A stretch of 64,000 nt of DNA from NCBI GenBank assembly GCA_017454105.1, contig JAFTDR010000203.1:2529-66528 (forward strand), in the 5' to 3' direction. Within the stretch, counting starts at the first letter, position 1, and each line of letters opens with the position of its first letter. The notes below the pieces were generated by a model. That model saw nothing but the letters and a program-made list of their open reading frames with translations. It was not told where the DNA came from and searched no databases. This document shows positions 1 to 64,000 of this stretch, piece by piece. Position numbers and translations under genes: made by a program. The DNA is from Desulfovibrionaceae bacterium (GTDB taxonomy: Bacteria; Desulfobacterota; Desulfovibrionia; Desulfovibrionales; Desulfovibrionaceae).

Positions 1-132
1 ATACTTGCCGAGTTCTTTTCCACTTTCTTCCCTGGAGCAGGCCATTGTCAGTTTCATCGACGGATGCCCTGAAAGCAGGCGGGCAAGTTCCATACCGGCA
101 TATCCTGTTATGCCGACAAGACCAACATTCAT
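1..132 (-). CDS. argC: N-acetyl-gamma-glutamyl-phosphate reductase, N-terminal part (runs off the window)
   Basis: Manual translation MNVGLVGITGYAGMELARLLSGHPSMKL matches the ArgC Rossmann N-terminus (GxTGYxGxEL.RLL..HP); AGGAG RBS upstream. Confidence 0.9.
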   Translation of the reverse strand, partial: MNVGLVGITGYAGMELARLLSGHPSMKLTMACSREESGKELGKY

Positions 133-1238
133 GTGTTCTACTCCTAAATAGGGCCCATAGCCCCTCGATTGAATAGTGGTGAAGACATACACGTGCCATA
201 CGGCTTCGAATGCGAGCCTAAAGATTGCGCACGGGCACTTTTTTTCTGGCTCAAGTGTATGCAGTTCTGTGCGCGTGGGTGCGATGAATATCGCTCGCGT
301 ATCCATTGCTTTTCTTCTGACGTAAGATGCGCGGTAGTGCGACGGATACAATAACCGACCACGATGCGCTGAAGAATATCTTTGGCTTCGCACGTCTAAA
401 CCGCGCTTTGCTTTTGAGCGAGCAGATGTGTTTCCTTGGGCAAACTGACTTTTCAAAGATCGTGTGTCACTTTTTTTGACTCAAGGTGATCGTCGTATGC
501 CTTGGGCGTTTCAGAGTCACGAAATCTTCTGAAGACCCTTTTTTTGTGAGATTGTCGTGTTCGTGACGCAGGGGATTCATAGTTCGAGGCAATCAACAGT
601 ATAAACTGTCAGCATTACAGAGCCATACTCTGAGCAAATTCCCCCCCCTTCGGGGCGGGGGGGGCTTTTCGGATATTTCAACTCTCTTTGCGTCAAAAAG
701 CATGACAGACGTGCTTTTTGAAAAAAGAGAGCGCAATACATGGTTTGTCCGTTCGCTCATCGACATGAGCGGAAATTTTGAAAGCAAAAAAAGCCACGAG
801 AGCCTAGTACTGGTTTACCGAAATACGTGTGTATCTTTTGCCCGCAATCATCGTAACGAAGTAGGAGTATCTCCTACATCTTTTTACACACGGACATAGA
901 AAATTTACTCCTAGTACTGCCTTCTCGTAAGTCCGTGTTGTAAAATATGGTGGCCTACGCTGCAAGGGTAGTCTTTGCTATGCCAGTACGAGTGTTCCGT
1001 ACAATGCACGTATCGTGCGCTGGTATTGCACGCAGATTTGCCGCTGGCTCATTTTCTAGGATGTGAATGAAACGCGAGACGAGCGATTGAGCAGCGAAGG
1101 GGCGATCCCACAAAAAAGCGCAAGACCTATTTTTTCTACCCCACGTATACTCAAAGACAAGAGATTGCATAGCCAATCTCTTGGCAAGTGCATTACGGCA
1201 CAAGGCGTATTTAAGCGCGCAGGCTGCTCTCTTTGCCT

Positions 1239-1511
1239 CTATAGCGTGCCGAATATTTTCACGTATTTCATTTTGAGTTCAAAGAGCATGTTGTCAAGCA
1301 TTTGCTCTTCCTGCGCATCAAGATTGCCCTTTGTCTTTATTTTGAGCATGTCGAGAACGTCGATGCTGTGTTTTGCCAAGAGTTTGTCCGCATGCTTTCC
1401 ACCCTTTGCCGGATCCGGCACTTCCCCTAATTGAACCAGAGCGGAAGAACCCATGGACAGGATAAATGTCGAAAACGTGACTTCCGGCATGCGTGTTTCT
1501 TGCGTACTCAT
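1239..1511 (-). CDS. DUF1844 domain-containing protein
   Basis: 90 aa; FSTFILSMGSSALVQLGEVPDP...AKHSIDVLDMLKIKTKGNL...LFELKMKYV pattern. Confidence 0.8.
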   Translation of the reverse strand: MSTQETRMPEVTFSTFILSMGSSALVQLGEVPDPAKGGKHADKLLAKHSIDVLDMLKIKTKGNLDAQEEQMLDNMLFELKMKYVKIFGTL

Positions 1512-1529
1512 AGAGCGTCCCCCCTCCAG

Positions 1530-2720
1530 TTAACTGCGGATGAAAACCTGCGGGATCACGTCTCCGGGATTTCCCTGCATGGCTTCATTGTATGCGGCCA
1601 TGGCGCGTTCAAGGTAGTCGCGGGCAAGAGAGAAGCCATTTGCATGGATGAGGCTTTGATCAAGGGCATAGAGACCAGCAAGAATGTCAGACCAGTCGAC
1701 CCAACCCATATGCCCGATACGCACAAGACGCCCTTTGAGTTTGTCTTGGCCGCCGGCCATTGAGACGCCGTACTGCTCCTTTGCGTATTTCAGGACAAGT
1801 TTCCCGTCGACCCCTTCAGGCAATTGCACGCTGGTTAGGCCCCATGTGTAGTTTTCTGGGGCAAAAAGTGTGAGACCGAGGGTTTTGACGCCTGTTCTTG
1901 CGAGCATGGTGAGCGCCCACTGTTTTTTGTAGACGTTTTCCAAACCCTCTTCCTCCATCATGGCGAGGCTTTCGTCAAGACCGACAATGAGATTGACAGG
2001 CGTTGTGAAATTGGTCTCGTTCTCTTCGACTTTTTTGCGTTCGCGGGGGAGGTTGAAATAGTAGCAGCCAGGATCGTGCATCTTTGCCCGTACCCAGGCC
2101 CTTTCAGAGAGAGCAAGAAGGGCAAGACCAGGAGGCAGCATAAGGCCCTTTTGCGAGCCTGTGAGCAGGCAGTCTATGCCCCAGTCATCCATCGGGCAGG
2201 GGGAGATGCCGACAGCGGAAATTCCGTCCGCAACGAGAAGAACATCCTTGTTCCGCGTAACAGCGGCGATTTTCTGAATGGGATGGAGAACACCGGTTGA
2301 TGTCTCCGAGACCTGCACAAGAACCCCCCGAATATCGGGATCCTTGTTTAAGGCCTCCTCAAGCTTTTCAGGCGGGCAGGCCGTACCCCAGGGAAGGATG
2401 AGTTCAGAAACAGCAAGACCCCGCGCTTTTGCTATATCGCGCCAGCGTTCACCGAATTTTCCGGCGTTGACAACCAGCACTTTTTCTTCTGGCGCGAAAA
2501 GACTGTATACTGCCGCCGTCATGGCGCCAGTGCCGGATGCGGCGAGCGGGAGAACGACTTCCTTTGTGCCAAAAAGATGACGGAGGCGTGTCTGCACCCT
2601 GGACATTATGGTGTGGAAGTCTGCTTTTCTGTGGTGGATCATGTCCCGTGCGAGAGCTAGACGAACCCGCTCGGGCAGTGGTGTAGGTCCAGGGGTGAGG
2701 AGGCGAAGTTTGTTGAGCAT
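1530..2720 (-). CDS. Class V PLP-dependent aminotransferase (serine-pyruvate/alanine-glyoxylate type)
   Basis: LLTPGPT, SGTGAM and GSQKGLMLPPGL (PLP lysine) motifs; start reassigned to MLNKLRLL at 2720. Confidence 0.9.
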   Translation of the reverse strand: MLNKLRLLTPGPTPLPERVRLALARDMIHHRKADFHTIMSRVQTRLRHLFGTKEVVLPLAASGTGAMTAAVYSLFAPEEKVLVVNAGKFGERWRDIAKARGLAVSELILPWGTACPPEKLEEALNKDPDIRGVLVQVSETSTGVLHPIQKIAAVTRNKDVLLVADGISAVGISPCPMDDWGIDCLLTGSQKGLMLPPGLALLALSERAWVRAKMHDPGCYYFNLPRERKKVEENETNFTTPVNLIVGLDESLAMMEEEGLENVYKKQWALTMLARTGVKTLGLTLFAPENYTWGLTSVQLPEGVDGKLVLKYAKEQYGVSMAGGQDKLKGRLVRIGHMGWVDWSDILAGLYALDQSLIHANGFSLARDYLERAMAAYNEAMQGNPGDVIPQVFIRS

Positions 2721-3150
2721 TAGGAGATCTTCCTTTTTATCCAAGACACCGTCCAATCGTACACCGTCTAACCGTAAGGATGCGCGATTGAACGGCAAGG
2801 AGACAAGAGACTTGCGGCTTGCAATACAGGCTCTCAGTCAAAGAGCAGAGGGGCTGTATGCGAGCCCTTTGTTTGTATGGGGGGACTTTTTTTCCGTAAA
2901 AAAAATGCTGGGGAGAGTTTTTCGCTGTTTCATTGACCACAATGCGGCATGGCAGAGTAACAAAATATGCCCTCATGCGCCATACGACACACGCCTGATT
3001 TTTTTTTCGCGCGTACTGGTTGGCATACTATCGCTAAAGCTTTCACCTTGCTTTCTTTTCGCGCAGAGCGACTGACATAAGCCAAGAATCTCTGTTTCAA
3101 CTCACTTGAAAGATAGTTTTTTTTTGGATGGTGCTAAAACTAGCTCCCCC

Positions 3151-3188
3151 AAGTTCGTGTGTATCTTGTACGCAGAACTGTGCTGTAC
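3151..3188 (-). repeat. Module D copy without family C
   Basis: AAGTTCGTGTGTATCTTGTACGCAGAACTGTGCTGTAC is the near reverse complement of 33867..33904. Confidence 0.7.
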
Positions 3189-3298
3189 ACGGACTTAAGA
3201 GAAGCCAGCGCGGAAACTTTGGGCGTTTCAGTGGTACACTGCATGGGCCGTTTATGTCGCAGTTTGGGCCATGTCTTCTACTGCGGTCGCGAAAAAAG

Positions 3299-3501
3299 TT
3301 CCGCGTGTACGGATTGGCATAATATCACTCAAGCTCTGGAGCCACAAAGAACCAGGCTTTTCAGTCGTTCTTGAGTTTCGGGGCATCCTTGCCTCCTTTT
3401 AGCACAGAGCTACTGACATACGTCAAGATGCTCTGCATCGCGAGGATTCCGCTTCAACTCGCAGGGATTGAACGATATTATTGTAATCCGTACACGCGGA
3501 A
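3299..3501. mobile_element. MITE family B, 203 bp with 28-bp terminal inverted repeats
   Basis: TTCCGCGTGTACGGATTGGCATAATATC ... GATATTATTGTAATCCGTACACGCGGAA (25/28 complementary). Confidence 0.8.
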
Positions 3502-4340
3502 GAAGTTGCCAGCGATGAGCTATACTCGTGTTTCGCCCTCATCAACGGCGAAACCTTGCACTTCCTCCGATATTGGGAGGGAAGGTTTCACCCGTCGCGG
3601 GTATCCAAGATTGGGAAGTCAGACGCAGGCAGTACAAGTTGGGTTAAGGAAAAGGCGGCTGACTGTCGCTCCTGAAGGGAATTTGCAGACCATATGGGCA
3701 AGTAATTTTTGCTCAGCCCCTCATGTCAAAAGATAGACGAAAGCGTGCCAACGCTAGGATTTGCCACGCGAACTCGGACGTTGCGCATCTGCCAAACTTC
3801 ACGCAAGCCAAGCCTTTGAAGAAGCTTATGCTGGCAGTGTTTATTAAAAAGGGCACTTGCTCTCGTTACTCTTAAAAAATGTCAGGATATGTTTTTTTAG
3901 TTCACAAGGATTTTGAGGGCTGTCACAGACTTCATTTCTGGTGTCGAAACACTCTTTCAGTTTCGACAAAAGTGTTAAGATACTTTTTTACAATTCCCTA
4001 TGTTCTCACATTTGGTTAAAAAAATCTGGTTTTGTGAGTAGTCAACCAAATTACCCAAGAATTTAGGATACTCTTTAATTTCCGCCCAGCGAGTTAGCTA
4101 CTGAGAAGAGCCGCACTCCTTCGGACTTCCAACTCAAAAATATCCTTTGTAGCTAAATAGGTCTGTTTAGCTACAAAAGATTCTGTAGGATGAAAAACCC
4201 GTGTCCAGTCAAAAGGCAAGGGAACAATGCAGTTTTTAGAGAGATTCAAACCGTATCACTATCGACAAAAAACGCATCGTACCGTGGGAGAGATACGCTG
4301 AGAGACCGTTCTCCGTGAGCGGATTCAAAGTGTCAGCACT

Positions 4341-5010
4341 TCATTCTTTTTGTTCATCACTGAATGGTATACAAATACGTAATCCATCTATATGTTCTAA
4401 TAAATCATCTGGTATATGATTAAAAAGAGGATCTAATATAAAATCTATTCCTTCTCGTCTCGCGAGTTTAGCAGCGGGTACAAAATCACTATCACCTGAA
4501 ATAAGCACGATACGATCAACTTGCTTTTTGTATGCTAGTGATGCAATGTCAATGCCTATTTTTATATCAACCCTTTTTTTCAATTGAAAGGATAAAATCT
4601 TTTTCTGTTAACTCTGAAAATTTTTTTTGTCCCATTACACAGCTTTTTAATCTGGTCGGAGCAAGTGTGTAATCTATTTTTCATGTTTTGGAGCAAGTCT
4701 CTCCAAGCGAAGAGCAAATTTGCGTTTTTTTCTTTAAGATATTTAAAAAATCAGTCATTCATCTAAACAATTCAGACTTATTATAGTTAATAATTTTTTT
4801 TAGATAGGGGTGAAATATCTTTTTATCTGTCGGATAGCAGTCATAATAGAAAATTCTATATAAATAGTCGCCTATATGTTTTTTTGTAAGTCAAATGATT
4901 TCTGCAATACTCTTCAAGCTCTTTGGCTCGAAGGGCAGGACTGACTACCCCAATATATCCTGTGATTTTCTTCGGTAGAAAGCACCATCAACTAAAATAG
5001 CGGTTTTCAT
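4341..5010 (-). pseudogene. NYN (LabA/DUF88, PIN-like) RNase pseudogene
   Basis: Fragments reconstruct to MKTAILVDGAFY / YRIFYYDCYP / KFALRL / VDIKIGIDIASLAYKKQVDRIVLISGDSDFVPAAKLARREGIDF; several frameshifts (mostly in A tracts) and a TGA at a probable W codon (LFR*MTDF). Confidence 0.85.
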
Positions 5011-5023
5011 AATAGCAAAAAAG

Positions 5024-5071
5024 CCTCTAGGCTCAACACTGCCATGATCTTCGGCGGTCTACTGCTAGAGG
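5024..5071 (-). ncRNA. Candidate structured RNA directly upstream of the NYN start codon
   Basis: Outer stem CCTCTAG/CTAGAGG encloses an internal loop and an inner GCC(G)/(T)GGC hairpin; ends 13 nt before the ATG. Confidence 0.45.
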
Positions 5072-6070
5072 TACTATGAGCAAGAAGAATTTTCTGGTCT
5101 GGAGGAATGAATTAAAAATTTTGCCAAATTTCAGTAGCTGGCAATGCCCTATTTCGTTTGAGTCGATTCGTGGGCCTTTATTACTCTTGTGAACCTTTTG
5201 GCTGCACTCCTTTCATACAGGAGAGCTTTTTTCCCGTGTAGCAGCTACGATAGAGTTCCCTCGTAGAGGATCTACAATCACGCGTTGATTATTCTGCCGT
5301 TTCTTCCAGAGGCAATGGTTGTAGCCTGACGCCGTAAAAACTCGATACTCTCGTTCTATTATGCGATTTGGGCTTTTCGAGGCATCAGAGCGTACTTCCG
5401 ACTGATTTGCGATAGTTCCTGCTAAGTGCTGGGTGACTTACACGCTCTCCTCATACGTAAATTCACGTGCGACCAATGGTTTTCTATGAGTCTTGCTGTC
5501 TCATTCCAATATTGTTTCTACCACAGAGTACAAAATCAGTCAAAGCAATTTTTTCCGTCTGCGCATTTTGTAGTATTTCCGTTTTTCGAGCGTAAGCACT
5601 CCTTGAAAGGGAAGATTGCAAGTAACAGTACCTCTCCCTTTGTGTCGGCCAAAAAGCTACTGGCCGCATAATGATTTCCCATGAGAGACAGGCGAGCGAT
5701 CTCGATTGGTTGACACATGCTTGGCTACTTCGTGTCACGGGGAAGATTCTTGTGATGCCGCGTATATATACTCGCGTCGGAAAAGATCTTCCACAATGCA
5801 GCCGGTTTTACCCCATCGGAGAGCTGATTAGCCTTTAGGCGGCATCTATCTGGTTGACCTCCCTACAGTGTTCTGGAATCTCAGACCACTCATGGACACA
5901 TTTTTTTTCTGACTTGAGTAGACAAGCGCACGCGGGCCATAGTGTGGCCGCGTGCGCTTGTCTTTGTACCCTGTTCCGTTGTTACGCACGGTTTCTGGAT
6001 TTCTGGCAGAATCAGTCCAGGTCTGCTTCCAAGCAGGTGGCCCTTTTGGATTGTACCTGGGCTGTGTGAC

Positions 6071-7540
6071 TTACTTTGTGACTTTATATCGTGCGACCTG
6101 CTCGTCTAAGTCTTCTGAGCCCTGCGTTACCGTGAGTGTAAAACTCTGGAAAATCTGCTCTTCGCTCATTGAGGCTAACTGCGGGGCAGTAAAGGACTTT
6201 TCGGGCTTAGTTGCAAGTTCAATGCTGCCTGGTTTGTCGATAAAACTGTGTAGTTTTGCTTCGAGTTTTGGGAGACCTGTGCCTGCAACCTCTTTTTTGA
6301 GGAAGTCCTTTGCGGAGCCGTTACTGTGAATCACAAGGGCTGCGCGCGAAAGAAGACTTTTGTCCGTTACGCGCAGACGCAAATTTTTCAGAGGGCAGGT
6401 CTGAATTTCTTTTTCTAGATTTTTGAGGGTGCTTATACCGGCATTAAGAGATGCGTCAATGCTAAGAAGCTCTTCTATATCAATGTTTCCAGCAAGCCGG
6501 TAGTTTTTGTCTGCATCCTTGTTGCTTGAAAGCGAAAAAGTGAGGTGGAGGACTGGGGGGAGGGGAACTGTTTGCCCAGTCTGCTCTTCTAGTTCCTTTT
6601 CTATGTCTTTGGTTGGCAAAGTCACGCGCGCGATAGAGAAAAGCGATTGTTCAGCATTTTTCTTTGTGTTGAAGGTGATTGAGCCAATGTTTAAGGGGGT
6701 ATTCTCGACATGTACTGTTATATCTTCAAGGACTGTGCTTTCGACAAGCGGTGTCTCTCCCATAAGGAGATCAAAGACCGCTTCTGCGGCCGCAGGGGAT
6801 GTTCGCGAAATTGTCTGGGCAAAAGAGGTCCATTCCTCTTCGGTATAGAGGCGGATGTTTTTCTGCGTGATTTTCTTTAGGCTTAGGCGCTTCTCTGCAT
6901 TTTCCGTAACATCTAAGTTTTCAATAACACACATCCCGACCTTGTCCTTTGTTGCGTGAGTCACCTCTATGGGACCTAAGGTTATGACAAGTTTATCTTG
7001 AGCGGGGACTGTGATTGTCATAGTGTCAAGGTGTATGGCCTCGACAGAAAGCGCTGTGCGGAGAATGTCTGCCTTGCCTCCCTTCAGTGTCTCAAGATCG
7101 AGTGCGTCGATGCTCGCTTTAGAGGCTGTGGTATTGTGAATGGCAATTTCAGCGTCCTCGACACTGAGAGTAAGACCATTTGCTCTGCCTTTGGCGAGCA
7201 GGGGAATCTGCCCAGTCTTTGGAACAAGAGACTCGAAGGGGGAGAAGGCAAGAAGACCCTGCCATGTGAGGGTAAGTTGCGCTTCCTCAAATGTGCCCTT
7301 TTTGATTCTAAGCGCAGGATTGCTGCGGATGGTGAAGGGATGGATTGTGAGTGTGCGCGTGAGGGGGCTGACTGTTGTCTCAATGGGTTTTTCGGGAACC
7401 AATCCCTGTTGGGTGAAGTAGGCGTTCACCCTGTCTGCGAATTCACGCTCAAGACTTGGTTTGAGCAAAAAGTGGCCTGCTCCGGCAAGAATTGCCAGGA
7501 GAAGGAGGATACAAAGCAGAAGAATGTGGGTTCGTTTCAT
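6071..7540 (-). CDS. Hypothetical membrane-anchored protein
   Basis: Long open frame; N-terminal hydrophobic anchor MKRTHILLLCILLLLAILAGAGHFLL; directly downstream of nadB. Confidence 0.7.
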   Translation of the reverse strand: MKRTHILLLCILLLLAILAGAGHFLLKPSLEREFADRVNAYFTQQGLVPEKPIETTVSPLTRTLTIHPFTIRSNPALRIKKGTFEEAQLTLTWQGLLAFSPFESLVPKTGQIPLLAKGRANGLTLSVEDAEIAIHNTTASKASIDALDLETLKGGKADILRTALSVEAIHLDTMTITVPAQDKLVITLGPIEVTHATKDKVGMCVIENLDVTENAEKRLSLKKITQKNIRLYTEEEWTSFAQTISRTSPAAAEAVFDLLMGETPLVESTVLEDITVHVENTPLNIGSITFNTKKNAEQSLFSIARVTLPTKDIEKELEEQTGQTVPLPPVLHLTFSLSSNKDADKNYRLAGNIDIEELLSIDASLNAGISTLKNLEKEIQTCPLKNLRLRVTDKSLLSRAALVIHSNGSAKDFLKKEVAGTGLPKLEAKLHSFIDKPGSIELATKPEKSFTAPQLASMSEEQIFQSFTLTVTQGSEDLDEQVARYKVTK

Positions 7541-7574
7541 AGTCGCTCTGTGCGCCGAGTTATAGGTTGACCGT

Positions 7575-9176
7575 CTATATTCTGTGATGGCAGCCAATGC
7601 TTTGTGGGTTGCGCATGGCGGCCTGGGTTATAGCATACGCTGTTTTTGATCCGTGGAACAGCTGTATGAGACGGTAGGAAATATGTGTGCGTTTATAGAA
7701 GTCATGAATATGACGCACGAGAACACGCATGTCTTCGAAGGCCCGATGGAGTCTCGCCTGCGTGCGCGACATGCCGACGTAGTTCCACATTGTGTTGCGT
7801 ATATTCGCCCAGTCTTGAGCGACAAGGGCCGGATCATCGGCGTGTTCATTCCCCTCGTGCTGCCAATCGGGTATGGCATTGCGCAGTTCAGCCGGAAGTC
7901 CTCCTTCCTGACCCTGTATCGCAACAAGATGTTCGGCGCAGCTTGCGCCGAAACTTAAGCCCTCAAGCAGTGAAGTACTTGCGAGACGGTTGGCACCGTG
8001 CAGTCCTGTGCATGCGCACTCGCCGATTGCGTAGAGACCTTTGAGGGATGTTCTGCCGAACTGATCGGTTAAGATGCCGCCACAGAAGTAGTGAGCGCAG
8101 GGCACAACAGGAATCGGATCTGTGCGAATATCGAGGCCAATTTTTTGACAAGCCGAAAAAACTGTCGGAAAGCGGGTTGGCAGATCCTGCTGGACACGGG
8201 ATGCGTCAAGAAAGAGATAGGGGGAATTGGAACTGAGCATTTCTTCCATCATGGATTGGGCTACGATATCTCGTGGCGCAAGGTCGCCGCGTTCGTCATA
8301 GCGGTGCATGAAGGGTTCCCCTTGGGCATTGAGCAGACGGGCACCTTCCCCGCGCAACGATTCAGTAATCAGCTGTCTCGTCGATTGGCGCTCGTCATAG
8401 AGTGCTGTCGGATGGAACTGCATAAATTCCAGATTGGAGAGTTCCACACCGGCGCGCCAGGCCATGGCTATGCCTGTACCAACACAGCTTTCGGAATTGG
8501 TTGAGTGGAGAAAAACGCGGCCAACGCCGCCAGTTGCGAGAATTGTTTGATCGGCAAGTATGGTCTCTGGCTCATTTGTCGTCCGATTGAGGACATAGGC
8601 TCCGACGCAGCGGTTGCCAACTTCATAGCGAAATTGGGAATTTTTTGCGTGATGCTGCGTTGTTAAAAGATCAATGGCAGCCATGGAGTGGAGGCAGGTT
8701 ATGCGGGGATGATTTGCAATAGCCCGGCTTAGACCGTCCATAATGGCTTTGCCAGTATAATCGGCTTTATGGAGGATTCTCGGGTGGGAGTGTCCTCCTT
8801 CACGTGTTAAATCAAAACTTCCGTCGGGATTTTTGTCAAAGGGAATGTGGACACGGTCAATTAGTATTTTTTCGACGTATTCCGGCCCTTTGTGCGCAAT
8901 CCAGTGAACGGCTTTTTTGTAATTGTAGTTGTGGCCCGCGACAAGGATATCGTCTTCAAGCGACTGCGCGTCGGCCCGCTGTTCTCCACCCCTTGCTGTT
9001 CCGGCCTGGTAGATAATGCCTCCCTGCGCGAGGGCGGAGTTACCGTCTTGGAGAATCTCGCCTGCATTGAGGAGCAGGACATCAAGCCCAGCGTCTGCCA
9101 GGGTAAGAGCAGCCGTTGCCCCGGCAATGCCGGAACCGATGATGAGGTAGGGGACATAACGACGTGTGCTTTGCAT
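7575..9176 (-). CDS. nadB: L-aspartate oxidase
   Basis: IIGSGIAG FAD motif, TREGGHS, EFMQFHPT, LITESLRGEGA, HYFCGG, GLHGANRLASTSLLEG. Confidence 0.95.
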   Translation of the reverse strand: MQSTRRYVPYLIIGSGIAGATAALTLADAGLDVLLLNAGEILQDGNSALAQGGIIYQAGTARGGEQRADAQSLEDDILVAGHNYNYKKAVHWIAHKGPEYVEKILIDRVHIPFDKNPDGSFDLTREGGHSHPRILHKADYTGKAIMDGLSRAIANHPRITCLHSMAAIDLLTTQHHAKNSQFRYEVGNRCVGAYVLNRTTNEPETILADQTILATGGVGRVFLHSTNSESCVGTGIAMAWRAGVELSNLEFMQFHPTALYDERQSTRQLITESLRGEGARLLNAQGEPFMHRYDERGDLAPRDIVAQSMMEEMLSSNSPYLFLDASRVQQDLPTRFPTVFSACQKIGLDIRTDPIPVVPCAHYFCGGILTDQFGRTSLKGLYAIGECACTGLHGANRLASTSLLEGLSFGASCAEHLVAIQGQEGGLPAELRNAIPDWQHEGNEHADDPALVAQDWANIRNTMWNYVGMSRTQARLHRAFEDMRVLVRHIHDFYKRTHISYRLIQLFHGSKTAYAITQAAMRNPQSIGCHHRI

Positions 9177-9293
9177 GATAATGGGCCCTTGCATCAACGT
9201 TGAAAAACGCAGATGTCTCCCAAGTCCACCATGGGCCTGGGAGAATCTGTCCTGTACATAGTTTCAGGTGGCACAGTGTACTTCGTACGGAGA

Positions 9294-10325
9294 CTATCGT
9301 ATTGTGTCGCAGACTGTGAGCATACGGGTGATGGCTTCTTTTGCGCTTTTGCGCTCTTTCTCCGATAGAGAGAGAGCTTTGGCCTTGTTTGCGTCAATTG
9401 CTTGAAGAAGCGTTAAGAGACGCTCCTCTGTGACGGCATTCATATCTGGACAGTACATCGGAAGCAAGCCTTGCACGGATGCATTGCTTTTGTGTAAGCG
9501 GGCGACAAGATTGCTCTCTGTGCCGATGCCAAGTTTTTGGCCTGTTTTTTCCGCTTCTTTGGCTTTTGCAATGAGAAATGACGTTGAACCAGCTCCGTCA
9601 CTTGCACTAACAACTTCTGGCGGACATTCTGGATGCACATAGACAGAGGCGTCCGGCACCTTTTTGCGAAAGGCTTCTATTTGCTCTTGTCTTAGCTGAG
9701 CGTGAACTGGGCAGCAACCAGGCCAAATGAGCAGTCTTTTTTCCTGCAGGGCCGGATCGGACAAGGCCTCCTGTGAGAGATGAAGGATCTGCCAGTCCTT
9801 CTCTGTGAGACCGAGACGTTTTGCTGTATTGCAGGCAAGATGCCTGTCTGGAAGAAAGAGGACCGCATCGCCTTCTCTCATGGCCCAGTCAAGCATGATG
9901 TCGGCATTGGCCGATGTGCAGACAGCCCCGTTGTAGGCACCCACACAGCTTTTTACCCCTGCCTGTGTATTGACATAGGCGAGAGGAATAACGCGCCGCG
10001 TTGTATTTACTGTGCGCACAACTCGCTCAACTTCATAGGCCCCGGCCATAAGGGCCATCATGCATTCTGCATGTTCTGCTGGAATATAGACCTTTTGATC
10101 TGGGCGAGTCAGGAGAGCTGCGGACTCGCCCATAAAAAATACCCCGCAGAAAACAAGGATTTCGGCATCGACTGTGGGTACTTTGCGGGAGAGTTCAAGC
10201 GAGTCCCCTGTGAAATCGCAGTGGCGGATAACGGCATCGGTTTGATAGTGGTGCCCGAGAATGCACAGACGTGAGCCCATTTTTTTCCGAAGGCCGTCAA
10301 TTTTTTGAGAAAGATCGCAAGACAT
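9294..10325 (-). CDS. nadA: Quinolinate synthase
   Basis: LGHHYQ, GDSLELS, FCGVFFMGE, AYVNT, CTSANA, GCCPVH, VHPECP motifs; lies between nadC and nadB. Confidence 0.95.
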   Translation of the reverse strand: MSCDLSQKIDGLRKKMGSRLCILGHHYQTDAVIRHCDFTGDSLELSRKVPTVDAEILVFCGVFFMGESAALLTRPDQKVYIPAEHAECMMALMAGAYEVERVVRTVNTTRRVIPLAYVNTQAGVKSCVGAYNGAVCTSANADIMLDWAMREGDAVLFLPDRHLACNTAKRLGLTEKDWQILHLSQEALSDPALQEKRLLIWPGCCPVHAQLRQEQIEAFRKKVPDASVYVHPECPPEVVSASDGAGSTSFLIAKAKEAEKTGQKLGIGTESNLVARLHKSNASVQGLLPMYCPDMNAVTEERLLTLLQAIDANKAKALSLSEKERKSAKEAITRMLTVCDTIR

Positions 10326-10336
10326 GCATCCGTTCC

Positions 10337-11224
10337 TTAGGAGAGGCTTATGCTAAAGTCAGCGCGCGGAGCAGAATTTGTCAAACGTCCAACGGAGATG
10401 AAATTGGGCCGTCTGTGGCTTATTTCGGCAAAGTGGCGGATGTTTTCAAGAGAAACGCCGCCACTCACTTCTGCCTCTACGCTCTCTGGAATTTTTGGAA
10501 GGGCTTCGCGCAGAAGATCGTCAGACATATTGTCGAGCATGATGCGGGACACACCGGCATAAAGCGCCTCATCAACATGCGCGATTGTCCGGCATTCGAC
10601 CTCAATGGGCGGGCAGGGCGAATACGAGGTGCGCAGTTTTTCGCAGGCCTGCGTGATTGAACCGTAGAGATCTATATGATTGTCCTTGAGCATCAGCATT
10701 TCTGTGAGATTTTTTCTGTGGTTTGTGCCGCCGCCCACAGTAACAGCGTATTTTTCAAGGTAGCGGAGTCCTGGCGTTGTTTTGCGGGTGTCAAGAAGGG
10801 TGACTCCTGTTCCTTCAAGTGCCTGGACAAAACGAGCCGTGTAGTTGGCAATACCCGAGAGATGGCAGAGGTAGTTTAAAATGACACGCTCAGCCTTGAG
10901 AAGGGCTACTGGTGCAGCCACAATGCGGCCGACTTCTGTGTGCGCTGCGACATGTGTTCCTTCCTCAACCAATCCTATGTATTCAAAGCGGACATTGAGG
11001 CGCTGCATGACAAGAGAGGCCATGGGCAGGCCGGCGACGAAGGTCTCTTCTTTCGCCCATATATGCGCCTCTTTCGGTTCATCGCTTGTAAAAAGAGCTT
11101 GAGCTGTCAGATCTAAAGCGTCTTCTTGGAGAGCCGCATCAACGTTGTCGACAATACCAGTATACCGAGTATTGGCATTTGCGAAAAATTCAGTCCATGT
11201 CATAAAAATTGGCAAAAAGCGCAT
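10337..11224 (-). CDS. nadC: Nicotinate-nucleotide pyrophosphorylase (carboxylating)
   Basis: ERVILNYL.HLSGIA, DTRKTTPGLR, NHR.NL...LMLKDNH, IMLDNM; start uncertain (11224 or 11203). Confidence 0.95.
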   Translation of the reverse strand: MRFLPIFMTWTEFFANANTRYTGIVDNVDAALQEDALDLTAQALFTSDEPKEAHIWAKEETFVAGLPMASLVMQRLNVRFEYIGLVEEGTHVAAHTEVGRIVAAPVALLKAERVILNYLCHLSGIANYTARFVQALEGTGVTLLDTRKTTPGLRYLEKYAVTVGGGTNHRKNLTEMLMLKDNHIDLYGSITQACEKLRTSYSPCPPIEVECRTIAHVDEALYAGVSRIMLDNMSDDLLREALPKIPESVEAEVSGGVSLENIRHFAEISHRRPNFISVGRLTNSAPRADFSISLS

Positions 11225-11284
11225 GTTTTTGCGCAGTTGCCTTCCTCCTTTTTTTAACACTGCCTTGACTTTGGCAGAAAAGAT

Positions 11285-11426
11285 TTCCGCGTACACGGAG
11301 TACACCAATAGGTCAAGCGTAGAAGCCTCATGCTCAGGACATGCTTGATTTGCACTCACTGACTGATCTCGTCAGAAGTTCAGCGTCCATTCTTGAACGA
11401 TAGTGTTGTAATCCGTACACGCAGAA
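11285..11426. mobile_element. MITE family B copy (short, diverged) upstream of nadC
   Basis: TTCCGCGTACACGGAGTAC ... GATAGTGTTGTAATCCGTACACGCAGAA. Confidence 0.6.
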
Positions 11427-11603
11427 AGATTTCAGGTGTCCGTTCACAGGTCAATGAAACAATACTGCACCCTGATTTCCCGGGTGTTTGGTTGACTACA
11501 AAGAGAATATTTCTTCGAAAGCAATGATTGTAATAGTGTAAGACTTAATTGTACGTCTTCAAGAGTGTCTGATTGTAAAATCAACCAACCCTATTACAGA
11601 CAC

Positions 11604-11828
11604 TTAAAGACCTAACTCCATGTACTTAATATATCCACATGCGCATCGAATTGTGATTCGCTCTTGATATTTACCCCAAATGTCAACATGTGGGGGCTGC
11701 TGACACTTCGGACATTTAACCGTTACGCGCCCATTCTCTAACATCTGCATCTTCGCCTGCATCGCCAATGAAGTGGATTGGCTCTCCGAACTTTCCTGCG
11801 ATATGTTTGTCTTCGCCTGGGTAACCAT
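11604..11828 (-). CDS. Small Zn-ribbon protein, putative immunity/partner of the upstream toxin-like ORF
   Basis: CPKC...CACG; AAGGAG RBS 7 nt before the ATG, embedded in the upstream ORF. Confidence 0.6.
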   Translation of the reverse strand: MVTQAKTNISQESSESQSTSLAMQAKMQMLENGRVTVKCPKCQQPPHVDIWGKYQERITIRCACGYIKYMELGL

Positions 11829-12341
11829 ATAAAATCTCCTTCATGAAGGCATCGTTTTTGATTCGCTGTCCAAACTCTTCTGCCCTAACTATCGCGTCGT
11901 CAATCAAATACGACTGCTCTAATCTTGACAGACCGGGCGTGATCTTCGCGGCATTTATGCTCGCCCTGACTTCATCTTCCCATTTTGGCGTCGTTACTAC
12001 ACCTTTATCTGCGTCTTCTAGATATTCCTGTCTGAACATGCGGTGTCCATAATATTCATGAGCAAGAACACATGCAATGCTCATCTTGTCTCGTGGGTGG
12101 GTGAGCCATACTCCAAATCTGGAAAAATATTTCTTCCTACGAACACCTTGTCTTCCGTAGGAGCATAGCAGGTTTTCGGATGCATTGGGTCATTGAAGAC
12201 AAATTCGGATTCATCTGCCTCGATCCTGCGTATTTCTTTCCTGACGAATTCAATCTCTTCTAGAGATAAGGGCTGATTCCCGACCATTCTCATTCCTCTA
12301 GATATTTCTCTTGATGTATTTTCATCTGAGATAAATTCCAT
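11716..12341 (-). pseudogene. Frameshifted metallopeptidase-like (HEYYGH) polymorphic-toxin-type domain
   Basis: ORFs 12081..12341 and 11716..12084 join into ...YGS(T)HPRDKMSIACVLAHEYYGHR...WEDEVRAS if one base is restored near 12100; GAGGT RBS before the ATG at 12341; AT-rich. Confidence 0.6.
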
Positions 12342-13155
12342 AATACCTCGAATTTGTTATAGTCAGTAAAAAATAAGTAGTTTTTTGGAAAAAAAACTAT
12401 CCGCTCACTGGTATGCTGTGGAATGCGCTTTCCTGACGATTTTGTGTTTTTGTGAGTCCGGCATGGGCGTTATTTATAGGGTAAAAGCAGGTCATAATCA
12501 TTTAAAATTTGATAAAATTTATCATAGACTTTTTTAATTATTTTACATTGTAAAGTATCCGCTCACGGGTGTATAGCGGGGCGTACATCCTACCTCGTTG
12601 TACCGCACCCATGGTAGAATGCGGACTTTGTCGGGACATAGCTGGAAGGGCCACGAGCCTGTATAGTACTGTTGAACTGTGAATAGATAGAAATATGCTT
12701 GTGTAAAATCGGTATTTATTGCTATAGACTATCTATCATTTATATAGAATTTATGTTAAAAAACTTTAGAACTTTTTGTCGGTAATATAAAAATATCTAT
12801 CCATACGGTTATTATATCTGTTTAATATGAATATAATAGTGTAGTTTTTTTATCTCAAATTTGTTTAACAAATTAATTATATTATAGTATTTTGAAAAAT
12901 ACACAATAATAACGTTATTAATTTATGATGTCTTTATATCGCCTACTAAAATATGGAAAATTTTAAATGATTATGAGCCACTTGTATGCTTGACTTTATT
13001 TTCCAATGCTACCCACTTTTAGTTCTAAGCCCCTGTCTGCGAGTGAAGCGATACGATTTCCAGTAGCCATCCACCATTTCGAATTATCCAATTCAGAGTT
13101 TTGTCTTTTCTGTTTTTGATGAGCTTTACGATCGGACCAAGTCCTGTTCTGAATT

Positions 13156-13250
13156 GATACTGCGGTCAGAAAAAAGTCGCCACTTGAAGTTAAAATATCA
13201 TACTCTGTACTGACTGCTGCTAGCAAAAATGTCAGTTTATTTCTGGCTTA
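13156..13250 (-). mobile_element. MITE family A copy (one end eroded)
   Basis: ATACTGCGGTCAGAAAAAAGTCGCCAC...GCAAAAATGTCAGTTTATTTCTGGCT matches the family consensus in reverse. Confidence 0.8.
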
Positions 13251-13879
13251 CGCCATTCTCGTCACCGTATACTCTCTTCCCTTTTGGTCGGTGGACTTAC
13301 CGCGTATCGCTAGTACAGTCGTCGCGAGTATAGTTATCAGCAATGGAATTGAGCAGGAAGTGTACACCCATTGTGAGTATACGTTCTGAGCGTACTCTAT
13401 TGGGGGATACGCAACGTGGGAGAGTACAGACCTCCCGAAATCGGCGACATTGCGCAGTTGCCTCAAATTTTTTTCTGCGTACGCAAGATGTCGCGAACTA
13501 TGAGTGTACAGAAGCAAGTTTGCCTGAACAAGATGTTTTCCTCTCCTTTTGATCGATATAGGTATCGCAAGAAGAAGTGGGATGGAAGATTGTATGCGTC
13601 GCAAGCAGTACCATTTAAGAAGTTGATTGCAATTGGGTGCATGACTTTTCGGCCACATCGTTTGCAATCAACCTGTACAAAGGCTGCCTCGCTCAGAAAT
13701 CGATGACCGGTGAGAGGAAACTCCTGCGGAACAAAGGTCCGTGCCTGGAGCGGAACGCCTTGCCCTCTCCAGAGGAGAGTCAGAAGAGAGAGCATTATTA
13801 GGTTTTCTTGAGAAAATATCTTGAATGTCTTTTGCGAGAGTGGTAAAAAAATGTAGCTTTGGGTAATCGTGAACGCAGA

Positions 13880-13981
13880 TATACTGCAGTCAGAAAAAAA
13901 GGACCACGTTGAGTTGAAAAGAGCAGACTCAGTGCAGACTTCTGTTTTCAAAAATGGCAGTTTGTTTCTGGCTGGAGTCTC
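13880..13981 (-). mobile_element. MITE family A copy upstream of mgtE
   Basis: TATACTGCAGTCAGAAAAAAA...CAGTTTGTTTCTGGCTGGAGT. Confidence 0.8.
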
Positions 13982-14079
13982 TATGCGCGATCGTTTTGCG
14001 AGAAAATTGCGGCCCAGAGCATGCGGCCCAGAGAGGAGTATTGGGAGAAAACGGCAAGAGAAACGTTAGGACAAAGAGA

Positions 14080-15459
14080 ATGACGGAAAAAACTGAAATT
14101 CCTGCAAAAGATGCCGCAGAAATGCAGCAAGAAGCGGGGGAAGAACAGCGCGGGCTCACGATACCTGAGATATGCAGGGGGTCCAATGAGGAGGCCTCGT
14201 TTGTTCATCCTGCCGACATGGCGGATCACCTGGAAAACCTAAGCCTAGAAAAACAGGTATGCGCTCTTAGGCACATGCCCAAGGAGGACGCTGCCGAGGC
14301 TCTTGCTGAATTGGAAGAGACCGTTGCCGTCGATGTACTGGAAAACCTTGACGCCGATACCGCCGCGCAGATCATCGCGGAAATGGCTCCCGACGACGCG
14401 GCTGACGTTCTTGATGAACTGGACGAAGATCACAGGGATGTGCTGCTTGGCCACCTGGAAAAGGAAGATTCGGAGGAACTCCGCAATCTTTTAAACTTTG
14501 ATCCCAATTCTGCCGCAGGTGTCATGAACACCGAGCTTATCCTCGTTGAACAGACACTGACTGTTGACGGGGCAATCGCCTGTATTCGGCATGAAATGGA
14601 GGAAAAAGAAAATCCCTATTACGCCTATGTCGTTGACGAGAAGGATATTCTTGTCGGCGTGCTATCTCTGCGCGATCTTATGCTCTCACGGCCCGGCACA
14701 ATTCTAAAAGACGCCGTCGCCGGGCAGAGCGTTGTGAGTGTTCCCTATGATATGGACAGGGGAGATGTCGCAGCTATTCTCTCCCACTACAATTATCTCG
14801 CTATCCCTGTTGTCGATTACGAAGGGCACATCATGGGCCTTGTGACGTACGACGATACCATGGATATCATGCACGAGGAGGCGAGTGCCGACATGCTCGG
14901 CATGGTCGGCGCTGACCCTGAGGAAAGCGTTGACACACCGTGGCTTGAAAGCGTGCAGAAGCGCCTGCCCTGGCTTGTTATCAATATGATCAATTCGGCC
15001 CTTTCCGCCTGGGTTGTCTACATGTTTGAAGGCTCAATCGCCCAAATGGCTGTCTTGGCCGTTCTTATGCCCATGGTCGCGAACCAGGCGGGAAATACAG
15101 GCCAACAGGCTCTTGCTGTTATGATACGCCAGCTTGCAACGGAGCGATTTGATCACAAAAAATCGTGGATGGCCGTTTTCCGTGAAGGAAAAATCGGCCT
15201 GGTCACCGGTATTTGCATGGCAGCCCTCGCGTATCTTGGAGCCTGGCTCTTTACTGGGAGTTTTCTGGTCGGCCTTGTTATGGCGAGTGCTCTTTTGTTT
15301 GACATGATTCTTGGCGCTATTGCCGGTGGGTCCATACCCTTGATTTTCCGCGCCCTAGGACGCGATCCCGCTCAAGCGTCGAGCATTTTTTTGACAACAC
15401 TCACAGACAGCGCAGGCTTTTTTATTTTTCTTGGACTCGCCACACTTATTCTACTATAG
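14080..15459 (+). CDS. mgtE: Magnesium transporter MgtE
   Basis: Acidic N-domain, CBS pair, RLPWL, PMVANQAGNTGQQ, DPAQASSIFLTTLTD. Confidence 0.95.
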   Translation: MTEKTEIPAKDAAEMQQEAGEEQRGLTIPEICRGSNEEASFVHPADMADHLENLSLEKQVCALRHMPKEDAAEALAELEETVAVDVLENLDADTAAQIIAEMAPDDAADVLDELDEDHRDVLLGHLEKEDSEELRNLLNFDPNSAAGVMNTELILVEQTLTVDGAIACIRHEMEEKENPYYAYVVDEKDILVGVLSLRDLMLSRPGTILKDAVAGQSVVSVPYDMDRGDVAAILSHYNYLAIPVVDYEGHIMGLVTYDDTMDIMHEEASADMLGMVGADPEESVDTPWLESVQKRLPWLVINMINSALSAWVVYMFEGSIAQMAVLAVLMPMVANQAGNTGQQALAVMIRQLATERFDHKKSWMAVFREGKIGLVTGICMAALAYLGAWLFTGSFLVGLVMASALLFDMILGAIAGGSIPLIFRALGRDPAQASSIFLTTLTDSAGFFIFLGLATLILL

Positions 15460-15838
15460 CTGTTGTTGCGTAGCCAGTGGTCATGGCGCGCGCTATGAGC
15501 GTGTTTTGTCCGTCATAAACCAGGACTTCATAGTTTTTGATACGCTTCCCTTCGCGGATTAAGCGCGCCTCGGCTATCAGGGGACCTGTCACGCCAGGGC
15601 TTAAATATTCTATAGATGTGTTCAGCGTCACGACAAAGTGTTCAGAATCCTCGTTGGCCGCAGCCCCAAAGGCTATATCGGCTATCGAGAAGATTGTACC
15701 CCCATGAGCGAACCCCATACCGTTTTTGAGTGAATCAGCAAGGGGCATGCTCACCTTGGCATACCCATGGCGAAGTTCAAGAATGCTCATGTTCATGAGC
15801 CGTAGGACTTTGTCGCGTTCAGCAACAGCATTCATCAT
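15446..15838 (-). CDS. PaaI family thioesterase
   Basis: NGMGFAHGGTIFSIADIAFG hot-dog fold motif. Confidence 0.85.
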   Translation of the reverse strand: MMNAVAERDKVLRLMNMSILELRHGYAKVSMPLADSLKNGMGFAHGGTIFSIADIAFGAAANEDSEHFVVTLNTSIEYLSPGVTGPLIAEARLIREGKRIKNYEVLVYDGQNTLIARAMTTGYATTAIVE

Positions 15839-15871
15839 GCAACAGATTTCCTTTTAACTGATATTCTTTGT

Positions 15872-15905
15872 GTACGGTCCCATAGGCGAGCCTATGGGAC
15901 CGTAC
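15872..15905. repeat. Perfect 34-bp palindrome between tpx and the paaI-like gene
   Basis: GTACGGTCCCATAGG-CGAG-CCTATGGGACCGTAC. Confidence 0.9.
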
Positions 15906-16163
15906 TTGTTTACAAACTTTCTGCGGGAAAAAACATGGCGCGAAAGGGAAGGCACTCTCAAATTGTTGGCTCTGGAAAATGTTCAAGTGAGCTTTTTACA
16001 GATACTAAAAGAGCTTGTCTGCTTTTGCCTGCGCTAGGAATTTTTTGCCGAGTTAAGCGCAAATCCAGCGAGGCGAGAGTTCCAAGAAGTCGCAGCAAAG
16101 GTGGGGGGAATGCCGACGTTTGGCCCAACAAGTCTCCCCAAAAGTGCAGACACGAGGCTTGCT

Positions 16164-16667
16164 TTATGCGTACTTGGCTAGTTCCGCGAGCGCCTTGTCG
16201 TAGTCGGGTTCATGGGTTACTTCAGAAACCAGTTCGCAGTACCGCAGAACGCCGCTTTTATCAATGATAAAGATGCTGCGCGCAAGCAGGTCGAGTTCCT
16301 TGATATAGATGCCATAGGCTTTGCCGAAACTTCCTGTGCGGTAGTCAGAGAGGGTTACGACCGCTTTCGCGTTGTGGGCACCACACCAGCGCGCCTGGGC
16401 AAAGGGCAAATCGCGGCTTACAGCAGCTATGACCACATCGCCAGAGAGTTTTGCCGCCTCCGTGTTGAAACGGCGCACTTCCATATCGCAGACAGGTGTG
16501 TCCAGGGAGGGAACGCAGACAAGAATGAGCGCCTTGCCGGCATACTCAGCGAGTGTGCGGTTGGCCAGGTCATTTGTTGTCAGTGAAAAATCAGGAGCTT
16601 TTTTTCCTACTTCAGGGAGTGTTCCTTCAAGATGAAGGGGATTGCCTTCAAATGTAACTGTTGCCAT
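16164..16667 (-). CDS. tpx: Thiol peroxidase (atypical 2-Cys peroxiredoxin)
   Basis: PSLDTPVCD, SRDLPFAQARWCG, LLARS, EVTHEPDY. Confidence 0.95.
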   Translation of the reverse strand: MATVTFEGNPLHLEGTLPEVGKKAPDFSLTTNDLANRTLAEYAGKALILVCVPSLDTPVCDMEVRRFNTEAAKLSGDVVIAAVSRDLPFAQARWCGAHNAKAVVTLSDYRTGSFGKAYGIYIKELDLLARSIFIIDKSGVLRYCELVSEVTHEPDYDKALAELAKYA

Positions 16668-16678
16668 TGTATCCTCGT

Positions 16679-17590
16679 TTAGTATGTCTGCTGAATACCA
16701 TCCAACTTCCATGTGCCGTCAGGCAGCGCACGGATGAAATGCCAGATTTCGCGTGCCGGCTCCGGTCTCACCTGATTTGGATCCTCACGCATAAGCACAT
16801 CGAAATACACCTGCGCCCGCTGTATGCCGGCATCGGTTGTCACGCCCATGAGCTGGACATTGATGGTGATAAGTTCGGTGTGCGAGGGATTCGGATCCTC
16901 TCGCATCTGGTTGCGGAGTTCATCCATAACGGCTGGAGTCGCGAACTGGGAGATATCGTCAAGATCCCTGCGGTCCCAGGACGACTGCATACGCACATAG
17001 GCCGCTTTGGCTCCCTGGAGGAATTCGTCAACATTGAAATCCGGCGGAACATTCGGCCCGCCGAATGTATTGCTGCCACTGCCTGTATAGGTATTGTCCT
17101 GATACTGCATGCCGTCCTGGGGCTGAGCGTAGCCGTAGCCCTGCTCGTATGACGGCTGTTGCTGCTGAGCCTGCTGGTTTGCCTGGAATCTGCGGAACAA
17201 TTTGTAACCAAAATAGCCGAGAACACCGAGAAGGAGAAGGTCAAAGATAAAGCCAAGGCCGCCACCGCCACCTCCGGCAACAGCGCCATGGCCACCGCCG
17301 AGCATGGAGCCAATAAGTGTGCCCGCGAGCAGGCCGCCAAAGAGGCCGCCCATAGCGCCCATGCCTGTGCTAGGACGAGGAGCCGCCTGTGGGGCGGGCG
17401 AGTACGGTCTCTGAGCCTGTGGCTGGGGTGATGCGGGTCTTGGAGCAGGAGCTGCGGAGCGCATTGCGGGGCTCCCGCCAAACGATTTTCCTCCGCCCAT
17501 GCGAGCCGCGTAACTTGAATCAACGTACGAGAGTGTCAGGGCAGTGCAGGCTAAGAAAAGAATGGAAAAGATAAGCCATTGTTTCATCAA
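16679..17590 (-). CDS. Tim44 domain-containing protein
   Basis: Signal peptide, ARMGGGKSFG, Gly/Pro-rich linker, FLQGAKAAYVRMQSSWD...EIWHF...WKLDGIQQ. Confidence 0.85.
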   Translation of the reverse strand: MMKQWLIFSILFLACTALTLSYVDSSYAARMGGGKSFGGSPAMRSAAPAPRPASPQPQAQRPYSPAPQAAPRPSTGMGAMGGLFGGLLAGTLIGSMLGGGHGAVAGGGGGGLGFIFDLLLLGVLGYFGYKLFRRFQANQQAQQQQPSYEQGYGYAQPQDGMQYQDNTYTGSGSNTFGGPNVPPDFNVDEFLQGAKAAYVRMQSSWDRRDLDDISQFATPAVMDELRNQMREDPNPSHTELITINVQLMGVTTDAGIQRAQVYFDVLMREDPNQVRPEPAREIWHFIRALPDGTWKLDGIQQTY

Positions 17591-17917
17591 TTTTTTTCGA
17601 CGCGGATACCCCGGTTTGTCAACCCAGGGAGGAAACGTCGCCTCCTTTGTTTTCCTCTATTGATACGAATAACCGTCGGATCTGCAAAAAAAAAAGACGG
17701 CAGTATTTCCATGGATAGGCCTAGAAGAGAGAGTTCGCTTTTTCTGACCCTGTTTTGCCATACCCGGCCGCATAATGGTTTTCCCTTGAAGGTAAAGAAG
17801 AGCAGCAGGGCTCACTTCATGTCGCGGGAAGAATCATTGTGACCTCGAACATATGTACTGGCCGATTACGATGGGCTCTGTTTGATGCCGTGTCGAGTAG
17901 ATATATACTCTTAGATA

Positions 17918-18090
17918 TATACTCTAGCCAGAAATTAACTGACATATTTGCGAACGAGAGTCAGCAATGAGTCTGGTATTTTCAACTCAAAGTGACAATT
18001 TTTTTTCTGACCGCAGTATACTTGAGCCAGAAACAAACTGACCTTTTTGCGAACTGTATCAGCACTCAAGTCTCGTATTTTCAAGAGCCA
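17918..18090 (+). mobile_element. Tandem MITE family A pair (full 103-bp copy plus truncated copy sharing a TATA)
   Basis: 17918..18020 TATACTCTAGCCAGAAA...TTTCTGACCGCAGTATA; second copy starts at 18017 TATACTTGAGCCAGAAA. Confidence 0.85.
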
Positions 18091-18211
18091 GATCGTCGTG
18101 GGTTTGAGTAGAGTCCAATGGGGAGCCGTCTCAAATGGCCACTTGACTTAAGAGAACGGACAGGTCTCTCTTTTCCGTATGCTTCTTTGCTTTGAACAGA
18201 TGGTGGATGTC

Positions 18212-19114
18212 TTATCGCGATTGGAAATTTTCACTGTCAACAAAAAACCAGTAGAGCGCGCCCATTGTGAACGCTTTTGGCTGCCCGTCTGCGCCCTTAA
18301 GCGGCGGACCCTCGCGCAGCGCCCTCGCACACCACCAGCCCGATCGGTTGAGGACTGCGGTAAACTGTCCGTTGGCATTCGTTTTAAAGACTTGGGATTC
18401 ATGCCAGGGTGTTGGAACTTTTTGGTTGTCTGTATTGATTCGTTCAAGAATAACCAGACAGTTAGGCTGGGCTTTCCCTTCAAAAAGCACGGTTCCCTGG
18501 AAGAGCGCAGGCGCAAGAAGACCAAAGGGGCGCGTTTGCGGGACAATTTCAAAGCGCTGGCCAGATTGCTCGTCCCAGCCTGTGTCGTCGCCGAAAACCG
18601 GAAGCATCACTTTAACAAAATGCTGCATAAAGCATGTCTGCGCGTCATTCCACCAGGGTTTGGTTTCAAGAAGAAAATGATAGAGTCCCGGCGATGTGAG
18701 CGCAACATTGGCCCCCCAGGCTTTTTTCCCCTTATACAGGATCTCCTCGACATCACCCAAGAGGTCGCCACGCAAAGGTTTCGGGTGGCCGTCGACGATG
18801 GGCTCAGTCCGTCTGTACAAGAGGACCGTGAAGGACTGCGGCGTGTCCATTGAGAAACATTCATTGCTGAAAGCGTGCATGCGCGTGATCAGAATGTCTG
18901 TTTCCTCGCGGATGCCTGCCTCGTCCTTTGTGGCCTGCGTCTTTGCCTGGGCTTTCTTGGGCTGGGTTTTGTTGATATCTGGCCTAGCCGGGATGAGCAG
19001 GGTCACCTGGGCGAGAGCCGGATTTGCAAGTAGGAGTGTTATGAAGATGAGTTGTGCAAGCAGCACAGATGCGAGAACAGAGAGGTTTTGCATGACGCGT
19101 GCGGTAAGGTCCAT
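18212..19114 (-). CDS. DUF4198 domain-containing protein
   Basis: KPWW...HFVKV...GWD...FEIVPQTRPFGL...FQGTVL...KTNANGQF...GWW pattern; signal peptide. Confidence 0.75.
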   Translation of the reverse strand: MDLTARVMQNLSVLASVLLAQLIFITLLLANPALAQVTLLIPARPDINKTQPKKAQAKTQATKDEAGIREETDILITRMHAFSNECFSMDTPQSFTVLLYRRTEPIVDGHPKPLRGDLLGDVEEILYKGKKAWGANVALTSPGLYHFLLETKPWWNDAQTCFMQHFVKVMLPVFGDDTGWDEQSGQRFEIVPQTRPFGLLAPALFQGTVLFEGKAQPNCLVILERINTDNQKVPTPWHESQVFKTNANGQFTAVLNRSGWWCARALREGPPLKGADGQPKAFTMGALYWFFVDSENFQSR

Positions 19115-19443
19115 GGCAACCTACTGTCGTTAAAATTCCGAGGCCCCAAACGCTCCCAACCGGGACAAAAACGTTTTGGATGTGTGCGCGTGTCTGGACT
19201 CATATTGAACCAAGATCCAGCGTACATCTTTGTACACACGGACTTTAGGGCGTCACAATGATGCTTCCCTGCCGGCCAATTGAGATCGCTTCCCTTTGGC
19301 TCTCCAGGGAAAATCATAGAGAAACACAAAAGTCCCAGAAGTGAGCGCAGTGAACGTTCGCATACGCTCTTGCGCAACAAACATCGCAACTGACTACGTC
19401 AAGATGCGATGTGCGCTATGATTTCAGCTTCGACTGCAGGGAG

Positions 19444-19546
19444 TGTACTTAAGCCAGAAATACACTGACATTTTTGCGAACGGGAGTCAGCATTCAAGTC
19501 AAGTATTGTCAACGTACAGTGGCAACTTTTTTTCTGACCGCAGTGT
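19444..19546 (+). mobile_element. MITE family A copy
   Basis: TGTACTTAAGCCAGAAA...GCGAACGGGAGTCAGCA...TTTCTGACCGCAGTG. Confidence 0.85.
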
Positions 19547-19684
19547 ATGTGACGTACAAGAGCATTGAAAGCCTGCTGCAGAGCCGCAGATGCGCGGGGC
19601 ACGCTCTCTGGCTACAGGCTGAAATGACCGTCTTTTGCTTGCCTTGGGCTTTTGCAATTCTTGCAAACGGCGCATTTGCGTGAG

Positions 19685-20416
19685 TTAAGGCGAAAGCTTG
19701 TCTTTCTCCTGCCAACGTGAAACGCCTTTGCTGCTCATTTGCGAGAGATTGCGACACACTGCGTACGTATCCTGTGTGAGCTGCCATTTTTTTTGCTCGG
19801 CGAAAAAAGCCGCATAGTCAGCATTTTTTTCGTCTGCTGTGCCTGTATTTTTGAGGGAGATGGCCAGATGCCGCATCATTTCATCGATTCCGTGAAGATA
19901 GTCCGCATCCGCCAGGAGATCCTCCCTGGTTTCAAGACCACGGCGAACACAGGTCGCAAGGATAGTGCGTGAGAGCAGGTCTAAAAAATAACGGAGGGTC
20001 AGAATTGCTCCGTCAAAGAGTTTGTCTCCCTTTTTGCGTCCTGCATGGAGCAAAACAAGGCTTGGTTTGCGTGTTTTTGACGTACGCTGGGCATGCCAGT
20101 AGCGCTGGCTTCTGTCAACAAGCGCTTTGCACTGTGCTGGCAGGGCATAAAAATAGATGGGCGCTACAAGTATGAGCAATTGGCATGCCCGCATGGCGTC
20201 GAGAATGGCCGATGCTTTGTCGTCTTCTCTGTCAAAAACACAGGCTCTGTGTGTCCTGCAAAAGCCGCAATTGGTGCAGGGGTGGATTGTTTGAGAGGAG
20301 AGAGTACACAGGTCTACGCGGATTGTTTCGCGTGTCAAAGCGTCTTCTATGTGGCGGGCAAGATGGGCTGTTACGCCGCACGCATTGGAGCTTGCCTGCA
20401 GTAAGAAGACGCTCAC
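19685..20416 (-). CDS. Flavodoxin family / NADPH-dependent FMN reductase with Fe-S motif
   Basis: PCTNCGFC and APIYFYALPAQCKALVDRSQ; GTG start overlaps the MBL hydrolase stop. Confidence 0.8.
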   Translation of the reverse strand: MSVFLLQASSNACGVTAHLARHIEDALTRETIRVDLCTLSSQTIHPCTNCGFCRTHRACVFDREDDKASAILDAMRACQLLILVAPIYFYALPAQCKALVDRSQRYWHAQRTSKTRKPSLVLLHAGRKKGDKLFDGAILTLRYFLDLLSRTILATCVRRGLETREDLLADADYLHGIDEMMRHLAISLKNTGTADEKNADYAAFFAEQKKWQLTQDTYAVCRNLSQMSSKGVSRWQEKDKLSP

Positions 20417-21039
20417 ACGGCAAACTCGCCGCAGAAGGGGTTATTCTGTTTTTCTTCGCGTATGCTTGTCTCTGGTCCGTGACCTGGATAGACACGCGTC
20501 GAATCCGGCAGGGTGAAGAGTTTTGTGCGTATCGAAGTAAGCAGGGTATCGCTGTCCCCAAGAGGGAAATCTGTGCGCCCAACTGAATGGTAAAAGAGCG
20601 CGTCTCCTGTAAAGACGAGATTACTCTCTGGAAAATAGAAGGAAACGCTCCCAGGCGTGTGTCCAGGGGTTTCAAGGATTGTGCAGGCCATGCCGGCAAG
20701 CGTGGTGTCACCAATTGGCAGCTTCTCGCTTGAAAATTCCTCAACGCGCGGAAGTCCCCAGATGCCGCCACGGCTTGCCTCGGTCTTGGCTATAACCGAA
20801 TCGCCGTCAGGCACATAGACAGGGGCGCTTGTTTTTAAAGCAAGTTCTGCAACACCATAAATATGATCAAAATGGAGATGGGTAATACATATTGCTGCGA
20901 GCTGCATGTGCTCACTTGAGAGATAGGTAATAATATCACTGGGGGCCCCGCCCACATCAATGACCAGAGCAAGTTTATCCTTGCTCAAGACATAGGAATT
21001 TGTTCCAAGAGGGCCTATGGGAAAAGTTGCAACGGGCAT
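20413..21039 (-). CDS. MBL-fold metallo-hydrolase (glyoxalase II-like)
   Basis: THLHFDHIYG, TPGHTPGS, FTGDALF, PGHG. Confidence 0.9.
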   Translation of the reverse strand: MPVATFPIGPLGTNSYVLSKDKLALVIDVGGAPSDIITYLSSEHMQLAAICITHLHFDHIYGVAELALKTSAPVYVPDGDSVIAKTEASRGGIWGLPRVEEFSSEKLPIGDTTLAGMACTILETPGHTPGSVSFYFPESNLVFTGDALFYHSVGRTDFPLGDSDTLLTSIRTKLFTLPDSTRVYPGHGPETSIREEKQNNPFCGEFAV

Positions 21040-21144
21040 TGAATGTCTCGCGGTTCTTTGTAGGTACGATAAGGCCTGGATACGCCTTGTCAAGTCGTTT
21101 GGAAGAATTTTTTTTGTTCTGCCCCATTTTGTGCGGGGTGCGCC

Positions 21145-22557
21145 TTACTTTTCTGTGCGGCCGTAGACGTCTGAAAAACGGACTATATCGTCTTCGCCTA
21201 AGTAGGAACCCGACTGAATCTCAATCATGACAAGGGGGATTATTCCCGGATTCTTCAGGCGGTGTTTTTTGCCTATCGGTATATAGGTCGATTCGTTTTC
21301 TGTGAGCAGCGTGGTTGTGTCACCGTTTGTCACTTTCGCCGTGCCCGAGACAACAACCCAGTGTTCTGCCCTGTGGTGATGCATCTGCAAGGAGAGTTCT
21401 GCACCTGGGGAAACAATAATGCGCTTTACTTGGAAACGCGCGTCAAGGGCCAGGGTTTCATAGGTGCCCCAGGGTCTGTGAACCAGTCGGTGTTCCTCGC
21501 ATTCGCGGCGCTTTAATTTCTTTAACTGATCGACGATTGCGCGCACTGACTGGACATGATCGCGGGAGGCAACGAGAATCGCGTCCGCCGTCTCAACGAC
21601 AGCCAAATTGTCAACGCCAACAGCTGCGACAAGCCTCTGTGTTGAGCGGAGGTAATTATTGTGCGCACCACTTGTTAGGATATCGCCCACACAGACGTTT
21701 CCATCGGCATCCGCTGTGCCGTTCTGGTAAAAGGCCTCCCAAGAACCAAGATCAGACCACTCTGTGTTCAGAGGAAGGACACAGGCTTTCTCAGTCTTCT
21801 CCATGACCGCATAGTCTATGGAAAGACTCTCGACAGTCTCAAAAACGTCTTTGTTCGGGCGGACAAACATGCCGTCTTGGGAGCGTTTTGACCAGGCTTT
21901 GAGGACAAGATCCGCAATGGACGGGGCAAAATGCTGCAGTTCCTGAAGGAAAACCTGAGCGGAAAAAAGAAACATGCCGCTGTTCCAAGAGTAGCGGCCG
22001 CTTGCAAGAAGCGCTTTGGCTTCCTCGGCGCTTGGTTTTTCGACAAAGCGCGAGACACTGTAGGCTCCGGCATCGAGCTTTTCTCCTGCCTCAATATAGC
22101 CATAGCCTGTTTCCGCCTTTGTCGGCACAATGCCAAAGGTCACGATATAGCCTTTTTGGGCAAGGGAGATGCCCTTGGCTACGCCCTCGCTTAAGGCGGC
22201 AAGTGAGCCTATTTCGTGGTCCGAGGGGAGAACAAGCATGCAGTCGTTTTCGTGTTCAAGGGCGAGGGCTGCAAGACTTATAGCTGGTGCCGTATTTTTC
22301 GGGCAGGGCTCAAGAATTATGGTTGCATTGCAGGCTGCCTGGGCCACATGACTTGCGACAGAGAAGCGATGGGACTCGTTTGTGACAATGACGGGTGTCG
22401 AATTTTCCGAGACAGCACAGGCCCGGGCTAGGGTATCACCGAAGAGGGTTCTGCCGTTGCCAAGATCAACAAATTGTTTCGGAGCGTGGACGCGGGAAAG
22501 AGGCCAAAGCCGTGTGCCGCTTCCACCGCAAAGGATGACGGGTGTTACCGATGGCAT
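21145..22557 (-). CDS. manC: Mannose-1-phosphate guanylyltransferase / mannose-6-phosphate isomerase
   Basis: GGSGTRLWPLSR, WNSGMF, SIDYAVMEK, WSDLGSW, RPWG, SLQMHHHRAEHW. Confidence 0.95.
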   Translation of the reverse strand: MPSVTPVILCGGSGTRLWPLSRVHAPKQFVDLGNGRTLFGDTLARACAVSENSTPVIVTNESHRFSVASHVAQAACNATIILEPCPKNTAPAISLAALALEHENDCMLVLPSDHEIGSLAALSEGVAKGISLAQKGYIVTFGIVPTKAETGYGYIEAGEKLDAGAYSVSRFVEKPSAEEAKALLASGRYSWNSGMFLFSAQVFLQELQHFAPSIADLVLKAWSKRSQDGMFVRPNKDVFETVESLSIDYAVMEKTEKACVLPLNTEWSDLGSWEAFYQNGTADADGNVCVGDILTSGAHNNYLRSTQRLVAAVGVDNLAVVETADAILVASRDHVQSVRAIVDQLKKLKRRECEEHRLVHRPWGTYETLALDARFQVKRIIVSPGAELSLQMHHHRAEHWVVVSGTAKVTNGDTTTLLTENESTYIPIGKKHRLKNPGIIPLVMIEIQSGSYLGEDDIVRFSDVYGRTEK

Positions 22558-22566
22558 AGTTTCCTC

Positions 22567-23967
22567 TTACGGTCTGTCCGCATAGGCGTCAATAAAGGCG
22601 AGAAGTTCCTGTGTCTTGTCGTCGAGAAGCTGCTTGTTTCCCCGACTTTCAACATTAACACGCACAAGGGGTTCTGTATTGGATTTGCGTATATTGCAGC
22701 GCCATTCAGCGAAATCAAAATTGACGCCATCTATGAAGAAGGTCTGTACGGCCTCCCCGCTGTAGCGTTTTTCAAGTTCCTGCAGAAGGCCTGCTGGATT
22801 TCTGACTGTTCTATTGATTTCGCCGCTGCAGGGATAGCGTTGCATGCAATCTGCCACACACTCCTCAAGAGTCTTTCCCGTGTCCAGTAAGAGTTTCGTC
22901 ACAAGGAGGAAGGGAAGCATGCCTGTATCGCAGTAGCAGAAATCGCGGAAATAGTGGTGGGCACTCATTTCACCGCCATAGAGCGCATTGTGCTTGCGCA
23001 TGCTCTCTTTGATAAAAGCGTGTCCAGTCTTACTGAAAACAGCTTTGCCGCCCATGCGTTCCACAATATCCCGCGTATTCCAGTAGACGCGGGGATCATG
23101 GATAATTGTTGCTCCAGGCTCCCGAGCTAAGAGCGCCTGCGCGATTAACCCCACAATATAGTAGCCTTCAACAAAGGTTCCGTTTGCATCGTAGAAAAAG
23201 CAACGGTCGAAATCCCCGTCAAAGGCGACACCGAGCATGGCGTGGGCGTCACGCACTGCCTGCGCGGTCTCCTCTCTGCGCTCAGGAAGCAGAGGATTTG
23301 GAACACCGTTTGGAAAGTGACCGTCCGGTTCTGGATGCAGGAATTTGAGATCAAAAGGAAGAGAGGGTGCAAGCTTTTCAAGAAGCGGTCCGGCTGCTCC
23401 GTTACCCACAGAGGCCAGAACAGTGCCGCGCACACCCGGCTTTTTTTCACAAATCCCGCTTGTGCGCACAAGCCATGCCGCATACTCGTCTTTATAGGAT
23501 ATATGCCGAAGCGCCTTTGGGGGCTCTGCGTATGCTCTAATCTCCTCGGTTTCAAGGATGCGCGCAACGTTTTCTTTAATTCGCGCAAGCCCTGAATCGG
23601 AGCTTATTGGTATTGCGCCCTTGCGGACAAGCTTGAAGCCGTTTTCGTCGGCAGGATTGTGGCTTCCTGTAATCATGACGCCCAGGGCATAGTTGTGCTG
23701 TCCTGCGGCTTGGTAGATTTCTTCTGTGCCGCAGAGGTCAAGCGTTACGACAGAGGCTCCGTTTTCGGTTAGTCCTGCGCAGAGCGCATCGCTTAGCATT
23801 TGTGCTGAAAGTCGTATATCGTGGCCAACGACCACGTTTTTATTCTCGCACTCTTTTATCTCACAGGCGAGCGATGCGCCTAAGGCGTAGGCCAGACGTG
23901 CTGAGAGAGGATGAGGGACCTTGCCGCGGATGTCATAGGCTTTAAAACATGAGAGATCGTCGTTCAT
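22567..23967 (-). CDS. manB: Phosphomannomutase
   Basis: FKAYDIRG, ITGSHNP, FDGDFDR, GGEMSAHHYF, RKSNTEP. Confidence 0.95.
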   Translation of the reverse strand: MNDDLSCFKAYDIRGKVPHPLSARLAYALGASLACEIKECENKNVVVGHDIRLSAQMLSDALCAGLTENGASVVTLDLCGTEEIYQAAGQHNYALGVMITGSHNPADENGFKLVRKGAIPISSDSGLARIKENVARILETEEIRAYAEPPKALRHISYKDEYAAWLVRTSGICEKKPGVRGTVLASVGNGAAGPLLEKLAPSLPFDLKFLHPEPDGHFPNGVPNPLLPERREETAQAVRDAHAMLGVAFDGDFDRCFFYDANGTFVEGYYIVGLIAQALLAREPGATIIHDPRVYWNTRDIVERMGGKAVFSKTGHAFIKESMRKHNALYGGEMSAHHYFRDFCYCDTGMLPFLLVTKLLLDTGKTLEECVADCMQRYPCSGEINRTVRNPAGLLQELEKRYSGEAVQTFFIDGVNFDFAEWRCNIRKSNTEPLVRVNVESRGNKQLLDDKTQELLAFIDAYADRP

Positions 23968-24139
23968 CAGTCTTTAGCGTTAAACCCTTCAGAGGCCTCA
24001 ATCCTTGGCGTCACAATGACTCTTCCCTGCCGACCAATGGCTGTCTAGGGAAAACAAGAATCCAGTCGGATAGAGAGAGACCTCTGGAGGATACGCTGCC
24101 TCCACTTTGTTGAATACTCGAAATCGAAAAGATTTCTTT

Positions 24140-24242
24140 TATACTCCAGCCATAAACGATACTTACACGTTTACGAAAGCGAGTCAGCACTGGGTCGCTA
24201 TTCTCAGCGTAAAGTGGCAACTTTTTTTCTGACCGCAGTATA
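24140..24242 (+). mobile_element. MITE family A copy
   Basis: TATACTCCAGCCATAAA...GAGTCAGCA...TTTCTGACCGCAGTATA, 103 bp. Confidence 0.85.
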
Positions 24243-24987
24243 AAAAAAGACAAAAACCCGCTCTCCCACAGCAAAAGCGGCATAGATATGCAGCCCTCGT
24301 GGTCAGACCGGTTTCACTCAACTTTGGCTCAATCTGCCGTTCATTTGTGCGGCAAAAAGTCTCACGAGGGACAGCCCGCACAGAGCCGAGCTCGGTGTAT
24401 ATTTCTTTTCTTAGTACAATAGAAATCGCTGGGCGCGCACCGCATGCGTACTGAGAATCACAGTGTATTGCATCTCGATTTTCAGTAAAACCATCTGAAG
24501 AAGGGGCGAATTTCAGGGTTTTCGATTGTACAGAGCAAATCGTCAAAATTCAGCTACTCAAGCGAGAAAAAATGACTCTGCGAGATGGATTTCCAAGCTA
24601 CGCTGGTTGCAAAGGTATCTGTGCTTGCCCGAAAGGACTGCTATTGAACTCCTAGAAATCTAACTTTTGCACGTTTTTATGCGTCAAATGCAAGTACCGT
24701 GACTTTGCCATAAATTTCACGAAGAAAACGAGTCTGTAATCCACATTAGCCGTGATCTCCTTAGGGGCGTAGGTACGACGTATGCGGTTTTGTTTGCATT
24801 TCACGTACAAAAACATGTAAAAATTAGATGAAAAGGCCGTCATTTCTGGCTTGCGAGGGGGAGACAGTAAGCAGCGGGGCGAATCGCTTGCAAGCAAATC
24901 ATCGAATAAAAAAATGGTGCCTGTACGACGATATGCCTGGCCCAGAAATGCGTGTGACCTCAAAGAATCGGCGAGGGGGCTATACGA

Positions 24988-25086
24988 TATACTGCGGTTA
25001 GAAAAAAAGTTGCCACATAGAGCGAACAATACCAGACTTCTGACTCCAGTTCGCAAAAATGTCATTTTGTTTCTGGCTGGAGTATA
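24988..25086 (-). mobile_element. MITE family A copy
   Basis: TATACTGCGGTTAGAAAAAAAGTTGCCAC...TTTCTGGCTGGAGTATA. Confidence 0.85.
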
Positions 25087-25465
25087 CTACCAATGATGTT
25101 TAGCTCTTATGACCTGCTACGTATTGAGTGGCAGCTAATGAGTCGCAAGTATACTTTCTGTTGCGGGAAGGATCTTTGCGCCGAAATGCAGACACTCTGA
25201 CTTCAAGTGGTAATTTTTTTTTGACCGCAGTATATACTCAGCGTGAATCCGAACGATACCGCACAGCTTGTGGCACCTGACTTGCGATGCACAAACGAAA
25301 AAAAAATACGCAGGTGGTATTTTTTCTTGCAGCTATCAGCAATTCTTCACGCAGCGGCCAATTGACGAGTTCTCACTTGGCTGCGAAGTCCGGGATACGG
25401 TCTTTTCACAAAGAGTTCTGAAGAACACAAGACGACAAATCGTGCGAAGGCTTTCGGGAGTGTGA

Positions 25466-25558
25466 TATACTCGACCGCACATTGATTTTCCGCAGAACGC
25501 TTCGAGTGACACTCTAACCTCGTCCACCTAGGGGAAAATCTTTATGAGGTTGAGTATA
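25466..25558 (+). mobile_element. MITE family C copy (93 bp)
   Basis: TATACTCGACCGCACATTGATTTTCCGCAGAACGC...CTAGGGGAAAATCTTTATGAGGTTGAGTATA. Confidence 0.8.
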
Positions 25559-25921
25559 CAAGAATCTGGCAGAGTGTACACGCGAGCCCTTGTTCGCCCG
25601 ACCACACGCGCTAAGCCGTACCTTGTGCCAGCAGACGGCTTTCGCTATTGCAGGTAGTGAGTGAAGGCCTAGCCTTGTCCGATTTGCGTCTTAGACCCAA
25701 AGTTCGCCATGGCGAACTTTGATCTTCTGCAGCAAACGGCAGTATTCGACGACTCACTGTCAATTAGAAAAGCTGCAGTGGGACATTGTTCACGCTTCAC
25801 TGTAAAAAAAAACGTACAGGTAGTCCATCCATATCGTACTTGCTGCATCCAAAAATTGGAAAACTTCACAAAAAAATTCCGCGTACACGGATTGGCAGGC
25901 TATCGCACAGTCGCTTGAGCA

Positions 25922-26022
25922 AACACTTAGGTGATAAAAAAATGGCACTTGGGGTCGAAAATACCAAACTCAGCGCTGACTCACACTCGCAAATATGTCA
26001 CTTTGTGCTTGACTGGAGTATA
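25922..26022 (-). mobile_element. MITE family A copy (diverged)
   Basis: AAAATACCAAACTCAGCGCTGACTC...CGCAAATATGTCA...CTGGAGTATA. Confidence 0.75.
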
Positions 26023-26059
26023 AGAACCAATTCGCACGTCGCAGACTCTCTCTGATTTT

Positions 26060-26247
26060 TGCCGCGTGTACGGAATAATAGTATATCGGTCACGATCGGG
26101 AACCCCAAAGAACCAGTCTATTCAGTTGCTCACGGCATTCTTGCATCCTTTTTGCAGTCACTGACTACAGATGGAGAAGACGGTCCGTGCCACGAGAAGT
26201 TCAGGGTCCACTGTTGAACGATAGTATTGTAATCCGTATACGCGGGA
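26060..26247. mobile_element. MITE family B copy
   Basis: GCCGCGTGTACGGAATAA...CAAAGAACCAG.CT.TTCAGT (core shared with the 3299 copy)...GATAGTATTGTAATCCGTATACGCGG. Confidence 0.75.
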
Positions 26248-26334
26248 TTTTTGCGCATTTTCTCAGTACAATAAAAGAACCTTGCAGCACGCGCAGTTCT
26301 CGGTATTTGACTTAGAATTGCAATCTTTTCTACG

Positions 26335-26428
26335 TATACTCAACTTTATCAAGATTTTCCTATAGGTGGCCGACGAGAGAGCGTAACTCTTAGGCGTTCT
26401 GCGGAAAATCAATGTGCAGTCGAGTATA
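26335..26428 (-). mobile_element. MITE family C copy (94 bp)
   Basis: TATACTCAAC...AAGATTTTCC...GCGTTCTGCGGAAAATCAATGTGCAGTCGAGTATA. Confidence 0.8.
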
Positions 26429-26817
26429 CCCAGAGGGCACAATTTTCCTAGGTTTCCTATTTTGCTGAGAAATTCGTCAAAAATCAGGGGACTTGAGCCA
26501 AAATGCACGAGAGCGCGAGGATTTTAGTTTTAACTCGGCAGTCCATACACGAGGAAAAAATTTTTCGCTCTGCTTTTGGCCGCTGTGATTGTGATTGGAG
26601 CTGTATTCAATGCGCGACGGAAAGTCTGTATCAGCCGAGGCTAGGGACGGGAGAGTGCACTCTTTGCGAGCAGAGATTCGGATTGTCTTTTGAGCGCCAT
26701 GGGAAGAATCACAGTGCCGATGCGTATAGCCTTGAGTTCGGATATTCTTGAAACATCCTGACTTTTTAATCCGACAGCAAAATTCGCCCTTTGCTGCGGC
26801 CTTAAAAAACGCCTTGC

Positions 26818-26921
26818 TATACTGCAGTCAGAAAAAAAGTTGCCACTTGGAGTTAAAAATACCGGCCTTGGGTGCTGACTCCCGTTCGCAACAATGTCAG
26901 TTTGTTTTCGGCTGGCGTATA
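26818..26921 (-). mobile_element. MITE family A copy
   Basis: TATACTGCAGTCAGAAAAAAAGTTGCCAC...GCTGACTCCCGTTCGC...GGCTGGCGTATA. Confidence 0.85.
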
Positions 26922-27458
26922 TCGGAAGGGGCAGCAGTCTGGTGGGGTTTGGACAAGCGCGTACAGTGTTTTCCCGCAAGAGGCATTTGCAGCGTATCTT
27001 TGTCTTTCGAGAGCTGAACCTTACGCTTTTCATAGACGCGCCGCGCAATAGGGCCGAACGTTGCGCAATCGCGAGATCCTTCTCGGCGTGCACAGACTGT
27101 GAGAACCTGCGGCGCCGCTTCTTGCGGCGAGAAAGACTTGCCCTAAGAATGAGCAGATGGCGGTTGCGTGTCACAATGATTCCGCAACAGAAAGTTGCCT
27201 TGACAGTCGCTTTCTTTCGGGATCTCGTGGGAAAACGCATGCGCGATCAGGTATACGTGCCACGTGACTTGGTGAGCGGTCGTATACTGCGGTCAGCTTG
27301 CTTGAGTATAGTATCTGGCCGGAGGAGACGGCGTACGCCTCCTCAAAGTGAGGCCAAAGTAGGGGCAGCTTTTTTCTGGCTTGAGTTGAGACAAAAGGGA
27401 AGCACTGTTTCCTAGCATTTTTTGCTTAGGAAGTTTGAGCTCTTTGGTCCCTTTGATT

Positions 27459-28466
27459 TTAGTTTTCGCAGAGAAGATGGAGAATGTGCCAGGCGATAAA
27501 GCCGAGTGTTGCGGCTGAGGGGAGAGTCAAAACCCAGGCGACAACAAGATTTCTCGCAAGACCCCAGCGAACCGCCGAGAGACGGAGTGTTGAGCCAACA
27601 CCAAAGAGAGCCGAAGAAATAGTCTGCGAGGTAGAAATTGGGGCACCGAAAAAGGAGGCCAGGGATATGACAAAACTAGCCGAGCATTCGGCTGTGAAAC
27701 CGTGGGCCGGGGAGAGTCGAAAGATACGGCTTCCCATGGTCTTCACGATTTTCCACCCGCCTATGGCTGTGCCTGTGGCCATGGCGAGGGCGCAGGATAA
27801 TTTAACCCAAAGAGGGACGGTGATGTCGCTTGAAAGCCCAAAGGTGACAAGGGCAAGTGTCATAATGCCCATTGTCTTTTGTGCATCGTTTAATCCGTGG
27901 CTTAAAGCGACGAAGCTGGCGGAGCAGCACTGGAGTTTGCGGAATATGGAATCCACTTTTTGACGTCGCATGCGGGCAAATATCCAGTATATCGCCCACA
28001 TGCCTAGAAAGCCGGCAAGAAAGCCTAAAAGAGGGGCCAAAACAATAGGTATGAGAATTTTTTGGATGATGCCTGGGAAATTCAGGCTCATGATTCCGGA
28101 ATGCGCGTATGCCGCGCCGATAAGGCCGCCTAAAAGGGCGTGCGATGAGGAGGAGGGAATGGCAAAATACCAGGTGATGCAGTTCCAGACAATCGCAGCG
28201 AACAGGGCCGCGAGAACGAGGATCTGACTGTTTTCGATCACTGCCGTGTGGACGATGCCTCCTCCGACTGTCCGCGCAACCTCCGTGCCTAAGAGGGCGC
28301 CGATAAGGTTGAGGATGGCCGCAGCCGTGACGGCAACGCGCGGTGAGATCACGCGGGTTGAGACAATAGTCGCTATGGCATTGGCGCTGTCGTGGGCTCC
28401 GTTTGTGATATCAAAGAGGAGGGCTACGACAATAATCGCTATGAGGAGGAGGGGAATATCAAACAT
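27459..28466 (-). CDS. pit: Inorganic phosphate transporter (PiT family)
   Basis: NGAHDSANAIAT and HGLNDAQK signature motifs; PSSSSH; PISTSQ. Confidence 0.95.
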   Translation of the reverse strand: MFDIPLLLIAIIVVALLFDITNGAHDSANAIATIVSTRVISPRVAVTAAAILNLIGALLGTEVARTVGGGIVHTAVIENSQILVLAALFAAIVWNCITWYFAIPSSSSHALLGGLIGAAYAHSGIMSLNFPGIIQKILIPIVLAPLLGFLAGFLGMWAIYWIFARMRRQKVDSIFRKLQCCSASFVALSHGLNDAQKTMGIMTLALVTFGLSSDITVPLWVKLSCALAMATGTAIGGWKIVKTMGSRIFRLSPAHGFTAECSASFVISLASFFGAPISTSQTISSALFGVGSTLRLSAVRWGLARNLVVAWVLTLPSAATLGFIAWHILHLLCEN

Positions 28467-29088
28467 GTTTCAACACCGCTTCTTCAATGGTTTCGGCGAG
28501 AGTGTTGATATGTTCGAGGGCGCTGTCCATGCGCTCGTAGGCCTGGCTCCACTTGAGCGCCCGCAAAAGTTCCTTGTCCGTGAGTTCCCTGTTTTCGTCC
28601 ATAAGCTCGGCAATCCCTGTCGCCATAACCATGTCCGCCTCGTCGCGCAGACTTCTGAAGGCATGGGTTTTATGGCAGTCTTTGCGGTGGGAGAGACCGT
28701 TCAGCATAACTGATGTTAAGCTTAACATGTCATTCGCAAGCCGGGCCAGCTGGAGCATGGGAAAACGGATGCGGGGAAATTCAAAGATATGCAGGCGTAT
28801 GTCGAGCCGCTGGAGGGCATCCATGGAGTTTTCCTGGCTCTGATTGATGCGCAGGATGTCCTCTCTGTCTATAGGTGTAATAAAAGCCTTGGAGAGTTCT
28901 CGTAGTATTTTTCCGTGCAGCTTGTCTCCTGCAGCTTCAAGAATGGCAATTTCCTTGTGGGCTTGGTCCTTATTCTTGTCATCCTCTAGCATGCGGACCA
29001 CCCATTCGCCAATTGAACGCAGCTGAGCATTTTGTTCTTTCAGCATGTCGAAAAAGGGAGGCGCTTTCGGGAGCAGGTACGGAAACAT
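28459..29088 (-). CDS. DUF47 (Pit accessory, PhoU-like) protein
   Basis: LEAAGD, FITPIDREDI; TAGGAGG RBS; 8-nt overlap with pit. Confidence 0.9.
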   Translation of the reverse strand: MFPYLLPKAPPFFDMLKEQNAQLRSIGEWVVRMLEDDKNKDQAHKEIAILEAAGDKLHGKILRELSKAFITPIDREDILRINQSQENSMDALQRLDIRLHIFEFPRIRFPMLQLARLANDMLSLTSVMLNGLSHRKDCHKTHAFRSLRDEADMVMATGIAELMDENRELTDKELLRALKWSQAYERMDSALEHINTLAETIEEAVLKHV

Positions 29089-29296
29089 AGAACCTCCTAA
29101 GGCTATGATGTTCCATGAACCGTTTCTAGCATAGAAGAGCGCATCTGTACAGAAGATGGCAGAACAGAAAATGTAGAATTTAAAGTGTTTCTTGAGGTCG
29201 TCTTGCAAAATGATAAAAAAAATCGTAGGAATTTCGTGTGGGCCGCTCTACCCTGTGCGGCCATATGGCAATCGATGAAATGAAAGCGAGTGATCT

Positions 29297-31546
29297 TTGT
29301 ACACATTGAAAAGTGAGCATATTCTCGAAGGGCAGGCGGAACTCTGCGCCGCCCTGGCTTCTGTCTGTAAATTCAAGGGCTATACCCTCTATTTTCCGCG
29401 ATCTGGAGGCGAGGCTGGGCCGCAGCTTCTGCCACGAGAGCGCAAGCTTCTTTTGCCGCTCATCTGGCATAAGGAACTCTTGGGCGTTCTTGTTCTCCAA
29501 AACATTGTGAGCCGGCAGATCCGGCCCATTCTTCCCGCTCTTCCCGCCATAATTGAGCTGACACTTGAAAAAATGGCCCTTGCCCGTGAGCTGGCCACAG
29601 ATCCTGTGACAGGCCTTCTGCGCGAGCAGTCCCTCTATGCCTGGATGGAGGAAGAGTGCGCCATCGCGAAGGCCCCAGACAATTTGGGCAAGGATCTTGC
29701 CGCTGTTCCGGCCTACAAGCTCTGTATGGGGCTCATCCTTCTGCGCATATTTAATGGCGAGGAGATTGTCATGCGCTGCGGCGCGCGGTTCACAGATTCC
29801 CTTCTTGCCGAATGCGCGGACGCGCTGCGCAGTCAGTGCGGATCCGGCTGCCTTGTGCGCTCGGACAGGTATGAATTTGGTTTTCTTTTTCAGGCAACCG
29901 GCAGAGAAAAATGTCGGCAAAAAGCCGAAACGCTTCTTGCCGCTGTCAATGCCCTGTCCTTTGTCAATCCACTGACCCGCCAGTCCGTACACCCCCTCTT
30001 TGGGGCAGGTTTCGCCTACTACCCGCATGACATGCGCGGCTACGAACTGCAGTTTCCAATCTATGAGCAGGCCACAATTCTTAGGCGCCGCGTCTCTCTT
30101 GCCTGCGATGTCGCCTCAACCGGGCGCTGTGTCGCCTATACTGAGATCGTCAAGAAAGGCGGCCGGATTACCCAGGTCTATCCGCTTGGCCGCTTCCGCA
30201 TTAATCTTGGCCGAAGGATGGGCGTGCGCAACGGCATGCGTTTTGCGGTTTTTGGCATGGGAGATGAGCGGGCCTGTAAGGGGGATCTGACCATTGTCCA
30301 AGTCGGGAAACGCGATGCCATAGCCGAGGTCGGCTACCTGGAAAAGCCAGGAGAGCTGCCTGAGGCCGGCGATACCCTGCTCTATCTGAATGAAAAGCGT
30401 CCTGTAGGCGAGGAGAGTCTTGAGAGTCCCGCAGTCTTTTCAGAAAAGCTGGCTTTGGAGAGTGCGGAGAGTTCTGTCTTTTCCCTGGCCATGGTGCATG
30501 TCGAGGGACGGGAGGATCTGCCGCTTGAGGAGGCGGTTACAAAGGCGCTTTGCGTATGGACTGAAATCTTTCCAGACACGCCCGCGCCCACACGGCACAG
30601 CCCAAACGTACTCGCCGCTTTCCACAGCGAGGTTATGGCCTGCGACCTGCAAAAACGTTACAGAACACTGTGCGAGCGCTTATCCGCTCAAATGATTCCC
30701 GCAGCCTGCGGGATTGCCGGCTATCCCTTCCTCTCATTTCTTCGAAGCGAAATCCCAGATTTAGCTGTGAAGGCTGTCGAGTACGCGCTCCTTTTGCCTG
30801 AGCCACGAGTCGGCCTCTGCGATTCGATCGCTTTCACCATCAGTGCCGACAAAAGAATGAGTCTTGACGATTTGTTCGGGGCGCTTGAGGAATACAAGAT
30901 CGCCCTAACACTCGATGAGAATAACGACATGGCCTGGAATTCCATGGGTGTCTGCATGGCGGCTCTTGGCAGAAGAGAGGAGGCGCGACGCCATTTTCTT
31001 GAGGCTTTAACCCGCATACAAGAAGACGACCGGCGTGCGCAGATTCTCTACAATCTGGGCACTGTGAGCCAGTCGCTGAATGATACGGAGGGGGCGCGCA
31101 AGTACTTTAGCGAGTGCGTGGAAAAGGATCCTGACCATTTGTACGCCTGGATCCGTCTTGGGCAGATGTTTGAGGAGGCGGGCGACCTGGATGCGGCCTG
31201 GCGGCATTTTAAACGCGGCTCAGATATCGAGAGCAAGGGGGAAAATAGCTCAAGTCTTGCGAGACAAAATCTTGCGCGCTTGGCTGTCAAGACGCATCGC
31301 GAAGATCTTGCCCGCTCTATTCTGCAGCGGGGCCTGCGCTTAAATCCAGAGGATTCGGCGGCCATGCTCATGCTTGCGCGCATTTATCTCGATTGCGGGG
31401 AGAATCCTGAACTTGCCGAAGCCCTTGCCCGCAAAAGTCTGGCCATTAATGAATCGAAAAAGGCCTGGCATATTCTTGCCGAAGCCCTTCGCGCCCTTGA
31501 TCGTGTCGATGAAGCGAACCGCGCAGACGCGCAGGCGCTCTCATAG
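29297..31546 (+). CDS. Degenerate GGDEF-like domain plus TPR repeat protein
   Basis: TDPVTGLL (GGDEF N-motif) but RSDRYEF in place of RYGGDEF; C-terminal TPRs (AWNSMGVC...ILYNLG...AWIRLG); start uncertain. Confidence 0.75.
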   Translation: MYTLKSEHILEGQAELCAALASVCKFKGYTLYFPRSGGEAGPQLLPRERKLLLPLIWHKELLGVLVLQNIVSRQIRPILPALPAIIELTLEKMALARELATDPVTGLLREQSLYAWMEEECAIAKAPDNLGKDLAAVPAYKLCMGLILLRIFNGEEIVMRCGARFTDSLLAECADALRSQCGSGCLVRSDRYEFGFLFQATGREKCRQKAETLLAAVNALSFVNPLTRQSVHPLFGAGFAYYPHDMRGYELQFPIYEQATILRRRVSLACDVASTGRCVAYTEIVKKGGRITQVYPLGRFRINLGRRMGVRNGMRFAVFGMGDERACKGDLTIVQVGKRDAIAEVGYLEKPGELPEAGDTLLYLNEKRPVGEESLESPAVFSEKLALESAESSVFSLAMVHVEGREDLPLEEAVTKALCVWTEIFPDTPAPTRHSPNVLAAFHSEVMACDLQKRYRTLCERLSAQMIPAACGIAGYPFLSFLRSEIPDLAVKAVEYALLLPEPRVGLCDSIAFTISADKRMSLDDLFGALEEYKIALTLDENNDMAWNSMGVCMAALGRREEARRHFLEALTRIQEDDRRAQILYNLGTVSQSLNDTEGARKYFSECVEKDPDHLYAWIRLGQMFEEAGDLDAAWRHFKRGSDIESKGENSSSLARQNLARLAVKTHREDLARSILQRGLRLNPEDSAAMLMLARIYLDCGENPELAEALARKSLAINESKKAWHILAEALRALDRVDEANRADAQALS

Positions 31547-31555
31547 CCAAAGAGA

Positions 31556-32149
31556 TTACGCCCGTGCGGCATCGCCGCGCAGACGCAGACACGTTTCGCC
31601 AAGTTCGCGCAGACTTGCGTCCTCTGGAATTTTTTTCAGTCCTTCACGGATATAGCCAAGAGCCCTGCCGTATTCTTTGCAGTCCATGTACAGGCGGGCT
31701 ATCACAAGAAAAATCGAGTGTTCGTCACGGTAGTTCTTTAAGGCTTCCGTGAAGGATGCCTCAGCCTCCCGCATCTGCCCGCGGGCGAGATAGTTTTTTG
31801 CATCCCTGATTGCGCTGTCAATGCGCAGTTTCCGATCGGCAGCTTCTTCGAAGGTCTCCTCGCTCTGCTTGCCAATCAGTGTTTGGTAGACGCGGGCGAG
31901 AAGAATCACAATCTCCCGCTCCGCGCCGGCCTTGTAGATAATGGGCTGGGTATAGATTTTTTTGAACTGGGGATCGGCGGTTGCGGCATTGAGCGCTTCG
32001 CGGAAATCGGTGCGCATATCCGTTGGGAAGCGCTGACCATTGAGTTCTTTAACCGAGCTTATAAGCAGCAAAAGCGCTGTTTTCAAATCGCGTCGCTGAC
32101 AACTTGTCTTGACGCGGCCGAGATCTTCACGAATTTTCCGGGCGTTCAC
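31556..32149 (-). CDS. TPR-like hypothetical protein
   Basis: GTG start with AGAGG RBS (VNARKIREDLGR); helical repeats EAEASFTEAL...ALGYIREGL. Confidence 0.7.
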   Translation of the reverse strand: MNARKIREDLGRVKTSCQRRDLKTALLLLISSVKELNGQRFPTDMRTDFREALNAATADPQFKKIYTQPIIYKAGAEREIVILLARVYQTLIGKQSEETFEEAADRKLRIDSAIRDAKNYLARGQMREAEASFTEALKNYRDEHSIFLVIARLYMDCKEYGRALGYIREGLKKIPEDASLRELGETCLRLRGDAARA

Positions 32150-32654
32150 AAAACACCTCTCTGTGTTGCAAAAAGACCATTCTTTCCGTATGAGAGAGAC
32201 AACTGCTATCTGATGAAAAAAGTGCCTCGAGTTCGCGATGCTGAAAGACTGCAAGAATGCGCCCATCTGGGCGAGAAAACTGTCCCTGCGCTTGTCGCCA
32301 AAACGCGGAGTCACTTTTGTCCGCTGCCTGTTCGCTTTTGAGCCAGAGCCAGTCTCGTACTCCAACCTCGAAGAAAGTGCGAGGTTCTGCCCTTACTCTG
32401 GAATGGACAGCACACAGCGCACGCACTGTTATCCTAAAGAAATACAGGGGCATTTCTTGCTTGAGAATTCCTAAGCCAGAAAATGCTCATTTTTGAGGAC
32501 ATTGTAGGCCACACTATCCCCTGGCGATTCTTCTCGCACATTTGGACGCTGTCCCCGAGTCCAGGTGGGAGTCCAGGCGCCTGTGCGCTCAAAGCTCACA
32601 AAGTTTATGTTCTTTGCCGATGTATAGCAAGTCCCGTTCGGAGTGGTGATTGTC

Positions 32655-33734
32655 ATGGCTCGCATTCTTTATGGTATCCACGGCACAGGTCACGGCCACG
32701 CCATGCGCGGGCTCACCATAGCCCGCATGTTCAGGGAACACGAATTTCTCTTTGTCACAAACGACGACGCCCCGGCGGTTCTTGAGCCTGAATTTCCCGT
32801 GTACCGCATCCCAAACCTGGGCACGGTCTTCTCGAACTATGCCGTGGATATGCGGCGCACTATTCTGCGTGCGCTTCCCACTCTCTGGAATAGAAAGCGC
32901 ATTCTTAAGAATCTTGCAGAGTGCGTCCGCGATTTCATGCCGACTGTGTGCATGACAGATCTTGAGTACTTTGTTCCGCAGGCGGCCCGCTTCTTTGATC
33001 TACCCTGTCTGACCCTTGATCATCAGCATATCATAACCGTATGCCGCCACGATCTGCCGCCAAGACTTTGGTGGGACGCCTTTCTCCAGGGCCTGACCCC
33101 CAAGTATCTTTTTAGGCCAACCGATCCTGCGCTGATTGTCTCCTTTTATGCCCCACCCCTTCTGCCAAAGAGCCGGGCGCGCATTGTGCCCCCGCTTCTG
33201 CGCAAAAGAGTTCTGGCAGCTAAGCCGGAAGAGGGCGAGCATATTCTTGTCTATCAGAGTAATTCTACCCACGCGGCCCTTATTCCTTTTCTTAAACAAG
33301 TCACACAGCGCACCTGCTATGTCTACGGCTATCCCAAACGCCAGGAAAAGAGCGGAAACATTGTCTTTATGGAAAAAAGCGAGGACGGCTTTCTTGACCA
33401 TTTGCGCACAGCTGCCTACGTCATTCAGGGGGGAAGCCACACACTGATGAGCGAGGCCTTTTTCTTAGGAAAACCCGTGCTGTCCCTTCCTGTGTCCGCC
33501 ATGGTTGAACAGCGCTTTAATGCCCTCTATCTCGAACGTCTTGGTTTTGGGATGCAGGCCAGTATGGCTGAGCTTTCCCCGTCTCTTTTTGCGCGCTTTG
33601 AAGAGCGTCTGCCAGAGTTTCGCAGGGCACTTCTTTTGGCCGCGCACGAGGAGAGACTCTGCGGAAACGCGCTGATTGGCCGGCTTGTGGGATCCTTTAT
33701 TGAGACGCAAAATCCTTTGTCTGTCTACGAATGA
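32655..33734 (+). CDS. GT-B glycosyltransferase family protein (MJ1255/VC2487-like)
   Basis: YGIHGTGHGHAMR, TDLEYF, LDHQH, GGSHTLMSEA...KP...EQ..NA. Confidence 0.8.
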   Translation: MARILYGIHGTGHGHAMRGLTIARMFREHEFLFVTNDDAPAVLEPEFPVYRIPNLGTVFSNYAVDMRRTILRALPTLWNRKRILKNLAECVRDFMPTVCMTDLEYFVPQAARFFDLPCLTLDHQHIITVCRHDLPPRLWWDAFLQGLTPKYLFRPTDPALIVSFYAPPLLPKSRARIVPPLLRKRVLAAKPEEGEHILVYQSNSTHAALIPFLKQVTQRTCYVYGYPKRQEKSGNIVFMEKSEDGFLDHLRTAAYVIQGGSHTLMSEAFFLGKPVLSLPVSAMVEQRFNALYLERLGFGMQASMAELSPSLFARFEERLPEFRRALLLAAHEERLCGNALIGRLVGSFIETQNPLSVYE

Positions 33735-33784
33735 GCCTGGGACTCGCCACAAGAGAGTGCGTATTGGCTTCGCCAAGTCCCGTG

Positions 33785-33904
33785 TATACAAAGCTCGGAC
33801 CGCACATTAATTTTCCGCAGAACGCTTCGAGCTAGGGGAAAATCTTTATGAGGCTGAGTATACGTCGTACAGCAGAGTTCTGCGTACAAGAAGCACACGA
33901 ACTT
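33785..33904 (+). mobile_element. MITE family C copy (internally deleted) followed by module D
   Basis: CGCACATTAATTTTCCGCAGAACGCTTCGAGCTAGGGGAAAATCTTTATGAGGCTGAGTATA, then GTACAGCAGAGTTCTGCGTACAAGAAGCACACGAACTT. Confidence 0.75.
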
Positions 33905-34017
33905 TGGTGAGCCAGTACGAGAGGTTTTTGTCTGTATTGTCAGAGAACAACGATTTTTTACTTAAAAAAGGAGGCGGCGTCTTCTTCCCAATTTGGGAAC
34001 GCAACGCTGAAGAGCTC

Positions 34018-35244
34018 ATGAATGCGGTCATTTCAAAATACGTTTCGGTGAGCCTTATTGCGCGCATTGCCATCGGCATGGTTGTGGGGGCAGTACTTGG
34101 GCTTATTCTCCCCTCATTGCGCGGAATCGGCATTTTAGGCGACTTCTTTGTCGGGGGACTGAAAGGCGTAGCCCCGGTCCTGGTTTTCATTCTTGTTTTG
34201 AACTCTCTTGCGAACGCGCGACAGCTTGCCGGCGGACGCTTCAAAACAGTAACCAAGCTCTACCTGCTCGCCACCTTTTTTGCCGCCTGTACAGCGGTCG
34301 TTGGCAGTTTTCTCTTTCCTTTGACCATTCAGCTTGATTTAGCGGGGGCCACGACCACTCCTCCTGGCGGCCTTGGTGAGATCCTGGGGAATCTCTTTGC
34401 CAAAATGGTTGAGAATCCCATTTTGGCCCTCTCCAGGGGCGATTATGTCGGCATTCTTTTTTGGGCCATTGTCTTTGGTCTCTGTCTTAAGAAGTTCGCA
34501 AAACCCGAGACACTGACCTTTATGGCCGATCTCTCATCCATGGTTTCCGACGCTGTCCGCGTGGTCATTGAATTTGCTCCCTTCGGCATCTGCGGTCTCA
34601 TGTTTAGCGTTGTGTCGGAAAACGGCCTGGCGATCTTTGTCAACTACGGAAAGCTGCTCCTTCTTCTTGTTGGCTGCATGCTCGTTGTGGCTTTGGTGGT
34701 TGATCCGCTTATCGTCTTTTTCTTTACCAGGGAAAATCCCTATCCCCTTGTCCTGCGCTGCCTGCGTGAGAGCGGGGTTACGGCCTTCTTCACTCGGAGT
34801 TCCGCCGCAAATATCCCGATCAATATGAGTCTTTGTAAGAAGCTGGGCCTTGATCCAGACTTCTACTCTGTTTCCATTCCTCTTGGCGCAACAATCAATA
34901 TGGGCGGCGCGGCCGTCACAATCACGGTCATGACCCTGGCTGTCGCAAATACGATGGGCGTTCACCTCGATTTTTCGACAACAGTCATGCTTTCTTTCCT
35001 GTCAACTCTTGGTGCCTGTGGTGCATCGGGCGTTGCTGGAGGCTCCCTTTTGCTCATCCCCATGGCCTGCTCCCTTTTTGGCATTATCAATGATATCGCT
35101 ATGCAGGCGGTTGCCGTCGGTTTTGTTATCGGCGTTGTGCAGGATTCGGTTGAGACAGCCATTAACTCAAGCACGGACGTTATTTTCACCGCAACGGCCG
35201 AGACCTATAAGCGCAGAACTGGGAAAAAAGAAGAGTCCGCGTAA
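34018..35244 (+). CDS. sstT: Serine/threonine transporter SstT
   Basis: LKGVAPVLVF, FFTRSSAANIPIN, PLGATINMGGAA, GASGVAGGSLLLIPMAC, QDSVETAINSSTD. Confidence 0.92.
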   Translation: MNAVISKYVSVSLIARIAIGMVVGAVLGLILPSLRGIGILGDFFVGGLKGVAPVLVFILVLNSLANARQLAGGRFKTVTKLYLLATFFAACTAVVGSFLFPLTIQLDLAGATTTPPGGLGEILGNLFAKMVENPILALSRGDYVGILFWAIVFGLCLKKFAKPETLTFMADLSSMVSDAVRVVIEFAPFGICGLMFSVVSENGLAIFVNYGKLLLLLVGCMLVVALVVDPLIVFFFTRENPYPLVLRCLRESGVTAFFTRSSAANIPINMSLCKKLGLDPDFYSVSIPLGATINMGGAAVTITVMTLAVANTMGVHLDFSTTVMLSFLSTLGACGASGVAGGSLLLIPMACSLFGIINDIAMQAVAVGFVIGVVQDSVETAINSSTDVIFTATAETYKRRTGKKEESA

Positions 35245-35262
35245 AGCGGGAGTCGCAAGCAA

Positions 35263-35296
35263 AGGCGGGTGTACGTACGCACACCCGCCTTCTTTT
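35263..35296. terminator. Intrinsic terminator between convergent sstT and ilvA
   Basis: AGGCGGGTGT-ACGTACGC-ACACCCGCCT followed by TCTTTT. Confidence 0.8.
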
Positions 35297-35406
35297 CCTG
35301 TTTCAAAAACAATCTGCTTGTCTTACGGCGTCACAGCGAAGTTGATCCTTGTTGCTTCCTGTATGGCTTTCCAGGGAAAAGGGTACATCAGCGGCCGGGT
35401 ATACGT

Positions 35407-36948
35407 TTAGGCTGTGTGCCAGCTGATAAAAAGCTTATAGGCCGGGTTTTCCGTCTCATCGATGTGTGAGAAGCCCATGGCCGCAACCCGATCAAGAAAT
35501 TCTTGAAAGGCCTGCTTTTTCTCCTCTGAGACATCAAAACCCATAAGAACGCGTCCGAAATCGGCGCCGTGGTAGCGGTACTGGAAGAGGGTTATGCTGA
35601 ATTCTGTCTGCATGGCGTCTATGAAGTTGAGCAGGGCGCCTGGACGTTCAGGGAAGAAGAAACGTAAGATGCGTTCGTGGCTTATATTGGGGGCATTGCC
35701 GCCGACAAGGTGGCGGATGTGGAGTTTGGCGAGTTCGTTATCGCTCAAATCGATGGCTGAGAAGCCTTTTTCTTTTAGGTCGGCAAGCACTTCCGCCACA
35801 TCGTCCCGTCCCTGGATTTTGATGCCAAGTAAAACGCGCGCCTGGATGGGATCGACAGAGCGTGTGCAGAGTTCAGTGATATTGCGATTGCCAAGAGCGG
35901 CGATAAAGTGGCGGAAACTGCCGATTTCTTCGGGTATAGTCACAGCAAGCAGGGCTTCGCGTCCTGCGCCAAGCTCGCTTCGGTCAACCACATAGGAGAG
36001 CCGATCAAAATTCATATTGGCGCCGCTCACGATTGCGACAAGATGGCTGTCCTGGACAGCGTTCGCTCGGACATAGGCCTTTAATCCGGCAAGGGAGAGA
36101 GCGCCTGCCGGCTCTGCGACAATGCGCGTGTCCTCAAAAACGTCTTTGATTGCGCCGCAGATGGCGTCGGTTCCGACTGTGACAATGTCATCGAGCATGT
36201 CACGGCAGATGGCGAAGGTCTCCTCACCCACCTGCTTAACCGCGACACCGTCGGCAAAAAGGCCGACATCCTGCATGACAATGGGGTAGCCGGCCTCGAT
36301 TGAACGGCGCATTGCGTCGGAATCAGTTGGCTCAACACCGATGACCTTGATCTCGGGTCGAAGTTGTTTGATATAGACGGCAATGCCGGCTGCAAGGCCT
36401 CCCCCGCCAATAGGCACAAAGACAGCGTTAATGGGATCGGGATGCTGGCGTATGATTTCCATGCCTATTGTTCCTTGGCCAGCTATGACATCAGGATCCT
36501 CGAAGGGGGGGATAAAGATTGCGCCTGTCTGGCGGATAAGTTCCTGGGTGTGCTGCCAGGCGTCGCTGAACGATTCGCCAAAAAGGACAACCTGACCACC
36601 AAGGCGGCGCACGGCGTTGACCTTGATTGCCGGCGTTGTGACAGGCATGACAATGGTCGCATCGCAGCCAAGGCGCCTTGCTGATAGGGCAACGCCCTGG
36701 GCGTGGTTGCCGGCAGAGGCTGCGATAACGCCTCTGTGGAGTTCCTCTGCCGAGAGGCGCGCCATTTTATTGTACGCGCCTCTCAGCTTGAAAGAAAAGA
36801 CAGGCTGCAGATCCTCGCGTTTTAGAAAAACTGTGTTGCGCAGACGGCGCGAGAGGTTTTCCGCTTTTTCAAGCGGGGTCTCACAGGCGACGTCATAGAC
36901 TCTGCTTAAGAGAACGCGGTTCAGATATTCACTATATCGGGCGTGCAT
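35407..36948 (-). CDS. ilvA: Threonine ammonia-lyase, biosynthetic
   Basis: KREDLQPVFSFKLRGAYNK, SAGNHAQG, GGGGL, SGANMNF; two ACT domains (PERPGAL). Confidence 0.95.
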   Translation of the reverse strand: MHARYSEYLNRVLLSRVYDVACETPLEKAENLSRRLRNTVFLKREDLQPVFSFKLRGAYNKMARLSAEELHRGVIAASAGNHAQGVALSARRLGCDATIVMPVTTPAIKVNAVRRLGGQVVLFGESFSDAWQHTQELIRQTGAIFIPPFEDPDVIAGQGTIGMEIIRQHPDPINAVFVPIGGGGLAAGIAVYIKQLRPEIKVIGVEPTDSDAMRRSIEAGYPIVMQDVGLFADGVAVKQVGEETFAICRDMLDDIVTVGTDAICGAIKDVFEDTRIVAEPAGALSLAGLKAYVRANAVQDSHLVAIVSGANMNFDRLSYVVDRSELGAGREALLAVTIPEEIGSFRHFIAALGNRNITELCTRSVDPIQARVLLGIKIQGRDDVAEVLADLKEKGFSAIDLSDNELAKLHIRHLVGGNAPNISHERILRFFFPERPGALLNFIDAMQTEFSITLFQYRYHGADFGRVLMGFDVSEEKKQAFQEFLDRVAAMGFSHIDETENPAYKLFISWHTA

Positions 36949-37132
36949 GATACATTTCTCTCCTCTTAAAAAAAGCATAAGACCGTAAAGAACTTGGGAC
37001 TGAAAAGACGTACGCTGGGCTTTCTTGCGTTACACACAAAAGGCCGATTTGCTTTTGTACTCCACAGGCCTTTGCAATACAATGCCAAAAAGCGGGTGTT
37101 TGCCTGACGTCTTTTGTCTTTCGCTTTTCACC

Positions 37133-37300
37133 CAAGTTTGAGAGGCTCTTTGTACGCAGAACTGTATGCTGGAGGATCCCCAGCTCTTTGTTCACACGTG
37201 TCGCTTTTCATTCGCATTCTACTCAGCCTCATAAAGATTTTCCCCTAGGTGAACGATGTCAGAGTGTAACTCTAAGCGTTATGCGGAAAATCAATGCGCA
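37133..37300 (-). mobile_element. MITE family C copy plus module D (reverse orientation)
   Basis: ACTCAGCCTCATAAAGATTTTCCCCTAGG...GCGGAAAATCAATGCG; TTGTACGCAGAACTGT at 37150. Confidence 0.7.
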
Positions 37301-38038
37301 TGGCACGTATGCGTTGAAACTCCCAATGCATAACGCGACCGTAGGCGAATTAAGCCAAGAAGAATTGTATAGCCTAAACTATTCATCATCTGTAACGAAA
37401 ACCGAGCTTTGAGAGATTTTCCATGAAAATCGGGTAGGGAGCTAAGAACTCCGCTCCCGTACGTGCGGCGACGCAACGCTCGTCGCATACGGCGTTTCCC
37501 TTTGAAACCTGCAGTCCCGCTATGCGTCGCTTGCGGCGATTTCGACATCTTGTCTTAATTTGCATCCTCTCTTAATTTGCATCCTCGCGTATGCTGGACA
37601 AAACAAACCGACCAGACACCAGAGTCCCCCAAAGAGCCTACAATCAACGCATGTGCTGCCTGGTACCGAGAATCAGCTATCGAGATGTGATGGAGGATTT
37701 TCTCTTGTATCCCTGAGGGGGGCAGGAGCAACGTCGCTATGACGCGCAGACTCAAAGAAACTGGACGGACAGCCGAGACTCATCTGCTACTCTCAAACAG
37801 AAATGACTGTCACAAGAGATCTCTATTCATTGCTTGAGTTTCAGAGCAATGTCTCACAAGAGATGCTTTATCGCCTACCGCGCGCTGTTTGACGAAAAAA
37901 AACTGCATTGCTTCTCCCGATTGTCATCTACAATGGTGATACGCCTTGGTCTGCGATCCGTGCAATGAGAGAGATTCACGACCCTGACTATTTTGTAGTA
38001 GACATAGGTCGGCTTGACCCTAAGCTACTTAAACAGGA

Positions 38039-38141
38039 TATACTCGAGTCAGAAAAAAAATGCCTTCATACGTGACCTGTGATTTCAGGCATTGCGCTTT
38101 TCTAGCTTAACGATGGCAACTTTTTTCCCGACCGCAGTATA
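38039..38141 (+). mobile_element. MITE family A copy with divergent core
   Basis: TATACTCGAGTCAGAAA...GGCAACTTTTTTCCCGACCGCAGTATA, 103 bp. Confidence 0.75.
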
Positions 38142-38298
38142 GTTTGTTTGGAAGATTGTTTAGGCAGAAACGAGTGAAGGATGAAAAAAAGGATATCGCA
38201 GCTCAATTTCGGGGGAATTGGCGAGGATTTTGTGTGGGTGGAAAGAGTTGGTCTTAAACTGGTGACGGGTGAAATCTTCCTTCCCAACATCGTAGGAA

Positions 38299-38568
38299 GT
38301 GCGAGGTTCCGCTGTTGATGACGAAAGCGAGTATAAACGTTTGAAGAGAGATGCCACACAATGTGACGCTATTCATGAACTGGCGGAGTTGGGTACTATG
38401 TTGGAGAACGTATTGCCTGATTGGGAAGCGAAAGTTGAAAAAAGAGCAAAAAATGAAATTGCTAAAAATCTCTTAAAAATTGGTATTGCAATAGATAAGA
38501 TTATGGAGGCAACTGGTTTGTCACAACAAGACATCCTGGCATTAAAAAGTGAAACAACTAATGCTTAA
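38299..38568 (+). pseudogene. C-terminal remnant of an Rpn (recombination-promoting nuclease / transposase_31-like) gene; internal ORF 38398..38568
   Basis: EIAKNLLKIGIAIDKIMEATGLSQQDI is the typical Rpn tail; no PD-(D/E)XK domain upstream; AT-rich. Confidence 0.65.
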
Positions 38569-38924
38569 ATTGTAGAAGAGTGAGCTTAAATCAAGGTATT
38601 CGCTCGCAGGGGGAAGGTAGAATGGAGGGAAGATAGAATGGGGGGCCGCCTCATTGAAGCTTCGCTGCGATTTCTCTTCTGTTTGAGCCTCTGACAGGAG
38701 TCTTTTGTACTGAACCTGATACTCTCTTAAGCGTACGTTCCTTTCGATAGGGTATTACAATTCGAGAAGTTGATTGCAATGAGTGCCACACCGCACTGCG
38801 AGAGTATCTGGCCTCTCTGCCATAAACTCCTCCAGTCTCTTGCAATCAACCAGTAGAATCGTAATACGTAAGCGTATTGACCCTTTTGACTCCAATCCTA
38901 AACTCTTCACCATTGTGAACTTTG

Positions 38925-38966
38925 CATTGTCAACTCAAAGCGACAATTTTTTTTTCTGACCGCAGT
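38925..38966 (+). mobile_element. MITE family A right-end fragment upstream of trmD
   Basis: CAACTCAAAGCGACAATTTTTTTTTCTGACCGCAGTG. Confidence 0.75.
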
Positions 38967-39136
38967 GCTACTTTGCATCACGGGAAGAATCACTGTGATA
39001 CCCGAGTTGAGGCGCGCATGGGACCTCTTGCGGACGTCCAATATGCGTGTACGTGGGCCTAATCGCAGTGAGACCCTTCAGCGTCGTGATTGCGGCCTTT
39101 GGGCAAAAAAAGCCTAGGCCGTAAGGCAGAATTTTC

Positions 39137-40417
39137 ATGCTGCACTTTCATATTATCACCCTGTTTCCCGAATTTTTTAGCTCTCCGCTCTCCTGCGGCC
39201 TTATGGCGAAAGCTGTGCAGGCGGGGCGTATCTCCTTTTCCTTTCATAATCCCCGCGATTTTAGTGATGATAAACATCGCCATACCGATGACACACCCTA
39301 TGGCGGCGGGGTCGGGATGGTCATGCAGATTGCTCCAATTGCGCGGACAATTCGCTCCATTGAAAAAACAGGACCTCTTCTTTTTCTGACCCCCTCAGGC
39401 AGACCCTTTACCCAAAAAAGGGCAGAGGAATTGGCCAAGGAAGAGCATATAACGCTTATCTGTGCGCGCTACGAGGGGATTGATGCGCGCATTGAGTCGC
39501 TCTTCTCCGTTCAGCCGATATCCCTGTGCGATGTTGTGTTAAATAGCGGCGACACTGCGGCCCTTGCTGTGATTGAGGCCTGCGCGCGGCTTGTTCCAGG
39601 ATTTATGGGTAAGGGGAGTAGTGCGCGTGAGGAGAGTTTTGCGGAGAATCTCCTCGAATATCCCCAGTACACAAGGCCGCCTGTGTTTGAGGGGGTGGCG
39701 GTTCCAGACATCCTCTTGACAGGCCATCACGCAAAGATTGCGGCCTGGCGCAGGGCAAAGGCTCTTGTTAGGACACGGCGCATGCGCCCTGATTTACTGG
39801 ATGGGGCGCGGTTAACAGCGGCCGATGCGGCGAGCCTGGCAGAAGAGAGGGATGCGCTCCGCGGCCGGAATCTTTCGTTCTGCCTAGTCCATAGCCCTGT
39901 GCGCATTGACGGCAAAGCCTCTGGAACCTCATCTTTGACAAATCTTGATGTGCATGATATTGCACGAATTTCTGCAAGTTATGGTCTCGGTCCTTTTTTT
40001 GTCGTAACTCCGCTCTCTGACCAGCAGGAGATCCTCTCCCGCATTCTCGATCACTGGCTTCGGGGACCTGCTGCCCGATCGCATCCAGACAGGGCAGAAG
40101 CCCTGCGTCTTGTTGAGCCCGCGCGCACAATTGAAGAGGCGTGCGACAAGCTTGCAACAATTCGTGGCGAGCGTCCCTTTGTTATCGCAAGTTCAGCGCA
40201 GTGGTCGGGAGCAGTCCTTGGGATTGGTCAGGTGCGCGAGCTTCTTGACCGGGGACCGGTTTTATTGTGTTTGGGAACAGCCCAGGGCCTGGCCGATGCG
40301 GCGCGCAGGCTCGCTCACGCAACGGTGCGGCCGCTGCGTTTTTTGGGCTACAATCATCTTTCGGTGCGCAGTGCCGCTGCCGTCTATGCGGACAGAATTG
40401 TCGGCGATTTTGATTGA
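39137..40417 (+). CDS. trmD: tRNA (guanine-N1)-methyltransferase fused to a C-terminal SPOUT-like domain
   Basis: ITLFPEFF, DDTPYGGG.GMVM, CARYEGIDAR, LLEYPQYTRP; extra about 180 aa ending NHLSVRSAAAVY.DR. Confidence 0.95.
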   Translation: MLHFHIITLFPEFFSSPLSCGLMAKAVQAGRISFSFHNPRDFSDDKHRHTDDTPYGGGVGMVMQIAPIARTIRSIEKTGPLLFLTPSGRPFTQKRAEELAKEEHITLICARYEGIDARIESLFSVQPISLCDVVLNSGDTAALAVIEACARLVPGFMGKGSSAREESFAENLLEYPQYTRPPVFEGVAVPDILLTGHHAKIAAWRRAKALVRTRRMRPDLLDGARLTAADAASLAEERDALRGRNLSFCLVHSPVRIDGKASGTSSLTNLDVHDIARISASYGLGPFFVVTPLSDQQEILSRILDHWLRGPAARSHPDRAEALRLVEPARTIEEACDKLATIRGERPFVIASSAQWSGAVLGIGQVRELLDRGPVLLCLGTAQGLADAARRLAHATVRPLRFLGYNHLSVRSAAAVYADRIVGDFD

Positions 40418-40450
40418 AAGCCGTTGCCGGGAGTGAAAGGAGTATGAGCG

Positions 40451-40801
40451 ATGAATGTTATTGAAAAAATAGAACGGGAAAACATGCGTATGGATATGCC
40501 GACTTTCCGTTCCGGCGATACGGTCAAGGTCCATCTGCGTATCGTTGAAGGCGAAAAAGAGCGCATCCAGGTCTTCCAGGGCAATGTCATCCGCGTCTCA
40601 CGCGGAACGACAAATGCGAGCTTTACCGTCAGAAAAATTTCCGACGGTGTCGGCGTTGAGCGTATTTTTCCGCTCTATTCCCCCTTTATCGACCACGTGG
40701 AAGTTGTCTCTGAAGGCCGTGTGCGCAGAAGCCGCCTGTATTATCTGCGCGATCTTAAAGGCAAAGCCGCGCGTATCAAACCCAGAAATCGGTATCAGTA
40801 A
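40451..40801 (+). CDS. rplS: 50S ribosomal protein L19
   Basis: [10 protein letters not shown]...ERIQVFQG...GVGVERIFP...[10 protein letters not shown]. Confidence 0.98.
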
Positions 40802-40875
40802 AGAAGTGCGAACGAGGCAGCTATTGTCTCGTTCCTTTTTTTCTGCGGCCTAAAAAAAGCGAAGCGGGAGATTGT

Positions 40876-41511
40876 ATGGCGAGTACAAAGCGCCAGCTCT
40901 TGCTCTATGAACGGCCCGCAGCTGTCCTAGCCGGCATTGATGAGGTCGGGCGGGGGGCGCTCGCCGGGCCGGTTGTGAGCTGTGCTGTCATTCTCGCTTC
41001 CCCCATCCCTGGTCTTGCCGATTCAAAGACTTTGAGCTGCGATGTGCGCGAGAGGCTTGCCGCGCAAATACGCAAGGAGGCTTTGGCCTACGGCATAGGC
41101 CTTGTTGGGCAGCGCATGATTGACAAAATCAATATTTTGCAGGCGACCTTTATGGCCATGGCTATCGCTGTATCCAGACTTCGTGTGACCCCAGGGATTC
41201 TCGCTGTTGACGGCCGCTTTACCATTCCAGAACGCTATATACGCCGCTTCTTTTGCCACAGGCATGGGGGAATGGAACCTGCGCAAAAAGCCTATATCCG
41301 GGGGGATGCGAGCGTGCCTGAAATAGCCGCGGCTTCGATTGTCGCTAAGACATACAGAGACGCGCTTATGCGTGGTTTTGCGGAGCGCTGGCCGGACTAC
41401 GGTTTTGAGCGGCATGTTGGCTACGGGACGGCCTACCACCGTGAGGCACTGGCACGCCTAGGTCCCTGTCCTCTGCACAGGCTGTCTTTCCGCAGTGTTG
41501 TCTGTGAATGA
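40876..41511 (+). CDS. rnhB: Ribonuclease HII
   Basis: GIDEVGRGALAGPVV, DSK, VDG, IAAASIVAK.YRD, HVGYGT. Confidence 0.95.
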   Translation: MASTKRQLLLYERPAAVLAGIDEVGRGALAGPVVSCAVILASPIPGLADSKTLSCDVRERLAAQIRKEALAYGIGLVGQRMIDKINILQATFMAMAIAVSRLRVTPGILAVDGRFTIPERYIRRFFCHRHGGMEPAQKAYIRGDASVPEIAAASIVAKTYRDALMRGFAERWPDYGFERHVGYGTAYHREALARLGPCPLHRLSFRSVVCE

Positions 41512-41532
41512 GGCGAGCGATCGAGGAGCGCT

Positions 41533-42399
41533 ATGGAAAGAGGTCATCTTTGGCTTGTCGCAACCCCCCTTGGCAATCTCGGCGATTTTTCCGAGCGGGC
41601 CCGCGCCGTGTTATCCAGCGCGGACTGCATTTTAGCTGAAGATACGCGACGCACCTTGCAACTTCTCCGCCTCGCAGGTCTTCAGCATTCGCAGGTCATA
41701 AGTTTTCACGATCACAATGAGGAGGACAAGCTCTCCCAAGTCTTTTCACTCTTGCAGGAGGGAAAGACAGTTGCGCTTGTCTCGGATGCGGGTACCCCCC
41801 TCATTGCCGATCCAGGCTATAGACTTGTTCGGGCCTGCCGGAAAATGGGCTTTCCTGTGTCCATTGTGCCTGGCCCCTCGGCTCCGCTCGCAGCTCTTGC
41901 TATATCGGGCATTCCTCCTATTCCCTTCACCTTTCTTGGCTTTTTGCCCAGAAGTGAGAGCGATCTGCGTAAGCTTTTTGCGCCCTATGCCTCCCTTGTG
42001 ACGACCCTTGTTTTTTTCGAGCGGGCGGATCGTCTGCGAACAAGTCTTGGTTTGGCCAGCGAGATTCTTGGCCCGCGGGAAGTCGCCGTGTGTCGGGAAC
42101 TCACAAAGACGCATGAAGAGGTGCTGTCTTTGTCGCTTTCTGCCATTGGTGAGCTTCCGCTCCTCCTTGGGGAAATCACAGTTGTTATAGGGCCGCCTGT
42201 CACAAGAGAGCGCACAGAGAGAGCAAAAGTTATAGCCGCCCTCGCGGACGCTTTGGCAAAGGGTGCGCCTGCCCGCCAGATTGTGAAGGAGGTTAGGGAG
42301 TCTGTCGTTGGCTGGGGGAGTAAGGAACTCTACGCTCTTCTTGAAACGCAAAAGCGCGGGCCGCTGGGAGGTAGCGGGTATGGCGAAGAAAAAAGGTAG
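41533..42399 (+). CDS. rsmI: 16S rRNA (cytidine1402-2'-O)-methyltransferase
   Basis: VATPLGNLGD, AEDTR, SDAGTPLIADPG, RELTKTHEE. Confidence 0.95.
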   Translation: MERGHLWLVATPLGNLGDFSERARAVLSSADCILAEDTRRTLQLLRLAGLQHSQVISFHDHNEEDKLSQVFSLLQEGKTVALVSDAGTPLIADPGYRLVRACRKMGFPVSIVPGPSAPLAALAISGIPPIPFTFLGFLPRSESDLRKLFAPYASLVTTLVFFERADRLRTSLGLASEILGPREVAVCRELTKTHEEVLSLSLSAIGELPLLLGEITVVIGPPVTRERTERAKVIAALADALAKGAPARQIVKEVRESVVGWGSKELYALLETQKRGPLGGSGYGEEKR

Positions 42400-42832
42400 C
42401 GACGGCCTTGTCAACAAAAAAGCGCGTTTTCTCTATGAGCTTTCAAACTTTACCGAGGCTGGGATTGCCTTAACTGGCCCAGAGGTTAAGAGTATTCGGG
42501 CCCATAAGGTGAATTTTGTCGATAGTTACGTGGAATTTAGAAATGGTGAGGCCTGGCTCACTTCGCTCAATATCGCGCCGTACGAGAATGCGGGCTATGT
42601 TGTTCAGGAGCCAGATAGGCCAAGACGCCTCTTGCTCCATGCCGTAGAAATAGCCCGCCTTGCGTCGCAGGTTGCGCAGAAGGGCTTAACTGTTGTTCCG
42701 GTCCGCCTGTATTTTGTGCGTGGCAAGGTCAAGGTTGAAATCGCTCTTGGCAGAGGCAAGAAACTCCATGATCACAGGGAAAGTCTGAAACAGAAAGCAG
42801 TTGAGCGCGATCTGGCGCGGGATAGGGTATAA
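42380..42832 (+). CDS. smpB: SsrA-binding protein
   Basis: NKKARF.Y, EAGIALTGPEVKSIR, RRLLLH, GRGKKLHDHRE. Confidence 0.95.
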   Translation: MAKKKGSDGLVNKKARFLYELSNFTEAGIALTGPEVKSIRAHKVNFVDSYVEFRNGEAWLTSLNIAPYENAGYVVQEPDRPRRLLLHAVEIARLASQVAQKGLTVVPVRLYFVRGKVKVEIALGRGKKLHDHRESLKQKAVERDLARDRV

Positions 42833-42842
42833 GGAGTTTTCT

Positions 42843-43289
42843 ATGCGCATTCTTCTTGTGACGCTCTTTTCCCTTTTTCTTTTGTTCTCAGAGGCCATGG
42901 CCGAGACGGCCCGCTTTACTGTGAGCGGCACAGACTTCACTGTGTCTGTCCCTGAAGGTTGGATTTGGGAGACGATTTCCGATGGTCTGCAGATCACGAG
43001 ACACGACAAACAGGCTTCGATTGCTCTCTCTCTTTTCCCGAATCCAGAAAAGGTGAATCTCGCTTCTTTTTTGCAGAGTGTGCTCTCAAGTGTCAATTTG
43101 ACGGACAGTAAAAAGGTTGAGAAGAAAAATTCCGTGACTATTACCGGACACAAGCAAAATATTGCCTACACTATTGTCCTCACAGATCGCGGGGACTCTA
43201 TGCTAGCCTGTGTCGGCTCAGGATCAGAGAAGAAAATCATTGATGCCTTTGTCGCCTCGTTGAAAGAAGAGCCAAAGAAGAGTGAGTGA
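42843..43289 (+). CDS. Secreted hypothetical protein (PsbP/DcrB-like start)
   Basis: Signal peptide MRILLVTLFSLFLLFSEAMA; FTVSVPEGW; AAGGAG RBS. Confidence 0.7.
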   Translation: MRILLVTLFSLFLLFSEAMAETARFTVSGTDFTVSVPEGWIWETISDGLQITRHDKQASIALSLFPNPEKVNLASFLQSVLSSVNLTDSKKVEKKNSVTITGHKQNIAYTIVLTDRGDSMLACVGSGSEKKIIDAFVASLKEEPKKSE

Positions 43290-43333
43290 GGCCAAAAAAA
43301 AGCGTTCCAGAATGGAACGCATTTTTTTTGGCC
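43290..43333. terminator. Bidirectional terminator between the convergent smpB-side and rimM-side blocks
   Basis: GGCC-A8-GCGTTCCA-GAA-TGGAACGC-A-T8-GGCC. Confidence 0.85.
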
Positions 43334-43860
43334 TAGGGTGTATTGTAGAGGTCGAGAAGGCCTTCGGGGGGAGCTATGACAATCCGCTTTGTATCGGTAT
43401 CAAGGACAACGATAAAATCGGGTTGGGCAGGAAAGAGAATCTCTCTCCCATCATCGCCTATGATCGACCAGACATCGGTCCCAAGAACGACGTGGGAGAA
43501 TCGACCGATGGCAGTGCCATCTTGTAGAAAAACTGTTGATCCTACGAGATCGCTCACATACGCTTCGTTGTTTCCTGGAGGCGGAAGGGAAGCTCGCAGG
43601 GTGAGAATTTTTTTGCCGCGAAGTCCGGCGGCCTGCTCTCTGGTCACAACACCGGCTATGCGCACGAGCAGACGGCCGTTGTGCATGCGGGCCTCTTCAA
43701 TGGTTATCGGTTCTGGAGCCGAGTTGCCGGATTGCAGATAATATGGGAGAGACTGTGAAAACGGGGAGACGCCGTACCACGCGAGGGCTATCTCCCCATG
43801 TACACCGTGTGGTTTTGACACGGAAGCCATATGAATGTACGTCTCGCTCATACATGCCAT
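43333..43860 (-). CDS. rimM: Ribosome maturation factor RimM
   Basis: KPHGVHGE, TREQAAGLRG, DLVG, EILFP, PPEGLLDLY. Confidence 0.93.
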   Translation of the reverse strand: MACMSETYIHMASVSKPHGVHGEIALAWYGVSPFSQSLPYYLQSGNSAPEPITIEEARMHNGRLLVRIAGVVTREQAAGLRGKKILTLRASLPPPGNNEAYVSDLVGSTVFLQDGTAIGRFSHVVLGTDVWSIIGDDGREILFPAQPDFIVVLDTDTKRIVIAPPEGLLDLYNTP

Positions 43861-44090
43861 TATTCCAGAATTTCAAGAACCGTACGCTTCTTTGAACGTG
43901 TTGAAGCGGCGCTCAGAATTGTGCGCAGGGCTCGCGCTGTGCGCCCTTGCTTGCCTATGACCTTTCCCAGATCATCTTGAGCGACCTTCAGTTCCAGGAC
44001 TGTGGTTTGTTCTCCTTCTACTTCATTGACTTGCACGTCATCTGGATGGTCCACGAGTGACCGTGCAATGTACTCTATCAGGTTTCGCAT
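43860..44090 (-). CDS. khpA: KH-domain RNA-binding protein
   Basis: [17 protein letters not shown]; sits between rpsP and rimM. Confidence 0.93.
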
Positions 44091-44128
44091 GGCTCCCCTC
44101 CTTCACCTCAGCCGAAGGGCAAGCGCCT

Positions 44129-44365
44129 CTACATATGCTCCTTTAAGAGGGAACGGACTGTTTCAGTCGGCTTTGCTCCTCGATCAAGCCAGGCTTTAAT
44201 TTTTTCGGCATTCAGTTTGACGTCCGGCGGATTTGTCATCGGATTGTAGTACCCAAGAAATTCTAAAGGACGACCATCGCGTGATGTGGTGTCATTTGCT
44301 GCAACAACCCGGTAAAAAGGATGCTTCTTGCTGCCGAGACGGGCCAATTTGAGTTTTACTGCCAT
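44129..44365 (-). CDS. rpsP: 30S ribosomal protein S16
   Basis: [21 protein letters not shown]...RDGR.LE.LGYYNP. Confidence 0.98.
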
Positions 44366-44695
44366 TTTTAGACTCCTTTATGTGCTACTATACCTTGTGA
44401 GGAAAAAAAAGCAAGTCTCTGTGCGATACACTGCCCCAGATCTTCCGAAGTACGCGCGTAAAGAAAAAGTGACGGAGCGCACAAGCTGTGCAGTGCGGCT
44501 TAGGGCACGCGGGGCTCAGCGTAAAAAAAGTTTGAGCGCTGCCTAGCGTACGAACGCTGCTCGGCCAAAACCGCGAGATGAGCTAGGCATTGCCGAATGC
44601 CAGAGTCACTGTTCGCGCACGTCTATGGCCAGACTAGAGCGTGAGCATGGAGGCGAACCGCGAGATATCGATGCGATGGGCGGGCGATCCGAATT

Positions 44696-46228
44696 CTAGC
44701 GTTTTCTGCGGCGCTGTTTGTCCTTCTTTTTCCTGCGGTTTTTTTCTGCGGCGCTATGCGACGATTCCTTCGATTGGCCAAGTCCCCGAAAGGGCATGGC
44801 CGGATTCTGGAAGGCCTGCGCCATACCGGCATAATTGTCGAAGCCCCCCAAATTCCCGAAATTCCCAAGGTTCCCGAGTCCGCCCGCACCAGCCATTTTG
44901 GGATTGATTTTCGAGAGATCCGGCGATTTTTTCATGAATGTTTTCATCGCTTTGCGCATCTGCTCAAAAGAGCGCAACATGTCGTTGACCTTCTGTATGC
45001 TGACTCCCGAGCCTTTGGCGATGCGCGCGCGACGGCTGCCGTTTAAAATTTCCGGCATCTCCCGCTCCTGCTTGGTCATGGACTGGATAATGGATTCCAT
45101 TTTGGCCATTTCCTTGTCCGGGACCATGTTTGCCGCTTCGTGGAGCTTTTCTTTGAGTGAGCCAAAACCGGGAACGAGTTTTAAGATCGATTCAAACGAG
45201 CCGAGCTTCTTGATCTGGCGCAAATGCGCAAGAAAGTCGTTAAAATTGTAACTTGCCTTTTTCATCTTGTCGGCAAGTTTTTTGACTTCCTCCTCATCAA
45301 ACTCGGCCTGCGCCCTTTCAACCAGTGTCAGGACATCGCCCATGCCGAGAATGCGCCCGGCTATCCGGTCTGGGTGAAAAATCTCGAGTTCCGAGAGTTT
45401 TTCGCCCATGCCGACAAATTTGACTGGTGCGCCAGTGACAGAGCGGATTGAGAGCGCGGCCCCGCCGCGGGCGTCGCCATCCATCTTTGTTAAGATGACC
45501 CCTGTGAGGGATAGTTTCTCATGGAAGGTCTGCGCAACTGTGACCGCTTCCTGGCCGGTCATAGCGTCGGCGACAAAAAGAATTTCCTGCGGGTGCAGGA
45601 GATCCTTCAAATCTTTCAGCTCGTCCATGAGCGGCTCATCGACATGCAGACGGCCTGCAGTGTCCAGGAGAAGAACGGTTGCCCCTTCCTCTTTGGCCTT
45701 GGACAACGCGGATTCGGCTATCTCGTGGGGCGTCATGGAAGTAGTCGAAGGAAAATAGGGAATATTGAGCTGTTTGGCAAGTGTTACGAGCTGATCGATG
45801 GCTGCCGGTCGGTAGACATCGAGGGGCACAAGATAGGGGCGCATTTTCTTTTTGCGCAAAAAATTGGCCAGCTTGCCCGCAGACGTTGTTTTGCCTGAGC
45901 CCTGGAGTCCTACGAGGAGTATGCTCGCAGGTTGGGCACCTGCGAGGGAGAGTTCGCTTGTCTCGCCGCCAAGGACACGGACAAGTTCGTCGTACACGAT
46001 CTTTACGACCTGTTGCGCGGGGTTGACGCCTTTTACGATATTTTGACCCACGCATTTTGTGCGCACGTTTTCGACAAACGATTTGACAACAGCAAAATTA
46101 ACGTCCGCCTCAAGCAGAGCCAAACGGACTTCCTTAAGGCCGGATTGAATGTTTTCTTCAGTCAGCTGACCGCGACCGGTCAGATTGCGAAAAGTTTGCG
46201 AGAGTCTGTCAGATAAATTGTCAAACAT
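44696..46228 (-). CDS. ffh: Signal recognition particle protein
   Basis: ALLEADV, GLQGSGKTT, DTAGR, TKMDGDARGG, RILGMGD, SMTKQER; long Gly/Asn- and Lys/Arg-rich tail. Confidence 0.97.
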   Translation of the reverse strand: MFDNLSDRLSQTFRNLTGRGQLTEENIQSGLKEVRLALLEADVNFAVVKSFVENVRTKCVGQNIVKGVNPAQQVVKIVYDELVRVLGGETSELSLAGAQPASILLVGLQGSGKTTSAGKLANFLRKKKMRPYLVPLDVYRPAAIDQLVTLAKQLNIPYFPSTTSMTPHEIAESALSKAKEEGATVLLLDTAGRLHVDEPLMDELKDLKDLLHPQEILFVADAMTGQEAVTVAQTFHEKLSLTGVILTKMDGDARGGAALSIRSVTGAPVKFVGMGEKLSELEIFHPDRIAGRILGMGDVLTLVERAQAEFDEEEVKKLADKMKKASYNFNDFLAHLRQIKKLGSFESILKLVPGFGSLKEKLHEAANMVPDKEMAKMESIIQSMTKQEREMPEILNGSRRARIAKGSGVSIQKVNDMLRSFEQMRKAMKTFMKKSPDLSKINPKMAGAGGLGNLGNFGNLGGFDNYAGMAQAFQNPAMPFRGLGQSKESSHSAAEKNRRKKKDKQRRRKR

Positions 46229-46614
46229 AAAACCCCACACAACAGAGTGCATTTCAAAAATTTGAACGTAGTCACAAAAGTTTTTTTCGTCAAGTCGGGA
46301 TTTCCGCAAAGAAAAGCGAGCGCTCACGAGGGCCGTGATTGTCTGCTGCCTACACCAAGGTATACTCGCAATGTGTGCAATCATCCTACCCAAACTAGGG
46401 GAAGCGTTGCGCTGATCCGCCGTGTACGCATAATGGTTTTCTGTCCGTCATCCAGTCACCATTCGGGGAGAATCATTGTGACGCCCTGTACACATGGTTG
46501 CGACTGTACGTCAGCTTCCGCAGTATTGGCCAAGGGCGCTCTCTTTTGCCGGCATTTTTGGGCGTACGATCCATTTTTCTTGACTGGCCGCCCTCTTGCG
46601 GGCACACTTGGGCT

Positions 46615-47541
46615 ATGAGTACGATCATCCATACGAGTATGCCCAATACTTTTCTTGTGACCGAGGCCGAGAGCGGGCAAAAGCTTTTGCAGATTCTTCT
46701 CCGCCGCCTGCACCTCCCAAAGTCTCTGCTTCACCGCTGGATTCGCACAGGCCAGGTGCGCTGCAATGCCTTGCGCTGCACTCCCTATCAAAGAGTTGAA
46801 ACAGGGGATTCTGTGCGCCTCCCTCCCTTTGCTTTAGCGATCGCGCAAGAGGAACAAAAAGAAGCACAAAAGGACCCTGTGCCTCTCTTTGATCTTCCTG
46901 AAGAAATAGGTCGCTATGGCGATCTTATAGCGTATCATAAGCCTGCCGGCCTCTGCACCCATCCTGGATCTGGGCATACGGACAGCCTGGCGACAAGGCT
47001 CGCCGCCCATTTTGCGGGAAAGCCCTTTATTCCTGTGCCCTGCCATCGCCTTGATCGGGACACCTCGGGGGTTTTGCTTGTTGCGACAAGCTATGCGAGC
47101 TTGCGAGCCGTCTCTGATGCGCTTACAGCCCAAACGCTCACGAAGGACTATCTGTGTTGGGTGCGTGGCCTTTGGACGCACAAGGAGCCGCTTCTTTTGC
47201 GGGATTTTCTTGTGAAGGATACGGATGGTGTGCGCGTCTCTGATAGGGGACGTGTGGCTGAGACTCTGGTTTTTCCCATACTTTGCGGGGAAAAAAGGAG
47301 TCTGCTCCGTCTTCAAATTCGGACCGGGAGAACACATCAGATCCGCGTCCAGCTCGCCCACAGAGGCTTTCCGATCCTTGGGGATCGGAGGTACGGATCC
47401 GCAGGGGCGGGTCCACTTTTTCTGCACGCTTTCCGCCTAACACTTCCAGACGGCCATGTTTTTCAGTCTCTGCCCGCATGGCCACATCCGTATACTGTCT
47501 CATTCGCTATGCTTTCTACTTCCCATTCTCAGGACAAATAG
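46615..47541 (+). CDS. RluA-family pseudouridine synthase
   Basis: S4-like N-domain, KPAGL, HRLDRDTSG, TGRTHQIRVQL, GDRRYG. Confidence 0.92.
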   Translation: MSTIIHTSMPNTFLVTEAESGQKLLQILLRRLHLPKSLLHRWIRTGQVRCNALRCTPYQRVETGDSVRLPPFALAIAQEEQKEAQKDPVPLFDLPEEIGRYGDLIAYHKPAGLCTHPGSGHTDSLATRLAAHFAGKPFIPVPCHRLDRDTSGVLLVATSYASLRAVSDALTAQTLTKDYLCWVRGLWTHKEPLLLRDFLVKDTDGVRVSDRGRVAETLVFPILCGEKRSLLRLQIRTGRTHQIRVQLAHRGFPILGDRRYGSAGAGPLFLHAFRLTLPDGHVFQSLPAWPHPYTVSFAMLSTSHSQDK

Positions 47542-47543
47542 CT

Positions 47544-48905
47544 ATGTGCGCTGACCTTTTTCCTCACATCGTGCTGCTTGGCCGACCGAATGTGGGCAAA
47601 TCCACCCTGTTTAACCGGCTTATCCGCAGCAATCGCGCAATAACACACGATCGCCCAGGCATAACCCGTGACCGCATGGAGGGGATAGTCCGCAAAAATT
47701 CGCAGCCGCTCTTCACCTTAGTCGACACAGGCGGACTCAATCTGGCCCAGGACGGCTCCCCAGACACGGGGCCTGCTGGTATTCGCGGCTTTGAAGAGGC
47801 CATCTTTTTTCAGGTGCAGGAGGCACTGAAGAAAGCCGCGGTTTTGGCTCTTGTTGTTGACGCAAAAAGCGGCCTGCTCCCGCTTGATTCCTCCCTTGCG
47901 GCTATTGCCAGGCGGACAGGACTCCCAGTACTTTGCGTTGTAAACAAGGTGGATGGCCGGGAACACGAGGGCCTTCTCTCTGATTTCCACGCACTTGGTC
48001 TTCCGCTGATCGCTCTTTCAGCCGCCCATGGCTACCATATTCCAGAGCTTTTGGACGCACTCGTAGCCATGCTTCCAAAGACTTGCGCCTCATTAAATAA
48101 GGAGAGTAGTGAGAAAAGCCTGCGCATAGCTCTCCTTGGCCGGCCAAATGCAGGCAAATCCTCGCTTGTGAACGCCCTGGTCGGGGAAGAGCGCATGATT
48201 ATCTCCGATGTCCCTGGGACAACGAGGGATAGTGTCGATGTGCGCGCGACCCTCTCTGGGATATCCTGCGTCTTTGTGGACACAGCAGGCGTTCGGCGGA
48301 AGACGCGCATCGAGGATCCTGTGGAGCGTTTTTCTGTGAACGCGTCTCTTAAGTCCACAACAAAAGCGGATATCACGCTGGTTGTACTCGATATGCAGGA
48401 AGGCTTGGGCAGCCAGGATAAACGGCTTATCGATCTGCTCGATCGGCGGAAGACACCGTTTTTTATTCTTGCAAATAAATGCGATCTCCTGTCTGGATCT
48501 CATCGCAAGAAAGCGGAGAAGGCGCTTTGCGAAGACTTATCCTTTCTGCCGCATATCCCGATTCTTTTTATTTCAGCAAAAGAGAAGACAGGCTTAGGAA
48601 AAATTCTGCCCCTTGCCCAACGCATTGTCGAGGAATGCCAGATGCGCGTGCCAACTGGGCAGTTAAACCGCGCCATGCAGTCGGTTCTCTCGCGCCATGA
48701 GCCACCTATTGTGAACCGCGCAAGACCGCGTTTTTTTTATCTCACCCAGGCCGAGTCTTCTCCGCCGACCTTTGTTTTTTTTGTGAGCGACGCGACACGC
48801 GTTCCAGATAGCTATCTGCGCTATCTTGAACGGGGCTTGCGCTCTTTGTTTGGCATACGCCATGCGCCTTTGCGCATGCATCTGCGTTCAAGCCACAAAA
48901 GCTAA
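47544..48905 (+). CDS. der: Ribosome biogenesis GTPase Der (EngA)
   Basis: Two GTPase domains (GRPNVGKS/DTGG; GRPNAGKS/DTAG/NKCD) plus KH-like tail. Confidence 0.97.
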   Translation: MCADLFPHIVLLGRPNVGKSTLFNRLIRSNRAITHDRPGITRDRMEGIVRKNSQPLFTLVDTGGLNLAQDGSPDTGPAGIRGFEEAIFFQVQEALKKAAVLALVVDAKSGLLPLDSSLAAIARRTGLPVLCVVNKVDGREHEGLLSDFHALGLPLIALSAAHGYHIPELLDALVAMLPKTCASLNKESSEKSLRIALLGRPNAGKSSLVNALVGEERMIISDVPGTTRDSVDVRATLSGISCVFVDTAGVRRKTRIEDPVERFSVNASLKSTTKADITLVVLDMQEGLGSQDKRLIDLLDRRKTPFFILANKCDLLSGSHRKKAEKALCEDLSFLPHIPILFISAKEKTGLGKILPLAQRIVEECQMRVPTGQLNRAMQSVLSRHEPPIVNRARPRFFYLTQAESSPPTFVFFVSDATRVPDSYLRYLERGLRSLFGIRHAPLRMHLRSSHKS

Positions 48906-48908
48906 GCG

Positions 48909-48947
48909 AAACAAAAAAAGGGGAGCGTACGCTCCCCTTTTTTGTTT
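48909..48947. terminator. Bidirectional terminator between der and rbr
   Basis: A-tract, GGGGAGCG-TA-CGCTCCCC, T-tract. Confidence 0.85.
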
Positions 48948-49485
48948 AGTAGTTTTCCTTCTTGATTTCAAAGAAGCTCTGCGGATGACTACAGACTGGG
49001 CAGAGCTTGGGCGCCTTCTTGCCGATCACGATATGGCCGCAATTGCTGCACTGCCACACACAGTCGCCGTCGCGCGAGAAGACGAGGTCGCCTTCGATAT
49101 TCGCGAGGAGTTTGCGATAGCGTTCCTCATGCTCTTTCTCGATTTTGCCGACCATCTCGAAGCGGGCTGCGATTTCAGTAAAGCCTTCCTCGCGGGCCTC
49201 TTTCGCCATGCGGGCGTACATGTCGGTCCATTCGAAGTTCTCGCCGTCAGCAGCCTGTTTCAGATTGTCGGTTGTGCTTTGAATGTCCCCGCCCTGCAGA
49301 TACTTGAACCAAATTTTGGCGTGTTCTTTTTCGTTGCCAGCGGTTTCTTCAAAGATGTTGGCAATCTGCACATAGCCTTCCTTGCGGGCTTTGGCGGCAA
49401 AGTAGGTGTATTTGTTGCGGGCCTGGCTCTCACCGGCAAAGGCTTCCTGCAGGTTCTTTTCTGTTTTGCTTCCTTTAAGGTCCAT
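48946..49485 (-). CDS. rbr: Rubrerythrin
   Basis: [25 protein letters not shown]-terminal CSNCG...CPVC. Confidence 0.95.
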
Positions 49486-49559
49486 TGGAGTTCTCCTTTA
49501 TTTGAGATTCGGCGTTGCGCCGTATCCATTATATAGCCCTTTTTTTTTCACTTGAAAAG

Positions 49560-50072
49560 CTACTCTGTGAGGAGCGCTTTAGCGCGAGTTGATTGGGGAC
49601 GTACGCTTTGGATAATTTTGTCTGCGCCGCGCATTGAAGGATCCTTTGCGATTATGATCAAAAGCGAGTCCTTGTTGCTTGTGACATAGGTTGTGGCAAG
49701 ACCGGGCAGAGTCTTGTCGCGCGGATTGCCGGTAAAGACCCAGTAGGGGCCTTTTTGTACAGGCTCGCTTGCGTCGGCCTGCTCTTTAGCGAGTGCCTTC
49801 GCTGAGTCCTCGCTGTTTTTGCCCGGTTTGTTTGGAAGAAGGTAGAGGCTGATAAAGGCCAGATAGTTTTCCTCCGCTTCGTCTTTTAAGCCAAGAGTCA
49901 GCATGTACTCCTCACGGTCGCGTGTGAGAAAGCCCACGCGTTCTGTGCCATCCCAGCCTTCTGGGAGATCGCAGGAGAATTCTTGAAAGATCTGCTCTTT
50001 TGCGAACGCATTGGGAGTTGCGAGTACGCTTACAAGAAAGACAAGAGCGATGAGAGCGTGAGTGCGAAACAT
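49560..50072 (-). CDS. Secreted hypothetical protein (PsbP/DcrB-like start)
   Basis: Signal peptide MFRTHALIALVFLVSVLATPNAFA; FSCDLPEGW. Confidence 0.7.
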   Translation of the reverse strand: MFRTHALIALVFLVSVLATPNAFAKEQIFQEFSCDLPEGWDGTERVGFLTRDREEYMLTLGLKDEAEENYLAFISLYLLPNKPGKNSEDSAKALAKEQADASEPVQKGPYWVFTGNPRDKTLPGLATTYVTSNKDSLLIIIAKDPSMRGADKIIQSVRPQSTRAKALLTE

Positions 50073-50091
50073 GGTTTTCTCCGTGATTGGG

Positions 50092-50955
50092 CTACTGGCA
50101 GAGAATTTGGATTGCGGGCAGAAGACAATATGCAAGCACAAGGCCCGCCGTTAGGCGGAGCAGGAAGGGCTGCGTTTTTTCGGCAAAGAAAATGCCCGCA
50201 AGGCAGAGGATGATTGCGAGAATTGCCCCTGTGTGCAGGGCAAGAAGAACAAGAGGTGGCGGCATATGGCCCTCGCGGAAAAAATAGCCTGTGAGGGTGC
50301 CCAAGTCGCTTATGACCTTGGGGAATGCGCCAATTGCCGCTGTTGCTGCGAGAACCTTGCGCACCGCTTTGTTTTCGCTAAGGCCAGCGGCTTTTTTTGT
50401 CCACAGAAGAAGACCCAGAAGGGTTAGGCCGCAGGGGAAGAGACTAAAGAAAAAAGTGTGTTCCGCGTTTTTTAAGACTGCGATAAGCGCGTCTGCGCGC
50501 GAGAGGCCTTCTGGAAGTCCTGCGAAGGGCCAGACGAGTACGGCGTTTTGCGCAAAAAAAAGGAGAGCGAGACAAACAAGGGGCAGAACAATTCTTTTTT
50601 TGCCGAGGCTTCCTTGTGCGAGAAAAATCAAGGGGAGGGCACACAGCCAAAGACCTGTGGCCGCTGTATAGGGGAGAAGTGCGGGATGGCTTAGGCCTGG
50701 GATTTGCCAGGAGTATCCGTGCGCAGCGAGGTTTGCCGGCACAAGGGCAAAGGTGGCAATAATGGCAATTGGTCCTGCAATCCACAGATATCCCATGGTG
50801 CGCAGAAGGAGGGGAAGCGCTTGCGCCGCGTCCCCGCTCTTTTTTTTATCTGCCATATAGCTTGCTGCCAGGATAAAAAGCGGCAAAACCTGGGCTGCGG
50901 AGGACAAAAATTGTGCTGTGTCGTAGAGAATCTGCAGGAGAACGAGGGTAGTCAT
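50092..50955 (-). CDS. Polytopic membrane protein, unknown function
   Basis: 287 aa with about 7-8 hydrophobic segments; fills the gap between co-oriented genes. Confidence 0.65.
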   Translation of the reverse strand: MTTLVLLQILYDTAQFLSSAAQVLPLFILAASYMADKKKSGDAAQALPLLLRTMGYLWIAGPIAIIATFALVPANLAAHGYSWQIPGLSHPALLPYTAATGLWLCALPLIFLAQGSLGKKRIVLPLVCLALLFFAQNAVLVWPFAGLPEGLSRADALIAVLKNAEHTFFFSLFPCGLTLLGLLLWTKKAAGLSENKAVRKVLAATAAIGAFPKVISDLGTLTGYFFREGHMPPPLVLLALHTGAILAIILCLAGIFFAEKTQPFLLRLTAGLVLAYCLLPAIQILCQ

Positions 50956-51110
50956 GGGCGACCTTGTCTTGATTGACAGAAAATTTGGGGACTTCTCTTT
51001 TTACGTCAGGCATTCGAGAGTGTGGTCTTGGTATACTTTGGCAGTCCGTTTCAAGGTGAACGAGGTTTTTTTGGGGGGCTGCACGTCTCTTTGTCAAAGT
51101 GCATACGGCC

Positions 51111-52955
51111 TTAGCGCGCCATTTCTTGGGCTTTTTTCTCAAGATAGGCCTCATAGCGCGGCAGAAGGAGAGCTGGTTTGCCCTCTCCGAGAATTGTGCC
51201 GTTTCCAAGCCAGTAGAGGTAATCGCAGTGCGTGACAGTTGAGAGCCTGTGGGCGATAAGGACAAGGGTCGCCTCCCCGCCTAGGGATTCAATTGTGTGC
51301 TGAATGGCCTGTTCTGATGCGCCGTCGAGCGCGCTTGTTGCCTCATCAAAGAGGATAAGCTGCGGTTTGCTGTAGAGGGCTCTTGCTATGGCCACGCGCT
51401 GCACCTGCCCGCCTGAGAGGCGGACGCCGCGCTCACCAAGCACTGTGTCCAGGCCTTCTGGGATGTCGGCTAAGAAATCCATGGCCGCCATTTGACAGCA
51501 GCGTTTGACTCGTTCCCTGTCAATTGTCTTGCCCCATTCTGAGAAAGCGACATTTTCGGCGATTGTGGCATTTAAGAGAAAGGGGGCCTGGGGGACATAG
51601 CCGATTGTTTTAAGCCATGCGCTCGTATTCTCAGCTGTCAATTCGACAGAATCGATCAGAATTTTGCCATCTGTCGGGGCGAGGAGGCCAGTTATTAGGC
51701 CAACGACCGTGCTTTTCCCAGCGCCTGATGAGCCGATAAAGCCTGTCATACTGCCTTTCGGAATAGAAATTGTAAGCTTCGAGAGGGCATCCGGCCTGTC
51801 TTTCGGTGTGTCTGGGTAGCGGAAGGCGACATTGTCTAGCCTGAGTTCGCGGCTTAGAGCGCAGCTTTTTTGCTTTGCGCCATGTGTTTGTCTTCCGATC
51901 GCGCGTATCTCTGCGTCCAGGTCGGCTATGAAGGTGAGCGCGTCGCGGGTGTAGACCATGTGTTGCTGGACCTGAAGAAGAGCGGTCACAAGAGTGTTTG
52001 CTGTCGGTATAATTCGCCAGGTCACAGCCGCAATAAGGGCCAGTTTGCCTGTTAAGCCTGCGACGGAGAGGCCCTGGTGGCTTAGGATTAAGAGGGCCAC
52101 AAGAAGGAGGAGCATGCCTGTCAGATCGAGAATCCATGAAGGGGCAGGATAGATGACCGGGAGCATGCTTTGGACGCGCGCAAAGCCTTGTCGCTTGCTT
52201 GCGAACTGTTCAAGAAAGGCCTTTTCCTGACTGTATATTTTGACTTCCCGTATTCCGGCAAGGGACGGGTAACTCACTTTGTTTGCCTGGGCCTCCATTT
52301 CCATGGAGGTCTCGTTTAAGACATGGACCTTGCGCTCGGCGAGTGTGTAGGTCACCCCGGCGCTTAGGATGCAGGCGAAGAGGACAAAGAGAGCCGCAAG
52401 AGGCGTCACCTGCGCGATCACAAGGACAAGTACGCAGGCGACAAAGATTTGGCCTAAGGCCTGCAGGGCAGCCAGCAGAAAATCCGCGCTGAAACGGGCC
52501 CACATAAGCCGTGTTTGCAGCATACTCATGTCTTGTTTGACATGCCAGAGATAGGGCGCTTCTAAAAGCAGCTTGTAGAGGTGAACGCTAAAAAAAACGC
52601 CGACTTTCTGGGAAAAGCAAGCCTGCCGCCAGGTGCAAAAGGCAAGAGAGAGCGATTTGACGGCAACAGCCACGCAGAGAGCGACCATAAGCCATAGAAG
52701 CAGGACGCGCTGATCGCTTGCGAGCGCTTTGAGTGCCGGAAAGAATTCTGTCAGCGTGTGGAAAGCCTGAGCGTTCAGAATAGTCTCTGGCGCGGCCAGG
52801 GCAATTCCAAGAAGCGAGAGGGCCGCTGTTATGGCGAGTTCAAGAAGACTGATAGTTGCGGACAGGGCGACGACCCGAACGCAGCCGAACTTGAGCGGCC
52901 GCGAGAGCTGCGCGTAGAGCGCGCGGAACGTTTCTATTGCATGTGTCTGTGCCAT
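51111..52955 (-). CDS. ABC exporter, fused permease/ATPase (PglK/HetA-like glycolipid flippase)
   Basis: TMD plus GSSGAGKS, LSGGQVQR, FDEATSALD, IAHRL. Confidence 0.85.
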   Translation of the reverse strand: MAQTHAIETFRALYAQLSRPLKFGCVRVVALSATISLLELAITAALSLLGIALAAPETILNAQAFHTLTEFFPALKALASDQRVLLLWLMVALCVAVAVKSLSLAFCTWRQACFSQKVGVFFSVHLYKLLLEAPYLWHVKQDMSMLQTRLMWARFSADFLLAALQALGQIFVACVLVLVIAQVTPLAALFVLFACILSAGVTYTLAERKVHVLNETSMEMEAQANKVSYPSLAGIREVKIYSQEKAFLEQFASKRQGFARVQSMLPVIYPAPSWILDLTGMLLLLVALLILSHQGLSVAGLTGKLALIAAVTWRIIPTANTLVTALLQVQQHMVYTRDALTFIADLDAEIRAIGRQTHGAKQKSCALSRELRLDNVAFRYPDTPKDRPDALSKLTISIPKGSMTGFIGSSGAGKSTVVGLITGLLAPTDGKILIDSVELTAENTSAWLKTIGYVPQAPFLLNATIAENVAFSEWGKTIDRERVKRCCQMAAMDFLADIPEGLDTVLGERGVRLSGGQVQRVAIARALYSKPQLILFDEATSALDGASEQAIQHTIESLGGEATLVLIAHRLSTVTHCDYLYWLGNGTILGEGKPALLLPRYEAYLEKKAQEMAR

Positions 52956-53084
52956 GAAGACCTCTTAGAAGGGGATGATACAAGGCGTCACAATGATTTT
53001 TCCCATGCCGATTCATTGATGGCGCTTTCCTCTGGCTTGTGTGGAAAAAACATTGTGCGGCCAGGTAGAACACGGTTTTCCATG

Positions 53085-53164
53085 TGTACTTGAGCCAGAA
53101 ACAAACTGACACTCTCAAGTCTGGTATTGTTAACACCAAGTGACAACTTTTTATCTCGAGTATA
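53085..53164 (+). mobile_element. MITE family A copy with internal deletion
   Basis: TGTACTTGAGCCAGAAACAAACTGAC..CTCAAGTCTGGTATT...GAGTATA, 80 bp. Confidence 0.8.
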
Positions 53165-54269
53165 TCCGCCCACAGAACTGGCCGCTTGCGGGGCCCTTTT
53201 GGCGCGCTAAAACCATTGTAACGGCCAGAAGGCGGCCTTATCCGAATGGCGATGGGCTGATATTTTTCTTTTAAGGAAAACTCTTGAAATCGGACGATAA
53301 AAAGTATATATTTAAAAAGAAAATACAATAAGAATAAGAGAAAATCACTAGATTTTTTAGGGTATCATTAAAGATTTTCTAGAGAATTTCTACTTGCAAA
53401 TGTCGGGCCGAAAGCAAGCAGGCAAACGGCTGTTCTTTTTGGCGACTGCGTGCTTTTTCCACAAACTCTCATGCGTAAATACATGGGCCTGGTCTCGCCT
53501 GCAGTGGGCGAGTGTACAGATTTTTCAGCTTGATTGCGAGAGATAGGAGGCGTTTTGCCTGAGAAACCAGATGCTCGCACGTAAGCGAGGACTTACGGCA
53601 AATCAATTCACGGATTGTAAGAGAGCGTGGATTGCACGCTCTTTGGGCCATCTGTTGTAACGCACTTTCCCTGCATGAAATGGAGTGTGCGAGGCGAAAA
53701 CCCTACTAGGACTAGTTTAGCTATACTCGCACAATGATTCTCCCCGTGCTGATTACTTGAGGCCTCCTTTGGCTTCGCGTACATCAGTATGCGGCCAGTT
53801 TCGGCTATGCTGGAATGTACGTGAGTATAGGGGAGGGGGTATTGTACGCTAGGTCTCGAAGCTACTCGACGCAAGGAAAAAAACGTCCATCCGAGTGGAA
53901 TGAGATGAGAGAACAATGCGGGGGCGTAGTCCAACGATGGCTTTTTTCCCGACCTAAAGAGATCCGTGACTCTCTGCTGTAAAAGAGTGCTTAAGAGATA
54001 TTCTAGAAAATTGTATTGCAATATAGGCTTGTCTAGAGATTTTTGTGAATCTTCTTGACAGCGTAGAACGACGAGTAGGCCTTGTGGGTACAGGCTGGAC
54101 ACGATTGTGTTTTTCGCTGATTGACAGTACCTTGACCTGTGAGCGTAGTCTGCTTAAAAAAGTTTTTTTAGAAAAGCGAATAAGCGCATTCAAGAGAATG
54201 TGACAGATGAAAATTTGATAGACTAAAACTTGATATTTGATAGACGAGTACTTTGCGAGGAGCTTTGTT

Positions 54270-55667
54270 ATGACACGGCTGCTTCTGGGGATTCTTTTTC
54301 TACTTCTCTGCCTGCCAACGGCTGTTGACGCGCGGAAAAAATGGCCCAACCCGCCGAAAGAAGGTGCCTCTGTCGATCTTGTTGATACTGTCTACGGTGT
54401 TCTTCGGACGCACAGGAGCATACGGGGAATGCAGGAGAACAAGCTTGTTCTAGAATATGAACTGGACAAGGCGCGCGGCGGTTTCGGCCCGCAGATTGTG
54501 CTTGAGGGCCGCGGTGGCGGCAGCGTCTACAGCGATTCAACGACACGAGGGCAGGATCTCGACGGGACAATGTACAGCTACTATTCGGGAAGCGCGAAGC
54601 TTGTGCAGCCTATCTGGGACGGCTTTGCGACGCGCTCCCAGGTCCGCGAGGCCACATCGACCCTTGAATCGCAGAAGCATAGACTCTTCGACACAGCGAC
54701 ATCGCTGTCATTAGACGGGATCATCGCGCATATTGACCTTTTGCGCCGCAGGACTATCTACGAGCTTGCGGTCGACAATCTCCGTCAACACAAAGAACTC
54801 CTCGATCAGGAGCAGGAGCGCGTGACTCTTGGCGCCGACACGGCGGCGGATCTGACGCAGACGCAGTCGCGTCTTGCCAGGGCTGAGTCGAGTCTCTCTG
54901 AAGCGAAGGCTGCTTTGCGCGTTGCTGAGTACACCTATGTGCGACTCACCGGCATGGAGCCCGCAAAACTTTCGCCTGTGACTTTGCCGCCCAAGATCTA
55001 TGAACAGCCAGCTGAAATCTTTAAACAAGCGCAGAAGAGCAATCCCAAAATTCTCGCCTATCTTCAAGATATCAAGGCGAGCCGGGCACGACGCGAGGGG
55101 GCGGATGCGGCCATGTCGCCCACTGTGAACCTTGAGGTCGGCCCGTCCTACACGGACAGGGGAGGAAACGACGATCGCTGGATTTACAGCTTTGATGTGC
55201 TTGGCACTGTGCGCTGGAATATTTTTAACAGCGGCCGCGATCTTGCCGAGCGCAAGGCGGCCTCAGCGAGAATGCGCCAGTCTCGCCAGGTCATGTACGA
55301 TTTCTTTGACACCCTGCGTCTGGACATTGAAAGCACATGGTATAATTATCTGGCGGCAAAGGAGCAGTACGAACACTATTCAAAAGCCGTTGAGTTCAAC
55401 AAATACACGCGCGAGGCCTATATTGAGCAGTTCTCAATCGGAAAACGCAGTCTTCTCGATGTGCTGGACACAATAAATGAGCTGCACAATTCGTCGACCC
55501 AGGCGGAAACAGCTCGCGGCAACATCTTAGTCGGCGCCTACCGCCTCGCAGCTCTTGCCGGCACACTGCTTCCCGATATGAAGATCGATCTTGAGCCGCT
55601 TGGCGAAAGGGCTCCTGTTGACAAGACAGACAAGCGCGAGCGATTTGCCCCCGGCTGGTTTAAGTGA
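54270..55667 (+). CDS. TolC-family outer-membrane channel of a type I secretion system (LapE-like)
   Basis: Signal peptide, LVQPIWDGF, QFSIGKRSLLDVLD. Confidence 0.92.
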   Translation: MTRLLLGILFLLLCLPTAVDARKKWPNPPKEGASVDLVDTVYGVLRTHRSIRGMQENKLVLEYELDKARGGFGPQIVLEGRGGGSVYSDSTTRGQDLDGTMYSYYSGSAKLVQPIWDGFATRSQVREATSTLESQKHRLFDTATSLSLDGIIAHIDLLRRRTIYELAVDNLRQHKELLDQEQERVTLGADTAADLTQTQSRLARAESSLSEAKAALRVAEYTYVRLTGMEPAKLSPVTLPPKIYEQPAEIFKQAQKSNPKILAYLQDIKASRARREGADAAMSPTVNLEVGPSYTDRGGNDDRWIYSFDVLGTVRWNIFNSGRDLAERKAASARMRQSRQVMYDFFDTLRLDIESTWYNYLAAKEQYEHYSKAVEFNKYTREAYIEQFSIGKRSLLDVLDTINELHNSSTQAETARGNILVGAYRLAALAGTLLPDMKIDLEPLGERAPVDKTDKRERFAPGWFK

Positions 55668-55845
55668 TCGAGCATTCACAGGACGCGCCCGATATGCTAT
55701 AGGTCTTTATATGGTCTCTCTGTGCTGGTTGTAAACCGGCCTTGCGGGTGCTAAAAAACGATCAGACCGCCACAGAAAAGCGCAATTGTCATCTCTTGCG
55801 TCATGAAGGATCTGTCCCCTTTTGGAGGAGACGGATCCTTCATTG

Positions 55846-55881
55846 CTGCAAGGCTCTGCAAGGCTCTGCAAGGCTCTGCAA
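55846..55881. repeat. 10-bp tandem repeat (CTGCAAGGCT x3.6)
   Basis: Directly visible between tolC and the T1SS ATPase gene. Confidence 0.9.
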
Positions 55882-56029
55882 AGTTTTTTGTACGCGTGCG
55901 CCCCGTGTGCCGACCAATTGAGAGAGGAGGCCCTGGAAAGAAGTTTTAAGGTATGCAGTTTTGTGCAGGATTGGCAGGCGCCTGACAGTGTCGGGCGTTG
56001 TATTCTCCGTGCTGAAAGGGAGCGTTGCA

Positions 56030-58228
56030 ATGAGTCAGGCTGAAGTACAGAGTTCCGCTCAGGTAAAAGGGCAGGGTGTTGGTCCGCTCAGACCTTCAGA
56101 TGTGGATTTTACGCCGTCTCTCTTAAAGAGCATGTCCATTCTTCTGCGTCTTAAAGGACGTCCCGTCTCTCCGCAAATCCTTGTCGCAAGCCTTGGCAGC
56201 GGCAAGGTGAGTCCGCAGGCCTGTCTTCGGGCCGTGCGCAAAGTTGGGATTGTAGCCGACATCCTGTACCGTCCGACTCTCGATAGCATCTCCTCCCTCC
56301 TTACGCCCTGCATTCTTCTGCTTACAAACGACCGATCCTGCGTTTTGACAAAGATTGACGGTGAGTCTTACTCTGTTATTTTTCCAGAGACAGGCGAAGA
56401 GACTGTTGTTGTCGAGCGCGAGGAGCTGGCAAAAGAGTACTCGGGCTACGCGCTATTTGCCGCGCTGCCCACGCGGACCGAGGATCGTGTCGAGAGACTG
56501 ACGATTTCGAGCGGGAAACGCTGGTTTTGGGATGTTTTGCGCTACTACGCGCCCATTTACCGCCATGTCGCCTTGGCGAGTGTTGTGATCAATCTGATTG
56601 CCATTGCCTCGCCCCTCTTTGTCATGAATGTCTACGACCGCGTAATACCAAACAATGCCGTCGAGACACTCTGGGTTTTGGCAGTCGGAGTCTTGATCAT
56701 CTATATTTTTAATTTTCTGCTGACAGTTTTGCGCACTCACTTTGTCGATGTCGCGGGTCGCAATGCCGATATTGTGCTCTCAAGCACCCTTGTGGACAAA
56801 GTTCTCTCTATGCGTCTTGATTCAAAACCTGAGTCAACAGGCGCGCTTGTGAATAACCTTCGGGAGTTTGAGCAGCTTAGGGAATTTTTTAGTTCCTCAA
56901 GCATGCTCGCATTGATCGATATACCATTTCTTTTTATATTCATTGTCCTCATTGGCTTTATCGGCGGGTCCATTGTCTGCCTGCCGCTCATTGCCCTGCC
57001 AACGCTTTTTGTTCTCGGTCTCTTTCTCCAGCACCGCTCGCGCGCGGTTGCTGAGAGTGGCTACAAGCAGAACATGCAGAAAAATGCCCTACTTGTTGAG
57101 ATCGTGAACGGCATAGAGACACTCAAAAGCTGCATGGCCGAGTCGCGCATGCTGCGCTTATGGGAGTCGGTTGTTGGGCTCTCAGCGAAGTCGTCAAGCG
57201 ACACAAGGCGCTACAATAGTCTCGCTATTGCGGGATCCATGTTTGTGACCCAGTTTGTGACTGTTGCCATGATTATCTGGGGGGTCTACGCTATAGCAGA
57301 AGGCAATATGACAATGGGCGGGCTTATTGGCTGCAATATTCTTGTCGGCCGGGCCATGGCCCCGATGCTTCAGATGGCGACACTGCTCACGCGTCTCCAG
57401 AATTCGCGCATCACCCTGAAGTCCCTGGATATGCTGATGCAGCTTCCTTCGGAAAATCAGGCTGAGCGCACACTTATGGATTTTGGCTCCCTTGAGCCCT
57501 CCTTCACCTTGGAGGATGTCTCGTTTGCCTATCCGAATGCGAAGCGCTTAACTCTCGATCACATATCCTTGCGCGTTGAGCCAGGCGAGCGGGTTGGCAT
57601 CATAGGCCCCATGGGTTCAGGCAAAAGCACACTCTCGCGAATTTGCCTTGGTCTCTATCAGCCAAGAGACGGGGCTGTGAAATTTGGCGACGTCGATATC
57701 CGTCAGATTCCAGTCTCTGAGTACAGGAGCAGAATAGGTGTTCTGCCGCAGGATGTGGTCCTTTTTTACGGCTCAATTCGCGACAATATCACACTTGGGG
57801 ATCCGACCATAAACGATCATATGATTCTTAGGGCTGCGAGCTTGGCCGGGGTCACGGATTTTCTCCGCAACAATCCCGACGGCTTTGCGGCGCAGGTCGG
57901 CGAGGGCGGCAAGGCCCTCTCAGGCGGCCAGAGGCAGGCTGTTGCGCTTGCAAGAGCCTTGGTGCGCGATCCAGAAGTCATCTTTCTTGACGAGCCGACA
58001 AGCAATATGGACACAGACTCAGAGATTCTGTTCCAAAAGCGCCTTCTTGGGGCCCTTGCTGGGAGAACACTCTTTCTTGTGACCCACAGGCTTTCGATGC
58101 TGCGCGTAATCGACAGGCTTCTTGTTATGGAGAACGGGCAGATCAAGCTTGATGGTCCAAGGGACACGGTTCTTAAGGAGCTTCGGGAGCAGTCAAGCCG
58201 ACGGATCAACAAGGTCGCAAAAGGATAG
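56030..58228 (+). CDS. Type I secretion permease/ATPase with C39-like N-domain (LapB-like)
   Basis: LTPCILL, PLFVMNVYDRVIPN, GPMGSGKST, LSGGQRQ, LDEPTS. Confidence 0.93.
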   Translation: MSQAEVQSSAQVKGQGVGPLRPSDVDFTPSLLKSMSILLRLKGRPVSPQILVASLGSGKVSPQACLRAVRKVGIVADILYRPTLDSISSLLTPCILLLTNDRSCVLTKIDGESYSVIFPETGEETVVVEREELAKEYSGYALFAALPTRTEDRVERLTISSGKRWFWDVLRYYAPIYRHVALASVVINLIAIASPLFVMNVYDRVIPNNAVETLWVLAVGVLIIYIFNFLLTVLRTHFVDVAGRNADIVLSSTLVDKVLSMRLDSKPESTGALVNNLREFEQLREFFSSSSMLALIDIPFLFIFIVLIGFIGGSIVCLPLIALPTLFVLGLFLQHRSRAVAESGYKQNMQKNALLVEIVNGIETLKSCMAESRMLRLWESVVGLSAKSSSDTRRYNSLAIAGSMFVTQFVTVAMIIWGVYAIAEGNMTMGGLIGCNILVGRAMAPMLQMATLLTRLQNSRITLKSLDMLMQLPSENQAERTLMDFGSLEPSFTLEDVSFAYPNAKRLTLDHISLRVEPGERVGIIGPMGSGKSTLSRICLGLYQPRDGAVKFGDVDIRQIPVSEYRSRIGVLPQDVVLFYGSIRDNITLGDPTINDHMILRAASLAGVTDFLRNNPDGFAAQVGEGGKALSGGQRQAVALARALVRDPEVIFLDEPTSNMDTDSEILFQKRLLGALAGRTLFLVTHRLSMLRVIDRLLVMENGQIKLDGPRDTVLKELREQSSRRINKVAKG

Positions 58229-58232
58229 CACT

Positions 58233-59951
58233 ATGGCGGAGGCTTTGAAAAAAGAATTGGTTGAGGGCGGATGGCAGTCGCTTCCGAAAATGCCCGGAGC
58301 CCAAGGGAAAAAGGTGCTTGTGAATGCCTCCGGTTCGTCCCCTGTCATAATGTCGCTTCAGAGGACGGATTTGCCTGTCGAAGTCTCGGAATCGAGCGGT
58401 TTCGGCGGTTTTGTCCGCTCTCTTGTTGTGCCTGGAAAGGGGGAGCAGCCAGGAAATCAAGATCCGTTAAAGGCTGCCCAGGACTATCTGTTTTCTGGTG
58501 GCGGATCACAGGTGCCGCAGACAATGCCCGGCCTACCGGCTGCGAAAAAACCGGGTCTTTTCGCAGCCGTCGATGCGCCCCTTGAAGGGCTTATGCCGGA
58601 CGATATCCGTTTCGCAAACGAACTCGATGCCGCAATGCTCAGAAGACCGCGTTTTGGCGCGCGCGTACTCTCGCTTTCCGTTGCGCTCATGTTTTTTGTC
58701 TTGATTGTCTGGGCAGGTTTTGCGGAATTAGACGAGGTCACCCACGCGGACGGATCGGTTGTCGGATCGCAGCGCACGCAGACCATCCAGAATCTTGAAG
58801 GCGGCATTATCCGATCCATTTTTGTCCATGAAGGGCAGGTCGTTGAGAAAAACACGATCTTAGCCCAGCTGGACAATGAGCTTGCCGAATCTTCCTATCG
58901 CGACGCGATCAATAAAACGATTGAAAACTCGCTCGCAATCGAGCGTCTTGAGAGCGAAATGGCCGAAAAGGAGCCTGTTTTTCCTGAAGACCTCAATATC
59001 TGGGTTGCGCGCATCATCGGCCAGTATCCAAATTCCCAGACTCTGAAACGGGCCGAGCAGATTGTCCAGGACCAGAAGAATACCTACACAAGCCGCACGG
59101 TTCAGCTTGCCGCTGAGATCGATGTCTTGAAATCGCAGTACAATCAGAGAATGCACGAGGTGGCTGAGGAGACCTCGCGCAAGGTCCAGCTCGACAAGAG
59201 TCTTGAGCTTGCGATCCGTCAGCGCAATACGGCCTATAATCTTGTGCGCCACAACAATTTTTCGCGTCTTGAGTTCATCGGCCTTGAGCAGAAGGTCGTG
59301 GATCTTCAGGGCCAGGTGGACCAGCTCGCCTCAAGCATTCCGCGGGTGCGCGCAGCGGCCGAGGAATTTAAGCAGCGCATTGCTTCGCGCAAAGCCGAGC
59401 AGCAGGCCGGCATTTCCGCTGAAATAAACAAGCGTCGCCTTGAACTCATAAGCCTGCGCGAGACGCTCGCTGCCGGCGGTGACAGGGTGACCAGAACGGA
59501 ACTGCGCTCCCCTGTGCGCGGCACAGTCAAGCAGATTTATGTGAATAGCGTGGGCGGCGTTGTGAAGCCTGGCGAATCGATTATGGACATTGTTCCGCTC
59601 GACGATACACTTTTGGTCGAAGCGCGGGTGGCACCGCGCGATGTCGCTTTCTTGCGTCCAGGACAGGATGCCATTGTCAAGGTCTCAGCCTATGACTTCA
59701 ATATCTACGGCGGCCTTGAGGGCAAGCTTGAGTCAATCAGCGCGGACTCAATTGAGGACAGACGCGGCGATTATTTCTTTATCGTAAAGATTCGCACGCC
59801 TCAAACCAATATCATTTACCACAACGAGGTTTTGCCTATCATACCTGGTATGATGGCGACGGCCGATATTCTTATCGGCAAAAAGACCGTCCTCGATTAT
59901 CTTATGAAGCCCATATTGAAGGCCAAGCAGAATGCACTGCGCGAGCGCTAA
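58233..59951 (+). CDS. HlyD-family type I secretion adaptor (LapC-like)
   Basis: IQNLEGGII, LRSPVRGTV, GGVVKPG, IIPGM...ILIGKKTVLDYLMKP. Confidence 0.93.
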   Translation: MAEALKKELVEGGWQSLPKMPGAQGKKVLVNASGSSPVIMSLQRTDLPVEVSESSGFGGFVRSLVVPGKGEQPGNQDPLKAAQDYLFSGGGSQVPQTMPGLPAAKKPGLFAAVDAPLEGLMPDDIRFANELDAAMLRRPRFGARVLSLSVALMFFVLIVWAGFAELDEVTHADGSVVGSQRTQTIQNLEGGIIRSIFVHEGQVVEKNTILAQLDNELAESSYRDAINKTIENSLAIERLESEMAEKEPVFPEDLNIWVARIIGQYPNSQTLKRAEQIVQDQKNTYTSRTVQLAAEIDVLKSQYNQRMHEVAEETSRKVQLDKSLELAIRQRNTAYNLVRHNNFSRLEFIGLEQKVVDLQGQVDQLASSIPRVRAAAEEFKQRIASRKAEQQAGISAEINKRRLELISLRETLAAGGDRVTRTELRSPVRGTVKQIYVNSVGGVVKPGESIMDIVPLDDTLLVEARVAPRDVAFLRPGQDAIVKVSAYDFNIYGGLEGKLESISADSIEDRRGDYFFIVKIRTPQTNIIYHNEVLPIIPGMMATADILIGKKTVLDYLMKPILKAKQNALRER

Positions 59952-60015
59952 TCAAAGAGTCCCGTTTCTGTTTGCGGGTGTGGCATGGACGCCTTTGGGC
60001 GAGGTTTTTCGAGTA

Positions 60016-60064
60016 TATACTCAAGGCAGAAACAAAGTGACAGCTTGTTTCTGGCCGCAGTCAT
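60016..60064 (+). mobile_element. MITE family A mini-derivative between hlyD and the HD-GYP gene
   Basis: TATACTCAAGGCAGAAACAAAGTGACAGCTTGTTTCTGGCCGCAGT: two ends only. Confidence 0.65.
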
Positions 60065-60263
60065 ACAACCGAGCCTCGCCCCTCTCTCTGACAGTCTTTG
60101 TGTGTACAAAGCACCAGAACTTTCCAAAGTAAGAAAAAGTGACTCTGTGGCCAAACTCGCTTTTGAGATTGTGAGTGCATTTGGTCGGGACTTTGCAGGA
60201 AGCCAAGAGTAGAAATACGAGACTTGCGTCGTTTTGCAAAAGATTGGTAGAACGGAGCGTTTC

Positions 60264-62318
60264 ATGGCAAAAAGCAGAAAGGGGCCCATTCTCCTTATTC
60301 TTTTCCTGATAGGCATGATAGGCCTTATTGTCTACGCTGCGGACTGGATTCTCGTGACTTCGCACGGGCAGATGCGGCGCGACACCGAGCAGAGCCTCCG
60401 CAACGGCGCAGCGCAGCAGGTGGCCCTGCTCACGGTCTGGTACGGATCGCTCTCCAGTCAGATCAAGGCTTTTGTTACAGTTGACAGACTGAGGCTTTTT
60501 GCCTCGGAAATCGATTCCCGCAAAATCAATCCGAAAGAACTTGTGGATCCAGCCTCAGGGAATGATCCGAAACTTGCGGGCTTTGTTGAGCGGCTGCCTG
60601 GCCTCTCCTACCTTCTTTCGGAATTTGTGTCGAACAACGAATTTTTTAGTGGCACTGTGCTGACCCCAGATGGCCTCCCCTTTCTTTCGACCAAGACGGA
60701 TATGAGTGTGAGCAAAGCGGGGAAGGCCTGCGTGAGCGAAGTGGTCGCCAAAAAGGCCCCTGTTTTCTTACCGCTCACCAAGATCAACCAGGAACTTGCG
60801 CTGACCTTGGCTGTGCCTATTTTCGCGCCAAGCTATATCGATCAGAAGGGCGAGCGCGTTGTTGCTGTTTTTTTGGGGACTGTCAGTGTTCACAAGGCAG
60901 TTGTCGCCATAGCCCAGACCGATCCTGAGGGTTTTTTCACCTCTGCTGTTCTTGAGCGAAGCCAAGAAAAATTATCGTTAATTGACCCCCTCTTTCCCGG
61001 TGTCCACCGCGAACTTGGGCCTGATTGGGCGCTTGAGGAGGGGACTCTTCCCATGAGCATACGCAACGAGCCTACGCGCTTAGAGAAAGATATCCCAAGC
61101 TACGCTTTGGCTCTCCCTGTGCCCGATGTGCCCTGGCTTGTCATGCAGGGGATGCGCGTAACCCAGGCTGAGGCCGCATATCATCGCCTGCAAAAAAATG
61201 TCTACATAGGGGCCGGGCTCTCTGGGGCCCTTGTGATCATTTTCATTGCGGCCTTGTGGTGGTGGATTGTCGGCCGCAGGGAACGGGCGATGGCCGATCA
61301 GATGCGCAGACTCTATGAGGTCGCGCGCGAGCAGAAGCAGATTCTCGATAGCGTCAACACTGCGGTTCCAGCTGGCATCGTTGTGAACGATCTCTCTGGG
61401 ATGATTTATTACGCGAACCATCGCTTTGCCGATATGGTTAAGATGCCCTCTGATCGGGTGATCGGATCCATGTATACCCAGCTTCCTATTGCTTTTGCGC
61501 GCAGTCTTGTGACCCACACAATCCAGATGAGCGAAAAGCCAGAGCTCGCCAATTTCACAGAGACACTGCCCTCAGAGAGGGACGAGGGTGTTTTTAGAAG
61601 CTATTTGACTGCCTGCTCGCCGTGCGCCGATGAAAATAGCTGCCTTTCAGGGATGGTCTCGGTCTATAGCGACATAACCGATCTTGTGGCCGCGCAGGAG
61701 AAAGCCCAGCGCATGGTGAACAAGACTGTCGATGTTTTTGTCCGGGCAATAGAGGCGATTGATCCCTATCTTCAGGGCCAGTCAAGTCGCACAGCCTTCC
61801 TTGCCGAACGCTTGGCCATAGCACTTGGTCTTACGGATACAGAAACCAGAGACACACTGCTTATTGCCGCAGAACTCTCGCAGATAGGCATGATCCAGCT
61901 ACCCCGGGAACTGCTCTTAAAGTCGGGCGCCCTCTCGAAGGAGGAGAGAAAACAGCTTGAGCAGCATGTCGAGTACGCGCGGGCCTCGCTTGAGGGCGTT
62001 GATTTCGGCCTGCCGGTCCTTGAGGCCATAACCGAGATGTACGAGCGTTTTGACGGATCAGGCTACCCCAAGCATCTTGTGGGCGAGGCGATCTGCCAAA
62101 ATGCACGCATCCTCGCTGTCGCAAACACTTTCTGCGCCCTTCTGCGCCCCCGCTCCTACCGCACAGCCCACACAATGGAGAGTGCGCTTGCGATTTTAGA
62201 GAAGAAGCCGCCGACCTACGATCCCAGAGTGGTTGACGCCCTCAAGGATTTTCTTGCGAGCGATGAGGGCAAGTCCTTCTTTCAGACGCTTACGATCAAC
62301 TGCGCGCACGAAGAATAG
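60264..62318 (+). CDS. Membrane HD-GYP-domain protein with degenerate active site (DvhD-like receptor)
   Basis: TM - periplasmic domain - TM - PAS-like - HD-GYP; DGSGYP kept, metal ligands substituted. Confidence 0.85.
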   Translation: MAKSRKGPILLILFLIGMIGLIVYAADWILVTSHGQMRRDTEQSLRNGAAQQVALLTVWYGSLSSQIKAFVTVDRLRLFASEIDSRKINPKELVDPASGNDPKLAGFVERLPGLSYLLSEFVSNNEFFSGTVLTPDGLPFLSTKTDMSVSKAGKACVSEVVAKKAPVFLPLTKINQELALTLAVPIFAPSYIDQKGERVVAVFLGTVSVHKAVVAIAQTDPEGFFTSAVLERSQEKLSLIDPLFPGVHRELGPDWALEEGTLPMSIRNEPTRLEKDIPSYALALPVPDVPWLVMQGMRVTQAEAAYHRLQKNVYIGAGLSGALVIIFIAALWWWIVGRRERAMADQMRRLYEVAREQKQILDSVNTAVPAGIVVNDLSGMIYYANHRFADMVKMPSDRVIGSMYTQLPIAFARSLVTHTIQMSEKPELANFTETLPSERDEGVFRSYLTACSPCADENSCLSGMVSVYSDITDLVAAQEKAQRMVNKTVDVFVRAIEAIDPYLQGQSSRTAFLAERLAIALGLTDTETRDTLLIAAELSQIGMIQLPRELLLKSGALSKEERKQLEQHVEYARASLEGVDFGLPVLEAITEMYERFDGSGYPKHLVGEAICQNARILAVANTFCALLRPRSYRTAHTMESALAILEKKPPTYDPRVVDALKDFLASDEGKSFFQTLTINCAHEE

Positions 62319-62680
62319 GTGACAGGCATTGTGCTAGCCCGCACGTCCTTCTTGAGATCGCAACCCACCTGGCCTACTTGCGCTCAATACTTCTTCGTGT
62401 ACGGATGGCGCCTAAAACCCAGTTCTTTGTGGCGCAAGTCCGTACCTGGGCAAGTATCCTGCGGACGGAAAAAAAAGCAAAGCCGCATTTTTCCCATTGC
62501 TTGAGCGCGCGTTTCTCTATATACTAACTCACGTAGGCTATGTCATTTGTGTAGTATGCGTAGGTCAGAAAGGCATGTGCGGGAAGTTTCTGGCCAGAGT
62601 ATAGAGTGGACCTGCTCCTATGTTCTTGCGCTGACAGATAGCTATACGCGACTTGGGGCTGAGTTTTTGATGGAGCTTCT

Positions 62681-63625
62681 ATGTCACAGACTAACATTCT
62701 CTTGGAATCAGGCACAAATGAACTCGAGATTGTCGAATTTTATGTAAATCAGGATGGCTACCAGGCGCATTATGGTATTAATGTCGCAAAAGTGGTTGAG
62801 ATCATTCGTTGCCAGCCTGTGACATCCATGCCTGAAATGCGCCATCCGGCCATACGCGGCGCTTTTTCCCATCGCAACGGCCGCATTGTGCCGCTCATTG
62901 ACATGGCGCAGTTTCTCGGCTGCGATTGCGTTGACAACGAGGACGCAAAGGTCATTGTAACCGAATTTAATACTGTTTTTACCGCTTTTCTTGTCTCAGG
63001 GGTCAACCGTATCTACCGCCTAAGCTGGACAGAGGTCGAGGCGCCGGGCAATTTTCTGCAGAATGTGAGCCGCAGTTCTGTTGTCGGTGTCGTGCGCCTT
63101 GAGGAGCGTGTGGTTTTCCTCCTGGATCTTGAGGCAATTGTCGCAGAACTTGAGCCCTCGATGGCTATTTGCTATGAGGGCACGATGGCCGAGAACCACG
63201 AAAACAGGAACTACACCATTCTGCATGTGGATGATTCGCACAGCATACGGAATTTAGTGCGCGATCTCTTCTCACGGGAAGGCAATTTCACCGTGCAGCA
63301 GAAAGTCAACGGCCAGGAGGCCTGGGATTACTTAAATGAGCTTAAGGCGCGTTGCGAGACCGAGAACAAGCCCATAACCGATTTTGTCCAGGGCGTGATT
63401 TCTGATATAGAAATGCCCTTTATGGACGGCTTAAATCTCTGCAAGCGCATCAAAAACGATCCCATTCTCAAAGATTTGCCTGTGGCCATCTTCTCCTCTA
63501 TGATCAACGAGCCCCTTGCGCGCAAATGCGAATCAGTCGGTGCGGACGCCCAGTTCGCAAAACCCGACATGCGCGTTCTCTCCGACAAGATGATGGAAAT
63601 GATAACGCACGTTCGGGGAGCGTAG
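62681..63625 (+). CDS. cheV: Chemotaxis protein CheV (CheW plus receiver)
   Basis: LLESGTNELEIVEF, GINVAKV, LLDLEAI; receiver HVDDS...SDIEMP.MDG...FSS...K. Confidence 0.95.
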   Translation: MSQTNILLESGTNELEIVEFYVNQDGYQAHYGINVAKVVEIIRCQPVTSMPEMRHPAIRGAFSHRNGRIVPLIDMAQFLGCDCVDNEDAKVIVTEFNTVFTAFLVSGVNRIYRLSWTEVEAPGNFLQNVSRSSVVGVVRLEERVVFLLDLEAIVAELEPSMAICYEGTMAENHENRNYTILHVDDSHSIRNLVRDLFSREGNFTVQQKVNGQEAWDYLNELKARCETENKPITDFVQGVISDIEMPFMDGLNLCKRIKNDPILKDLPVAIFSSMINEPLARKCESVGADAQFAKPDMRVLSDKMMEMITHVRGA

Positions 63626-63645
63626 TTTTTTTCCGTCTTTTGTAT

Positions 63646-63672
63646 GCCGTACGCAGTGTGCGGCTTTTTTTT
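63646..63672 (+). terminator. Intrinsic terminator after cheV
   Basis: GCCGTAC-GCAGT-GTGCGGC followed by T8. Confidence 0.7.
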
Positions 63673-64000
63673 GGCCTTTGAGTTGAGTGATCGCATTTTT
63701 ACGCCGGACACGCAGAGAAATTTCCTGATTGCTTGAATACAATTGACCAGCGCAACCCCCTAGTGTCCTGTGTGACAAACGTGCTGCTCAGGCCCTTGGA
63801 GCTACGCAAAAAGTGTATTTGCAAACACCGTCTCTGTTGGTATACTTACGACGTGTGAAATCTTCCTAGCCTCTTAGATTGTGCTTGGTTTCCCGTTTTC
63901 CAAGGGCGCTGTCTTTAGGACACGTTTCGGAAAGTGCATTTAAAAAATGAAATTCAACTTTTTTAGATTGGATGTAGCTTGACTTTTTTAGTTGAAACTT

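Follow-up and report, generated by a model that had tools for sequence, protein, structure and literature searches.

Family A, a dispersed repeat

The 64-kb stretch of DNA analysed here (the window) contains, at many positions, a repeat of ~103 bp that reads TATACT...AGTATA (family A), and the question is what kind of element this is and how it spread. The initial annotation took it for a MITE with terminal inverted repeats, potentially present in hundreds of copies per genome. The terminal motif that it described, TATACT-N5-CAGAAA, is real: it occurs 32 times in the window with at most two mismatches, where 3.15 occurrences are expected, and none of 100 shuffles reached 32. In the whole genome, a metagenome-assembled bin (MEGAHIT-style contig names) for which family A copy counts are estimates, an nhmmer profile built from genome copies returned 702 raw and 639 non-redundant matches, in keeping with the predicted hundreds. 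These matches extend far beyond the window, to ~210 of 341 contigs. Together they cover 58 kb (1.4%) of the 4.26-Mb genome, at a density of ~150 copies per Mb; 365 copies are full length, with a modal length of 103 bp.

The borders of family A are sharp to the base, information content being 1.5–2.0 bits within the element and ~0 bits in the flanks. The two ends align with each other over ~30 nt, which bears out the inverted repeats, and are not identical: the tips read TA|TACTsCrGyCAGAAA, with a GCGGTC side and a CCAGCC side. Across copies the ends are 90–98% conserved and the interior 40–70%, as would follow from selection for mobility acting on the transposase-binding ends alone. About 300 of the ~640 copies form the core family, and at least four small sister families have the same ends. 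The consensus is non-coding, with stop codons in four of six frames and no frame with a start codon in a coding context. Family A is thus short (<300 bp) and non-coding, has inverted ends, duplicates a TA, is dispersed, and is accompanied in the genome by an autonomous element with matching ends. It is a genuine MITE of an ordinary kind, and its copy number is unusually high.

Copies in the window

The copies and fragments in the window are as follows.

232..260, − strand: terminal fragment with a CCAGCC-type tip, ~29 bp (nhmmer on the window alone, E 0.004, model 5-33; motif match 243-259)
13156..13250, − strand: near-full copy, CCAGCC-side tip degenerate (nhmmer E 9e-22, model 12-108)
13880..13981, − strand: full copy, 102 bp (nhmmer E 2e-24; sequence read)
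17918..18020, + strand: full copy, 103 bp, ends TATACT...AGTATA (nhmmer E 6e-30)
18017..18086, + strand: 5' fragment, 70 bp, abutting the 17918..18020 copy, with TATA common to both (nhmmer E 3e-11, model 6-75; junction read)
19444..19547, + strand: full copy, 104 bp, tips TGTACT...AGTGTA (nhmmer E 2.5e-26)
24140..24242, + strand: full copy, 103 bp (nhmmer E 1.7e-22)
24988..25086, − strand: full copy, 99 bp (nhmmer E 2e-26)
25198..25234, + strand: 3' terminal fragment, 37 bp (nhmmer E 1e-4, model 71-108)
25935..26023, − strand: near-full copy without the GCGGTC-side tip (nhmmer E 6e-16, model 5-93)
26818..26920, − strand: full copy, 103 bp (nhmmer E 4e-28)
27283..27310, − strand: 28-bp fusion of two tips (TATACTGCGGTCAG-CTTGCTTGAGTATA), a remnant with the interior deleted (sequence read; weak nhmmer match 27282-27296)
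38039..38141, + strand: sister-family copy, same ends, other interior, 4-member cluster (nhmmer E 1e-13; clustering)
38918..38966, + strand: 3' fragment, 49 bp (nhmmer E 1e-6, model 58-105)
53085..53156, + strand: truncated or internally deleted copy, ~72 bp (nhmmer E 8e-10, model 8-96)
60016..60064, + strand: mini-copy of ~49 bp, two inverted ends only (nhmmer E 7e-5 and 0.008 on the two strands; sequence read)

All nine full or near-full copies of the initial annotation were recovered by nhmmer with the profile from genome copies, as were its fragments at 18017, 25198 (noted as 25195), 38918 (noted as 38925) and 53085. Some entries needed adjustment. The near-full copy placed at 25922 is present, with its start at 25935; the copy at 38039 does have family A ends, while clustering assigns its different interior to a sister family of four members. 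The items at 239, 27283 and 60016 are related to family A, as had been claimed, and are weaker: a terminal fragment, the tip fusion and the mini-copy. The fragment reported at 3279 is not family A, since past the terminus the sequence belongs to another, longer repeat family (compare contig C70). The position of the 18017..18086 fragment beside the 17918..18020 copy fits an insertion into the neighbour's terminal TA, with a presumed order of insertion.

Target duplication and recent movement

Duplication of a TA on insertion was checked at paralogous empty sites, where a single TA was the best fit in 46 of 54 cases, indicating that family A duplicates TA when it inserts. Examples are C251:4297 compared with C217 (98.8% identity) and C168:4874 compared with C329. 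For the window copy at 38039, the empty sites in C162, C2 and C159 all read ...AACAGGA-TA-GTTTG..., with a single TA.

Two pairs of family A copies are 100% identical and have unrelated flanks (C245:2429 and C81:5190; C168:4874 and C6:136), reflecting recent movement. The median identity is 88% between nearest neighbours and 77% over all pairs, the latter indicating that most copies are old. Between species, the comparison is at the level of spacer length: the coding DNA of the nearest species (G018) is only ~70% identical and its intergenic DNA is not alignable at base level, and syntenic spacers that hold MITEs exceed their counterparts in that species by 525 and 554 bp. The single other assembly found to carry the same protein is of the same strain, with 99.96% identity over 22 kb and every MITE present.

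An insertion sequence with matching ends

The initial annotation saw no partner transposase in the window, and this is correct: none of the nine DDE_3 matches in the genome lies on contig C98. Elsewhere in the same genome we found what it had suggested looking for, an IS630-family transposase element with matching ends, ~1.3 kb long and in several copies. The ORF on C129 scores 150 bits against NF033545 (IS630), for which the cut-off is 100, and also matches PF13358 (83 bits against a cut-off of 28.6) and PF13592. The transposase has HTH (HTH_33) and DDE_3 domains with D-78-D-34-E spacing (DD34E). It thus resembles the IS630 family (NF033545; for example the ISAcma14-like elements of Acaryochloris) in domains, catalytic spacing and a score above the family cut-off. 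The lineage is a diverged one, less than 50% identical to any plasmid-borne relative (40–48% for the nearest annotated ones).

Contigs C196, C38, C257, C314 and C126 have the left end of the IS, TATACTGCGGTCAGAAAAAAAATTGC, at their edges, and the transposase start codon comes after it. The right end, ...TTTCTGGCCGGAGTATA, follows the transposase stop codon on C129, C218, C23, C101, C140, C254, C261 and C151; the right end TATACTCCGGCCAGAAAAAAAATTGC is the counterpart of the second MITE end. Like IS630-family elements, the IS has inverted ends, 33 bp long, and targets TA. Its match to family A is end for end: of the first 26 bases of the MITE's GCGGTC end, 25 are those of the IS left end, and the CCAGCC end can be aligned for ~70 nt with the IS right end. 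The IS differs in having no CTAG target preference, the bases flanking the TA being near random.

An intact full-length copy of the IS was sought in the assembly and none was found; there are contig-edge ends, and degenerate internal copies on C129, C234 and C9 that are truncated or frameshifted. Collapse of the copies at contig edges accounts for the missing middle of the IS. Where left and right ends stand at those edges, they are 98.8–100% identical to each other, and such near-identical copies suggest that the partner transposase is active.

Proposed mechanism and alternatives

We consider it very probable that family A is a non-autonomous IS630/Tc1-mariner-type MITE that has the two ends of the ~1.3-kb IS630-family IS and has been mobilised in trans to ~640 copies. 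The element proper is the 99 bp TACT...AGTA, flanked by the duplicated TA and coding for nothing. It would have arisen by internal deletion of the IS, keeping both of its non-identical ends. The IS transposase would bind the ~30-bp inverted ends in trans, excise the MITE and paste it into TA dinucleotides, presumably by cut-and-paste chemistry. Repeated rounds would have produced the ~640 copies, mostly old and a few recent, and copies would persist where they are harmless, in non-coding DNA and in either orientation.

The genome also has two other IS630 lineages (ends TATACTCGCGACGGAAAAGATCTTCC, or TATACTCGGCnnnGAAAAnATTTTCCC), and it is conceivable, if improbable, that family A was moved by one of these or by an extinct partner, in which case it would be a fossil. 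All three IS630 lineages have TATACTC tips, most MITE copies are old by the identities given above, and the internal assembled copies of the matching IS are degenerate. Past the 7-bp tip, however, only the first IS matches, and it does so separately at each MITE end: GCGGTC faces GCGGTC, and CCAGCC faces CCGGCC, followed by AGAAA(A/C)AAA. The near-identity of the matching IS ends at contig edges indicates recently active copies, and a pure fossil would not readily account for MITE copies that are identical at unrelated loci. Alongside movement by the matching IS, the two other lineages could cross-mobilise the MITE.

Spread by selection of a functional cis-element or small-RNA gene (a terminator, regulatory hairpin or protein-binding site) is very unlikely. 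In its favour, pairing of the inverted ends can give a long stem, shuffled sequence folds less well than the strand in IS orientation (z −2.6), and close to one end a short GC-containing segment leads into a T7 run. The opposite strand, however, folds no better than shuffles (z −0.5), no Rfam family was found in the window in a gathering-threshold scan, and the copies have neither an orientation bias nor an enrichment in convergent or tandem spacers. Conservation is weak in the interior and lies in the transposase-binding ends, and the TA duplication and the matching IS already explain the spread. On the fold statistics and the absent orientation bias we rejected the functional RNA or terminator reading.

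A REP/BIME-type palindrome moved by a RAYT (Y1) transposase, or another repeat not derived from a DDE element, would likewise be short, intergenic, high-copy and partly palindromic, but has next to no probability for a 103-bp repeat with ~30-bp inverted ends (against a 20–40-bp palindrome), a clean TA target duplication and the ends of an IS630-family element with a DDE transposase.

Genomic location

The copies in the window had been described as intergenic or as only clipping spurious ORFs; genome-wide, ~90% of family A matches lie outside rough gene calls, in a genome whose non-coding share is only 31%. The other ~10% (61) are nominally within genes, at ORF ends. The reported presence of both orientations stands, with 135 copies opposite to and 119 in the same direction as neighbouring genes, and the shares of copies in tandem, divergent and convergent spacers track spacer length. 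Intergenic placement without orientation bias is the pattern of a selfish element.

Two frames of the family A consensus are open, and in-frame insertion into genes, as for the RPEs of Rickettsia, was therefore considered. It was rejected: all 61 matches concerned are at ORF ends, and reflect an artefact of the longest-ORF rule or 3' clipping.

Distribution and comparison with known elements

Family A is restricted to one lineage. A paired-end pattern search across 400 further genomes from the order did not find it, and BLAST of the consensus against 40 relatives gave no match. When public genome contigs were scanned with a 20-mer of the end, one 40-bp mini-element with two tips was found in a goat-rumen Desulfovibrio MAG (L019), and two other matches looked unrelated; among metagenome contigs, five match the same 20-mer alone and not the element. 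There was no match in plasmids, nor in 5,426 E. coli genomes (20,395 records; blastn, word size 11, E ≤ 0.01). The description of the repeat as apparently uncatalogued thus agrees with the libraries compared (Rfam, E. coli genomes and plasmids), and we found no description of a Desulfovibrio MITE in the literature.

RUP of Streptococcus pneumoniae is linked to IS630-Spn1. Like family A, the IS630-family MITEs RUP and MITEEc1/ERIC are ~100–130 bp, non-coding and intergenic, have terminal inverted repeats, duplicate TA, reach tens to hundreds of copies and have ends in common with an IS630-family element. Family A differs from both in its tips, its host and its higher density (~150 copies per Mb). 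No sequence similarity to ERIC/MITEEc1 was found, the E. coli genomes searched above being ones that carry ERIC. MITEEc1/ERIC is listed under IS630 in ISfinder (10.1101/2024.01.18.576219).

The Correia elements of Neisseria (NEMIS/CREE) also resemble family A, being 100–150 bp long with inverted ends and TA duplication, and having hundreds of copies, ~1–2% of the genome and size variants with internal deletions. Correia elements carry functional sites (promoter, IHF-binding and RNase III), whereas no such function is indicated for family A, in which orientation bias is absent. The link of Correia elements to IS630 given in the initial annotation is not established; in one survey the Neisseria MITE appears under IS1106/IS5 (10.1101/2024.01.18.576219).

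Family A opens no new mechanism. An IS630-type MITE is a known kind of element; what is new is the family itself, in a group for which we found no MITE description, and it provides a documented pair of MITE and partner IS for a Desulfovibrionaceae-type sulfite reducer.

The host genome

The host carries dsrA, as a Desulfovibrionaceae-type sulfite reducer. With 4.26 Mb it exceeds all the other species sampled from its genus (1.4–3.7 Mb) in genome size, and by rough gene calls only ~69% of the genome is coding. Short dispersed repeats account for at least 5–13% of the host DNA, and the majority of them seem to use one IS630-type end (TATACTC...). The notable features are the density of family A and this repeat-bloated genome. 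Given the density, the lineage restriction and the sister families that share their ends, this genome is a good natural case for following how a burst of several passenger families under one IS630 transposase may inflate non-coding DNA. A broader reading, which we regard as speculative and rather doubtful, is that the lineage is undergoing an unusual genome inflation by MITEs and insertion sequences, in which one transposase lineage serves many unrelated passenger families, possibly as its way of life lately became host-restricted or its populations small, and in which some copies may have acquired a regulatory role.

There are also practical consequences. The assembly is fragmented because IS copies sit at contig edges, and the ~640 family A sites are places that gene callers may misread as short ORFs or extended gene ends.

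Copy number and borders

A profile of family A, the dispersed ~103-bp TATACT...AGTATA repeat, was seeded from seven window copies, then rebuilt on 363 full-length copies across the genome and run against the whole assembly (4.26 Mb, 341 contigs, 49.8% G+C), in which the window is C98:2529-66528. The rebuilt profile gave 702 matches at E<1e-3, on 210 contigs. When two-strand duplicates were merged, 639 non-redundant copies were left, in line with the hundreds per genome that the initial annotation had predicted. These copies occupy 58.4 kb (1.4% of the genome), a density of about 150 per Mb; the full-length ones number 365 and are most often 103 bp long. The borders are exact: TATACT and AGTATA carry 1.5–2.0 bits of information and the flanks about zero. 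Conservation across copies is 90–98% at the ends and only 40–70% in the interior.

Within the window, the terminal motif TATACT-N5-CAGAAA (two or fewer mismatches) was found 32 times, compared with a mean of 3.15 in shuffled sequence, and no shuffle reached 32. The profile search recovered all nine full or near-full copies named in the initial annotation, as well as its fragments at 18017, 25198, 38918 and 53085. Five of its assignments were narrowed, or in one case (3279) withdrawn, as listed here with the neighbouring repeats:

Family A and other repeats in the window
232-260: listed at 239; a tip fragment of family A
3279: not family A; the tip runs on into a different, longer repeat (compare contig C70)
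23968-27458: 3.5-kb tract with no convincing gene, crowded with repeats, family A among them (repeat blocks 24137-26924)
25467-25558, 26335-26427, 33798-33862, 37225-37299: members of another dispersed repeat, ~92 bp long, with at least 84 copies genome-wide
27283-27310: 28 bp, two family A tips fused
38039-38141: member of a small sister family
60016-60064: 49-bp mini-copy, two family A ends alone

TA duplication and age of insertions

Each full family A copy was deleted in silico, the flanks were joined and the genome was searched for empty sites, that is, uninterrupted paralogues of repeats into which family A had inserted. At the 54 sites with an ungapped junction, a single TA was the best fit in 46, TATA in four, and four had no fit. 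A TA duplication, which the initial annotation had suggested looking for, is seen at most paralogous empty sites, and the element proper is therefore TACT...AGTA, lying between duplicated TAs. The bases beside the TA are nearly random, so no CTAG target preference was found. Clear examples are:

Clear empty sites (family A copy, then uninterrupted paralogue)
C251:4297: C217, 98.8% identity over 82 bp
C168:4874: C329
Window 38039-38141: C162, C2 and C159
C184:1633: copy inside a member of the ~92-bp repeat, among the clearest

Two pairs of family A copies are 100% identical with wholly unrelated flanks, and several more pairs reach 98–99%; some transpositions must therefore be recent. Most copies are old, with a median identity of 88% to the nearest neighbour and 77% over all pairs.

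A partner IS630 element with matching ends

As the initial annotation stated, there is no transposase in the window. The genome has nine matches to DDE_3 (PF13358), all outside it, and the IS630-family transposase with matching ends that had been anticipated was found among them, one lineage fitting family A. On C129, the right end of this partner IS, ...AAAAAGTGCAATTTTTTTTCTGGCCGGAGTATA, comes 80 bp after a 266-aa open frame. The same C-terminal coding sequence and right end reach the edges of C218, C254, C23, C261, C151, C101 and C140, while the left end, TATACTGCGGTCAGAAAAAAAATTGCTCTTTTTGTCTTGAC..., lies at the edges of C196, C38, C257, C314 and C126, with a ribosome-binding site and ATG CCC AGA TTA TCG... 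108 bp inside it. The contig-edge copies are 98.8–100% identical to one another; near-identical copies at contig edges are the signature of a multi-copy, recently active IS in a short-read assembly. The length, about 1.3 kb, was taken from a complete though degenerate copy on C234 (about 67-1380). On NCBIfam NF033545 'IS630 family transposase' the transposase reaches 150 bits (cut-off 100); it contains PF13358 DDE_3 and PF13592 HTH_33 with catalytic spacing D-78-D-34-E, and is 40–48% identical to its nearest annotated plasmid-borne relatives, also IS630-family transposases.

The ends of the partner IS are inverted repeats of each other over 33 bp, differing at three positions, and the same mismatches are mirrored in family A. 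One family A end, TATACTGCGGTCAGAAAAAAAGTTGC, shares 25 of 26 bases with the partner left end; the other, TATACTCCAGCCAGAAACAAACTGAC, resembles the right end, with a weak alignment over about 70 nt. Family A and the partner IS thus match end for end, so family A looks like an interior-deleted IS copy, in which about 30 bp would remain from the left end and about 70 bp from the right. Such an origin is suggested by sequence comparison. The initial reading of family A as a MITE stands: it is an IS630-derived MITE with a TA duplication, an element of a well-known kind, with putative trans-mobilisation by the partner transposase. What is notable is its density, its restriction to one lineage and its repeat-inflated host genome.

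Gene context and possible function

Genes were called roughly, from longest open reading frames and a codon model for which frames of 400 aa or more served as the training set, giving 3,140 genes and 69% coding sequence. Ninety per cent of family A matches lie outside these genes, compared with 31% of the genome being non-coding, in agreement with the intergenic location first described. The 61 matches overlapping called genes all lie within about 0–200 bp of an ORF end, a result of starts being called too far out or of 3' ends being clipped. In tandem spacers, 135 copies are opposite to the neighbouring genes and 119 in the same orientation; the 254/100/91 split among tandem, divergent and convergent spacers tracks the available 559/219/172 kb. 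Folding gave nothing except the stem of the inverted ends; relative to shuffled sequence, one strand showed no gain (z −0.5) and the other a modest one (z −2.6). A terminator, promoter or small-RNA role is unsupported by location, orientation, folding or conservation. These data fit a selfish element, with constraint limited to the putative transposase-binding ends.

Distribution among other genomes

The family A consensus had no match in 40 relatives. The two-end pattern with a 55–85-bp spacer was counted 80 times here and not once in 400 other genomes of the order (among them about 66 same-genus species and about 240 from elsewhere in the family). No match was found in Rfam, PLSDB plasmids or E. 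coli genomes, the last of which do carry ERIC. Metagenome contigs matching a 20-mer family A end share that 20-mer alone. Two loci carry related sequences:

L027 1700-1782 (G018:C44, nearest congener): 3' remnant of the partner IS, 76% protein identity over 69 aa, with the same end ...GTGCAATTTTTTATCTGGCCGGAGTATA; terminates ...CTGGCCGGAGTATA
L019 1658-1697 (JAFTCE010000113, goat-rumen Desulfovibrio MAG): 40-bp two-tip mini-element TATACTCGCGCACGGCAACTTTTTTTCTGACCGCAGTATA, one tip identical to a family A end

Since G018 has the IS remnant and yet no family A copies, the IS lineage is older or wider than the MITE burst. The L019 element indicates that elements related to family A exist in rumen Desulfovibrio. 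We found no description of a MITE for Desulfovibrio in the literature; in a large survey, only 1.6% of candidate prokaryotic MITEs matched ISfinder entries (10.1101/2024.01.18.576219).

Sister families, other IS630 lineages and the host genome

At least four sister MITE families have family A ends around unrelated interiors, and TATACTC opens the tips of two further IS630 lineages. This accounts for the genome-wide excess of the heptamer (found 1,403 times, with about 520 expected).

Sister families and further IS630 lineages
Sister families: 23, 19, 15 and 4 copies detected, of 105, 133, 103 and 104 bp respectively; examples C243:3811, C174:20212, C15:271 and window 38039-38141
C176:1168-2640: complete second-lineage element, 1,473 bp, ends TATACTCGGCnnnGAAAAnATTTTCCC; 350-aa transposase, 53% identical to the partner transposase; near-copy on C163
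C17, C48, C93, C108, C161, C181, C197 (contig edges): third lineage, ends TATACTCGCGACGGAAAAGATCTTCC, also breaking contigs
Window 5767-5793: tip matching the third lineage

The tip at 5767 is probably from another MITE family using the third-lineage transposase.

The assembly is a metagenome bin. It encodes dsrA (640 bits, above cut-off), which marks the organism as a dissimilatory reducer of sulfite or sulfate. Just one other assembly sharing an identical protein with the window was found, L043 (ENA ERZ27256812 k141_310968, MEGAHIT-style), which overlaps by 22 kb, is 99.96% identical to window 19301-41546 and has all the MITEs; it is the same strain and probably the source assembly of the bin. 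At 4.26 Mb, the genome is the largest among sampled species of the genus (1.4–3.7 Mb). Of its non-coding DNA, about 42% (12.7% of the genome) recurs in one or more other places, and 17.5% (5.4% of the genome) is present in at least 10 copies. Two MITE-containing syntenic spacers, window 17590-18212 and 19114-19685, are 525 and 554 bp longer than in G018:C47, and the MITE insertions (about 100–170 bp) account for just part of this excess.

Follow-up and report, generated by a model that had tools for sequence, protein, structure and literature searches.

The ribonuclease gene and its leader

The stretch of DNA analysed here (the window) comprises 64,000 nucleotides of a Desulfovibrionaceae bacterium (GCA_017454105.1 JAFTDR010000203.1:2529-66528). 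On its minus strand lies a pseudogene of an NYN domain ribonuclease, preceded on the same strand by a hairpin in which an outer helix (P1) and an inner helix (P2) are separated by an internal loop. The features of the locus are listed below, the leader being delimited by R1, a covariance model based on an alignment (A2) of 68 distinct leaders of intact NYN homologues from which the window was excluded.

3802-4304, no strand: repeats dispersed in the genome, adjoining the cassette at its 3' end but outside it; other contigs have dozens of copies, many of them terminal on the contig
4341-5010, minus strand: NYN (PF01936) ribonuclease pseudogene, ATG 5010-5008, TGA 4343-4341 (Pfam and frameshift-aware alignment)
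4569-4947, minus strand: span with about seven frameshifts, near 4947, 4885, 4731, 4676, 4656, 4633 and 4569
4759-4761, minus strand: in-frame TGA at a conserved Trp position (alignment to P0001, the best intact homologue)
5015-5075, minus strand: leader RNA motif (TEG147-like), full R1 match (model positions 1-61), U-tract included
5071-5065, minus strand: P1 5' arm CCUCUAG, pairing with 5030-5024
5064-5056, minus strand: J12, CAGTAGACC
5060-5063, minus strand: AGUA on the 5' side of the internal loop, which resembles a sarcin-ricin/bulged-G motif (AGUA in 52/68 family leaders)
5036-5058, minus strand: P2 hairpin, ACC plus GCCG, loop AAGAUCA, UGGC, AG bulge, UGU (R1 alignment and family covariation)
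5055-5052, minus strand: inner stem GCCG
5051-5045, minus strand: loop AAGATCA
5044-5041, minus strand: inner stem TGGC
5040-5031, minus strand: J21, AGTGTTGAGC
5032-5034, minus strand: GAG of the internal loop, 3' side (GAA in 44/68 and GAG in 13/68 family leaders)
5024-5030, minus strand: P1 3' arm CUAGAGG, forming with the U-tract the terminator stem
5017-5023, minus strand: C plus U6, intrinsic-terminator tail directly after P1 (63/68 leaders have 5-7 U among the 8 nt that follow P1)

The window gene matches PF01936 at 44.7 bits in a Pfam search (gathering score 24.2), and its read-through translation, with frameshifts allowed, is 63% identical to P0001 and contains all six acidic residues of the family active site (D8, D58, D150, D156, D175 and D177). 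No intact ORF is present: about seven frameshifts and one in-frame TGA interrupt the frame, as a preliminary description of the locus had implied in attributing several inactivating lesions to the gene. Four or five of the frameshifts lie at or beside runs of A5-A8. Since the other long ORFs of the window contain many A/T runs of 7-8 and yet are open, the lesions are probably real and not a systematic homopolymer error. A homologue in another genome (G223:C22:117868-118512) has an internal TAA, which suggests that the nuclease has decayed elsewhere too.

The stem/internal-loop/stem sequence quoted in the preliminary description is exact and occupies, with the U-tract, positions 5071-5017 of the minus strand; its placement directly upstream of the start codon also stands, but the ATG lies one base lower than was implied. 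Two points had gone unweighed there. The outer stem and U6 constitute a predicted rho-independent terminator (a 7-bp P1 with four G-C pairs, followed by C and U6), and the window copy has no promoter recognisable by sigma-70 match scoring, the best match upstream of the hairpin (8 of 12) being at the level of shuffled sequences. Between the U-tract and the ATG are 6 nt, in which no Shine-Dalgarno sequence was found, in agreement with the earlier remark that none lies outside the stem; Bdellovibrionales copies of the element are arranged likewise. The RNA is intact in the window, but the indel density of the ORF (7 per 670 nt) predicts about 0.6 indels for a length of 61 nt, so that selective retention of the RNA relative to the ORF is not demonstrable; chance suffices for so short a stretch, and the intactness of the RNA is not evidence of selection.

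Genomic setting and foreign origin

The G+C content across positions 4400-5000 is 31-32%, compared with 49.8% for the genome. The NYN gene is present in single copy at the sole NYN locus of the 4.26-Mb assembly, genome searches found no second copy of the gene or of the RNA elsewhere in it, and the gene is absent from the 40 relatives examined. The islet is situated within a 3-kb stretch devoid of long ORFs (3073-6073), downstream of a gene for a protein of 508 amino acids (7597-6071, minus strand) that is not beside the aminotransferase gene in 11 relatives compared for synteny and an empty site. No Pfam match to prophage-gene remnants was found in the flanks (2800-4340 and 5012-6075), nor do these flanks resemble those of related loci at the DNA level: the match ends at 5024 and 4342. 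Because the nuclease gene is dead and the promoter is unrecognisable, the window locus is best described as a decayed, horizontally acquired, low-GC relic of a cassette found intact in other genomes.

Dispersed repeats at 3802-4000, 4066-4207, 4217-4304 and 5547-5600 have tens of copies across the 341-contig assembly, and the repeats flanking the NYN islet probably explain the fragmentation of the assembly. ORFs of at least 150 codons cover only 76.5% of the window, and further stretches of 1.0-2.7 kb without such ORFs are found at 481-1532, 12190-13465, 23974-26643 and 37030-39124.

The NYN family and its prophage context

Related proteins numbered 7999 at E<=1e-5 among the candidates scored. 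Genome loci of the family were found in Clostridia, Bdellovibrionales, Bacteroidota and Desulfovibrio, and viral and metagenome collections each contain more than 500 stretches with family members. The gene starts 5-40 nt after the terminator of the leader and encodes a product of about 220 amino acids, in which D8, D58, D150, D156, D175 and D177 are invariant. Members of this NYN family contain an insertion of about 85 residues that forms a subdomain. No PDB relative was found by sequence; an AF2 model (pLDDT 88) has as its best and only clear PDB fold match the uncharacterised NYN/LabA-like structure 2qip.

Dorea, Streptococcus, Lactococcus, Moraxella, Burkholderia and E. coli (lambdoid) have temperate phages that encode homologues; an intact cassette in Dorea phage DO134P1 (OP172779) has its NYN gene at 27064-27726. 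In Javan85, a Streptococcus phage, the NYN gene lies between an XRE-type repressor gene and an integrase gene, all in the same orientation, and of 10 viral contigs sampled, 9 have as the next gene on the same strand one for a large serine recombinase or tyrosine integrase. Upstream neighbours of the cassette include S24/HTH repressors and PemK/MazF-like ORFs; on two viral contigs, ORFs with the latter toxin domain are directly upstream (L128 2767-3522 and L159 3116-3721). The slot between repressor and integrase is where lysogens keep exclusion and defence cargo, and the setting in the lysogeny module fits a defence or toxin role of the NYN family. The cassette is a mobile unit of two parts, RNA and nuclease gene, and is mostly borne by prophages.

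A conserved, covarying RNA precedes the NYN genes

At nearly all intact NYN genes, the 150-200 nt upstream contain a common element. From 5' to 3' it comprises a sigma-70 promoter, in many cases a short palindrome or hairpin, a linker (for example GTTAATAGTG), P1 (7-9 bp), (C/U)AGUA(A/G/C), P2 (2-3 bp plus 4-5 bp, with the loop NNNAUAN), N(C/U)GA(A/G)N, the 3' arm of P1, a U-tract, usually GGAGG, and the ATG. The best sigma-70 match in the relatives has a mean of 9.8 of 12, compared with 7.9 for shuffled sequences, and is situated 22-50 nt ahead of P1. The conserved letters that remain unpaired are AGUA, GA(A/G) and the AUA of the loop.

In the alignment of 68 leaders, compensatory changes are present in 15 of 15 pairs, including all 8 pairs of P1; the seeds of the alignment had been chosen for a stem of 6 bp or more with a T-rich tail behind it, a choice that favours P1 and leaves P2 unselected. 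Paired cells amount to 90.6%, against 71.9 +/- 0.7 in shuffles, none of 500 of which reached that value, and for the 15-pair structure both sides have changed in 222 cells (57 in shuffles), with a covariation score of 0.634 (0.271 in shuffles). When the partners were slid by 1-3 columns, pairing fell to 24-60% and the covariation score to 0.19 or less, and RNAalifold independently recovered the same helices. Pairs 20:47, 21:46 and 23:41 of P2 covary although unselected, the first of them being GC in 45 leaders, UA in 9, AU in 7 and CG in 4; the window has A-U, C-G and G-C at these three pairs, where the consensus has G-C, C-G and U-A.

The window copy matches R1 over all 61 positions at 49.1 bits (E 3.6e-12), within the range of the leaders of intact genes (36-76 bits), and its variants at the junctions (CAGUAG and UGAGC), in the loop (AUC) and in the tail (U6) are each found among intact relatives as well. 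In an R1 search of its own 4.26-Mb genome it is the sole strong match, the rest being plain terminators of 26-48 nt at 25 bits or less. The hairpin is thus a copy of a conserved, covarying RNA that precedes this NYN family in many bacteria and temperate phages; conserved and covarying structure upstream of intact homologues, which the preliminary description had itself proposed to look for, is present, with compensatory changes in every pair and linkage to NYN by the model.

Folding of the window sequence by itself was rejected as support for the hairpin, the minimum free energy of -16.2 kcal/mol being unexceptional (z = -0.75; 48 of 200 shuffles equal it). This value, and the failure to find any other terminator on the minus strand between 6071 and 5075, would suit a chance structure, or a mere terminator of the upstream gene for the 508-residue protein. 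Such a reading is scarcely tenable: it is contradicted by the covariation in the family, by an R1 score of 49.1 bits where ordinary terminators of the same genome reach 25 bits at most, and by the motif travelling with NYN in unrelated genomes, with similarity that ends at the borders of the cassette.

The AGUA/GAA loop is missing from a Bacteroidota variant of the leader and from some variants in Clostridia. The Bacteroidota variant (L013, L016, L019, L021, L026-L028, L031 and L020/L023-L025) keeps P1 and the U-tract, has the junctions CUACG and GCCUAC and a much longer P2, and is preceded by a Bacteroides-type TAnnTTTG promoter; it is missed by R1. A palindrome between the -10 box and P1 also recurs (for example in L004, L005, L035, L041, L065 and L100), often as TGTAAC-N3-5-GTTACA and with other sequences in other clades; the window shows no recognisable copy of it. 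Either a DNA operator or a 5' stem-loop belonging to the RNA could account for it.

Linkage to NYN genes, and orphan copies of the RNA

In two sets of loci, 80/100 and 85/88 respectively (165/188 in all) have an R1 copy just upstream of the NYN gene and on its strand, the misses being Bacteroidota variants or loci without upstream DNA. No tandem copies on the same strand were found in the 188 loci, each of the 165 having one R1 match upstream. In all eight whole genomes searched, the single R1 match sits at the NYN gene. The pairing of NYN and RNA holds across Clostridia, Bdellovibrionales and Bacteroidota despite differing flanking genes.

Orphan copies were surveyed in 301 genomes of the class (Clostridia) of Ruminococcus sp. 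CAG:488. R1 matched 13 of these, once each: one match is a plain terminator, seven precede NYN genes, and five (in L203, L204, L205, L210 and L213, at about 1500-1560 in each) lack an NYN gene both locally and in the rest of the genome. Directly downstream of the orphans are genes for a tyrosine integrase (L203), a holin followed by an endolysin (L204), a HicB-like protein (L205) and a serine recombinase (L210, which retains the full promoter, hairpin and terminator), with nothing obvious downstream in L213. In the reverse survey of the same genomes, nine have an NYN gene, seven with an R1 match and two without; the two R1-negative genes have leaders of the same topology with different junction letters, ending in a terminator. 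Every NYN gene examined therefore has such an RNA, but the RNA is not always with NYN, and since 5 of 12 genuine motifs are orphans, the RNA can be maintained, and perhaps be active, where there is no nuclease. L129 also has a second, divergent RNA copy (5004-5063, minus strand; 34 bits), which lacks AGUA/GAA, has an extended -10 and upstream hairpins of its own, and is oriented convergently to an intact NYN cassette, facing its 3' end.

The orphans raise the question of whether the RNA is an independent prophage sRNA, acting in the control of lysogeny or integrase or in trans elsewhere, of which NYN is a mere frequent neighbour; in a variant of this idea, the orphans are anti-defence decoys against the NYN nucleases of other elements. 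Genomes with the motif and no NYN gene anywhere, orphans directly before integrases (L203 and L210) and the convergent second copy in L129 are all in keeping with it. We nevertheless consider it very unlikely, as each NYN gene of the family that was examined has such a leader and the association spans three lineages with differing neighbours.

Relation to the TEG147 family

At gathering scores, no family of Rfam 15 was found in the window or in 20 related loci. One leader, that of L167, which ends 7 nt before an intact NYN gene, matches RF03535 (TEG147) at 61.3 bits, above the gathering score of 56.1; that of L065 reaches 27.8 bits (E 8e-4), below it. There is no match to RF03535 in the window copy at E<=10 and none in its own genome. 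The TEG147 consensus is alike in having P1, GAGUAG, P2 with an AUA loop, CGAAA, the 3' arm of P1 and a U-run, and the helices and junction letters of the window copy (P1, the AGUA...GAA loop, P2 and the U-tract) agree with this layout; the difference is that the RF03535 model is narrow and misses, at its gathering score, the window copy and all 20 loci tested. Because L167 passes the gathering score and the layout is shared, the element is, as judged by sequence, a broad, cross-phylum version of RF03535, for whose window copy the Rfam model is too narrow.

The Rfam family TEG147 was made in a student course (PMC7779021). Teg147 itself is a 60-nt 'bona fide' sRNA of Staphylococcus aureus HG003, the GC content of which suggests horizontal acquisition (PMC5826253), and is expressed from a genomic island of S. 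aureus (PMC3053349); in NCTC 8325 it occupies 386294-386353. A literature search found no paper linking Teg147 to an NYN nuclease. For RF03535, JAR3D predicts a sarcin-ricin internal loop, a sarcin-ricin/loop-E module being normally a site of protein or tertiary contact (PMC13085918).

Conserved junction nucleotides between covarying helices, with a terminator that could serve as expression platform, are also what would be seen if the motif were a small riboswitch in which a ligand stabilises P1 and promotes termination. This is highly improbable, given a junction of the sarcin-ricin/loop-E kind, its varying sequence among lineages, and a downstream gene that encodes a mobile nuclease, not a metabolic or transport function.

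A more serious alternative is a purely cis-acting attenuator, that is, a constitutive or protein-modulated terminator with no antitoxin role in trans, in which case the NYN protein need not be a toxin. P1 and the U-tract stand between promoter and ORF in almost every locus, RF03535 is typed 'Cis-reg' in Rfam, and complete units of promoter, RNA and terminator also precede other genes (the serine recombinase of L210 and the holin of L204). However, AGUA, GA(A/G), the loop AUA and a covarying P2 exceed the needs of a terminator, Teg147 accumulates as a discrete sRNA (PMC5826253), and no competing anti-terminator fold was found: inspection by eye of the conserved linker against the P2 loop revealed neither anti-terminator nor pseudoknot pairing. 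A cis-acting role alone thus appears possible but somewhat unlikely.

Proposed mechanism

We propose, with confidence that is evenly balanced, that the terminated leader sRNA limits, and possibly neutralises, the NYN nuclease, and that the window contains a decayed copy of the horizontally acquired cassette. The first part of the cassette is the RNA of roughly 60 nt, consisting of P1, an AGUA/GA(A/G) loop of sarcin-ricin type, P2 with its AUA loop, the 3' arm of P1 and the U-tract; the second is the gene for the NYN (PIN-like) ribonuclease that follows the terminator. In intact relatives, the sigma-70 promoter would fire and most transcripts would end at P1 and the U-tract, releasing a free small RNA, so that nuclease mRNA would arise only by read-through. 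With most transcription stopping at P1/U6, the RNA would outnumber the nuclease mRNA; it would exceed the nuclease in amount and keep the expression of the latter low. For the nucleotides that are conserved but unpaired, the simplest explanation is a recognition site by which the RNA would bind the nuclease and hold it in check, as in type III toxin-antitoxin systems and in AbiF with RCd22. Attenuation, the toxicity of NYN and its neutralisation by the RNA are what we infer from the arrangement; the likeness of the scheme to RCd22 with AbiF (PMC12373285) and to the type III antitoxin RNAs is by analogy. The orphan RNAs fit either surviving antidotes or decoys, or a generic attenuator module, which is why the purely cis-acting alternative is kept alive.

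A bolder version of the proposal, quite unlikely in its entirety, is that an NYN ribonuclease, perhaps acting at the ribosome like Rae1 or on loops of sarcin-ricin type, is sequestered by a single, terminator-embedded sRNA carrying a mimic of the sarcin-ricin loop, and that the two together constitute a class of RNA-protein toxin-antitoxin or abortive-infection system that is widespread and undescribed. Orphans in prophages would then be anti-addiction or anti-defence decoys, and the window would hold a dead toxin and its surviving antidote. Speculatively, and by analogy with NYN enzymes at the ribosome (Rae1) and in CRISPR-linked immunity, a mimic of the sarcin-ricin loop would be an attractive decoy.

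If the RNA controls the nuclease, NYN/PIN-like would be a new toxin fold for RNA-protein toxin-antitoxin or abortive-infection systems, a single sarcin-ricin-loop hairpin doubling as a terminator would be a new kind of RNA antidote, and the orphan Rfam family TEG147 would gain a function. The family is large, a part of the lysogeny module of temperate phages across many phyla, and the window locus records how foreign cargo of a defence type was gained and then decayed in a region rich in repeats.

Comparison with known systems

PADLOC found only weak matches, to NYN and HEC-09 models, and a literature search found no paper describing an NYN-RNA toxin-antitoxin pair. Among NYN enzymes, Rae1/YacP is a ribosome-associated endoribonuclease (PMC12407103), and a CRISPR-associated NYN ribonuclease provides a precedent in immunity (PMC11346440); the likeness of both to the window family is confined to the NYN catalytic domain.

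The preliminary description had likened the locus to the abiF RNA motif and to a type III module. No match to RF03085 (the abiF motif) was found in the window leader even at E<=10, nor at the gathering score in the 20 related loci, and the downstream protein is NYN, not Abi_2/HEPN, so that the resemblance to abiF is not borne out. That AbiF is neutralised by an upstream RNA, as was stated there, is published (PMC12373285): in the phi027 prophage of Clostridioides difficile, the ncRNA RCd22 lowers the expression of AbiF(Cd) and neutralises the protein by direct binding. The NYN cassette is alike in being a prophage-borne unit of a putative RNase toxin preceded by a structured ncRNA, but the toxin of the C. 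difficile pair is an Abi_2 HEPN protein and its RNA has two abiF motifs, whereas the window and its relatives are without RF03085. Of the earlier overall reading, a dedicated structured RNA partner is upheld by covariation and by linkage to NYN, and the relationship to abiF falls with the missing RF03085 match.

Type III toxin-antitoxin systems (ToxIN, CptIN and TenpIN) share with the NYN cassette the order of promoter, non-coding RNA, intrinsic terminator and endoribonuclease gene, a terminator standing between RNA and nuclease gene here too, and both occur on mobile elements; the type III systems have a role in phage defence, and orphan or mimic antitoxin RNAs are known for them. They differ in the fold of the toxin, which is ToxN/AbiQ-like there and NYN/PIN-like here: Pfam finds only PF01936, and the nuclease is not a member of ToxN/AbiQ, CptN or TenpN. 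They differ also in the antitoxin, which classical type III systems encode as tandem repeats that the toxin cuts, while here it is one structured unit through which neutralisation would be exerted, and to that extent the type III-like label did not hold. In relation to the literature, the cassette extends the range of RNA-controlled RNase modules, and its RNA extends the catalogued family TEG147.
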